Source: Paragordius varius (lineage: Eukaryota > Animalia > Nematomorpha). Taken from it: a DNA stretch of 64,000 nt. Position 1 is the stretch's first letter; each line of letters opens with the position of its first letter. The notes below the pieces were generated by a model that did not search any database, was not told the DNA's origin, and saw only the letters and a program-made list of their open reading frames with translations. The stretch spans positions 992,001 through 1,056,000 of the forward strand of contig OZ176060.1 of assembly GCA_964247055.1 (NCBI GenBank), read 5' to 3'. Positions 1 through 64,000 of the stretch are shown one piece after another. The position numbers and the translations under genes were made by a program.

Positions 1-3000
1 AATTCCATCTTTAAGAAGAATTATCTAAAACAAAAAGATTTTCAAAAATTAAAATCATTTCTTATTGAAAAAATATTTTTTTTAAAAAATCCAATATTTT
101 TTTTATAACAGTTAATAAAAGGATTTTTTTAACTGGAAAATTACCAAATAATAGATATTTTATAAACTTTTAAAAATGAATTCCATTTTATAAATCTTAG
201 AAGAATTATTTATAAAACTCGAAAATAAAAACCATTTCTTGTTAAATTAATGATTTTTTATAATAAATTCCATCTTTTAAATTAAAGAAGAATTATCTAA
301 AATAAAATTCGAAAATAAAAAGGTTTTTTTGATTTATGAAAATTACCAGATATTAGCTGATATACTCATAACTTTTAATAATAAATCCATCTTTAAGAAG
401 AATTATTTATAAAACTCGAAAATAAAAAGGTTTTTTTACTGGAAAATTACCAAATAATAGATATTTTACAAAATTTCAAAAATAAATTCCATCTTTAAGA
501 AGAAATATTTATAAAACTCGAAAATAAAAAAATTTTTTAAATGCTCTCTTAAGTGGAAAATGACCAAATAATAGCTAATATGAAATTTCATATTCAAAAA
601 AATTATTCCATTTTTTAAATTTAAAAGAAGAATTATTTATAAAACTTAAAAATAAAAAATTTTTTTTTACTGGAAAATTACTAAATAATAGCTAATATGA
701 AATTTATTAAATTTTCTAAAAATAAAAATATTTATTCCATATTTTAAATTTAAAAGAAGAATTATTTAAAATAAAGAAATATTCTAGAAAATTAAATCAA
801 TTCTTGTTAAATTAATAAATTTTTTTTTTAAAAAATTATTTTTTGTTAAATGAAATAATTTTTTTTAAAAATAAATTTCTTTAAAAAAAATCAAAAATAG
901 ATAATCTTAAATTTTATAAACTTTCAAAAATATTTATTCCATCTTTAAGAAGAATTATTTATAAAACTCAAAAATAAAAAGTTTTTTTGATTGGAAAATT
1001 ACTAAATAATAGATATTTTACAAAATTTCAAAAATAAATTCCATCTTTAAGAAAAATTATTTATAAAACTCGAAAATAAAAAATTTTTTTTGATTGATGA
1101 AAATTATCAAATAATAGATATTTTACAAAATTCAAAAATAAATTCCATCTTTAAGAAGAATTATTTATAAAACTCGAAAATAAAAATGTTTTTTGTGACT
1201 AGAAAATTACCAAAAAGTAACTAATTTGAAATCTTAAAAATTTTCAAAAATATTTATTCCATCTTTTAAATCTAAGAAGAATTGTCTAAAACAATAAACT
1301 CTAGAAAACTAAATCATTTCTTGTTGAAAAAATAAATTTTTCTTTTAAAAATGCTTTTTTCAAAAATGTAATGATTAATAAAAAGTTTTTTTGATTGATG
1401 AAAATTACCAAATAATAGATATTTTAAGAAATTTCAAAAATATTTAAAAATTTAGAAGTAGCTATAATAAATATCTAGAAAATTATTTCATTTCTTGTTA
1501 AATTAATAATTTATATAAAAAAATTCATAAATAATCTTTATAAAACTCGAAAATATAAAAGTTTTTTTACTGGAAAATTACTAAATAATAGCTAATATGA
1601 AATTCCATAATTTTTAAAAATAATTATTCCATCTTTTAAATCTCAAAAGAAGAATTATCTAAAACAAACTCGAAAACTAAAAAAGTTTTTTAAACTAGAA
1701 AATTACCAAAAAATTTCTTTTAAAATAATTCAAAAACGAAATAGTCTCGAAAATTAAAATCAATTTGTTGAATTAATAAATTTTTCATTTAAAAATATTC
1801 CTTTTAAATCCAAAAAGAAGAATTATCTAAAACAAAGAGGTCTCGAAAACTAAAATCATTTCTTGTTAAATGAATAAATTTTTCTTAAAAAAATCCAAAA
1901 ATAATCCATATAATAGTTAATAAAAGGTTTTTTTTATTAATAAAAAAACTTTTTTTGACTGGCAAATTACCAAATAATAGATATTTTACAAAATTTCAAA
2001 AATAAATTCCATCTGTAAAAAGGATTATTTATAAAACTAGAAACTAAAATCAATTTTTGTTAAATTAATAAGTTATTTAAAAAAATGCTTTTAAATGCAA
2101 AACGCTTTAATTAATTAATAAAAAAGTTTTTTTTGACTGAAAATTATTACCAAATAATAGCTAATATGAAATCTTATAAAATTTCAAAAATATTTATTCC
2201 ATTTATTAAATTTAAGAAGAATTTATAAAACAAAGAAATACTCTAGAAAATTTAATCAATTCTTGTTAAATGAATAATAAATGAATATATTTTTCCTTTA
2301 AAACTGCTCTTTTAAATGAAAAAAATGCAATGATTAATAAAAAGGTGTTTTTGAATGGAAAATTACCAAATAATAGATTTTCAAAAATATTTAATCCATC
2401 TTTTAAATTTAAAAGAAAAATTATTTAAAACAAAAAAAAACTCGAAAACTAAAAAAGTTTTTTTAAAAATAATTTTTTCTTTTAAAAATGCTCTTTTAAA
2501 TGCAAAACGTTTTGATTGATTGGGAAAAAGTTTTTTTTACTTAAAAATTACCAAATAATAGATATTTTACAATATTTCAAAAATAAATTCCATCTTTAAG
2601 AAGAAATACTTATAAAACTCAATAATAAAAAGATTTTTTTATTGGAATATTACCAAATAATAGATATTTTACAAAATTTCAATAATAAATTCCATCTTTA
2701 AGAAGAATTATTTATAAAACTCGAAAATAAAAAAGTATTGAAATGGAAAATTACTAATAATAATTAATATAATATTTTACAAAATTTCAAAAATAATTTC
2801 CATCTTTTAAATTTAAAAGTATCTATAATAAAAACTCTAGAAAATTAAATTCAATTCTTGTATAATTAATGATTTTTTAAAAATATTCCATCTTTTAAAT
2901 CTAAGAAAAATTATCTAAAACTCAAAAATAAAAATTATTTCTTGTTAAATTCTTGTTAAATGAATAAATTTTTCTTTAAAAAAATGCTCTTTTAAATGCA

Positions 3001-3410
3001 AAACGTTTTTGATTTTTATATTAAAAGTTTTTTTGACTGGAAAATTACCAAATAATAGCTAATATTAAATCTTACAAATTTTCAAAAATATTTATTCCAT
3101 CTTTAAGAAGAATTATTTATAAAACAAAGAGGTCTAATAAATTTTTCTTTTAAAAATGCTTTTTAAATAAAAAACGTTTTAATTTTTGAATAAAAAGGTT
3201 TTTTGATTGATGAAAATTTCTAAATAATAGAAAATTACTAAATAATCTCATAACTTTTAATAATAAATTCCATCTTTAAGAAGAATTATTTATAAAACTC
3301 AAAAATAAAAAAGTTTTTTTTAACTGGAAAATTACCAAATATATTAATTTCATAATTTTTAAAAATATAAATTCCATTTTTTAAATTTAAAAGAAGAATT
3401 ATCTAAAACA
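1..3410. repeat. Satellite A block 1 (continues past the window start)
   Basis: Recurrent unit AATTCCATCTTTAAGAAGAATTATTTATAAAACTCGAAAATAAAAA..TTTTGACTGGAAAATTACCAAATAATAGATATTTTACAAAATTTCAAAAATA (~105 bp, e.g. 2588-2800). Longer variants add TCATTTCTTGTTAAAT and ATGCTCTTTTAAATGCAAAACG modules. Confidence 0.93.
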
Positions 3411-6400
3411 AAGAGATTATTAGATCTAAAATATTCCTGTGGTTTTCATATGAAAAACTCGAAAAAAAGAAATAAAAAAGCAATTTAATTAAAATTGATA
3501 AATAATGTTATTATTCTTTAAATAAAACACTTTTTTTCTTTGTAAATTCTCTTTTACTTAAAAGCTTAACAATATTACAGCGAGTATATTCTACATTACT
3601 CAAGTATTTTAAAAGCAAAGACTTTTATTCTAATAAAAATTCAAACGAAAAACTCGAAAAAATTGAGTAAAAGGAAATAATCTAATTGAAATTGATATTA
3701 AAAATAATATTATTCTTTAAAACAAAACACTTTTTTTCTTAATAAATCCCTTTTACTTAAAAGCTTATTAATATTACAGCGAGTATATACTACATTAATC
3801 AAGTATTTTAAAATCAAGGTTTTTTGAATATAAAAACTGTGGATTTTCTTTAAAATTCGAAAATTCAAAAAAATAAAAAAACATGTAAAAGGAAACAAAC
3901 TAGAAAATGAAATTGATAATAATAATTTATCTAAAATAAAGATTTGTTCTTTATAAATTTCTTTTACTTAAAAGCTTCTTACTATTACAGCGAGTATATA
4001 CTTAATTACTCAAGTATTTTAAAAACAAAGACTTTTATTCTAATAGAAATTCAAATAAAAAACTCAAAAAAAATAAGTAAAAGCAAATAATTTAGAAATT
4101 GAAATTTATAAAAATAATATTTGTTCTCTAAAACAAAACACTTTTTTTCTTGATAAATCGCTTTTTGCCTCTAAAAGCTTATTAATATTACAGCGAGTAT
4201 ATACTACATTACTCAAATTTTTTTTAAAAAAAGATAGGTTTTTTTTATAATTCTATAAAAATAAAAATTTCAAGTTAAAAACTCCAAAAAAATGAGTAAA
4301 AGGAAATAATCTAGAGATTTAAATTTAAATAATAAAATTATTGTTTAGAACAAAACACTTTTTTCTTAATAAATATCTTTTAGTAAAAGCTTCTTAATAT
4401 TACAGCGAGTATAAACTTAATTACTCAAGTATTTTAAAAGCAAAGACTTTTATTCTAATAGAAATTCAAAAAGAATCGAAAAAAATAAGTAAAAGGAAAC
4501 AATCTAGAAATTGATAATAAATATAATATTATTCTTTAGAATAAACACTTTTTTCTGATAAATCCCTTTTACTTAAAAGCTTATCAATATTACAGCGAGT
4601 ATATACTTAATTACTCAAGTATTTTAAAAACAAAGACTTTTATTCCAATAAAAATTTCAAAAAAACTCGAAAAAAATAAGTAAAAGGAAATAATCTAATT
4701 GAAATTGATAATAAAATTAATATTTTTCTTTAAATTAAGACTTTTTTGTGGATAATATTCTGTAGATAGAAATTTCAAATTAAAAAAATCGAAAAAAATA
4801 AGTAAAAGGAAATAATCTAGAAATTGAAATTGATATAAATAAAATATTATTCTCTAAAATAAAGTTTTTTTATAAATTTCTTGTTTAGTTAAAAGCTTCT
4901 TAATATTACAGCGAGTATATACTACATTACTCAAGTATTTTAAAAACGAGGTTTTTTAATCTAAAATATTGACTTTTTTTGCTTGAGTTAGAACCATAAA
5001 TAAAATTTTCAAATGAAAAACTTGAAAATAAGTAAAAGGAAATAATTTAGAAGAAATTGTTAATTATAAAATAATATGATTATTCCTTAAAATTAAGACT
5101 TTTTTCTTAAAAATCTCTTTTACTTAAAAGCTTAACAATATAAAAGCGAGTATATACTACATTACTCGAGATTTTAAAAACAAAGACTTTTATTCTAATA
5201 GAATTTCAAATAAAAACTCGAAAAAATTGAGTAAAAGGAAACAATCTAGAATTTGAAATTGATAATAATATTATTCTTTAAAATAAATACTTTTCTTTAT
5301 AAATTTTCTTTAACTTAAAAGCTTCTTAATATTACAGCGAGTATATACTACATTATTCAAGTATTTTAAAACAAGTTTTTTGAATTTTAATTATTCCTAT
5401 GGCTTCCTTGTTTGAGTGAGGGTGAAAAAAAGAAATTTTAAATAAAAACTCTTAAAAAAATAAGTAAAAGGAAATAACCTAGAAATTAAATATGTAAATT
5501 TTAATAATAATAATTTAATCTCTACAAACTAAAAAATTATTTTTTTTGCCTCTAAAAGCTTATCAATATCACAGCGAGTATATACTACATTACTCAAGTT
5601 TTTTTTTAAAAAAAAGGAAAAGGTTTTTTAATTTAAAATATTCCTGTGGATTTCGTTTAAAATTTAAATGAAAAAACTCGAAAATAAAAAAAAATAAAAG
5701 GAAATAATCTAGAACGTAAAATTTATAATAATAATATTAATGTCTGAAATAAAAACTATTTCTTGATAAATCTTATTTTGCCTCTAAAAGCTTTTTAATA
5801 TTACAGCGAGTATATACTTAATTACTCAAATATTTTAAGAAAAAGAAAGAAAAAAAACTTTTATTATAATAGAAATTCAAAATAAAAACTCGAAAATAAA
5901 AAAAATAATATTATTCTCTAGAACAATACACTTTTTTCTTAATACTCTTTTACTTAAAAGCTTAACAATATTACAGCGAGTATATACTACATTACTCAAG
6001 TATTTTAAAAACATTGTTTTTTGAATATAAATTATTTCTGTGGCTTTCTTGTTCGAGTGAGGACAAAAAATATAAATTTCAAGTAAAAACTCGAAAAAAA
6101 TAAGTAAAAGGAAACAATATAGAAATTGAAATTGATAATAATAATAATAATATTAATGTCTGAAATATACATTTTTCTTGATAAATCCCTTTTACTAAAA
6201 GCTTCTTAATATTACAGCGAGTATAAACTTAATTACTCAAGTATTTTAAAAGCAAGGTTTTGAATCTAAAATATTCATTTAGCCTCCTTGTTCGAGTTAA
6301 AGCGAGAAATAAAAATTTCAAGTAAAAAACTCGAAAAAAACAAGTAAAAGGAAATAATATAGAAATTGAAATTGATAATAAATATAATATTTTTCTTTAA

Positions 6401-7865
6401 AAAAAAACACTTTTTTTATAAATCTTTTTTTTTCCTCTAAAAGTTTATCAATATTAAAAAGTCGATAATAAAAAAATAAGTAAAAGGAAACAATTTAGAT
6501 AATATTTTTATTATTCTTTAAATAAAGTTTTTTATTTTGGATAATTCTGTATTTTTAAGGCTTTCAAACTAAAAAAATAGTAATTTTAAGTATAAACTCG
6601 AAAAGTAAAAGGAAATAATTTAGAAATTAAAATTTATAATAATAATAATAATATTATTATTCTCTAAAATAAACATTTTTTTCTTAATTAATTTTTTTTA
6701 AGGCTTTCAATATAACAGCGAGTATATACTTAATTACTCAAGATTTTAAAAACAAACTTTTATTCTAATAGAAATTCAAAAAAAAATCAAAAAATTGAGT
6801 AAAAGGAAATAATCTAGAAATTGTTGTTGATAATAATAATATTATTATTTAAAACAAAACACTATTTTCTTAATAAATCTCTTTTACTTAAAAGCTTCTT
6901 AATATTACAGCGAGTATATACTACATTACTCAAGTATTTTAAGACAAAAATTCGAAAATAAAATAGTAAAAAGAAAGAATCTAATTAAGATTGATAATAA
7001 TAATAATAATAATAATAATAAAATCTATATTACAGCGAGTATATACTACATTACTCAAGTATTTACAAAGACTTTTATTCTAATAGAAATTAAAATATAA
7101 ACTTGAAAAAAATAAGTAAAAGGAAACAATCTAATTAAAATTGATAATAAATATAATATTATTCTCTAAAACAATACACTTTTTTTTATGAATTTTTTTT
7201 TACTTAAAAGCTTCTTAATATTACAGCGAGTATATACTTAATTACTCAAGTATTTAAAAGCAAGACTTTTATTCTAATAGTCAAAAAAAATCGAAAAAAT
7301 AAAGTAAAAGGAAATTATCTAAAAAATTGAAATTGTCAATTATAATAATAATAATATTATTCTCTAAAATAAACACTTTTTTTCTTGATAAATTGCTTTT
7401 TCTCAAAAGCTTCTAAATATTACAGCGAGTATATACTTAATACTTATGTTTTTTTAAACAAACTTTTATTCTAATAGAAATTCAAATTAAAAACTCGAAA
7501 AAAAAGTAAGTAAAAGGAAAAAATCTATAAATTGATAATAAAAATATTATTCTCTAAAACAAAACACTTTTTTTCTTAATAAATCTCTTTAGATAGAAAT
7601 TTCAAAAAAATAAAAAAATAAAAAAAGGAAATAATCTAGAAATTGAAATTGATAATAAAAATAATATTATTATCGAAAATAAACACATTTTTTCTTGATA
7701 AATCTCTTTTACTTAAAAGCTTAACAATATTAAAGCGAGTATATACTACATTACTAAATATTTTAAAAACAAAGACTTTTATTCTAATATAAATTCAAAT
7801 AAAAACTCGAAAAAAAATAAGTAAAAGGAATAAATCTGGAAATTGAAAATTTTTATAATAATATA

Positions 7866-8846
7866 CGGTAAAAATTTAAATTCTACGGAAAAAACGTAAA
7901 AATATAAAAACAAATATTTTTGTCTAAAAGACAACCATACTTTTAAAATTTATATTTTTTTATATATATACCATTTACAGTTCAAATTCACCCTTGAACA
8001 ATTCAAATTCACCCTTAAACAATTAAAAATTACCCTAAAAAGAAATTATATTATTTAAAAACTAATATAACTTATTAATTTTATTTGAAATATATCTTTA
8101 TGGCATAGTTTATTATTTTTATTTAATACAAAATTTTTATTTATAAAAATATATATTAAAATATAGGTAATTTTTTATCTTTTGAAAAAACATATATTTT
8201 ATTTGAGGGTAAATTTGATTTGTTCAAGGGTGAATTTGAATTTTAATGGTATTTAAATCAAGTATATAGAAATTTTTATTTATAAAAATATATTAAAATA
8301 TAGGTAATTTTTTATCTTAAAAAACATATATTTTATTTAAGGATAAATTTGAATTGTTCAAGGGTGAATTTGAATTGTAATGGTATATAAATCAAATATA
8401 TAGAAATTTTTATTTTTAAAAATATATTAAAATATAGAATTTTTTATCTTAAAAAACATATATTTTATTTGAGGGTGAATTTGAATTGTTCAAGGGTGAA
8501 TTTGAATTTAAATGGTATATAAAATTTTTATTTAACACAAAATTTTTATTTTCTAAAATATATTAAAATATAGGTAATTTTTTATCTTAAAAAACATATA
8601 TTTTGTGAATTTGAATTGTTCAAGGGTGAATTTGAATTGTTTAAGGGTGAATTTGAATTTTCATATATATAACTCATTTTTTAAACTCTAAAGTATTATA
8701 TAGAAATTTTTATTGTTAAATCAATCAAATATGATTTTTACATTGTAATTAAATGTATTTTATAAAAGAAATAAAAAAGTATGGTTGTTTTTTGAAAAAA
8801 ATATTTTTATAAAAATTTTGTCCGTATAATTTCACAGTTTTCACTG
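7866..8846 (+). mobile_element. Element C copy 1 (non-autonomous foldback/MITE-like, TA-flanked)
   Basis: TA|CGGTAAAAA...GACAACCATACTTT...AAAGTATGGTTG...TTTTCACTG|TA; internal 21-bp AAGGGTGAATTTGAATTGTTC repeats in inverted arrangement. Confidence 0.8.
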
Positions 8847-11800
8847 TATTTGTTTTCTAAAACAAAACACTTTTTTTCTTGATAAATCTGTCTAGATAGA
8901 AATTTCAAATTATAAAACTCAAAAAAATAAGTAAAAGGAAACATCTAATTAAAATTTATAATAATCTAATTGAAATTTTTAAAAATATATTTTCTATAAT
9001 AAACACTTTTTTTCTTGATAATTCTGTTTAGCTGTAAAAGCTTCACAGCGAGTATGTACTTAATTACTCAAGTATTTTAAGACAAAAACTCGAAAAAAAT
9101 AAGTAAAAGGAAACAATCTAATTAAAATTGAAATAATAAAATTATTCTTTAAAACAACACACTTTTTTTTATAAATCTCTCTTTTACTTAAAAGCTTCTT
9201 AATATTACAGCGAGTATATACTTAATTACTTAAGTATTTTAAAAGGAAAAGATTTTTTCAACTTTAAATATTCATTTAGTTTCTTAATAGACTGAGGGCG
9301 AAAATTTTAAAATTTTAAATGAAAAACTCGAAAAAAATAAGTAAAAGGAAACAATCTAGAAATTGATATTCATAATAATAATAATATTATTCTCTAAAAT
9401 AAACACTTTTTTTCTTAAAAAATCTCTTTTACTTAAAAGTTTATCAATATTAAAGCGAGTATATACTTAATTACTCAAGATTTTAAAAGCAAACTTTTAT
9501 TCTAAAATATTCATATGGCTACCTTATTTGAGTGAGAACGAGAAATGTAAATTTCAAGTAAAAACTCGAAAATAAAAAAAAACATAAGGAAATAATCTAG
9601 AAATTAAAATTGATCATATTAATAATATTATTATTCGCTAAATAAACACTTTTTTCTTGATAAATCTCTTTTACTTAAAAGCTTCTTAATATTACAGCGA
9701 GTATATACTACATTACTCAAGTATTTTAAGACATAATTCGAAAAAAAGTATAAAAAGAAAGAATCTAATTAAAATTGATAATAATAATTATAATAATAAA
9801 ATCTATGTTTCAATAAGCATAAACACTTTTTTTTAATAAATCCCTTTTAGTAAAAGCTTAACATATTAAAGCGAGTATATACTACATTAATCAAGTATTT
9901 TTAAAGAAAAATTAATAAGGTTTTTTAAAATATTCATCTGGCTTATAATAAAATTTTAAAATCTCGAAACTTAATAAAAATAAAAGCAAATAATCTAGAA
10001 ATTTAATATGTAAATAATAATAATTTATTCTCTAAAACAAAACACTTTTTTCTTAAAAAACATTTTACTTAAAAGCTTCTTAATATTACAGCGAGTATAT
10101 ACTACATTACTCAAGTATTTTAAAAAAATAAGTAAAAGGAAACAATTTAGAAATTGAAATTGATAATAAATATAATATTATTCTTTAAAATAAAGACTTT
10201 TTTCTGGATAAATCTTTTTTTAGTTCTAAAAGCTTATTAATATTAAAGCGAGTATGTACTACATTACTCAAGTATTTTAAAAGCAAGGTTTTTTGAATTT
10301 AAAATATTCCTGTGGGTTTTCTTTGAAATTGAAATTTCAAGTAAAAACTCGAAAAAAATAAGTAAAAGGAAATAATTTAGAAATTAAAATTGATAATAAT
10401 AATAAAAATATTATTATTTCTAAAACAAAACACTTTTTTCTTGAAATATTTCTTTAGATAGAAATTTCAAATTATAAAACTCGAAAAAATTGAGTAAAAG
10501 GAAATAATCTAATTAAAATTTATAATAATCTATTGAAATTGTTAATAAATACTTTTTTCTTGATAAATCGCTTTTTCTCAAAAGCTTATCAATTTTACAG
10601 CGAGTATATACTTAATTAATCAAGTATTTTAAAAGCAAACTTTTATTCTAATAGAAATTCAAATAAAAAACTCGAAAACAAAAAGAAACAATCTAATTGA
10701 AATTGTTGATAAAAATAATATTATTCTCTATAATAAACACTTTTTTTCTTGATAAATCACTTTTTTTGCTCTAAAAGCGCATATATATTAATCGAGTATA
10801 TACTACATTACTCAAATATTTTAAAAGAGAAAAAGAAATATGTTTTTTAATCCTAAATATTCATCTGACTTTCTTTGCTTGATTTAAAGCGAGAAATAAA
10901 AATTTTAGATAAAAACTCGAAAAAAATAAGTAAAAGGTAACAATCTAGAAATTGAAATTTATAAAAATAATTTTATTATTCTCTAAAACAAGACACTCTT
11001 TTTTTATAAATTTTTTCTACTTAAAAGCTTCTTAATATTAAAACGAGTATTTACTACATTACTCAAGTATTTTAAAAACAAAGACTTTTTTCTAAATCTG
11101 GCTACCTTGCTCGAGTTAAAGCGAGAAATAAAAGTTTTAAATGAAAAACTCCAAAATAAAAAATAAGTAAAAGGAAATAATCTAGAAATTGAAATTGTTA
11201 ATTATAATAATAAAATCAATATTACAGCGAGTATATACTTAATTACTCAAGTAATTTATAAGCAAGGTTTTTTGTATAAATATTACTGTGGCTTTTTTCA
11301 GTGAGAACAAGAAATCAAAATTTCAAGTAAAAACTCGAAAAAAATAAGTAAAAGGAAACAATCTAATTAAAATTGATAATATTATTATTATTCACTAAAA
11401 TAAACACTTTTTTTCTAGATAAATCTTTTTTTGCCTCTAAAAGCTTCTTAATATTACAGCGAGTATATACTACATTACTCAAGTATTTTAATACAGAAAC
11501 TCGAAAAAATAAGTAAAATATATAATCTTAAAATTGAAATTGTTAATAATATTATTTATTCTCTAAAATCAAACACTTTTTTTGTTAAAAAATCTCTTTT
11601 ACTTAAAAGCTTAACAATATTAAAGCGAGTATATACTACATAACTCAAGTATTTTAAAAACAAAGACTTTTATTCTAATAGAATTTTAAATTATAATTCT
11701 TTTAAAAATTGAGTAAAAAAAAAATAATTAGAAAATGAAATTGTTAATAATAATAATAATATTATTTTCTAAAATAAAAACTTTTTTCTTGATAATTTTG

Positions 11801-14710
11801 TTAAACTGTAAAAGCTTATTAATATTACAGCGAGTATATACTACATTACTCAAGTATTTTAAGAGAAAAATTCGAAAAAAAAGGAAATAATCTAGAAAAT
11901 AAAATTGTTAATTATAATAATAATAATAATAATATTCTTTAAAATCTATGTTTCAGTGAGTATATTAATTAATCAAGTATTTTAAAAAAGGTTTTTTTTC
12001 AATTCTAAAATATTCCTGTGGGTTTCCTTTGAAATTAAAATTTCAAATAAAAACTCGAAAAAAATAAGTAAAAGGAAATAATCTGGAAATTATAATTGAA
12101 ATTAATAATAAAAATAATATTATTCTCTAAAACAAAACAATTTTTTCTTTATAAATTCTCTTTTAGTAAAAGCTTCTTAATATTATAGCGAGTATATACT
12201 TAATTACTCAATTATTTTAAAAGAAAGGTTTTATAAAATATTACTGTGGATTCCCTTTGAAATTTCAAATATAAATTCAAAAAAAGTAAAATGCAATAAT
12301 CTAGAAATTGAAATTGTTAATAAAAATATTATTCTCTAAAATAAAGACTTTTTTCTGGATAAATCTCTTTTACTTAAAAGCTTCTTAATATTACAGCGAG
12401 TATATACTACATTACTCAAGTATTTAAAGAGAAAGGAAAATTAAAACTAGAATATTACTGTGGATTTCCTTTGAAATTCCAAAAGAAATAATTTATAAAA
12501 TCGATTAAATAAAAAAAGGAAATAATCTAGACTTTAATATGTAAATTATAATAAAAATAATATTATTCTCTAAAGCTACGTATTTTTCTGGATAAATCTC
12601 TTTAGATAGAAATTTCAAATTATAAAACTCGAAAAAATTTAGTAAAAGGAAACAATTTAGAAATTGAAATTGTTAATAATAATATTATTCTCTAAAACAA
12701 AACACTTTTTTCTTGATAAATCTCGCTTTTACTTAAAAGCTTCTTGATATTACAGCGAGTATATACTACATTACTCGAGATTTTAATACAGAAACTCGAA
12801 AAAAATTAGTAAAAGGAATCAATCTAATTAAAATTTATAATAATCTAATTGAAATTGTTAATAAACACTTTTTTTTTTGATAAATTTTCTTTTACTTAAA
12901 AGCTTATCAATATTACAGCGAGTATATACTTAATTACTCAAGTATTTTAAGACAAAAATTCGAAAAAAAAATAGTAAAAGGAAAGAATCCAATTAAAATT
13001 GATAATAATAATAATAATAATAAAATCAAAATTACAGCGAGTATATACTTAATTAATCAAGTTTTTTTAAATAAAAGATAGTTTTTTGAATTTCAATATT
13101 CCTGTGGCTTACTTTATTCGAGTGAGAACGAGAATTAAAAATTTTAAATGAAAATTCGAAAAAAATAAGTAAAAGGAAACAATCTAGAAATTAAAATTGT
13201 TAAATATAAAAATAATATTATTATTTTTTAAAACAAAACACTTTTTTTCTTAATAAATCTCTTTTACTTAAAAGCTTCTTAATATTACAGCGAGTATATA
13301 CTACATTAGTCAAGTATTTTAAGGTAAAATCTCGAAAAAAATAAGTAAAAGGAAATAATCTAGAAATTGAAATTGTTAATTATAGAAATAATATTATTCT
13401 CTAAAACAAAACACTTTTTTTCTGGATAAATCTGTATTTTAATAGCTTTTCAACAGCGAGTATATACTACATTACTAAGTTTTTTTAAAAACGAGGTTTT
13501 TTAATTAAAATATTCTTGTGGATTTCCTTTAAAATTCCAAATAAAAATTTCAAATTATAATTCTAGAAAAAAAGAAGTAAAAGGAAATAATCTATTGAAA
13601 TTGATAATAAATATAATATTTTTTCTAAAATAAAGATTTTTCTTAATAAATCTCTATAGGATAGAAATTTCAATTCAAAAACTCGAAAAAAATATGTAAA
13701 AGGAAATAATCTAATTAAAATTTATAATAATATTATTCTCTAAAAAAAACTTGATAAATCGCTTTTACTTAAAAACTTTTTTATATTAAAGCGAGTATAT
13801 ACTACATTACTCAAGTATTTTAAGAGAGAAACTCGAAAAAATAAAAATAAGTAAAAGGAAACAATCTAGAAATTGAAATTTATAATAATAATAATTATAA
13901 TATGATTTTCTAAAACTAAACACTTTTTTTTAATAAATCCCTTTTACTTAAAAGCTTATTAATATTACAGCGAGTATATACTACATTACTCAAGTATTTT
14001 AAAAGCAAGTTTTTTAAATCTAATATATTACTTTGGATTTCCTTTAAAATTCGAAAATTCAAAAAAATAAAAAAATAAGTAAAAGGAATAATCTAGAAAT
14101 TAAAATTGATAATAATATAAATATTCTCTAAAACTAAACACATTTTTCTTTCTTGATAAATCTCTTTTACTTAAAAGGTTCTTAATATTACAGCGAGTAT
14201 ATACTACATTACTAAAATATTTTAAGAATAATGAATAAGGTTTTTTTAATCTAATACATTACTGTGGATTTTCTTTGAAATTTAAAAAAATACTCGAAAA
14301 AAAGAAGTAAAAGGAAATAATCTAGAAAATAAAATTGTTAATTATAATAATAATAATCTTTAAAACAAAACACTTTTTTTTCTTAATAAATCTCTTTAGT
14401 TAAAAATTTCAAATAAAATAAAAAAATAAAAAAAGGAAACAATCTAGAAATTGAAATTGATAATAAAAATAATATTATTCTTTAAAATAAAGACTTTTTT
14501 TCTTAATAAATCTCTTTTACTGTAAAAGCTTCTTAATATTACAGCGAGTATATACTTAATTAATCAAGTATTTTAAAGGCAAGTTTTCCTCAATTATTTC
14601 TGTGGCTTACTTGCTCGAGTGAGAACGAGAAATAATAATTTCAAGTAAAAACTCGAAAAAAATAAGTAAAAGGCAATAATCTAAAAATTGAAATTGTTGA
14701 TAATTCTATA

Positions 14711-15234
14711 CAGTGAAAATTTAAACTCTAAAGAAAAAACGTAAAAATATAAAGACAAATATTTTTATCTAAAAGACAACCATACTTTTAAAATTTATAT
14801 TTTTATATATATATACCATTTACAGTTATTCACCCTTGAATAATTCAAATTTACCCTTGAACAAATTAAAAATTCACCCTAAAAAGAAATTATGTGTTTT
14901 TATGGTATATAAATCAAGTATATAGAAATTTATATTTATAAAAATATATATTAAAATATAGGTAATTTTTTATCTTAAAAAACATATTTTATATATTTGA
15001 GGGTGAATTTGAATTGTTCAAGGGTGAATTTGAATTCTAATGGTATATAAAAATTTTTCAGTTACATTTTTATTTATAAAAATATAGAAATTTTTATTGT
15101 TAACTCAATCAAATATGATTTTTACCTTTGTAATTAAATGTTTTTAATATAAGAAATAAAAAAAGTATGGTTATTTTTTGAAAAAAAAAATATATTTTTA
15201 ACATTTTGTCCATATAAATTCACAGTTTTCACTG
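14711..15234 (+). mobile_element. Element C copy 2 (shortest, best-matched ends)
   Basis: TA|CAGTGAAAA ... TTTTCACTG|TA; one right-arm subunit. Confidence 0.85.
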
Positions 15235-16123
15235 TATTGATTCTAAAACTACACACTTTTTTTCTTGATAAATCTCTGTTAATAGAAATTTCAAGTAAAA
15301 ACTCGAAAAAATTGAGTAAAAGGAAACAATCTAATTAAAATTTATAATAATCTAATTGAAATTGTTAATAATTTTTCGTAATAAATCTTTTTTGGGCTCT
15401 AACAGCTTATCAATATTAAAGCGAGTATATACTTAATTACTCAAGTAAAAGTAAGGTTTTTTGAATATCAATTATTTCTGTGGCTACCTTGCTCGAGTTA
15501 GAACGAGAATTGAAAATTTTAAAATGAAAATCTCGAAAAAAATAAAAGGAAACAATCTAAATGAAATTGATAATAAAAATAATATTATTCTTTTAAATAA
15601 AGACTTTTATCTTAATAAATCTCTTTTTTAAGGCTTTCAATATTACAGCGAGTATATACTTAATTACTCAAGTTATTTTTAAAAAAAATAGATTTTTTTG
15701 AATCTCAATTATTCCTGTGGACCTTTGAAATTTCAAATAAAAACTTAAAAATTAATAAAAAAGTAAAAGGAAATAATCTAGAAATTGAAATTGTTAATTT
15801 TAATAAAAATATTATTCTCTAAAACAAAACACTTTTTTTCTTGATAAATTCCTTATTTACTTAAAAGCTTCTTAATATTACAGCGAGTATATACTACATT
15901 ACTCAAGTATTTTAAAAACAAAGACTTTTATTTTAATAGAAATTCAAAAAAATTTAAAAAAAGTAGTAAAAGGAAAAAATCTAATTATGATAATAAATAT
16001 AATATTATTCTTTAAATAAAGATTTTTTTTGATAAATCTTTAGAATTTCAAATAAAAACTCGAAAAAAATAAGTAAAAGGAAATAATCTAGAAATTGAAA
16101 TTGATAATAAAAATAATATTATA

Positions 16124-17063
16124 CGGTAAAAATTTAATATTTTAAGGAAAAAACGTAAAAATATAAAAACAATATTTTATGTAAAAGACAACCATACTTT
16201 TAAAATTTTTATTTTTATATATATATACCATTTACAGTTCAAATTCACCCTTGAACAATTCAAATTTAAAACAATTAAAATTTACCCTAAAAAGAAATTA
16301 TGTGTTTTAGAAACAAATATAACTTATTAATTATATTAAATAAATCTGTATGGCATAGTTTATTATTTTTTCAGTATTATTTTTATTTAAAACAAAATTT
16401 TTATTTTTTAAAAATATATTAAAATATAGGTAATTTTTTATCTTTTGAAAAAACATATATTTTATTTGAGGATGAATTTGAATTGTTTAAGGGTGAATTT
16501 GAATTTTAATGGTATATAAATCAAGTATATAAAAATTTTTATTTTTTAAAAATATATTTAAAATATAGGTAATTTTTTATCTTTTGAAAAAACATATATT
16601 TTATTTAAGGGTGAATTTGAATTGTTTAAGGGTGAATTTGAATTCTAATGGTATATAAATTAAGTATATTCAAAATTTTTATTTTATAAAAATATATTAA
16701 AATATATGTAATTTTTTTATCTTTTGAAATAAAAAATTTTATTTAAGGGTGAATTTGAATTATAATGGTATATAAATTATAGAGAAATTTTTATTTATAA
16801 AAATATATTAAAATATAGGTAATTTTTTATCTTTTGAAAAAACATATATTTTTATTTGAGGGTGAATTTGAATTGTTAAAGGGTGAATTTGAATTGTAAT
16901 GGTATATAAATCAAGTATATAGAAATTTTTATTTTCTAATATTAAAATAAGTATTTTACATTGTAATCAAATGTTTTTATAAAAGAAATAAAAAAAGTAT
17001 GGTTGTTTTTTGAAAAAAAATATATTTTTACATTTTATCCGTATAAATTCACAGTTTTCACTG
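16124..17063 (+). mobile_element. Element C copy 3
   Basis: TA|CGGTAAAAA ... TTTTCACTG|TA. Confidence 0.8.
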
Positions 17064-18269
17064 TATTGGTTTTCTAAAACAAAACACTTTTTTTCTTGAT
17101 AAATCTTTTTAAATAGTATTTCAAGTAAAAACTCGAAAAAATAAAGTAAAAGGAAACAATCTAGAAATCGAAATTGTTGATAATAAAAATAATATTATTC
17201 TCTAAAACAACATACTTTTTTTCTTAAATTTTCTTTTATTTAAAAGCTTAATATTGAAGCGAGTATATACTACATTACTCAAGTATTTAAAGAAATAGAA
17301 AGTAATAAAGGTGGATTTCCTTTAAAATTTCAAATGAAAACTTTTAAAATTAAAAAGTATAAGGAAATAATCTAGAAATCGAAATTGTAAATAATAATAA
17401 TAAATATAATATTATTCTCTAAAACAAGACACTTTTTCTTAATAAATCTCTTTTACTTAAAAGCTTCTTAATATTACAGCGAGTATAAACTTAATTATTC
17501 AAGTATTTTAAGACAAAAACTCGAAAAAAAATAAGTAAAAGGAAACAATCTAATTGAAATTAATAATAATAATAATAAAATCTATGTTTCAGCGAGTATA
17601 TACTTAATTTCTCAAGTATTTTAAAAGATAAAGAAAGAAATCGTTAATCTAAAATATTTCTGTGAATTCCCTTTGAAATTCCAAAAAAAACTTTTAAAAT
17701 TAAAAAAAAAATAATCTAAAAATCGAAATTGTCAATTATAATAATAATTAATTATTCTCTAAAACAACACACTTTTTTCTTGATAAATCGCTTTTTCTCA
17801 AAAGCTTATCAATATTACAGCGAGTATATACTTAATTACTCAAGATTTTAAAAGCAAGGTTTTTAAATTTCAACAAATAAAAATTTCAAATAAAAAACTC
17901 GTAAATTAAAAAAAAGTTAAAGGAAACAATATAGAAATTGAAATTGATAATAAAATAATAATATTATTCTTTAAATAAAGTTTTTTTTTATAAATTTTCT
18001 TTTACTTAAAAGCTTCTTAATATTAAAGCGAGTATATACTTAATTACTCAAGTATTTTAAAACAAAAATTTGAAAAAATTAAGTAAAAAGAAATAATTTA
18101 ATTAAGATTGATAATAATAATATTATTCTTTAAATTAAGAACCTTTTTTTATAAATCTCTATAGATAGAAATTTTAAATGAAAAAACTCGAAAAAATAAG
18201 TAAAAGGAAATAATCTAAAAATTGAAATTGATGATAATATATTATTATTTATAATAAATACTTTTTTTT

Positions 18270-19234
18270 AATAAATCTCTTTTACTTAAAAGCTTCTTAA
18301 TATTACAGCGAGTATATACTACATTACTCAAGTATTTTAAGAGAAATAGATTTTTATTATAAAAGAAATTCAAAAAAACTCGAAAAAATAAGTAAAAGGA
18401 ATAATCTAAAAATAATTGATAATAAATAAAATTATTATTATCTATAAATAAAGACTTTTTTTCTTAATAAATCTCTGTAGATAGAAATTTTAAATAAAAA
18501 CTTGAATAAATAAGTAAAAGGAAATAATCTAGAAATCGAAATTGTTGATAAATATAATATTATTCTTTAAATAAAGGTTTTTTCTTAATATATATCTGTA
18601 GATAGAAATTTATTATAATTCTTGAAAAATTGAGTAAAAAGAAAAAATCTAAAAATAAAAATTGTTGATTATACTATACAGTAAAAATATTATTATTATC
18701 TATAATAAACACTTTTTTCTTAATAAATCTCTTTTACTTAAAAGCTTTTTAATATTACAGCGAGTATATACTACATTACTCAAGTATTTTAAGAGAAATA
18801 GATTTTTATTATAAAAGAAATTCAAAAAAACTCGAAAAAATAAGTAAAAGGAATAATCTAAAAATAATTGATAATAAATAAAATTATTATTATCTATAAA
18901 TAAAGACTTTTTTTCTTAATAAATCTCTGTAGATAGAAATTTTAAATAAAAACTTGAATAAATAAGTAAAAGGAAATAATCTAGAAATCGAAATTGTTGA
19001 TAAATATAATATTATTCTTTAAATAAAGGTTTTTTCTTAATATATATCTGAAGATAGAAATTTATTATAATTCTTGAAAAATTGAGTAAAAAGAAAAAAT
19101 CTAAAAATAAAAATTGTTGATTATACTATACAGTAAAAATATTATTATTATCTATAATAAACACTTTTTTCTTAATAAATCTCTTTTACTTAAAAGCTTT
19201 TTAATATTACAGCGAGTATATACTACATTACTCA
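18270..19234. repeat. Near-identical 452-bp tandem duplication inside satellite B
   Basis: GAGAAATAGATTTTTATTATAAAAG occurs at 18341 and 18793, and TACAGTA at 18677 and 19129. Only one substitution was seen by eye inside the unit (CTGTAG vs CTGAAG). Confidence 0.9.
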
Positions 19235-19424
19235 ATTTTTTAAAAGACAAAAATTCGAAAAAAAGTAGTAAAAGGAAATAATCTAAAAATTGAATTGATA
19301 ATAAAAAATAATATTATTCTCTAAAACAAAACACTTTTTTTCTTAGAAAATCTCTTTTACTCAAAAGATTGTTAATCTTAAAGCGAGTATATACTTTTTA
19401 TAAATATTTTAAAAGCAAGGTTTT

Positions 19425-22400
19425 ATTGAATTATCTAAAACAAAGAAATCTCAAAAACTAAAATTATTTTGTTGAATAATAAATTTTCTTTTAAAAATGC
19501 TTTTTTAAATGCAAAACGTTTTGATTTTTAAATAAAAAGGTTTTTTTGACATGAAAATCTACTGAATAATAGCTAATATAAAATTTCATATTTCAAAAAT
19601 AAATTCCATCTTTTAAATTTAAAAGAAGAATTTAAAACAAAAATTCTAGAAAATTAAATCAATTCTTGTTAAAATAATAAATTTTCAAAAATAAATGAAT
19701 TTATTTAAAAAAAATGCTCTTTTAAATGCAAAACGTTTTGATTGATTGGGAAAAAGGTTTTTTTGAATGGAAAATTACCAAATAATAGATAATATAAAAT
19801 CTCATAAATTTTCAAAATAAATTCCATCTTTAAGAAGAATTATTTAAAACAAAAAAATTTTGAAAACTAAAATTATTTCTTGTTAAATGAAAAAATTTTT
19901 TTAAAAAAAATGCTCTTTTAAATTTAAAAGAAGAATTATTTATAAAAACGATTTTTTTGACTGGAAAATTACCAAAAAATAAAAATGAAATTTAAATTTA
20001 TAAATTCCATCTTTTAAATTTAAAAGAAGAATTATCGAAAACAAAGAGTTTTCAAAATCTAAAATCATTTCTTGAGAATAAATTTTTGTTTTAAAAATAA
20101 ATTTTTCTTTTAAAATCTCTCTAATGATTAATAAAAAGTTTTTTGATTGGAAAATTACCAAATAATAGCTAATATGAAATCTCATAAACTTATAAAAATA
20201 AATTCCATCTTTTAAATTTAAAAGAAGAATTATTTAAAATAAAGAGGTCTTCAAAAACTAAAATCATTTCTTGTTAAATTAATAATAAATAAATAAATTT
20301 TTTTAAAATATCCAAAAATTCAAAACGTTTTAATTTATTAATAAAAATATTACATCTTTAAAAGAATTATTTATAAAACAAGAAAATTAAATTATTTATT
20401 GTTGAAAGAATAAATTTTCAAAAATATTCCATCTTTTAAATCTAAAAGAAGAATTATCTAAAACAAAGAATTTTTAAAAATTACCAAATAATAGATATTT
20501 TACAAAATTTCAAAAATAAATTCCATCTTTAAGAATTAAAAGAAAAATTATCTTAAAAGAGGTCTCGAAAACTAAAAGATTTTTTTTGATTGGAAAATTA
20601 CCAAATAATAGATATTTTACAAAATTTCAATAATAAATTCCATCTTTAAGAAGAATTATTTATAAAACTCGAAAATAAAAGGTTTTTTTGACAGGAAAAT
20701 TACTAAATAATATGAAATTAATAAATTTTTCTTTTAAATTTAAAAGAAAATTATCTAAAACAAAGAAATACTTTAGAAAATTTAAAATCATTTCTTGTTG
20801 AAAAAAATATTTTTTTTAAAAATGCTTTTTTAATTCTAAGAAGAATTATTTAAAACAAAGAGATCTAGAAAACTAAAATCATATCTTGTTAAATGAATAA
20901 TTTTTTCATAAATAAATTTCTTTAAAAAAATCCAAAAATAAACGTTTTATTTGATTAATAAAAGGTTTTTATGACTGAAAAATTATCAAATAATAGTTAA
21001 TATGAAATATCACAAATTTTCAAAAATATTCCTTAAATCATATCTAAAACAAATAGGTTTTCAAAACTAAAATCATTTCTCGTTATATGAATAAATTTTT
21101 CTTTTATAAAAAGTTCTTTTAAAAATATTCCATCTTTGTAAGTCGAATTATTTAAAAAGTTATAATTATTAATTAAAACGATTTTTTGATTGATGAAATC
21201 TACCAAATAATATGAAATCTCATATTTTTAATAATAAATTCCATATTTTTAAAATCTCAGAAGATTATCTAAAACAACTCGAAAACTAAAATCAGTTCTT
21301 GTTAAATTAATAATTTATTTAAAATAAATAATCTTTTAAAAAATTCAAAAATTCAAAAATGTAATGATTAATAAAAAAGTTTTTTTGACTTGAAATTACC
21401 AAATAATAGATTTCAAATCTGATAAATTTCAAAAATATTTATTCCATCTTTTAAATCTAAGAAGAATTATCTAAAAAAAAATAAAATTAATTCTAATTTT
21501 TTTAAATAAATTCCATCTTTGAGAATTATTTATAAACTAAGAAAACTCTAGAAAATTTAATCAATTCTTTTTATAAAAAATTTTTTTGATTAATGAAAAT
21601 TACCAAATAATATTTATTTTACAAAATTTTAAAAATATTCCATCTTTTAAATTTAAAAGAAGAATTATCTAAAACAAAGAGGTCTAAAAAATTAAAATCA
21701 TTAATGATTTTTTTAAAAAAATGTAAAAAGTTTGATTTATTAATAAAAAGTTTTTTTGATTAGAAAATTACCAAATAATAGATATTTTACAATATTTCAA
21801 AAATAAATTCCATCTTTAAGAAGAATTACTTATAAAACTCGAAAATAAAAATCATTTCTTGTTAAATAAATAAATTTCTTTAAAAAAATCCAAAAATAAA
21901 CGTTTTAATTGATTATAAAAAAGTTTTTTTATTGGAAAATTACCAAATAATAGCTAATATAAAATCTCACAAATTTTCAAATATTTATTCCATCTTTAAG
22001 AAGAATTATTTATAAAACTCAAAAATAAAAATCATTTCTTGTTAAATAAAATAATTTTTTTAAAAATAAATTTCATCTTTAAGAAGAATTATTTATAAAA
22101 CTCAAAAATAAAAAAGTTTTTTTGTAAAATAAATAAATTTTTCTTTTAAAATGCTCTTTTAAAATGAAAAATGTTTTGATTTATTAATAAAAAGTTTTAT
22201 TTGACTGGAAAATCTACCAAATAATATGAAATCTTACAAATTTTCAAAAATATTTATTCCATTTTTTAAATCTAAGAAGAATTATTTAAAACAAAGAAAT
22301 CTCGAAAAAACTAAAATCAATTCTTGTTGAATAAATAAATTTTTCTTTTAAAAATGCTCTTTTAAATGTAAAAACGCTTTGGTTTTTAAATAAAAAGGTT

Positions 22401-23505
22401 TTTTTGACTGAAAAATTACCAAATAATAGATATTTTACAAAATTTCAAAAATAAATTCCATCTTTAAGATGAATTATTAATAAAACTTAAAAATAAAAGG
22501 TTTTTTTTGATTAATGAAAATTACCAAATAATAGCTAATTATGAAATCTAACAAATTTTCAAAAATAAATTCCATCTTTTAAATCTAAGAAGAATTATTT
22601 AAAACAAAAAGAAGTCTCAAAAATTAAAATCATTTCTTGTTAAATAAATGATTTCTTTAAAAAATAATTTTTTCTTTTAAAAAAATGCTCTTTTAAATTT
22701 AAAAGAAGAATTTATCTAAAATAAGGAAATTCTCTAGAAAATTTAATAATTTTTTGTTAAAAAAATAATTTTTTTAAAAAAATCCAAAAATAATCTTTAT
22801 AAAACTCGAAAATAAAAAAGTTTTTTTTTGATTGTTGAAAATTACCAAATAATAGCTAATATGAAATCTCATAAACTTTTAAAAATATTTATTCCATCTT
22901 TTAAATTTAAAAGAAGAATTATCTAAAACAAAGAGGTCTCAAAAACTAAAATCATTTCTTGTTTATTAAATAATTTTTTCTTTTAAAAAAATCCAAAAAT
23001 AATCTTTATAATAGTTAATAAAAGGTTTTTTTATTAATAAAAAGTTTTTTTAACTGAAAAATTACCAAATAATAGCTAATATGAAATCTTACAAAATTTT
23101 CAAAAATAAATTCCATCTTTAAGAAGAATTATTTATAAAACTCAAAAATAAAAAAATTTTTATGACTGGAAAATTACCAAATAATAGATATTTTATAAAA
23201 TTTCAAAAATAAATTCCATCTTTAAGAAGAAATATTTATAAAACTCAAAAATAAAAAAGTTTTTTTGATTGATGAAAATTACCAAATAATAGCTAATATG
23301 AAATCTTACAAATTTTCAAAAAAATGTTCCATCTTTTAAATTTAAAAGAAGAATTATCTAAAACAAAGAGGTCTTCAAAAACTAAAATCAATTCTTGTTT
23401 AATTAATAAACTTTTTTAAAAATAAATAAATTTTCAAAAAAATGTTTTAAAGAATTATTTATAAAACTCGAAAATAAAAAAGTTTTTTTATTGGAAAATT
23501 ACCAA
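19425..23505. repeat. Satellite A block 2
   Basis: Same TTCCATC / GGAAAATTACCAAATAATAG modules and orientation as block 1. The switch back to B is at ~23506 (GGAAAATTACCAAG|ATTTTTTT). Confidence 0.93.
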
Positions 23506-26500
23506 GATTTTTTTATAAATTTTCTTTTACTTAAAAGCTTCTTAATATTACGAGTATAAACTTAATTATTCAAGTATTTTAAGAAAAAAAGAGGAAGGTT
23601 TTTTAAATATTCCTGTGGATTTCCTTTGAAATTTTAAGTAAAAACTTGAAAAAAATAAGTAAAAGGAAATAATCTAGAAATTGAAATTGATAATAAAAAT
23701 AATATTATTCTCTAAAACAACACACTTTTTTTCTTAAAAACTCTTTTACTTAAAAGCTTCTTAATATTACAGCGAGTATATACTACTACTCAAGTATTTT
23801 AAAAAGGTTTTATTCTAATTGAAATTCAAATTAAAAACTCGAAAAAAATAAGTAAAAAGAAATAATCTAGAAATTAAAATTTTAATAAAATTATTATTCT
23901 CTAAAACAACAGACTTTTTTCTTAATAAATCTCTTTAACTTAAAAGCTTTTCAATATTACAGCGAGTATATACTACATTACTCAAGTATTTTAAAAACAA
24001 AGACTTTTATTCTAATAGAAAAAATGAAAAACTTGAAAAAAAAAAGTAAAAGGAAAAAATCAATCTAATTAAAATTCAAAATAATAATAATATAATTATC
24101 TAAAATAACTTTTATTCTTAATAAATCTCTTTTACTTTAAAGCTTATCAATAATACAGCGAGTATATACTACATTACTCAAATATTTTAAAAGCAAAGAC
24201 TTTTATTCTAAAATATTCCTGTGGCTACCTTGTTTATAGAGCGAATATATTAAAATTATAAAACTCGAAAAAAATAAGTAAAAGGAATAATCTAGAAATT
24301 AAAATTGATAATAAATATAATATTATTCTCTAAAATAAAGACTTTTTTCTGGATAAATTTCTTTTACTTAAAAGCTTCTTAATATTGGAGCGAGTATAAA
24401 CTTAAATACTCAAGTATTTTAAAATCAAGGTTTTTTGAATATCAATTATTTCTGTGGCTCTCAAATATAAATTTCAAGTAAAAACTCGAAAAAAATAAGT
24501 AAAAAGAAATAATCTAGAAATTGAAATTGATAATAAATATAATATTATTCTTAAATAAACACCTTTTTTTAATAAATCCCTTTTACTTACAGCGAGTATA
24601 TACTACATTACTCAAGTATTTTAAGACAAAGACTTTTATTTTAATAGAAATTTTAAATGAAAAACTTGAAAAAAATAAGTAAAAGGAAACAGTCTAATTA
24701 AAATTGATAATAATAAAATATTATTCTCTAAAATAAAGTTTATTTTTATAAATTTTCTTTTACTTAAAAGCTTCAGCGAGTATTAACTTAATTACTCAAG
24801 TATTTTAAAAGCAAGGTTTTGCTGAATCTTAATTATTCCAGTGGCTTCCTTGCTCGAGTTAAAGCGAGAAATAGTAATTTCAAGTAAAAACTCGAAAAAA
24901 ATAAGTTAAAGGAGATAATCAAGAAATTGAAATTTTTAACAAATATAATGTTATTAATGTCTAAAACAAAACGCTTTTTTTTGGATAAATCTCTTTTTCT
25001 TAAAAACTTAAAAATATTAAAGCGAGTATATACTACATTACTCGAGATTTTAATATAGAAAGTTTTTTTGAATCTTAATAGAAATTTCAAATAAAACTCG
25101 AAAAAATTAAGTAAAAGGAAACAATCTAATTAAAATTCATAATTATAATAATATTCTTTTTTAAAATAACGATTTTTTTAATAAATCTCTTTTACTTAAA
25201 AGCTTATTAATATTAAAGCGAGTATATACTTAATTAAAAAGTATTTTAAGACAAAAATTCGAAAATTAAAAAGTAAAAGGAAATAATCTAATTGAAATTT
25301 ATAATAAATATAATATTATTCTTTAAAATAAACACTTTTTACTTAATAAATCTCTAATTAAAAGCTTAACAAAATTAAAGCGAGTATATACTACATTACT
25401 CAAGTATTTTAATGGAAAGAGGTTTTTATAAAATATTCCTGTGGCTTCCTTGCTCGAGTGAGAACAAGAAATAAAAATTTAAAGTAAAAACTCGAAAAAA
25501 ATTAAGTAAAGGAAACAATCTAGAAATTGAAATTGATAATAAAAATATTCTTTAAAATAAAGATTTTTTTTATAAATTTTCTTTTCCTCTAAAAGCTTAT
25601 TAATATTACAGCGAGTATATACTTATTTACTTAAGTTCTTTAAAAGCAAAGTTTTTTTAATCTTAAATATTCATCTGGCTTCCTTGCTTGAGTGAGGGCG
25701 AAAAATAAAAATTTCAAGTAAAAAACTCGAAAAAAATAAGTTAAAGGAAATAATTTAGAAATAGAAATTATGATTGAAATAATAATATTATTAATCTCTA
25801 AAACAAAACGCTTTTTTTGGATAAATCTCTCTTTTACTTAAAAGCTTCTTAATATTACAGCGAGTATATACAACATTACTCAAGTATTTCAAATGAAAAC
25901 TTGGAAAAAAAATAAGTAAAAGGAAAAACTCGAAAATAAAAAAAGTAAAAGTAAATAATCTAGAAATTGAAATTGTTAATTATAATAAAAATATTATTCT
26001 CTAAAACAAAACACTTTTTTTCTTAATTAATCTCTTTTACTTAAAAGCTTCTTAATATTACAGCGAGTATATACTACATTACTCAAGTATTTAGGGAGAA
26101 AGAGAGTAAGAGATTTTTTAAAATATTCCTGTGGATTTCCTTTGAAATTTTGAATGAAAAACTCGAAAAAATAAGTAAAAGGAAATAATCTAGAAATTAA
26201 ATAAATTGAAATTGATAATAAAAATAATATTATTCTCTAAAACAAGATACTTTTTTTCTGGATAAATCTGTATTTAAAAGCTAATTATTATTGCAGCGAG
26301 TATATACTTAACTCAAGATTTTAATACAGAAACTTGTAAAAATTGAGTAAAAGGAATAATCTAGAAATTAAAATTGATAATAATAGATATTATTAGAGTC
26401 TAAAATAAACACTATTTTTATTAATAAATCTCTTTTAGTAAAAGCTTGTTAATATTACAGCGAGTATTTACTACATTACTCAAGTATTTTAAAAGCAAAG

Positions 26501-27732
26501 ATTTTTATTCTAATAGAAATTCAAAAAAACTCGAAAAAAATAAGTAAAAGGAAACAATCTAGAAATTGAAATTCATAATATATATAATATTATTCTTTTA
26601 AATAAAGTTTTTCTTGATAAATCTCTTTTACTTAAAAGCTTATCAATATTAAAGCGAGTATAAACTTAATTACTTAAGTATTTTAAGAGAAATAGAAAAT
26701 AAGGTTTTTTGAATATCAATTACGAGTATCAACGAGAATAATATTTTTCAAGTAAAAACTCGAAAAAAATAAGTATAAGTATATAATATAGAAATTAAAA
26801 TTGTTAATTATAAAAATAATATTATTCTATAAAATAAACACTTTTTTTCTTGATAAATCTCTTTTAGTAAAAGCTTTTTAATATTACAGCGAGTATATAC
26901 TACATTACTCAATTTTAAGGTAAAAACTCGAAAATAAAAAGGAAATCATCTAATTAAAATTGAAATTGTTAATTATAATAAAATATTATTCTTTAAAACA
27001 AAACACTTTTTTTTTCTTGATAAATCTCTATAGATAGTAATTTCAAACTAAAATATCGAATAAAAATAAGTAAAAGGAAATAATCAAATTAAAATTTATA
27101 ATAATCTAATTGAAATTGTTAATAAACACTTTTTTCTTAATAAATTTCTTTAACTTAAAAGCTTAACAATATTAAAGCGAGTATATACTACATTACTCAA
27201 GGTTTTAAAAGACTTTTATTCTAAAAGAAATTCAAAAAATTAAAAAAAAATCTTAAAAGGAAAGAATCTAATTAAAATTGATAATAATAATAATATTATT
27301 CTTTAAAACAGCACTCTTTTTTTTTCTATTCTCTTTTACTTAAAAGCTTCTTAATATTACAGCGAGTATTTACTACATTACTCAAGTATTTTAAGACAAA
27401 ATTTCGAAAAAGGTTTTTTTAATCTAAAATATTCCTGTGGATTTCCTTTAAAATTCGAAATTTCAAAAAAATAAAAAAATAAGTAAAAGGAAACAATTTA
27501 GAAATTTAATATGCAAATTTTAATAATAATAATTTATTCTCTAAAACAAAACACTTTTTTCTTAAAAAATCTCTTTTACTTAAAAGCTTCTTAATATTAA
27601 AGCGAGTATAAACTTAATTACTTAAGTATTTTAAGAACAAAGACTTTTATTCTAATAAAAATTTCAAATGAAAACTCGAAAAAAATAAGTAAAAGAAATA
27701 ATCTAGAAATTGAAATTGTTGATAATACTATA

Positions 27733-28421
27733 CAGTAAAAATTAAATTCTATGGAAAAAAAACGTAAAAATATAAAAACAAATATTTAAAAGACAACCAT
27801 ACTTTTAAAATTTTTATTTTTATAAATATTTATACCATTTACAGTTATTCACCCTTGAACAATTAAAATTTACCCTTAAACAATTAAAATTTACCCTAAA
27901 AAGAAATTATGTTGTTTTAGAAACAAATATAACTTATTAATTTTATATGAAATATATCTTTATGGCGCATAGTTTATTATTTTTATTTAAAACAAAATTT
28001 TTATTTTTTAAAAATATATATTAAAATATAGGTAATTTTTTATCTTTTGAAAAAACATATATTTTATTTAAGGGTGAATTTGAATTGTTCAAGGGAGAAT
28101 TTGAATTTAAATGGTATATAAATCAAGTATTATATAGAAATTTTTATTTTTTAAAAATATATTAAAATATAGGTAATTTTTTTAATCTTAAAAAACATAT
28201 ATTTTATTTTAGGATGAATTTGAATTGTTCAAGGGTGAATTTGAATTGTAATGGTATATAAATCAAGTATATAGAAATTTTTATTGGTAAATCAATCAAA
28301 TATGATTTTTACCTTTGTAATTAAATGTTTTTTATAAAAGAAATAAAAAAAAGTATGGTTGTTTTTTGAAAAAAAAATATATTTTTAACATTTTGTCCGT
28401 ATAAATTCACAGTTTTCACTG
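27733..28421 (+). mobile_element. Element C copy 4
   Basis: TA|CAGTAAAAA ... TTTTCACTG|TA. Confidence 0.82.
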
Positions 28422-29846
28422 TATTGATTCTAAAACAAAACACTTTTTTTTTCTTGATAAATCTCTGTAGATAGAAATTTCAAATTAAAAACTCGAAAAA
28501 ATTAAGTAAAAGGAAACATCAAATTAAAATTTATAATAATCTCATTTGTTAATAAACACTTTTTCTTAATAAATCTCTATAGATAGAAATTTCAAGTAAA
28601 AACTCGAAAAAAATTAATAAAAAGCAAACAATCTAGAAATTGAAATTGTTGATAAATATAATATTATTCTTTAAAATAAAGACTTTTTTCTTAATAAATT
28701 TCTCTTTTACTTAAAAGCTTCTTAATATTACAGCGAGTATATACTACATTACTCAAGTATTTTAAGACAGAAACTCGAAAAAGTAAGTAAAAGGAAACAA
28801 TCTGGAAATTAAAATAATATTATTCTCTATAATAAACACTTTTTTTCTTAAAAAATTGCTTTTACTCAGAAGCTTATTAATATATTACAGCGAGTATATA
28901 CTTAATTACTAAAGTATTTTAAGAGAAAAACTCGAAAATTAATAAAAGCAAAAGGAAACATAATTAAAATTGATATGGAAATTTTAATAAAAATAATATT
29001 AATCTCTAAAACAAAACATTTTTTTTTATAAATTTTCTTTTACTTAAAAGCTTCTTAATATTAAAGCGAGTATATACTTAATTACTCAAGTATTTAATAG
29101 AAAGAGGTTTTTAGATCTAAAATATTCATCTGGCTACCTTGTTTGAGTGAGAACGAAAATGAAATATTCAAATAAAAACTCGAAAAAAATAAGTAAAAGG
29201 AAACAATTTAGAAATTGAAATTGATAATAAATATAATATTATTTATTAAAAACTTATTTTTAATAAATTTGTATTTTTAAGTTTTTCAATATTACAGCGA
29301 GTCTAAACTTAACTCAAGTATTTTAAGAGAAAGAAAGATATATGTTTTTAATCTAAAATATTCCTGTGGATTTCCTTTGAAATTTTAAATGAAAAACTTT
29401 TTAAATAAAAAAAAGGAAATAATCTAATTAAAATTGATAATTAAAATAATTTTATTATTCTCTAAAACAAAACACTTTTTTTCTTTATAAATATCTCTTT
29501 ATAAAGCTTCTTAATATTAAAGCGAGTATATACTACATTACTCAAGTATTTTAAGACAAAAATACGAAAAAAAGTAGTAAAAGGAAAGAATCTAATTAAA
29601 ATTGATAATAAAAATAATATTATTATTCTCTAAACACACTTTTTTCTTTATAAATCTCGCTTTTACTTAAAAGCTTCATAATATTACAGCGAGTATTAAC
29701 TATATTACTCAAGTATTTTAAAAAAATGGTTTTTAAATTTCAATTACGAGTGAAAACGAGAAATAAATATTTCAAATTATAAAAAACTCGAAAAAAATTA
29801 AGTAAAAGGAAACAATTTAATTTAAACTAAAATTTTTGATAATATA

Positions 29847-31200
29847 CAGTAAAAATTTAAATTTACGGAAAAAATTTATAAAAATATAAAAACAAATATT
29901 TTATGTAAAAGACAACCATAATTTTAAAATTTTTATATTTTTATATATATATATATATATTTAGAGTTCAAATTCACCCTTGAACAATTCAAATTCACCC
30001 TTGAACAATTAAAATTTACCCTAAAAAGAAATTATTTGTTTTAGAAACATATATAACTTATTAATTTTATATAAAATATATCTTTATGGCATAGTTTATT
30101 ATTTTTATTTAAAACAAAATTTTTATATTTTCTAAATATATTAAAATATAGGTATTTTTTATCTTAAAAAACATATTTGAGGGTGAATTTGAATTGTAAT
30201 GGTATATAAAAATTTTTCAGTTAAATTTTTATTAATATAAAAATATATAAAAATATAGTAATTTTTTATTTTTAAAAAACATATATTTTATTTAAGGATG
30301 AATTTGAATTGTTCAAGGGTGAATTTGAATTGTAATGGTATATAAATCAAGTATATAGAAATTTTTATTTATAAATAATATATTAAAATATGATTTTTAC
30401 ATTGTAATCAAATATTTTTTATTTGAGGATGAATTTGAATTGTTTAAGGGTGAATTTGAATTGTAATGGTATATAAATTATGTATATAGAAATTTTTATT
30501 TATAAAAATTTATTAAAATATAGGTAATTTTTTATCTTTTGAAAAAACATTTATTTTTTATATTTGAGGGTGAATTTGAATTGTAATGGTATATAAATCA
30601 AGTATATAAAATTTTTTATTTTTTAAAAATATATTAAAATATAGGTAATTTTTTAATCTTAAAAAACATAAATTTTATTTGAGGGTGAATTTGAATTGTT
30701 CAAGGGTGAATTTAAATTGTAATGGTATATAAATCAAGTATATAGAAATTTTTATTTTCTAAAATATATTAAAATATAGGTAATTTTTTATCTTAAAAAA
30801 CATATATTTTATTTGAGGATGAATTTGAATTGTTCAAGGGTGAAATTTGAATTGTAATGGTATATAAAAATTTTTTCAGTTACATTTTTATTTTCTAAAA
30901 TATATTAAAATATAGGTAATTTTTTATCTTTTGAAAAAACATATATTTTATTTGAGGGTGAATTTGAATTGTTTAAGGGTGAATTTGAATTGTTCAAGGG
31001 TGAATTTTTATTTTCATATATATAACTCATTTTTTAAACTCTAAAGTATTATATAGAAATTTTTATTGGTAAATCAATCAAGTATGTATTTTTACATTGT
31101 AATTAAATGTTTTTTATAAAAGAAATTAAAAAAGTATGGTTGTCTTTTGAAAAAAAATATAATTTTACATTTTGTCCGTATAAATTCACAGTTTTCACTG
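29847..31200 (+). mobile_element. Element C copy 5
   Basis: TA|CAGTAAAAA ... TTTTCACTG|TA; expanded right-arm subunits. Confidence 0.82.
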
Positions 31201-33930
31201 TATTTGTTTTCTAAAACAAAACACTTTTTTTTTCTTAATAAATCTCTATAAATAGAAATTTCAAATTATAAAACTCAAAAATAAAAAAAAAGTAAAAGGA
31301 AACAATCTAAAAAATTGAAATTGATAATATTAATATTATTCTCTAAAATAAAACACTTTTTTTCTTGATAAATCTCTATAAATAGAAATATCAAGTAAAA
31401 ACTCGAAAAAAATAAGTAAAAGAAAATAATCTAGAAATTGAAATTGTCAATTATAATAATAATAATATTATTATTCTCTAAAACTAAACACTTTTTTTCT
31501 TGATAAATCTTTTTTTGCCTCTAAAAGCTTATTAATATTACAGCGAGTATAAACTTAATTACTTAAGAATTTTAGAGAGAAACTCGAAAATGTTTTTTAA
31601 TCTAAAATATTCCTGAGGCTTTTCAAATCAAAAACATAAAAAATTAAGTAATAAAAAGAAATAATCTAATTAAAATCTTTAATTATAATATTATTCTTTA
31701 AAATAAAAACTCTTTCTTAATAAATCTCTTTAGATAGAAATCAAAAACTCGAAAATAAAAAAAGTAAAAGGAAATAATCTAGAAATTGAAATTATTAATA
31801 AAAATAATTTTATTCTCTAAAACAAAACACTTTTTTTCTTGATAAATCTCTTTACTTAAAAGCTTAACAATATTAAAGCGAGTATATACTACATTACTCA
31901 AGTATTTCAAAAAAAACTCGAAAAAAATAAGTAAAAGGAATGATAGAAATTGAAATTTATAATAAATATAATATAATTCTCTGAAACAAACACTTTTTTC
32001 TTAATAAATCTCTTTTACTTAAAAGCTTCTTAAAATTAAAGCGAGTTTATACTTAATTACTTAAGAATTTTAAGAATAAAGATGGGTTTTTTAATCTAAT
32101 ATATTACTGTGGATATCTTTCGAAATGCCAAATGTAAAACATAGTAAAAAAATAAAAGGAAATAATCTAAGAATTTAATATGTAAATTTTAATAATAATA
32201 ATTTATTCTCTAAAACAAAACACTTTTTTTCTGGATAAATCTCTTTTACTTAAAAGCTTCTTAATATTAAAGCGAGTATATACTACATTACTCAAGTATT
32301 TTAAAAGCAAAGACTTTTATTCTAATAGAAATTAAAAAAAAAAATCGAAAAAAATAAGTTAAAGGAAACAATCTAATTAAAATTGATAATAAATATAATA
32401 TTATTTTTTTAAATAAAGACTTTTTTTAAAAATCCCTTTTACTTAAAAGCTTAACAATATTAAAGCGAGTATATACTTAATTAATCAAGTATTTAAAAAA
32501 CAAAGAATTTTTTTAATCCAAAATATTACTGTGGATTTCCTTTAAAATGCCAAATAGAAAACATAGTTAAAAAATAAGTAAAAGGAAATCTAGAAATTGA
32601 AATTGTTATTTATAATAATATTATTATTCATAATAAACACTTTTTTATAATAATCTCTTTTACTTAAAAGCTTCTTAGTATTACAGCGAGTATATACTAC
32701 AAATCAAGTATTTTAAAAAACTTTTATTCTAATAATTCAAATTAAAAAACTCGAAAAAAATAGTAAAAGGAAATAATCTAGAAATTGAAATTGTTGATAA
32801 TATTATTATTCTTAAAATAAAGTTTTTTTTATAAATTTTCTTTTATTTAAAAGCTTCTTAATATTAAAGCGAGTATATACTACAAATTAAGTATTTTAAG
32901 ACAAAAGATCGAAAAAATAAAAATGAAACATTTTAATTAAAATATTCCTTTAAATTCTTTTGAAAATTTTTAATGAAAAACTCGAAAAAAATAAGTAAAA
33001 GGAAATAATCTTAAAATTGAAATTGTTAATAAATATAATATTATTCTCTAAAACAAAACACTTTTTTTCTTGATAAATCTCTTTTACTTAAAAGCTTCTT
33101 AATATTACAGCGAGTATATACTACATTACTCAAGTATTTTAAAAGAAAGGGTTTTTTAATCTAAAATATTCCTGTGGCTTCCTTGTTCGAGTGAAAACGA
33201 GAAATAAAAATTTCAAGTAAAAACTTGAAAAAAATAAGTAAAAGTAAATACAAATTAATAAAATTGATAATAAATATAATATTATTCTCTAAAATAAAGA
33301 CAATTTTATTAATAAATATCTTTTACTTAAAAGGTTCTTAATATTACGAGTAAAAACTTAATTACTTAAGTATTATAAGATAAAGAAAGAAATAAAGAGG
33401 TATTTAATCTAAAATATTCCTGTGGCTTTCAAATATAAATTTCAAATAGAAATTTCAAAATAAAAACTCGAAAAAAATAAGTTAAAGGAAACAATCTAAT
33501 TAAAATTGTTAATAAAAATAATATAATTCTCTATAATATAAATACTTTTTTCTTGATAATTCTGTCTAGATAGAAATATCAAATTATAAACTCGAAAAAA
33601 TTGAGTAAAAGGAAACATCTAATTAAAATTTATAATAATATTATTTGTTCTCTGAAACAAAACACTTTTTTTCTTAATAAATCTCTTTTACTTAAATGCT
33701 TAACAATATTAAAGCGAGTATATACTACATTACTCAAGTATTTTAAACGAAAAACTCGAAAAAATAAGTAAAAGGAAACAAAATAGAAATTAATTGAAAT
33801 AATAAAATTATTGTTTAATATAAACACTTTTTTCTTGATAAATCTCTTTTACTTAAAAGCTTAACAATATTAAAGCGAGTATATACTACATTACTCAAGT
33901 ATTTTAAGAGAAAAGGAAAAGGTTTTTAAT

Positions 33931-34208
33931 AAACAATTTAATTCACCCTAGAACAATTCACATTCACCTGAGAACAATTCTTCACCCTCGAACAATACAA
34001 AAATACCCTAAAAGAAATTGTTTTTTTAGATTAAAAAAATACTTATATTTTTTTATATTTTAAAAAACAAAAATACCTGTAAAATATATATAATACTGAA
34101 AAAATAATAAACTATGCCATAAGAATATATATTTTATTAATGATGAGTTATATTAACCCCAAAACACATAATTTATTTTTAGGGTGAATTTGAATTGTAA
34201 ATGGTATA
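33931..34208 (-). mobile_element. Element C, inverted core-only derivative
   Basis: The central segment AATAATAAACTATGCCATAA is the reverse complement of the usual TTATGGCATAGTTTATTATT. It is flanked by 21-bp repeats and lacks the CAGT/ACTG outer ends. Confidence 0.7.
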
Positions 34209-35161
34209 TTTTAAGAGAAAGAGGTTTTTAAATCTAAAATATTCCTGTGGATTTCCTCTGAAATTTTAAAAACTTAAAAAAAGTAAAAGAAAATAATCTA
34301 GAAATTTAATATATAAATTTATTAATAATAATATTATTTGTTCTCTGAAACAACTTTTTTTAATAAATCTCTTTTACTTTCAAATGAAAACTCGAAAAAA
34401 ATAAGTAAAAGGAAATAATCTATAAATTGAAATTGATAATAAAAATAATATTATTCTCTAAATCAAAACACTTTTTTTGTTTATAAATCTCTTTATATAG
34501 AATTAAATTATAAAACTCGAAAAATAGTACAAGGAAATAATCTAATTAAAATTATAATAATCTCATTGAAATTGTTAATAAACACTTTTTTCTTAATAAA
34601 TTTCTTTTACTTAAAAACTAAACAATTTTAAAGCGAGTATTTATTACATTAATCAAGTATTTTAAAAAAAAACTTTTATTCTAAAAAAATTCAAATTGAA
34701 AAACTCGAAAAAAATAAGTAAAAGAAAACAATCTTAAAATTAAAATTCATAATAAAAATAATATTATTCTTTAAATAAAGTTTTTTTTTATAAATCTCTT
34801 TTACTTAAAAGCTTCTTAATATTACAGCGAGTATATACTACATTACTCAAGTATTTTAAAAGCAAGGTTTTTTATTCTAATACATTACTGTGGTTTTTTT
34901 ACTTGAGTTAAAGCGATATAAAAATTTCAAATTATAAAACTCGAAAAAAATAAGTAAAAGGAAATAATCTAATTGAAAACGTTAATTATAATATTATTAT
35001 TCTATAAAATTAGACATTTTCTTGATAAATTGCTTTTTCTTAAAAGCTTCTTAATATTACAGCGAGTATATATTACATTATTCAAATATTTTAATACAAA
35101 AACTCGAAAAAATAAGTAAAAGGAAACAATCTAGAAATTAAAATTGTTAATTAATACTATA

Positions 35162-35731
35162 CAGTAAAAATTTAAATTTTACGGAAAAAACATAAAAATA
35201 CAAAAACAAATATTTTAATATAAAAGACAACCATACTTTTAAAATTTATATTTTCATATATATATACCATTTACAGTTCAAATTCACCCTTGAACAATTC
35301 AAATTCACCCTCAAACAATTAAAATTTAGCCTAAAAAAAAATTATGTGTTTTAGAAACAAATATAAATTATTAATTTTATATGAAATATATCTTTATGGC
35401 GCATAGTTTATTATTTTTATTTAAAACAAAATTTTTATTTTTTATAAAAATATATATTAAAATATAGGTAATTTTTTATCTTAAAAAACATATATTTTAT
35501 TTGAGGGTAAATTTGAATTGTTCAAGGGTGATTTTGAATTGTAATGGTATATAACTAATTGTTTTAAACTCTAAAGTATTATATAGAAATTTTTAAATAT
35601 AAATCAATCAAATATGATTTTTACCTTTGTAATCAAATGTTTTTTATAAAAGAAATAAAAAAAGTATGGTTGTTTTTTGAAATAAAAATATATTTTTACA
35701 TTTTGTCCGTATAAATTCACAGTTTTCACTG
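35162..35731 (+). mobile_element. Element C copy 6
   Basis: TA|CAGTAAAAA ... TTTTCACTG|TA. Confidence 0.82.
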
Positions 35732-36296
35732 TATATGTTTTCTAAAACTAAAGACTTATTTTCTTGATAAATCTCTTTAGATAGAAATTTCAAATTATAA
35801 AAGTTCGAAAAAATTAAGTAAAAGGAAATAATCTAATTAAAATTTATAATAATCTATTTGAAATTGTTAATATTTTTCTTGATAATTGTGTTTAACTGTA
35901 AAAGCTTCTTAATATTAAAGCGAGTATATACTTAATTACTCAAGTATTTTAAAACAAAGACTTTTATTCTAATAGAATTTTAAATTATAATTCTTTTAAA
36001 AATTAAGTAAAAAAAAATAATTTAGAAAATAAAATTGATATAAATATAATATTATTCTTTAAAACAAAACACTTTTTTTCTTGATAAATCTCTTTTACTT
36101 AAAAGCTTCTTAATATTACAGCGAGTATATACTTAATTACTCGAGATTTTAAAAGAAAAAGGTTTTTTAATCTAAAATATTGCGGTGGCTTCCTTGCTCG
36201 AGTTAGAACAAGAAATAGAAATTTCGAGTAAAAACTTGAAAAAAATAAGTAAAAGGTAACAATCTAGAAATTGAAACTGTTATTAATAATAATATA

Positions 36297-37538
36297 CAGT
36301 AAAAATTTAAAATTCTACGGAAAAAAACATAAAAATATAAAAACAAATATTTTTGTTCAAAAGACAACCATACTTTTAAAGTTTTTATATTTTTATATAT
36401 ATATACCATTTACAGTTCAAATTCACCCTTGAACAATTCAAATTCACCCTAAAAGAAATTAAAATTTACCCTAAAAAGAAATTATGTGTTTTAGAAAACA
36501 AATATAACTGATAAATTTTATATGAAATATATCTGTATGGCATAGTTTTTAATTTTTATTTAATACAAAATTTTTATTTTTCAAAAATATATTAAAATAG
36601 AGGTAATTTTTTATCTTAAAAAACATTTATTTTATTTGAGGGTGAATTTGAATTGTTTAAGGGTGAATTTGAATTGTATATAAAATTTTATTTAAAACAA
36701 AATTTTTATTTTTTAAAAATATATTAAAATATAGGTAATTTTTTATCTTTTGAAAAACATATATTTTATTTTAGGGTGAATTTGAATTGTTCAAGGGTGA
36801 ATTTGAATTGCAATGGTATATATAAATCAAGTATATAGAAATTTTTATTTATAAAAATATATTAAAATATAGGTAATTTTTTATATTTGGAAAAAACATA
36901 TATTTTATTTTAGGATGAATTTGAATTGTTTAAGGGTGAATTTGAATTGTAATGGTATATAAATCAAGTATTATATAAAAATTTTTATTTAAAAAATTTA
37001 TTATAGGTAATTTTTTATCTTAAAAAACATATATTTTATTAAAGGGTGAATTTGAATTGTTTAAGAAATTTTAATTGTTTAAGAATGAATTTGAATTGTA
37101 ATGGTATATAAAAAATTTTCAGTTAGATTTATATTTATAAAAATATATTAAAATATAGGTATTTTTTTATCTTTTGAAAAAACATATATTTTATTTGAGG
37201 GTGAATTTGAATTGTAATGGTATATAAATCAAGTAATATATAGAAATTTTTATTTATAAAAATATATTTAAATATAGGTAATTTTTTATCTTAAAAAACA
37301 TATATTTTATTTGAGGGTGAATTTGAATTGTTTAAGGGTGAATTTGAATAGTTCAAGGGTGAATTTGAATTGTGGTATATAAATTAAGTATATAGAAATT
37401 TTTATTGGTAAATCAATCAAATAAGTATTACATTGTAATCAAATATTTTTTATAAAAGAAATAAAAAAAGTATGGTTGTTTTTTGAAAAAAAAATAAATT
37501 TTTTACATTTTGTCCGTATAAATTCACAGTTTATACTG
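36297..37538 (+). mobile_element. Element C copy 7
   Basis: TA|CAGTAAAAA ... TTTATACTG|TA. Confidence 0.82.
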
Positions 37539-38657
37539 TATTGGTTTTAAAACAAAACACTTTTTTTCTTGTTAAATCTCTATAGATAGAAATTTCAAAT
37601 TATAAAACTCGAAAAAATATGTAAAAAACAATCTAACTGAAATTGATAATAAAAATAATATTATTCTCTAACACAACACCCTTTTTATTATAAATTTTTT
37701 TACTTAAAAGCTTTTTAATATTACAGCGAGTATTTACTACATTACACAAGTTATTTTTTAAAAAAAGACTTTTATTTTAAAAGAATTTCAAAAAAATAAA
37801 AAAATAAGTAAAAGGAAATAATCTAGAAATTGAAATTGTTTATTATAATAATAATAATATTATTATTCTTTAAAATAAACACTTTTTTCTTTATAAAATT
37901 CTCTTTTTAAGGTTTTCTTATTTGCAGCGAGTATATACTTAATTACTCAAGTATTTAAAAAGCAAGGTTTTTTTCAATTCTAAAATATTCATCTGGCTAC
38001 CTTGCTCGAGTGAGAACAAGAAATAAAAATTTCAAGTAAAAACTCGAAAAAAATAAGTAAAAGGAAACAATCTAATTAAAATTGATATGGAAATTTTAAT
38101 AAAAATATTATTCTTTAAAACAAAACACTTTTTTTCTTAATAAATCTCTTTTACTTAAAAGCTTCTAAATATTACAGCGAGTATATACTACATTACTCAA
38201 GTTTTTTAAGACAGAAATTCGAAAAAAATAAGTAAAAGGAAATAATATAGAAATTGAAATTGTTAATAATAATAATAATAATAAAATCTATGTTTCAGCG
38301 AGTATATTACATAAGTATTTTAAAAAAGACTTTTATTCTAAAATATTCATCTGGCTGCCTTCTTTTAGTGAGAACAGAAATAAAAATTTCAAGTAAAAAC
38401 TCAAAAAAATAAGGAAAAGGAAACAATTTAGAAATTGAAATGATAATATAAATAATATTATAAAGACTTTATTCTTAATAAATCTCTTTTACTTAAAAGC
38501 TTCTTAATATTACAGCGAGTATATACTACATTACTCAAGTATTTTTTAAAAACAAAGACTTTTATTCTAATAACAATTTCAAATTATAAAACTCGAATAA
38601 AAAAAATAAGTAAAAGGAAAGAATTTAATTAAAACTAAAATTGAATTTGATAATATA

Positions 38658-40059
38658 CAGTAAAAATTTAAATTCTACGGAAAAAACATAAAAATATAAA
38701 AACAAATATTTTATCTAAAAGACAACCATACTTTTAAAATTTATATTTTTATACATATATACCATTTACAGTTATTCACCCTTGAACAATTTAAATTCAC
38801 CCTTAAACAATTAAAATTTACTCTAAAAAAGAAATTATGTGTTTTAGAAACAAATATAACTTATTAATTTTATATGAAATATATCTGTATGGCATAGTTT
38901 ATTATTTTTATTTAAAACAAAATTTTTATTTATAAAAATATATTAAAATATAGGTAATTTTTAATATTTTGAAAAAACATATATTTTATTTGAAGGTGAT
39001 TTTGAATTGTTCAAGGGTGAATTTGAATTGTAATGGTATATAAATCAAGTATATAGAAATTTTTATTTTTATAAAAATATATTAAAATATAGGTAATTTT
39101 TATTTTTCTAAAAATATATTTTAAAATATAGGATCTTAAAAAAATATATTTTATTTAAAGGTAAATTTGAATTGTTTAAGTGTGAATTTGAATTGTTTAA
39201 TGGTAAATTTAAATTCTAATGGTATATAAAATTTTTATTTAAAACAAAATTTTTTTTTTTAAAAATATATTAAAATATAGGTAATTTTTTATCTTTTGAA
39301 AAAACATATATTTTATTTGAGGGTGAATTTGAATTGTTTAAGGGTGAATAAAAAATTTTCAGTTACATATTTATTTTTATAAAAATATATTAAAATATAG
39401 GTAATTTTTTATAAAAAACATATATTTTATTCAAAGGTGAATTTGAATTGTTTAAGGGTGAATTTGAATTGTAATGGTATATAAAACAAGTATTATATAG
39501 AAATTTTTATTTTATTTTTTAAAAATATATTAAAATATAGGTAATTTTTTATCTTTTGAAAAAACATATATTTTATATTTGAGGGTGAATTTGAATTGTT
39601 CAAGGGTGAATTTGAATTGTAATGATATAAATTAAGTATATAGAAATTTTTATTTATAAAAATATATTAAAATATAGGTAATTTTTTTATTTTAAAAAAC
39701 ATATTTTTTATATTTGAGGGTGAATTTGAATTGTTCAAGGGTGAATTTGAATTGTAATGGTATATAAAAAATTTTTCAGTTACATTTTTATTTTCTAAAA
39801 TATATTAAAATGTAATTTTTTATTAAAAACATATATTTTATATTTGAGGGTAAATTTTAATTGTTTAAGGGGGTGAATTTGAATTCTAATGGTATATAAA
39901 TTAAGTATTATATAAAAATTTTTATTGTTAACTCAATCATATATGTATTTTACATTGTAATCAAATGTTTTTTATAGGAAAAATTAAAAAAGTATGGTTG
40001 TCTTTTGTAAAAAAAATATATTTTTACATTTTGTCCGTATAAATTTACAGTTTTCACTA
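38658..40059 (+). mobile_element. Element C copy 8
   Basis: TA|CAGTAAAAA ... TTTTCACTA|TA (terminal G mutated). Confidence 0.8.
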
Positions 40060-43000
40060 TATTGGTTCTAAAACAAAACACTTTTTTTCTTGATAAATCT
40101 CTATAGGATAGAAATTTCAAATTATAAAACTCGAAAATTAAATAAGTAAAAGGAAATAATCTAATTGAAATTGTTAATAAAAATTATATTACTATTTTCT
40201 AAAACAAAACACTTTTTTTATTTATAAATTTTTTTTTACTTAAAAGCTTCTTAATATTACAGCGAGTATATACTACATTACTCAAGTATTTTAAAAACAA
40301 AGACTTTTTTTCTAATAGAATTTCAAATAAAAAACTCGAAAAATATAAGTTAAAGGAAACAATCTATAATTGAAATTGATATAATTCTCTAAAACAAGAT
40401 ACTTTTTTTCTTGATAAATCTCTTTTACTTAAAAGCTTCATAATATTAAAGCGAGTATATACTACATTACTCAAGTATTTTAAAAGCAAGGTTTTATAAA
40501 TTTAAAATATTACTGTGGATTTCCTTTGAAATTCCAAAAGAAATCTTTTTAAATCAAAATGTAAAGAAATTTAGAAATTTAATATGTAAATTTTAATAAT
40601 AATCTAATTGAAATGGTTAATAACACTTTTTTCTTGATAATTCTCTTTTACTTAAAAGCTTCTTAATATTACAGCGAGTATATACTACATTACTCAAGTA
40701 TTTTAGACAAAATTCGAAAAAAATATGTAAAAGGAAATAATCTAATTGAAATTGATAATAATAATAATAAAATCAATATTAAAGCGAGTATAAACTACAT
40801 TAATCAAGTTTTTTAAGCAAGAAAGAAAAATATTTTTTAATCTAAATATTCCTGTGGCTTACTTGTTCGAGTGAGAACGAGAAATAAAAATTTCAAGTAA
40901 AACTCGAAAAAAAATAAAAGGATATAATCTAGAAATTGAAATTGTTGATAAAAAAATATAATTCTCTATAATAAAAAATTTTTTTTTTGATAAATCTCTT
41001 TAAATAGAAATATCAAGTATAAAAACTCGAAAAAATTGAGTAAAAGGAAACATCTAATTAAAATTTATAATAAAAATAATATTATTATTCTTTAAATAAC
41101 TACATACTTTTTTGATAAATCTCTATATTTCAAATTCCAAATGGAAAACTCGAAAAAAATAAGTAAAAGGAAATAATCTAGAAATTGAAATGATAATATA
41201 AATAATATTATTATTCTCTAAAACAAAACACATTTTTTCTTAATAAATCCCTTTTACAAAAGCTTCTTAATATTACAGCGAGTATATACTACATTACTCA
41301 AGTATTTTAAGTAAAAACTCGCAAAAATTAAGTAAAAGGAAATAATCTAGAAATTTAATTTAATTATAAATATAATATTATTCTCTAAAATAAACACTTT
41401 TTTTTGATAAATCTTTGTAAATAGAAATTTCAAATTAAAAAGTCGATAATAAAAAAATAAGTAAAAGGAAATAATCTAGAAATTAAAATTGATAATAAAA
41501 ATAATATTCTCTAAAATAAAACTTTTTTTTTATAAATTTCTTTTTTAAAAGCTTCTTAATTTCGAGTATATACTTCATTACTCAAGTATTTTAAAAACAA
41601 ACTTTTATTCTAATAGAAATTCATATTAAAAACTCGAAAAAAATAAGTAAAAGGAAATAATCTAGAAATTGAAATTGTTAATTATAAAAATAATATTATT
41701 CTCTAAAACAAAACACTTTTTTTCTTGATAAATTATCTTTACTTAAAAGCTTAACAATATTACAGCGAGTATATACTACATTACTCAAGTATTTTAGACA
41801 AAAACTCGAAAATAAAAAAAGTAAAAGGAAACAATCTAGAAATTGAAATTGATAATAAATATAATATTATTCTTTAAAATAAAGACTTTTTTCTTGATAA
41901 ATCTCTATAGATAGATAGTTCAAATAAAAACTCGAAAATAAACAAAGAAGTTAAAGGAAACATCTAATTAAAATTTTAAATAATCTAATTGAAATTGTTA
42001 ATAAAAACTTTTTTCTTAATAAATCTCTTTTAGTAAAAGCTTATTTATATTACAACGAGTATATACTTAATTACTCAAGTATTTTAAGAAAAAGAAAGAA
42101 ACAAAAGTATTAAAAGGAATAATCTAATTAAAATTGATAATAATTATAATAAAATCTATATTACAGCGAGTATTTACTCAAGTATTTTAAGGGAGAAAAA
42201 ACATATTTATTCTAAAATATTCCTGTGGATTTCCTTTAAATTTTAAATGAAAAACTCGAAAAAAATAAGTAAAAGGAAACAATATAGAAATTAAAATTGT
42301 TAATTATAATAATAATATTATTATCTCTGAAACAAGATACTTTTTTTCTGGATAAATCTCTGTAGATAGAAATTTCAAATTTTATAATTCTTGAAAAAAT
42401 TGAGTAAAAGGAAACAATCTAATTGAAAAATCTAATTGAAATTGTTAATAAACACTTTTTTTCTTGATAAATTTTTTTTGCCTCTAAAAGCTTATTAATA
42501 TTACAGCGAGTATATACTACATTACTCAAGTTTTTTAAGAGAAATAATGAATAAGGTTTTTTAATTTAAAATATTATTGTGGATTCCCTTTGAAATAGTA
42601 ATTTCAAGTAAAAACTTGTAAAAAATAAGTAAAAGGAAATAATCTAGAAATTAAAATTGATAATAAATATAATATTAATCTCTAAAACAAACACTTCTTT
42701 TCTTAATAAATCTCTTTTACTTAAAAGCTTCTTAATATTACAGCGAGTATTTACTACATTACTCAAGTATTTTAAAAGCAAAAACTTTTATTCCAAAATA
42801 TTCCTGTGAATTCTTTTTAAATTTCAAAAATTATAAAACTCGAAAAAATTGAGTAAAAGGAAACAATCTAGAAATTGAAATATTTAATAATAAAAATAAT
42901 ATTATTTTTTAAAACAACAGACTTTTTTGTTGATAAATCTGTCTAGAGCGAATATAATAAAATTATAAAACTCGAAATTAAAAAATTAAATGAAACAATC

Positions 43001-44037
43001 TAAAAATTGAAATTGATAATAATAAAAATAATATTATTATTCTCTAAAATAAATACTTTTTTGTTGATAAATTTCTTTTACTTAAAAGCTTTTATATATT
43101 ACAGCGAGAATTTACTACATTACTCAAGTATTTTAAGAACAAAGACTTTTATTCTAATAAAAATTTCAAATAAAAACTCGAAAAAAATAAGTAAAAGAAA
43201 ATAATCTAGAAATTGAAATTGATAATAATAATATAATATTATTCTCTAAATCAAAACACTTTTTTTGTTTATAAATCTTTTTTTACTTAAAAGCTTCTTA
43301 ATATTACAGCGAGTATATACTTAATTACTCAAGTATTTTAATACAGAAACTCGAAAAAAATTGAGTAAAAGGAAACAATCTAATTAAAATTAATAATAAT
43401 AATATAATATTATTCTCTAAAACAAAACACTTTTTTCTTGATATATCTCTTTTAGTTAAAAGCTTAATATTACAGCGAGTATATACTTAATTACTCAAGT
43501 ATTTTAAAAGCAAGGTTGTTTGAATCTAAAATATCCTGTGGCTTCTTTGCTTAAGTAAATTGAAAAATGAAAATTTTAATTAAAAACTCGAAAATAAGTA
43601 AAAGGCATAATCTAATCAAATTTAATTAAAATTGATAATAATAATATTATTCTTTAAAATAAACACTTTTTTCTTAATAAATATCTTTTACTTAAAAGCT
43701 TAACAATATTAAAGCGAGTATCTACTACATTACTCAAGATTTTAAAAGCATGGTTTTTTGAATATTAATTATTCCTGTGGCAACCTTGCTCGAGTTAAAG
43801 CGAGAAATAAAAATTTCAAGTAAAAACTCGAAAATAATAAGTAAAAGGAAACAATATTAAAATTGATAATAAAATAATATAATTCTCTAAAACAAAACGC
43901 TTTTTTTGGATAAATCTCTTTTAGTAAAAGCTTGTTAATATTACAGCGAGTATATACTTAATTACTTAAGATTTTAAAACAAAAAAAAGAAGTTAAAGGA
44001 AAAATCTAGAAATTGAAATTGATAATTATAATAATAT

Positions 44038-44038
44038 A

Positions 44039-44074
<36 letters not shown>

Positions 44075-44115
44075 TAAAAATAATAATAATAATAATGATA
44101 ATAATAATAATAATA
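44038..44115. repeat. (AAT)n microsatellite expanded inside a B monomer
   Basis: ATAATAATAATAAT... run of ~75 bp. Shorter runs occur at the same monomer position at ~6995-7020 and ~48708-48733. Confidence 0.9.
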
Positions 44116-45155
44116 AAATCTATGTTTCAGTGAGTATATACTACATTACTCTAGTATTTTAAAAGCAAGGTTTTTTTATCCTAAATATTCACTAAAATAA
44201 AGATTTTTTTAAATAAATCTTTTTTGATAGAAATTTCAAATGAAAAACTCGAAAAAATTGAAAAGGAACCTAGAAATAAAAATTGAAATTCATAAAAATA
44301 ATAATATAAATGTTTGAAATAAACACTTTTTTGTTATTAAATATCTTTAACTTAAAAGCTTTACAATATTACAGCGAGTATATATTATATTACTCAAGTA
44401 TTTTAGAACAAAAACTTTTATTCTAATAGAAATTTCAAAAAAACTCGAAAAAAATAAGTAAATATAATAGAAATTAAAATTGATAATAAAAATAATATTA
44501 TTCTCTGAAACAAAATACTTTTTTCTTAATAAATCTCTTTTAGTAAAAGCTTCTTAATATTACAGCGAGTATTTACTTAATTACGCAAGTATTTTAAGAC
44601 AAAAACTCGAAAAAATTGAGTAAAAGGAAACAATCTTAGAAATTGAAATTCATAATAAATATAATATTATTATTTAAATAAAGACTTTTTTTCTTTATAA
44701 ATCTCTTTTAGTTAAAAGCTTAACAATATTAAAGCGAGTATATACTACATTACTCAAGTATTTTAAGACAAAGATTCGAAATAAAGTAATAAAAGGAAGG
44801 AATCTAATTAAAATTGATAATAATAATAATTATAAAATCAATGTTTTAGTCAGTATATTAATTAAAATATTTTAAAAACAAAGACTTTTATTCTAATAGA
44901 AATTTCAAATTATAATTCTTGAAAAAATTTAGTAAAAGGAAACTATTTAATTTAAATTGCTAATAATATTATTATTCTCTAAATAAATTTTTTTTAATAA
45001 ATTTTCTATTAAAAGCTTCTTAATATTACAGCGATTATATACTTAATTACTCAAGTATTTTAAGAAAAAAAACTTTTAAATAGAAATTCAAATAAAAAAC
45101 TCGAAAAAAATAAGTAAAAGGAAATAATCTAGAAATTGAAATTGTTGATAATATA

Positions 45156-46864
45156 CGGTAAAATTTATATTCTACCGAAAAAAACGTAAAAATATAAAAA
45201 CAAATATTTTATCTAAAAGACAACCATACTTTTAAAATTTATATTTTTATAAATATATACCATTTACAGTTCAAATTTACCCTTAAACAATTCAAATTCA
45301 TCCTCAAATAAAATATATGTTTTTTAAGATAAAAAATTACCAATATAAAATATATTTTTATAAATAAAAATTTCTATATACTTGATTTATATACCATTAT
45401 AATTCAAATTCATCTAAAATAAAATATATGTTTTTTTCAAAATATAAAATACCTATATTTTAATATATTTTTAAAAAAATAAAAATGTAACTGAAAAAAT
45501 TTATATACCATTACAATTCAAATTCACCCTTAAATAATTCAAATTTACCCTTGAACAATTTAAATTCACAAAATATATGTTTTTTAAGATAAAAAATTAC
45601 CTATATTTTAATATATTTTAGAAAAATAAAAATTTTGTTTTAAATTAAAAAATTTATACCATTACAATTCAAATTCACCCTTGAACAATTCAAATTAATT
45701 CTTAAACAATTAAAATTTACCCTAAAAAAAGAAATTATGCGTTTTAGAAACAAATATAACTTATTAATTTTATATGAAATATATCTTTATGGCGCATAGT
45801 TTATTATTTTTATTTAAAACAAAATTTTTATTTTTTAAAAATATATTAAAATAAAGGTAATTTTTAATCTTAAACGAAATTTTAAAAATATATATGAATA
45901 TATTAATAATTTTTAATTTCAAACAAAATTTTATTTTTTAAAATATATATTAAATAGTAGGTAATTTTTTATTTTAAACGAAATTTTATGTTTAGAAATA
46001 TATTAAATATAGGTAATTTTAATATACCATTTACAGTTCAAATTCACCCTTGAACAATTCAAATTCTGACCTTAAACAATTAAAATTTACCCTAAAAAGA
46101 AATTTTGTGTTTTAGAAACAAATATAACTTATTAATTTTATATGAAATATATCTGTATGGCGCATAGTTTATTATTTTTATTTAAAATATAAATTTTTAT
46201 TTTTATAAAAATATATTAAAATAAAGGTAATTTTTAATCTTAAACGAAATTTTAAAAATATATATGAATATATTGGTAATTTTTAATTTCAAACAAAATT
46301 TTATTTTTTAAAATATATATTAAATATAGGTAATTTTTAATCTTTTGAAAAAACATATATTTTATTTGAGGGTGAATTTGAATTATTCAAGAGTGAATTT
46401 AAATTGTAATGGTATATAAATCAAGTATTATATAGAAATTTTTATTTTCTAAAATATATTTAAATATAGGTAATTTTTTATCTTTTGAAAAAACATATAT
46501 TTTATTTGAGGATAAATTTGAATGTTTAAGGGTAAATTTGAATTGTAATGGTATATAAATCAAGTATATATAGAAATTTTTATTTTTTAAAAAATATATT
46601 AAAATATAGGTAATTTTTTATCTTTTAAAAAAACATATATTTTATTTGGGGGTGAATTTGAATTGTTCAAGGGTGAATTTGAATTTTCATATATATAACT
46701 CATTGTTAAAAACTACAAAGTATTGTAAGAAATTTTTATTGGTAAATCAATCAATATTTTTTTTAATAAAATGTTTTTATAAAAGAAATAAAAAAAAGTA
46801 TGGTTGTCTTTTGAAAAAAAAAAAATTTTTACATTTTGTCCGTATAAATTCACAGTTTTCACAG
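45156..46864 (+). mobile_element. Element C copy 9 (internally rearranged, longest)
   Basis: TA|CGGTAAAA ... TTTTCACAG|TA. It has inverted ~130-bp subunits at ~45300-45700 and a duplicated central segment (~45720-46020 and ~46080-46330). Confidence 0.8.
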
Positions 46865-47474
46865 TATTTGTTTTAAAACAAAACACTTTTTTTTTCTTGA
46901 TAAATCTCTATAGGATAGAAATTTCAAATTATAAAACTCGAAAAAAATAAGTAAAAGGAAATAATCTAGAAATTGAAATTATTATTAAAAATAATATTAT
47001 TTATTCTCTGAAATAAAAACTTTTTTTAATAAATCTCTTTAGATAGAAATTTTAAATCAAAAACTCGAAAAAATAAGTAAAAGGAAACATCTAATTAAAA
47101 TTGATAATTATAAAATAATATTATTCTTTAAATAAACTTTTATCTTAATAAGTTTCTTTTACTTAAAAGCTTCTGTATATTACAGCGAGTATAAACTTAA
47201 TCAAATATTTTAAAAACAACTTTTATTCTAATAGAAATTTCGAATTATAAAACTCGAAAAAATTGAGTAAAAGGATATAATCTAGAAATTTAATTTGATA
47301 ATAAATATAATATTATTCTCTAAATCAAAACACTTTTTTTCTTAATAAATATCTTTAACTTAAAAGCTTAATAATAAAGCGAGTATATACTTAATTATTC
47401 CTGTATTTCAAGTAAAAACTCGAAAAAAAGTAAAAGGAAATAATCTAGATATCGAAATTGTTGATAATACTATA

Positions 47475-48432
47475 CAGTAAAAATTTAAATTCTACAGAAA
47501 AAAAACGTAAAAATATAAAAACAAATATATTTTTATCTAAAAGACAACCATACTTTAAAAATTTATATTTTTATATATATATATACCATTTACAGTTATT
47601 GACCCTTGAACAATTCAAATTTACCCTAAAAAGAAATTAAAAATTAACCCTAAAAAGAAATTATGTGTTTTAGAAACAAATATACTTATTAATTTTATAT
47701 GAAATATATCTGTATGGCGCATAGTTTATTATTTTTATTTAATCCAAAATTTTTATTTAATACAAATTTTTATTTTATAAAAATATATTAAAATATAGGT
47801 AATTTTTTATCTTTTGAAAAAACATATATTTTATTTGAGGGTGAATTTGAATTGTTTAAGGGTGAATTTGAATTGTAATGGTATATAAATCAAGTATATA
47901 GAAATTTTTATTTTTTATAAAAATTTATTAAATATAGGTAATTTTTTATCTTAAAAAACATATGTTTTATTTGAGGGTGAATTTGAATTGTTTAAGGGTA
48001 AATTTTCAGTTATATTTTTATTTTTTAAAAATATATTAAAATATAGGTAATTTTTTATCTTTTGAAAAAAAATATATTTTATTTGAGGGTGAATTTGAAT
48101 TTTTCAAGGGTAAATTTGAATTGTAATGGTATATAAATCAAGTATTATATAGAAATTTTTATCTATAAAAATATATATTAAAATTTAGGTAATTTTTTAT
48201 CTTAAAAAACATAAATTTTATTTGAGGGTGAATTTGAATTGTTCAAGGGTGAATTTGAATTGTAATGGTATATAAATCAATTATATAGAAATTTTTATTG
48301 GTAAATCAATCAAATATGATTTTTACCTTTGTAATTTAATGTTTTTTATAAAAGAAATAAAAAAAGTATGGTTGTCTTTTGAAAAAAAATATATTTTTAC
48401 ATTTTGTCCGTATAAATTCACAGTTTTCACTG
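47475..48432 (+). mobile_element. Element C copy 10
   Basis: TA|CAGTAAAAA ... TTTTCACTG|TA. Confidence 0.82.
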
Positions 48433-50499
48433 TATTTGTTTTCTAAAACAAAACACTTTTTTTCTTGATAAATCTCTAAAGATAGAAATTTCAAATTATA
48501 ATTCTTGAAAAAATAAGTAAAAGGAAACAATCTAATTAAAATTTATAATAATCTAATTGAAATTGTTATTAAACACTTTGTTTCTTAATAAATTGCTTTT
48601 ACTTAAAAGCTTATCAATATTAAAGCGAGTATATACTACATTACTCAAACATTTTAAGACAAAAATTCGAAAAAAAGTAGTAAAAGGAAAGAATCTAATT
48701 AAAATTGATAATAATAATAATAATAATAATAATAAAATCTATGTTTCAGCGAGATACTTAATTACTTTTAAAACAAAAAGAAAAAGGTTTTTTAATCTAA
48801 AATATTCCTGTGGCTTCCTTGTTCGAGTTAGAACGAAAAATAAAAATTTCAAGTAAAAAACTCCAGAAAAAAAAGTAAAAGGAAACAATTTAGAAATAAA
48901 AATTGATAATAAATATAATAATAATATTAATGTCTGAAATATACATTTATCTTAATACGCTTTTTCTTAAAAGCTTTACAATATTAAATCGAGTATATAC
49001 TACTTTACTCAAGTTTTTTTTAAAAAAAGATTTGAAAAAATTAGTAAAAGGAATAATCTAATTTAAATTCATAATAATATTATTATTTGTTCTCTAAAAC
49101 AAAACACCTTTTTTCTTAAAAAACTCTTTTAGTTAAAAGCTTTTTAATATTAAAGCGAGTATATACTTAATTACTCAAGTATTTTAAAAACAAAGATTTT
49201 TATTCTAATAAAAATTTAAAGTAAAAACTCGAAAAAATAAAAAGGAAATAATCTTATTAAAATTGAAAATAAAAAATATTATTCTCTAAAATAAAGTTTT
49301 CTTGATAAAGCTTTTTAATATTACACTGAGTATATACTACATTACTCAAGTATTTTAAGAGAAAAAATTCGAAAAAATTGAATAAAAGGAAACAATCTAA
49401 ATCAAAATTTATAAAAATAATTTTATTCTCTAAAATAAACACTTTTTTTCTTTATAAATTTTTTTTTACTTAAAAGCTATCAATAGTAAAGCGAGTATAT
49501 ACTAAATTACTCAAGTTTTTTTTAAAAAAAATAGGTTTTTTAGATCTAAAATATATATTTAACTTTCTTTGCTTGAGTTAGAGCTAGAAATAGTAATTTC
49601 AAGTAAAAACTCGAAAATAATAAGTAAAAGGAAATAATCTAGAAATTGAAATTGTTAAAAACACTTTTTTTTAATAAATCTCCTAAGATAGAAATTTCAA
49701 ATGAAAACTCGAAAAAAATAAGTAAAAGGAAACAATCTAATTAAAATTTATAATAATCTTATTGATTGTTAATAACCACTTTTTTTCTTGATAAATCTCT
49801 TTTACTAAAGCTTCTAAATATTAAAGCGAGTATATACTTTACTCAAGATTTTAAAAGAAAGACTTTTATTCTAATAAAAATTTTAAATGAAAAACTTTTA
49901 AAATTAAAAGTAAAAGGAAATAATCTAGAAGATATTGAAATTGATAATAAAAATAATATAATTCTCTAAAATAAAAACTTTTTTTCTTGATAAATCTCTT
50001 TTACTTAAAAGCTTCTTAATATTACAGCGAGTATATACTAGATTACTCAAGTATTTTAAAAGTAAGGTTTTTTGAATCCCAAATATTCATATAATTTTCT
50101 TGTTCGAGTGAGGGCGAAAAATAAAAATTTCAAAAAAACTCGAAAAAAATAAGTAAAAGGAAACAATCTTGAAATTGATAATATTATATTATAATTCTCT
50201 AAAATAAAACACATTTTTTCTTGATAAATCTTTTTTTGCAAAAGCTTATTAATATTACAGCGAGTATCTACTTAATTACTCAAGTATTTTAAAAACATTT
50301 TGTTCTAATAGAAATTCAAATTAAAAACTTGAAAAAATAAGTAAATATAATTAAAATATATAAATAATAATATTTGTTCTCTGAAACAACACACTTTTTT
50401 ATTTTTTCACTCTATTTCTCTCAAAATTTTATCAATATTAAAGCGAGCATTTACTATATTACTCAAATTTTTAAAAAAATGATAGGTTTTCTAATATAA

Positions 50500-51540
50500 A
50501 AACCATTCAAATTTACCCTTGAACAATTAAATTTTACCCTTAAACAATTTAAATTTATCCTTGAACAATTCAAATTTACTCTTGAATATTTCTAATTTAT
50601 TCTTGAACAAAAAAATTAACAAAAATTTAAATTCATCCTTGAACAATTTAACCCTCGAATACTTTAACACCCTTGAACAATTCAAATTCACCCTTAAACA
50701 ATTCAATTTCTTGAATATTCTCTTGAACAAAAAAATTACCGAAAATTCAAATTCACCTTTAATTTAAATTCATCCTTAATCAATTTTTAATTCACCCTTG
50801 AATAATTCATACTCTTGAATATTTCTAATTTATTCTTGAACAAAAAAATTACTGAAAATTTAAATTCGTCGAAAAATAATTCAAATTCACCCCCTCAAAC
50901 AATTTAAATCACCTTAAATAAATTATTATATGTTTTTTATGATTTAAAAATTACTTTTATTTTATAGTATATATTTCAAAAAGTAAATTTCTGTTTTAAA
51001 TTAAAATAATACTGACAAAATAATAAACTCTGCGCCGCCATAAATATATATTTTATATAAATATTGAGTTATAGTAATTGTCGGAAAAGCTTACTATTTT
51101 TTCAAGGGTGAATTTAGTTTGTTTATCCGGGTTAATTTGAATATTTTGAATTTTATTTGTTCGATAAGGTTGCATTTCAAGGATGAATTAAATTTTAATA
51201 AAATAAATTTCTATTCGTAGTAGAATTTAAAATTTTCTAGAGGTCAATCATATTGTTTTTTAAGTTTGAATAGTTCAACAGTAAATTTGAATTGTACAAG
51301 GAGGTGAATTTGAATCGTTAAGGGTGAATTTGAATTGTTTAAAGGTGAACTTAATTTATCAAGGGTAAATTTGAATTCAAGTTTGAGTTTTAATAGTTTG
51401 AGGGTGAATTTGAAATGTTTTTTAATGTGAATTTGAAATGTTTGAGGGTGAATTTAAATCGTTTGAGAATGGTGAGTTTAAATTAGTTTAGGGTGCTTTT
51501 AAATTGTTCAAGGAGGTTAATAAAATTGTAAATGGTATGT
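50500..51540 (-). mobile_element. Diverged, inverted element C relative closing the satellite array
   Basis: Many CACCCTTGAACAATT(C)AAATT repeats at 50500-50910 and an inverted centre (AATAATAAACTCTGCGCCGCCATAA, ~51018-51043). AGGGTGAATTTGAA repeats follow at 51100-51520. No CAGT/ACTG outer ends were found. Confidence 0.7.
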
Positions 51541-53145
51541 TTAAAAGTTATAAATTTATACATTTCCTTATATTTTTATTTATATTTTATAAAAAAATAA
51601 TTTTTTTGGCATTTTTAAAATTAAAACAGCAAAAATTGTCTTGTTTGGAAACGTAGTGTGTTTTTTTCAACCGCGTGTATAGTTTTTGGTTCCGGTTAAC
51701 TGAAAAATCTTTCAAATCAACCTTAAAAAAAGCTTCAAACAAGTATTTTTCTATATTTTAATATTTTTTAGATTTATAGAATATTCTGAGTATAGTTAAA
51801 TAAATTTGGACGATTTTAAGCAAACTAGAAACATAAAACACTTTTGAGCAGGTATTTTTTTTAAATTTTAATAGTTTTAGTATTTGCAGTTTTTGAAAAG
51901 TTTTCAACGATCAGATCAAATCACAAGCTTTTAAAAAAACTTTAAAGGTATGTTTTATAAAAATTATTTTTTGAAATTCCATAATTTTAATTAAATCAAG
52001 CAATATTTTCTTAAAACACTTTGGAAACAAAAGAGTTTAAAAAGCTTTAAAAGATCTTATAGTTCTTTAGAAAACTTTCACACAATTTTAATTTTTAAAA
52101 ATAACTTTTGAATTTAAAGAATTATATTTTTTGAGTTTAACTCCTGAAAAAATTTTAAACTTTGAACGATTTGGTATGAATAATTTGAATTGTATAAACC
52201 ATTATTAAAAAATAATATTAATATTTTTATTTTAATTTTATCAAAATTTATTAAATAAGTTTGAATTATTTTAATATATTGTTAAAATAATATTTTTGTG
52301 TTTTAATAAGAAAAGTTTTCAAAATTACTTAAAAATATATCAAAAATTTTTTAAATAATATAACATTTGTTGATTTTTTTTATTTATTATAACATATATT
52401 ATTAATGGCGCTTTTTAGAATAAATTTAAGTTTTTTATCATTTTAATAAAAAACGACATTTTAAAATAAAATTTTATAATTAGTTTTTCAAGTTTTGTAA
52501 TATTTTAGCTTATTACTTATTTATGTATGCATATATATATAATTGATTTTTAAATTTTTTTCCTTATATTTAAGGATTTTTAAAATAAATTTATTACTCA
52601 GAAGATTTATAATTATTTTTAAATTATTTTAGCAGCCGATTTTGAAATGAAAATCAATATATATATTTATATATATATTTGATCAGACGATTATATAAAT
52701 TTAAAATAGCAGACGAACATTTAGAATCATAATTAAAAAGCCGAACATTTTAAACCATTAATTATAAATTTTATTAAGTTTTCAAATTTATATCTAATTT
52801 TTTTTAACAATATATAATAAATAGCAGACGAACATTTTAACTATAAATTTTATCAGATTTTTATATAATAAATAATTTATTACATAATTTTTTTAAACAT
52901 TTTTAATTTTTTTAGCCAAAAAAATAAAAATAACCGACTAGAATTAAAAATAAAGTAGCAAACGAACATTTTCAATCATAAATAATATAGCCGAACATTT
53001 TAAACCATTAATTATAAATTTTATCAAGTTTTAAAATTTATATCCAAAAATTTTTTTAACAATATATAAATTCTTAAATAGCAGACGAACATTTTTACTA
53101 TAAATTTTATCAGATTTTTATCTATAAAAATATTTTATTATTTTA

Positions 53146-53935
53146 TTTTTAGCAAAAAACTAAAAAAAATGGCTGATGAAGATTTTGAACAAGCAGACGA
53201 ACATTTTAAATATTTTTTATATTTCCAACATTTTATAATTTTTTAAACTTTTTAATTTCTTTTTTATTTTTAGCAGAAAAACTCAAAAATAATGGCTGAT
53301 GAAGATTTTGAACTATTTCAAATATCTCTAATTTTTTTTTATTACTAAATTTATTTTATTTCATATATATATGTTATCATATTTTTATATTTATAAATTT
53401 TTTTAACAATTTTAATTTTTTATTACTAAATATAATTTTTTTCTTTATTTATTTTTAGCAAAGAAAACTAAAAAAAATGGCAGACGAAGATTTTGAATTA
53501 TTAAAAAAGCAGACGAACATATATATCATAAATTTTATAGCAGACGAACATTTTAAACGATAAATTTTAAGTTTTAACAAATGTTTATATAATTTTTTCA
53601 ATTTCTTTTTCAATTCTTTATTTATATTAAATATATATATTCTTTTATTTTTTCCATTTCTAACATTTTATAATTTTTTAAACTTTTTTAATTTTTTATT
53701 TTCTATTTTTAGCAGACCAATAAAAAATGGCCGACTTGAAAAAAAATTAAAATAGACGACATTTGATTTTAATTTTATCAAATTTAAATATCTTTCAAAA
53801 AAAATTTAAATTATATTCGTATATTTTTTTAAACATTTATAATTTTTTTTTAATTATCTAATATTTTTTTAAAACTTTAAATTTTTTTTATTATTTTTTA
53901 CAGCAAAAAAAATGGCTGACGAAGATTTTGAACTA
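53146..53935 (+). pseudogene. Five decoy copies of the eIF5A acceptor + ATG + first codons
   Basis: Each reads ttttagc/tttacagc..aaaaATGGC(T/A/C)GA(T/C). ATGs are at 53169 (MADEDFEQ), 53292 (MADEDFE), 53477 (MADEDFE), 53727 (MAD) and 53912 (MADEDFE), and each runs into AT-rich sequence. Confidence 0.88.
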
Positions 53936-54124
53936 TAAATTTTAAACTTTATCAAATTTTATCATATATTATTACTTTTTTTAACATTTTAAATCCTTAT
54001 TTTTACTAAACTTAAATTTTTTAAACATCTTTAATTTTATAAATATTCATATTTTCTTATTATCTAATTTTATAAAATTTAAAAATATATATACTCTTTA
54101 TTTTTTAGACATTTATATTTTCTT

Positions 54125-54146
54125 TTTTTTAATATATTTTTAGCAG
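54125..54146 (+). promoter_or_regulatory. 3' splice acceptor (tandem TAG/CAG) 14-17 nt before the eIF5A ATG (5'UTR intron or trans-splice acceptor)
   Basis: A T-rich tract followed by tatttttagcag|actaacaataaaaaATG. Confidence 0.6.
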
Positions 54147-54160
54147 ACTAACAATAAAAA

Positions 54161-54322
54161 ATGGCAGACGAAGATTTTGAACAGGTGTGCTCAGGGGCGT
54201 CTGAAACATTCCCCATGCAATGTTCAGCTTTGAGGAAAAATGGCTTGGTAGTTCTTAAAGGACGTCCCTGTAAAATTGTTGAAATGTCAACCTCTAAAAC
54301 TGGAAAACATGGGCATGCCAAG
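54161..54322 (+). CDS. eIF5A: eIF5A coding exon 1 (54 codons)
   Basis: ATG at 54161; ends GCC AAG|gttagt. Confidence 0.95.
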
Positions 54323-57300
54323 GTTAGTTTGAAAGAATATTCTAGAAAATTTGAGTAAAATACATAAAAATTGAGAAAATCAGCTGTTTTCGGGAGTTTT
54401 TAGCGAAAAAATTGACAAAATAAAGTAAAAATTGAGTACTTTAAGTTTTTTTTGAAAAATCAGATTGAAATTGACAAAATTCGAAAAAAATGAATCAGCT
54501 GATTATCATTAAAAATAAAGTGTTTCTATAAAAAATAAGTTAGAATTGAGTATTTTGAGGTTTTTTTCCCTAAAAAATGGCTTGGTAGTTCTCAAAGGAC
54601 GTCCCTGTGAAATTGTTGAAATGTCAACCTCTAAAACTGGGAAACATGGACATGCAAAAGTTATTTTCTTAAAAATCAGCTGTTTTCCAAGATTTTTCTG
54701 GAAAAATTGATTAAAAATTGTAAATTGAGAAAAGCAGCTGTTTTCGGGAAGTCTTTATCGAAAAAATTGACAAAATAACTTAAAAATTGAGTATTTTAAG
54801 GGTTTTTTAAAAAAATCTGATTGAAATTGACAACACGAGAAAAAATGGGAAAATCAGCTGATTATCATTAAAAAATGGTTGAAGATAGTTAGAATTGAGT
54901 TTTTTGAGGCTTTTCCTTTTAAAAAATGTATAAAAATGGCTTGGTAGTTCTCAAAGGACGTCCCTGTAAAATTGTTGAAATGTCAACCTCTAAAACTGGG
55001 AAACATGGGCATGCAAAAGTTATTTTCTTAAAAATCAGCTGTTTTTTAAAATATTTTTAGAAAAATTTCATTAAAAATTGTGAAAAAATGGTTTAAAATG
55101 AAGTATTAACTCGTTTTTTTCTGAAAAAATTGATAGATATTGAGAAAATCAGCTGTTTTCCGGAGTTTTTAACTTAAAATGGCTTAATAGTTCATAAAGG
55201 ACGTCCCTGTAAAATTGTGTAAATGTCAACGTCTAAAACTGGGAAACATAGGCATGGAAATGTTAGTTTAGAGATTTTTGAAGAATATTGAATGATTAAA
55301 ACAGCTGATTTGGGGTGTTTTTAACCTTAAAATGGTTAAAAAATTGAAAAAATTGTATATAATCAAGTATTTATTCGTTTTTCGTGGAAAAATTGGATTG
55401 ATATTTAAAAATTGACTAAATTACGAAAAAATCAGCTGATATCTATAATTTTATTTTTTTAGGTTCACTTGGTTGGCATTGATATATTTACTGGGAAAAA
55501 GTATGAAGATATTTGTCCCTCAACACACAATATGGAAGTTCCAAATGTTTCACGCATTGAATATCAGGTGATTTTATGCTATACAAGAGCACAGATGATT
55601 AACGTATTGGGTTAACAACAGCTGTTTTTATTTAAGAATATTTTGTTTTTTAAAAAAATTTTTAAATTTATTTTTTGATAATTTTAATTTTTATTCTTAA
55701 AATTAGCAATTATATATCATGTTTTTAATTTGATATATATTAAGTTTTTTAAAAAATGTCAGCTGTTTTTATTTAAAAATGGTTTTAAGAATAAGGATTA
55801 TTTTTTAAATTTAAAAGTTAATGAACTGTTTTAAGAGTATTTTGAGCAAAATTGAAAACATTGTATTTTAAGCAAACACACTTTATAGTATAAAAGCGGT
55901 TTTATATTTAATTTTAAATATAAATAGTTTTTAATATTTTAAAAGTAAATTTTTATATACGAAAACAACCAGCTGATTAACATTAATATCAGCTGTTTTT
56001 TTAATTTAAAAGTTGAATATCCAAAGTAATTAATAGCTGTTATTATAAAATTGTATTTTCAGTTCATTTCATAAGCGCTTATAAAGAAGCTGTTTTATGT
56101 TTTTTGTGATTTATCAGCTGATTGACATGGATGCAGAAGGCATGAAATTTATTTATTTTAGCATAATAAGTGTGAGTATGAGGTTTAATAAACTTTGTTT
56201 GCTTTTAATATTTATTGTTTTTACTTAATTTAGAGAAAATATAATTAATAATTTGTTATATCATTATCTTTAATTATATAAGCTCTTTAATAAGTATTAG
56301 CTGTTTTGATGTTTTTATGTGATTTAATCAGCTGATCTACATGGATGGAGAAGGTTAAATGAAATTTTTTTTTATTAAAAAGTGTGAGTATGATGTTTAA
56401 TAAACTTTGTTTGTTTTAATATTTTATTTTAGAGGTAACATTTAATTAAATAATTTGATATAAATACCTTCATTAATCTTTCATTATATCAGCTGTTTTA
56501 ATATTTTGTTAATTATCAGCTGTTTATGTTTTTATGTGATTTATCAGCTGATCGACATGGATGGAGAAGGTTACATGACACTCATGGATGAAAAGGGAGA
56601 TACTCGCAGTGATTTGAGGTTTTTTTTATTTTTATAAAAAAATTTTTTTTTATTAAATTTAAATATTGAATTTTTAATCAAATTATGAAATAATTTTAAA
56701 TTTGATTTAATTTTTTTAAAACCATTATTTATATTTGTTAATTTAATAAATAATTTTTTATATATTTATAATTTTTTTTTAAAAAATAATAAAATTCTTT
56801 AATATTTTATAAATTTAAAAAAAAAACTTTTTTTCCTAAATTAAAATAAATATGAATTAATTTTATTTAAATAAAATAATTATTTAAAACAAATAAACAT
56901 AAAATTAAATATAAAATAAATTTAAATTTATGTTTTTTAAAATAGATAAAATAATCAGCTGATATTATCTGTTTTCGTACTTTTATGAATGAATTTAAGC
57001 TGTTTATATGTATTATCTTTCAATTAATACAAATTTTTGAAAGTGATTGATATGCATATCGGTCAGAAATCATATGGTTTGGTGCATTATAACAGCTGTT
57101 TTCCAGCGAAAAATTCCCAACTTTTTAAACTAAAAATAACTTCTTATCAAATCAGCTGATTAGTCATATATAAATATGGACCATATGATTGTATATATAT
57201 CAGCTGTAATCCAGCAAAAAAATAAAACTAGATTTAACTAAAATAAATATAAACTTTTCACTTATCATGAAAATCATGAAATTTTTAGACTATATGGAGC

Positions 57301-57624
57301 TCTAAATCCTGAACTCAAACATATGAGTGAAAATTTTAGGGCTAGCGGTTCAGACATCCTTATGACGGTTCAGAAAGCTATAAACAGCTGTTTTTAGGAC
57401 TTTCTGAACAATTTACCTGCTTATAACTGTTTATAATACATTACTTTAATAAATTTAAATCATTTAATTTGTCTTTTAGACTTGATGGAGCACTTAATCC
57501 TGACCTCAAGAAAGACGTGAGTGAAAAATTTGGGGCTGGAGGTTCAGACCTCCTTATAACGGTTCAAAAAGCTATGGGTTGTGAATGTGCCATCAGTTAT
57601 AAAACCATGTCTTCCAATGCTTAA
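54161..57624 (+). CDS. eIF5A: Eukaryotic translation initiation factor 5A, join(54161..54322,55463..55567,56548..56618,57480..57624), 160 aa
   Basis: The spliced translation is [54 protein letters not shown]|[35 protein letters not shown]|[24 protein letters not shown]|[47 protein letters not shown]. It contains the hypusine loop [12 protein letters not shown] (K49). All three introns are GT-AG with compatible phases (0,0,2). [20 protein letters not shown] is the animal-type wording. Confidence 0.97.
54573..54659 (+). pseudogene. Intronic copy 1 of the eIF5A exon-1 3' half (29 codons + donor)
   Basis: [29 protein letters not shown]|gttatt; 6 differences from 54236-54322. Confidence 0.92.
54932..55018 (+). 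pseudogene. Intronic copy 2 of the eIF5A exon-1 3' half (29 codons + donor)
   Basis: [29 protein letters not shown]|gttatt; 4 differences, all synonymous. Confidence 0.92.
55178..55261 (+). pseudogene. Intronic copy 3 of the eIF5A exon-1 3' half (decayed)
   Basis: [27 protein letters not shown]|gttagt; in-frame stop GAA>TAA. Confidence 0.9.
55463..55567 (+). CDS. eIF5A: eIF5A coding exon 2 (35 codons)
   Basis: ttttttttag|GTT CAC TTG ... TAT CAG|gtgatt. Confidence 0.96.
56118..56182 (+). pseudogene. Intronic copy a of eIF5A exon 3 (both splice sites and phase retained)
   Basis: ttatcag|CTG ATT GAC ATG GAT GCA GAA GGC ... AGT ATG AG|gtttaa; 65 nt versus 71 nt for the real exon, with no stop. 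Confidence 0.8.
56332..56395 (+). pseudogene. Intronic copy b of eIF5A exon 3 (stop-containing)
   Basis: taatcag|CTG ATC TAC ATG GAT GGA GAA GGT TAA. Confidence 0.85.
56548..56618 (+). CDS. eIF5A: eIF5A coding exon 3 (71 nt)
   Basis: ttatcag|CTG ATC GAC ... GAT TTG AG|gttttt. Confidence 0.93.
57289..57397 (+). pseudogene. Intronic copy of eIF5A exon 4 (open frame; possible alternative last exon)
   Basis: tttttag|A CTA TAT GGA GCT CTA AAT CCT GAA ... = (R)[35 protein letters not shown]. Confidence 0.85.
57480..57624 (+). CDS. eIF5A: eIF5A coding exon 4 to stop
   Basis: gtcttttag|A CTT GAT GGA ... AAT GCT TAA; phase matches exon 3. Confidence 0.92.
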
Positions 57625-58659
57625 TCAAGCCTTTACTATCCAGATCAGCTGATGTTAATCAGGTGATCTGACCGCATGTCTAATTGTGCATTCATTCACG
57701 CGAACATGTGTGTGTTTTAATGATTATTGTTAAAAATGTAGTATAAATGCTTAATGTGTATTATTTTATTATGAATGTTTTATTTAATATTTGAGTGAAT
57801 GTAGTTTATATGTTTTACAATCAAATCAAGTTTGAATTACCGTTTTAATTCTTTACATAAAGCATTGTTTCACACAAACATATGATTTTACAAAATAATT
57901 TTTAGATATATTACTTATGGCATCCTTTCACAATAACATATTTGCAAAATAATTTTCGATTTATTATATAATAGCATTCTTCTTAGATATGATTATGATG
58001 GGTATAAATGATTAAAAACAAAATTATTCCCCTTGAATAATAAAATATTTGATTTCAGGCATGAATGATAATGTTTATTATAGTACCCAAAATTTGATAA
58101 TTTGAATCAAATAATTTATAATTTCTTTGTTCTTGAATGTATTTCATGTGTATAAATTCTTTCACGCAAACGATATATATATATATTAATTTGAATATTA
58201 ATGTTTATTTTATATATATATATATATATATATCACAGAAACCATAATTTCTTGTTTAATATATATAAATGTATGTTAGAATCATTATTTTAATTTCTTA
58301 AATCTTTTAAAAATATGTTTCACAGCATGATTCGCATTCATTTACGCAAACACCTGTTTTGTATGAAAATATAAATGCAGACGTTTTTTTTTCTTTAAAT
58401 TAAACAATTTTTTTGGAAAAATTTTTATATATACTCGCTCATTCATTCATAAAAAGTCAATATTATTACATTTATTTGGATATATATAATAAAATTGTAA
58501 ATATGTTTTATGATTTCTTTTTATTTTTTATATATATATATATATATTTCATTAATTTGTTTGGAATTATTCTGTCATATATTTTATAATATTTTCCCAT
58601 TTTAAAATAAATAACAAATAATAATTACCAAATATTTTATATTAAAAAGGTGCATTCAA

Positions 58660-59340
58660 AAATGGCAGACGACTATTTTATAAACATATGTCTATGTTTT
58701 GAAGAGCAGACGATTTGATTTATATTAAAATTGCATCTAATATATTTTGCAGACGATCTTTTCCAAACAACCTTAAATAATCCTTAAAAATAGCAGATGA
58801 CCAAATTCTTATGATGCAGACGATAATTACAAAACTTGTAAAAATAGCAGACGAAAAATTATTGTACTTTTCAGACGATAACTAAGGCAGAAGAAATATT
58901 TTATAAATTTAATTTTTTTCCAGACGAATTTGATTTTTTTATGTAGGCACAGACGATAAATTTTAGTTTTATATGTCGGCAGACGATAACTTGACAAATT
59001 TACAACAAAATACACCATTTTTAATAAATAAAACTATTTTAAGATTTTTTAATTTATAATATATTTATATCCTTTTAGCAGACGATACTTATTACCCGTT
59101 TGTACAACAGACGATTTTATTAAAAAATCTTAAAAAATTGGCTTTTTATATGTTAATTTGTGATTCATAGCAGACGAACAAATATATTTAATCATTTATT
59201 TAGCACACCCCCTCCAACATTAAATTTTTTTTCTAACATTTTTGTTTAAGTATTCATGCCAAACGATATCTTTTTATATAAAAATAAGCAGATGAACATT
59301 TGAACCATAAATTTTAATTTGGCGCATACGAACAATTTAA
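58660..59340 (+). repeat. GCAGACGA motif array downstream of eIF5A (continues at ~61700 beyond the hAT insertion)
   Basis: About 14 CAGACGA/CAGATGA words, starting with AAAAATGGCAGACGAC at ~58658-58673. Confidence 0.82.
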
Positions 59341-59342
59341 AC

Positions 59343-61675
59343 CAGTGGTACTCACCAAAAAAATTTGCCGGGCCAAATAAAATATATATTTTTTTCGAGG
59401 GCCATGAACCTTAAAACGGTAAATATTCCATAGCTATTTGCACATATGCACATATTTATATCTAAATCAGCAAAATGAATTTTTTGCGGATGGCATGTAA
59501 ATCCAAGTAAAAACTCCTTTTTCACCATTTAGTTTAAAAAATAATATTTTAACAATATTTATTTAATATTAACCAATAATCTTTCACAAATTTGGTTCGC
59601 TGACAGGCCAATCTTAATACGTTGTCTATATGATCATCGGTTAAAATTTCTGTATGTATTTTTGGCATACTTCATTTTTGAATACGTCTTCTTACACGTG
59701 TTATTTGAGGGAAAAACAGTTAGGAGCCACTCTACTTATTTTTCTTCTCTACGATTCCCATGAATATAGCTTCCAAATTAGAATCAGTTTTAAAATCTAC
59801 GAATTCTTCAATAATAAACGCCTGAACCGAAATGCTCAAGTTGCTTAAATTTGTTAATATCCATATGCCATGGATTTTCAAAGAGTTTTAAGCAATTGTT
59901 AATATTTTTTAATTCTTGAAATCAAAATTTTATCCTGTTAGATGGAAATGTTAAATGATTGTCTGTTATTGATCCCCACGGTAAATTCCATATTTTCTCT
60001 ATGAATTTAAGTGTTGGAAAATATAGGAGTGTTTTATTTTATAAAAACTTGTTTATATATTATTAATTTTTCTTCAAAGGCAAATATGATTAGCAAATTG
60101 GGTTTTTATTTTTCCTTGAAGACTTGTATTAACAATACTTAGTTTGTGAGCAAGTCGCAAAGGTAGACTAATAAAACCCACCATTTGTCACTATCATCTT
60201 ATCGTCAAACTTTCTGTTATCCTTTATAAATAATAGAATATCATGAAAACAAAAAATCTAATTGATACTTTACTAAAGCTTTGCCATATTACAGCGTGTG
60301 CAAAAGAATATCATCAAATTCACTGTGGATATCTTTCAAAAGGTTTTTAAATTTACGACGGTTGAATTCTCTGCCACGAATGTTGTTAATTATATTCACA
60401 ACCGTTTAAATTACTGAACTGAATGATTCATCTTTTAAACGCGAAATTAAGTTTTACTGATGAATAAAGCAGTGAAACCATAATATATTTTTAAACTGAT
60501 ATTTGTTTTTCAAAAGAGGAATAAAACCTTTGTTTATTTCAATCATAGAGGGTCAGCCATCTTTGCAAATCGAAACCAATTTTTTCATAGATATACCATT
60601 ATTATCGAAAAAAGTGCTAATTATTTCAAGAGAATCACTTCCTTTCGTGGTATTATTCCTTGGTAAGAATTTAAATATTCCTCGTTTATGTTGCCTCACG
60701 AAAAGATTTTACTGAGGTGTTGAATTCAGTGCTAGAATCCATTTTAATTATTAGCTTTTTCAGAGCCAATAATATATTGAAAAATTTATTTAGACATATC
60801 TTCAATGCGTCAAGCACATGTTGAATCAGAAAGTTTAAATTTTTAATTTGCCTCATGTTTATCAATAAAAAGTGCAACCATTTATTAGACATTTTTTTTA
60901 TTATTTGGGAATCAGTAAACGGTTTCATATTTCCTAAAATATAGCGAATTTCATACCAAGCTAATGTTACAGTTTTTTCTTAGGAGAAAGCTATGCCCAT
61001 AATAGATTTTTCTTTCTTGTATAATTTAATATTTCTATATTTTTTCTTTTCTTCCTCATAATTTTCTGGTTATGAAAATGATGGATTGTAAAATGTTTTT
61101 CCATTGATTTTTTATAATTATGTTGTCCTCACATATACGGCAGGTAACAACATTTTTATTTGTAACGACAAAAAATTTTCCCATTTTTTTAAAGGAGCGA
61201 TTTTCATCGGATTATTTACCTTTTTAGCATTAGATGCCATTCTTTGAATTTATGTTAGAATATTATGTAAATTTTTTTCAAATAGGAATAAAATTTGAAT
61301 TATTTTATAAAAAAAAGGTCGAAATTCGATGTTGATATTTTATGTGAATGATTTATAAAAAATGATGCAGGATACCAATGAAAAAAATATGTATATGCAA
61401 GTTTGGGTGAAAGGCTTGCTTAAATGCAAAAAACATTACAAAAAAATTTTAAAATAGAAAAGAAAAAAGAATACAGAAAGGTGGCCAAAATTTTCAAATC
61501 ATTTCTAAGAAAATTTTTCTACTTTCAAATTGGGTATAAAACAAAAATCATTAAAATTAAAATTAAAGAAAATAAATATTGAAATAAGCTAAAAAAAATT
61601 TATGTTTTTAAATATCATAGGGCAATTTTTAGGCAGTCTTAGGGCCGCATGCGGCCCGCGGTTTGAGTATCACTG
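59343..61675 (-). mobile_element. Full-length, decayed hAT DNA transposon of the Buster/Charlie/SPIN group (2333 bp)
   Basis: TIRs are CAGTGGTACTCA (59343-59354) and TGAGTATCACTG (61664-61675), 11/12 matched. A perfect 8-bp TSD ATTTAAAC lies at 59335-59342 and 61676-61683, with the central TA typical of Buster elements. A subterminal GGGCCGCATGCGGCCC palindrome is at ~61642-61657. Confidence 0.93.
59560..61240 (-). pseudogene. hAT (Buster-type; GTF2IRD2/ZBED5/EPM2AIP1-like) transposase pseudogene
   Basis: Minus-strand motifs occur in the expected order across frameshifts and stops: ENRSFKK/WEN, BED finger CRIC..KHFTIH, YEIRYILGNMKPFTDSQIIKK, MDSSTE (degenerate LDESTD), NNTTKGSD, LVSICKDG*PSM, HCFIHQ*N, VVNIINNIRGR, ILLHT/AVIWQS, LQGK, FPTL, FENPW, FPSNNTCKKTYSKMKY, TDDHIDNVLRLA. 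Confidence 0.92.
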
Positions 61676-62612
61676 ATTTAAACCATTATTTTTAAAATAG
61701 CAGACGAACATTTTAAACCCATAAATTTCAAATTTTATCATATTTTTATATAAAATATATTATTTAACTTTTGAAACATTTTTTTTATTTTATATATAAT
61801 ATAAATAATCCTTTACTTTTTATTTCTTATTTTGAATATTATATAAATATTTTATTAATTAATTTTATATTTACAAATATAATTTTTTTTTAAAATCCCT
61901 TTATTTTTTATTTTTAGAAGAAAAAATGAATTTTTAGTTGTAATGAAACAAAATTCTTACAAAAATTAGTAAAAATTTAATAAATTATGATTTTTTTTGA
62001 ATAAAAATTTATTTCTTAATATTTTTGAATAAAAATGACATATTTTATGTCATTATTCAAGATAAAAAAATTAGTAAAAACTAGAAAAATTAGAAAATTT
62101 GCTAGTTTTACAGTTAAAATGAATTATTTAATATTTGTCACTCAAAATTGAGAAATTTAATCAAAAATGAGCAAAAACTAGAAAAATAACTAAAATACCC
62201 ACAAAATATCCATCAAATCTTCAAAAAATCATCAAAAATGTCATTTTTCAAACAAAAATAATCTTCAAAAATATTAATTTTAATGAAAAAATCATCATTT
62301 TCAACAAAAAAATAATCAAAATTAATCAAAAAAATTCAAAAAATTCAAAAAATTATTCAAAAAATAACAATATTCCTCAAAAATAACAATATTTCATTCA
62401 AAAATAACAATTTTCTCCTTTCTTATACATATATATATAATAACAAAAATAACAAACAAAAATAACAAACATCACTCATTTCATCCACATACATATATAA
62501 ATGAGAGAGAGAGTCACTTTCCCCTACAACTACAACAACAATTAAGAGTGATGTGTGTGAGTGATGTGTGTGAGTGGTGGAGTGAGTGGAGAGAGAGAGA
62601 GAGAGAGTGTGT

Positions 62613-62670
62613 ACAACTACACTCACAACAAGAGTGATGACGTCATCACTCTTGTTGTGAGTGTAGTTGT
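62613..62670. other. Perfect 58-bp palindrome centred on TGACGTCA (CRE/ATF-type site)
   Basis: ACAACTACACTCACAACAAGAGTGATGAC|GTCATCACTCTTGTTGTGAGTGTAGTTGT; 29+29 bp with no spacer. Confidence 0.97.
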
Positions 62671-63948
62671 GAGTGATGTATTATTATTATTAGAAGAAGA
62701 AGAAGAGAAGAAGAGAGAGAAGAAGGTTTTGTTGTTGATTCTTGTTGACACAGACACACATACATGATTGAATGAATGAATGAAGAAAATGTTACTCACT
62801 ACTACTACTAAAGAAGAATGAAGAATATTGTTGGAGAAATACTAAATATTCTTGTTTTTTATACTGATTTTTGACTAAAAATGAAGAATTTTGGACATTC
62901 TTACTAAATTTATGAATATTTATAGTTGAAAATGACATTTTTTCTACAATTTTAATGAAAAACAAGATTATTTCTGTGTTAAGATGACAATTTTGACACT
63001 TTTTTTGATAAAAATGAAGAATTTTGGACAATTTAATGAATATTTTTAAATATTTTGTTGAAAATTGACATTTTTAATACTTTTTAAGGTTTTTCTAGTG
63101 AAAATTCATGAATAATTGAGTTAAAATTTGAATAATTAGGAATTTTTATATTAAAATTTGAGTTTTTTTTCTAATTTTTCACTGAAAAAATGAATTTTTA
63201 CTTAAATTTTTGACACAAAAATGAATTTTTAGTTGAAATTTATCAAAAATTATTGAAAAAATGAATAAAATTTCAAAAATTAACACTTTTTTGATAAAAA
63301 AATAATTTTTTTCTCAAAATTCTGAATAAAAATTGACTTTTTTTCAAATTTTACAATAAAAAATGAATATTTTGTCTAATTTTTGATTCAAAAAAGGAAT
63401 TTTTAGTTGAAATTTATCAAAAATTATCAAAAAAATGAATAAAAATGTTAAAATTTTGAATTTTTTCAATATAAATATATTAATTTTTGTATTTTTTTGA
63501 TTAAAAACTAAATTATTCCTACGTAAAAATGAAATTTTAATCAAAAATGAGTAAAAATTGACAAAAAATAAGTAAAATATCCAACAAATTTTCAAAAAAT
63601 GTTCAAAAATGTCATTTATAAACCAAAAAAATGATAAAAAGTAACAAAAATAATTCAAAAATTCAAAAAAATAATCAAAAAAATTAAAAAAATTTAAAAA
63701 AATATTCAATTTCAACAAAAAAAATTCTTAAAATTGTCCTATTATTACACAAAAATAACAATGTTTCATTCAAAAATAACACTTTTCATTCTTCTTCTCT
63801 ATATATATACATATATATAATAACAAAAATAACAAATGACACTCATTTCATCACATATATAAATGAGAGAGAATGAGAGATGCAGCTACAACAACAATTA
63901 CTAGTGTGATGTGTGTGCATGAGTGAGTGGAGAGAGAGAGATGTATAC

Positions 63949-64000
63949 ACAACTACACTCATAACAAGAGTGATGACGTCATCACTCTTGTGGTGAGTGT
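63949..64000. other. Second copy of the palindrome (cut by the window edge)
   Basis: ACAACTACACTCATAACAAGAGTGATGAC|GTCATCACTCTTGTGGTGAGTGT; 14 perfect pairs, then 2 mismatches. Confidence 0.95.

Follow-up and report, generated by a model that had tools for sequence, protein, structure and literature searches.

The Drosophila foldback transposons FB and Galileo have a short centre between long inverted arms that are composed of tandem sub-repeats, and are very variable in length; they generate longer target duplications and belong to superfamilies other than Tc1/mariner. R1/R2 and Pokey, which are found in rDNA, and Dada, which is found in small-RNA genes, are site-specific elements of tandem arrays that insert repeatedly and are present as young copies. 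In C. elegans, CeleTc1/Tc7 is listed among the Stowaway-like / long-TIR Tc1/mariner MITEs (PMC3814204). In Drosophila virilis, satellite arrays were seeded by 220-bp repeats that lie inside the TIRs of the foldback transposon Tetris (PMC4079207).

The locus examined here is a 64,000-nt stretch of the Paragordius varius genome (the window) that contains an array of satellite B (3455..50400, forward strand, monomers of ~120-245 bp), interrupted by satellite A at ~19400-23600. A sequence-only reading had described a TA-flanked foldback element present ten times at one fixed position of the satellite B monomer, and this description held: ten full copies of 528-1713 bp were delimited, all on the forward strand and all at the same TA of the monomer. 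Copy 1 (7864..8848, 985 bp from TA to TA) begins with TACGGT and has ~3-4 right-arm units, and copy 2 (14709..15236, 528 bp), the shortest in the window, has one right-arm unit and the ends TACAGTGAAAA...TTTTCACTGTA. These are followed by copy 3 (16122..17065, 944 bp), copy 4 (27731..28423, 693 bp), copy 5 (29845..31202, 1358 bp), which has ~6 right-arm units of ~135 bp, and copy 6 (35160..35733, 574 bp). Single-base variants of the ends were seen in copy 7 (36295..37540, 1246 bp; right end TTTATACTGTA), copy 8 (38656..40061, 1406 bp; right end TTTTCACTATA) and copy 9 (45154..46866, 1713 bp; left end TACGGTAAAA), the last of which also has additional units in its left arm and, internally, a 370-bp duplication. 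Copy 10 (47473..48434, 962 bp) was used as the query in genome searches. The ends that had been proposed, TA followed by C(A/G)GT(A/G)AAAA on the left and TTTTCACTG followed by TA on the right, were recovered along with the proposed flanks, ...GAAATTG(T)TGATAAT(AC)TA on the left and TT(T/G)G(T)TT(T)CTAAAACAAAACAC on the right; the 11-mer TTTTCACTGTA occurs 21 times with at most one mismatch, compared with 3.2 expected.

The window also contains remnants of the element. An 11-nt solo left end, TACAGTAAAAA, at 18677..18687 (forward strand) is a deletion derivative, because it has filled-monomer sequence on its left and is joined to an empty-type monomer. A second solo left end of the same sequence and length (19129..19139, forward strand) was produced by a 452-bp tandem duplication (98% identical, 18236-19247), which thereby copied an element remnant. 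At the edge of the array a related foldback remnant (50490..51540, no strand assigned) has the same kind of 21-bp repeats and lacks recognisable CAGT ends.

The inverted-arm structure is real, as the shortest copy folds with a predicted energy of -80.9 kcal/mol compared with -46.6 +/- 4.1 for shuffled sequences (z = -8.4). The modules that pair across the arms are the termini, GACAACCATAC/GTATGGTTGTC, TATACCATTTACA/TGTAATGGTATA and the 21-bp repeats. The left end is CAGTAAAAATTTAAATTCTACGG and the right end, when reverse-complemented, is CAGTGAAAACTGTGAATTTATACGG; the two form a CAGT-like terminal inverted repeat in which the terminal 85 nt are ~84% alike with four indels, and the asymmetry recurs in all copies, as had been stated. 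A chimeric origin of the arms was considered and is not strongly supported, as the likeness of the arms to each other is near that of the left end to its dispersed relatives (83-89%). Length variation results from 1 to ~6 tandem units of ~135 bp each in the right arm, with left-arm units contributing as well in copy 9. The right end includes 36 nt that are near-invariant (pi 0.056 vs 0.13 across the remaining right end). The element was also correctly described as non-coding: no ORF of at least 86 aa overlaps the element region, and no Rfam match was found there. With long inverted arms, tandem sub-repeats inside them and a short centre that does not code for protein, the element belongs structurally to the foldback class.

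The assignment to the Tc1/mariner type is supported by copies elsewhere in the genome. When the 25-nt left end was searched with up to 3 mismatches, 1390 + 1395 matches were obtained compared with 1 + 0 for a reversed control, so that the TA-CAGT terminus is shared ~2,785 times genome-wide, and TA precedes CAGT in nearly all dispersed termini among the matches listed. The end motif of this family is TACAGTAAAAATT(T/G)AAATTATACGG. The sequence-only reading had called for a search for copies outside satellite B, and relatives were found on contigs C1-C10, their homology beginning and ending at the termini of the element. With a query made of the left end and 70 nt of flank, nine matches (on C1, C3, C4, C8 and C9) begin at query positions 63-71, eight of them at 70-71, where position 71 is the T of TA-CAGT; the match to empty monomers stops at 45-80, mostly at 63-71. 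With the right-end query, relatives stop at 128-139 (the last base of the element is 130) and empty monomers resume at 132. Foldbacks with 21-bp repeats are likewise dispersed genome-wide. Within the 234 kb of sequence examined, no family member outside the array had intact ends.

TA is found to the left of 29 of the 30 complete copies and to the right of 28, and in empty paralogous monomers the junction has just one TA. The sequence-only reading had pointed to an empty site at 4113..4135 (AATAA-TA-TTTGTTCTCTAAAAC, forward strand); this is indeed an unoccupied satellite B site, but it lies within a long-class monomer that is a paralogue and not an allele of a filled one, and better empty look-alikes were found, for example ...AATAT-TA-TTTGTTCTC. 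The TA is probably a target duplication, judging from these paralogues and from the TA that accompanies the whole family; an exact empty allele of a filled monomer was not found, and it is formally conceivable that the TA is part of the element's own end. By these sequence features the element is classed as a foldback DNA transposon of the Tc1/mariner kind, non-autonomous and MITE-like, with long TIRs and with subterminal 21-bp repeats in its arms. Mobilisation would have been carried out by a Tc1/IS630-type transposase. The genome has at least 135 matches to DDE_3 (Tc1/IS630), many with intact ORFs of ~341 aa; none of the 19 on contig C1 has an element terminus (at most 2 mismatches) within 5 kb, and a transposase-bearing element with these ends was not found.

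Across the genome, 26 complete and 4 partial copies were counted on C11 and 4 on C10, ~34 in all. The 30 complete copies on the two contigs all share the same site and orientation, which would have a chance probability of ~2^-29 if orientation were random. The filled monomers all belong to a short class (net host length 115-136 bp where measurable), and none of the longer monomers searched (~270) is filled. With the element removed, host monomers differ among themselves by 0.130 and from empty monomers by 0.205, while empty monomers differ among themselves by 0.173; none of 5000 randomly drawn sets of 27 monomers was as tight as the host monomers, and in a tree of monomers the filled/empty label requires 8 changes compared with 25-27 among the shuffles listed. 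A filled-type junction was not found in any empty monomer. The host monomers form a tight subfamily of their own, every member of which carries the element, and other monomers that have the TA-TTTGTT site are empty.

The lineage in the array is almost confined to the satellite. Outside C10 and C11, its right end (at most 2 mismatches) has just 6 matches, which is about the control level, and position 20 of the left end is C in array copies and A in nearly all dispersed copies among the matches listed. A 21-mer that is a signature of satellite B has 246 matches, and those listed are all on C10 or C11 and none on C1-C9; the 47 reverse-strand matches are all placed on C10. The locus on C10 (3.265-3.288 Mb) is an old duplicate, in inverted orientation, of that on C11 (0.876-1.043 Mb), and their unique flanking sequence is colinear and 70-83% identical. 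Copies on C10 and C11 are 87-93% alike, which equals the likeness within C11, so the two loci must have exchanged some sequence, or the copies must have spread later, for the copies to be more alike than the unique flanks. Colinear alignments span both junctions and include a block with two elements (1743 bp at 83%). Copies are spaced irregularly (1.1-24 kb), and a search for a fixed higher-order period of the elements returned only partial colinear blocks of this kind. Amplification looks like irregular unequal exchange and block duplication rather than the growth of a fixed-period higher-order repeat.

The sequence-only reading had left two possibilities, that one insertion was carried along by amplification of the satellite or that the element targets the satellite site. 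The first is favoured by the uniform orientation, the restriction to one subfamily, the near-confinement of the lineage to the arrays, the similar age of element and flanks, and the duplicate loci, and we consider it probable that a foldback element of the Tc1/mariner kind inserted once and was then multiplied passively by satellite duplication. One copy would have inserted at the TA of a short-class satellite B monomer, and the filled monomer would have been multiplied passively by unequal exchange, block duplication and short-tract conversion, with the C10 copies being added by the old inverted duplication of the whole locus, to give the ~34 copies on the two contigs. These processes, which shuffle the satellite, may also have altered the number of ~135-bp right-arm units and uncoupled the left end from the right. 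The copies appear to descend from a single founding insertion and to be inert at present.

Diversity is similar in the element ends (0.10) and the host flanks (0.13-0.17), the ends being ~1.5 times less diverse (p = 0.009). This lower diversity could mean that the element spread somewhat later than the host variant, and it is explained equally well by conversion of the flanks from the more numerous empty monomers. Congruence of element and flank trees or distances, a comparison that had been proposed beforehand, gave Mantel r values of -0.22 to +0.11, none of which was significant, and the left and right ends of the same element gave r = -0.10. Linkage of informative sites is at the null level between segments, is detectable only within them, and vanishes within ~100-200 bp. 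Because the copies lack long-range phylogenetic signal, the congruence test is powerless and was used neither for nor against a single insertion. Biased conversion was considered as the cause of the conserved G/C-containing motifs and was rejected, as variability in G/C columns is about double that in A/T columns.

Among the alternatives, the one that survives best, itself unlikely, is that related elements inserted independently two to four times at this TA or close to it, and that conversion then homogenised the copies, which the satellite amplified. The existence of two left ends (TACAGT or TACGGT) and three right flanks (TTGG, TTTG or TTGA) is in line with several founders, as are the absence of linkage among left-end, right-end and flank variants and the fact that the dispersed loci of left-end relatives differ from those of right-end relatives. 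However, the left/right asymmetry, the indels between the arms and the array-confined right end are common to all copies, and decay would be expected to yield single-base variants such as these, with the twofold variability of G/C columns pointing the same way.

It is very unlikely that the element or its transposase recognises the satellite B site and that the copies represent many independent insertions. Such homing would account for the use of one and the same TA in ~34 monomers, for flanks that are slightly more diverse than the element ends, and for copies that are as similar across the two old duplicate loci as they are inside one locus. It does not account for the single orientation of all 30 complete copies, given that a TA target is symmetric, or for a sole occupied subfamily that is completely filled while other monomers with TA-TTTGTT are empty. 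The lineage has no off-target copies, and the difference of ~10% between copies argues against a recent burst; in addition, the ~1,400 family elements per 110 Mb predict about one chance insertion in the ~110 kb of satellite B. The repeated independent insertion into one target that marks a site-specific transposon is thus not what was found. The narrower proposal that a Tc1/mariner-type MITE homes in one orientation to the single TA of one satellite B variant is highly improbable as well; if it were true, continuing recognition by transposase would have kept the 36-nt right end near-invariant, and breaks at the insertion site could help to drive turnover of the array. Finally, the proposal that no transposon is involved and that a palindromic sub-repeat was born in place inside the satellite, which would suit the tandem ~135-bp units of the inner part and the absence of coding capacity, is barely credible and is refuted in practice by a terminus present thousands of times on all large contigs, by dispersed relatives whose homology is bounded by TA-CAGT and not inside satellite sequence, and by the genome-wide dispersal of foldbacks with 21-bp repeats.

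The probable single insertion followed by passive multiplication makes this locus a clean, datable example, clear but ordinary, of a DNA transposon frozen in a satellite. The element serves as a built-in marker of array growth that records irregular block duplication, unequal exchange within internal repeats, short conversion tracts and one old duplication of a whole locus. It also helps to define a very abundant family of foldback Tc1/mariner-type elements in an AT-rich animal genome, which is useful for repeat annotation. The satellite-embedded lineage is new and belongs to an already known kind of element, and no novel mechanism is indicated.

Like CeleTc1/Tc7, the element is non-coding, duplicates a TA target, shares its CAGT... 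ends with a Tc1/mariner lineage, has inverted arms that far exceed the arms of typical autonomous elements in length, and belongs to a family of thousands of copies. It differs from CeleTc1/Tc7 in its modular arms, which carry 21-bp subterminal repeats and an amplifiable ~135-bp unit and resemble each other less closely, and in that the present lineage survives only within a satellite. With FB and Galileo it shares arms of sub-repeats around a short centre and variable length, whereas its 2-bp TA and CAGT ends set it apart. That many copies occupy exactly the same position of a tandem unit recalls R1/R2, Pokey and Dada, but the evidence here points to one old insertion that was copied passively. 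Tetris is likewise a non-autonomous foldback with arm-internal tandem repeats of varying copy number and a close interplay with satellite DNA; the ends of the present element, TA/CAGT, are of the Tc1/mariner type, and the direction is the opposite, as in Tetris the repeats of the element gave rise to a satellite and here the satellite existed first and carries the element along in full.

The assembly comprises 110.6 Mb in 44 contigs, and the window corresponds to positions 992001-1056000 of contig C11. The repeat region has a GC content of 15-19%. Satellite B, the tandem array that hosts the element, occupies window positions 3455-50400 with all anchors on the + strand and monomers of ~120-245 bp, and is interrupted at ~19.4-23.6 kb by a second satellite with units of ~102-104 bp. 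The array contains ten full copies of the element, at 7864-8848, 14709-15236, 16122-17065, 27731-28423, 29845-31202, 35160-35733, 36295-37540, 38656-40061, 45154-46866, and 47473-48434. Each begins with TA followed by C(A/G)GT(A/G)AAAA and finishes with TTTTCACTG, or a one-base variant thereof, followed by TA; the end 11-mer occurs 21 times versus 3.2 expected. The left flank of every copy is ...GAAATTG(T)TGATAAT(AC)TA and the right flank is TT(T/G)G(T)TT(T)CTAAAACAAAACAC. The sequence-only reading had described ten TA-flanked copies at one fixed site of the satellite B monomer, and the boundaries and flanks found in all ten bear this out. The host monomer measures 124-141 bp without the element and therefore always belongs to the short monomer class.

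The left arm of the element consists of ~110 nt of unique sequence, which contains GACAACCATAC and TATACCATTTACA, and then one to three 21-bp repeats (CAATTCAAATTCACCCTTGAA). Between these repeats and the right arm lies a short, AT-rich centre. The right arm is made up of one to ~six tandem units of ~135 bp, each with two inverted 21-bp repeats and TGTAATGGTATA. The right terminus is ~130 nt of unique sequence containing GTATGGTTGTC. Copy lengths in the window (528-1713 bp) track the number of units. The two arms are ~84% alike over the terminal 85 nt and differ by four indels that are the same in every copy. The fold energy of the 528-bp copy is -80.9 kcal/mol versus -46.6 +/- 4.1 for shuffles (z = -8.4). 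Neither an ORF of at least 86 aa nor an Rfam match was found in the element region. The terminal 36 nt on the right, ACATTTTGTCCGTATAAATTCACAGTTTTCACTGTA (for example at window 48399-48434), are almost invariant in 30 copies, with a pi of 0.056 versus 0.13 over the remainder of the right end; no comparable conservation exists at the left end. Biased conversion was considered as the cause and rejected, as variability in general is twice as high in G/C columns as in A/T columns.

Between 862 and 1056 kb, C11 carries 26 complete and four partial copies; of the latter, those at 878842 and 962729 retain the left end only and those at 891526 and 942039 the right end only. Four more copies are located on contig C10 at 3.268-3.281 Mb, inverted along with the satellite. 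The smallest copy in this census is 283 bp, and the site and orientation relative to the monomer are identical in all 30 complete copies. At C11:890900-891410 GC-richer, non-satellite sequence stands in place of the left part of one copy, of which the right end at 891526-891656 is the sole remainder; this probably reflects a subsequent insertion or rearrangement within the array.

Four lines of evidence argue that the element is a mobile element. A 25-mer from the left end has 1390 + 1395 matches genome-wide at up to 3 mismatches, versus 1 + 0 for a reversed control; dispersed copies mainly take the forms TACAGTAAAAATT(T/G)AAATTATACGG. This search outside satellite B, proposed in the sequence-only reading, recovered dispersed related ends, with TA before CAGT in nearly all of the left-end matches listed. 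A query joining 70 nt of satellite flank to 110 nt of left end had nine matches on contigs C1, C3, C4, C8, and C9, eight of which begin at query position 70-71 (71 being the T of the TA before CAGT) and one at 63, and monomers without the element cease matching near the same junction, most at 63-71. In the mirror query at the right junction, where the element ends at position 130, eight dispersed relatives cease at 128-139 and empty monomers resume at 132. The limits of dispersed homology coincide with the boundary between TA and CAGT and, together with the fold, sustain the proposed TA-flanked, Tc1/mariner-type foldback. The element is a foldback by structure and a Tc1/mariner-type MITE by its ends and target. 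At least 135 DDE_3 (Tc1/IS630) matches are present in the genome, and many of them have an intact ORF of ~341 aa; on C1, which has 19 of these matches, no terminus (up to 2 mismatches) lies within 5 kb of any of them. Several of the DDE_3 matches form inverted pairs 1.2-3 kb apart, as at C2:4376215(-)/4377838(+) and C9:1406528(-)/1408151(+).

Two dispersed elements of ~300 bp, C4:405123-405424 and C7:9406887-9407192, each carry one type of end on both sides, left-type in one element and right-type in the other. Otherwise, left-end and right-end relatives are found at different loci, so the element in the arrays may be a combination of two sub-lineages.

It is probable that a single insertion was carried along by amplification of its host monomer. 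A density of ~1,400 family elements per 110 Mb predicts about one chance insertion in the ~110 kb of satellite B. Colinear alignments span both junctions of element pairs, and a block of two elements (copies c22-c23 versus c14-c15) aligns over 1743 bp at 83%. The element ends (diversity 0.10) vary nearly as much as the host flanks (0.13-0.17), which makes element and host about equally old. The sequence-only reading had invoked higher-order amplification; the carried insertion is favoured, and a fixed period is not, as the copies are irregularly spaced at 1.1-24 kb. The ends are ~1.5x less diverse than the flanks (p = 0.009), which is attributed to the empty monomers, about ten times as numerous, converting the flanks; the element may also have spread somewhat later than its host variant. 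That the element inserted repeatedly at a chosen satellite B site is very improbable, given the uniform orientation of 30/30 copies although the TA target is symmetric, the restriction of filled monomers to the short class, the tightness of the host subfamily, and the near confinement of the element lineage to satellite B arrays.

The details behind these points agree with a carried insertion. None of the ~270 longer monomers is filled, and ~37 short monomers lack the element. With the element removed, the mean distance is 0.130 between filled monomers, 0.205 between filled and empty, and 0.173 between empty monomers; no random set of 27 monomers in 5000 was as homogeneous as the filled set. 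On the tree, 8 changes suffice for the filled/empty label, versus 25-27 for the shuffles printed. Empty monomers never carry the filled-type junction, GTTGATAAT.CTA-TA-TT(G/T)GTT; all members of this junction variant contain the element, with no case of clean excision. The array right end (up to 2 mismatches) is restricted to C10 and C11 except for 6 matches at about control level, and position 20 of the left end is C in the arrays and A in nearly all dispersed copies listed. Identity to the best relatives outside the arrays is 77-79% at the right end and 83-89% at the left, versus 81-100% within arrays. Satellite B itself is a local repeat: its signature 21-mer has 246 matches, those listed all falling on C10 or C11 and none on C1-C9, and 47/47 reverse-strand matches are accounted for on C10.

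The comparison of element and flank trees favours neither reading, since the left-end, right-end, left-flank, and right-flank distance matrices are uncorrelated, even between the two ends. Between segments, linkage of informative sites does not rise above the null level, and it can be detected only inside a segment, so variation is shuffled over ~100-200 bp. The likely causes are conversion in short tracts and unequal exchange within the 135-bp units. Copies on C10 and C11 are as alike as copies within C11 despite the greater difference of the unique flanks, which requires that sequence was exchanged between the two loci.

The loci on C10 and C11 are old duplicates of each other in inverted orientation, with unique flanks 70-83% identical and a shared order of unique flank, foldback remnant, satellite B, and 52-bp satellite. 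The inverted segmental duplication (C10:3255001-3264505 versus window 50501-58452) includes the gene-bearing flank beside the array. The satellite of ~52-bp period adjoins satellite B on C11 (944355-957797, beyond the window) as well as on C10 (3288041-3295000) and is 91-92% identical both within and between the two loci; set against the unique flanks, this suggests exchange and concerted evolution between the loci. The foldback remnant, at the right edge of satellite B (window 50490-51540; paralogue C10:3263200-3263753), consists almost wholly of 21-bp repeats, ~15 in the left arm and ~10 inverted in the right. Arrays of its repeat are dispersed (~1,500 first-look candidates, some in inverted pairs). 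Within satellite B, a 452-bp tandem duplication (window 18236-19247, 98% identical) copies an 11-nt element remnant, giving solo left ends at 18677 and 19129, each joined to an empty-type monomer; these are a deletion derivative that was then duplicated.

The interplay of transposons and satellites has been well reviewed (PMC9659126). The element matches the long-TIR, Stowaway-like Tc1/mariner MITEs such as CeleTc1/Tc7 (PMC3814204) in the combination of its TA flanks, CAGT ends, long inverted arms, and high copy number with an absence of coding capacity. In Tetris of Drosophila virilis, repeats within the arms of the element became a satellite (PMC4079207), a relation to the satellite that is the reverse of the one described here.
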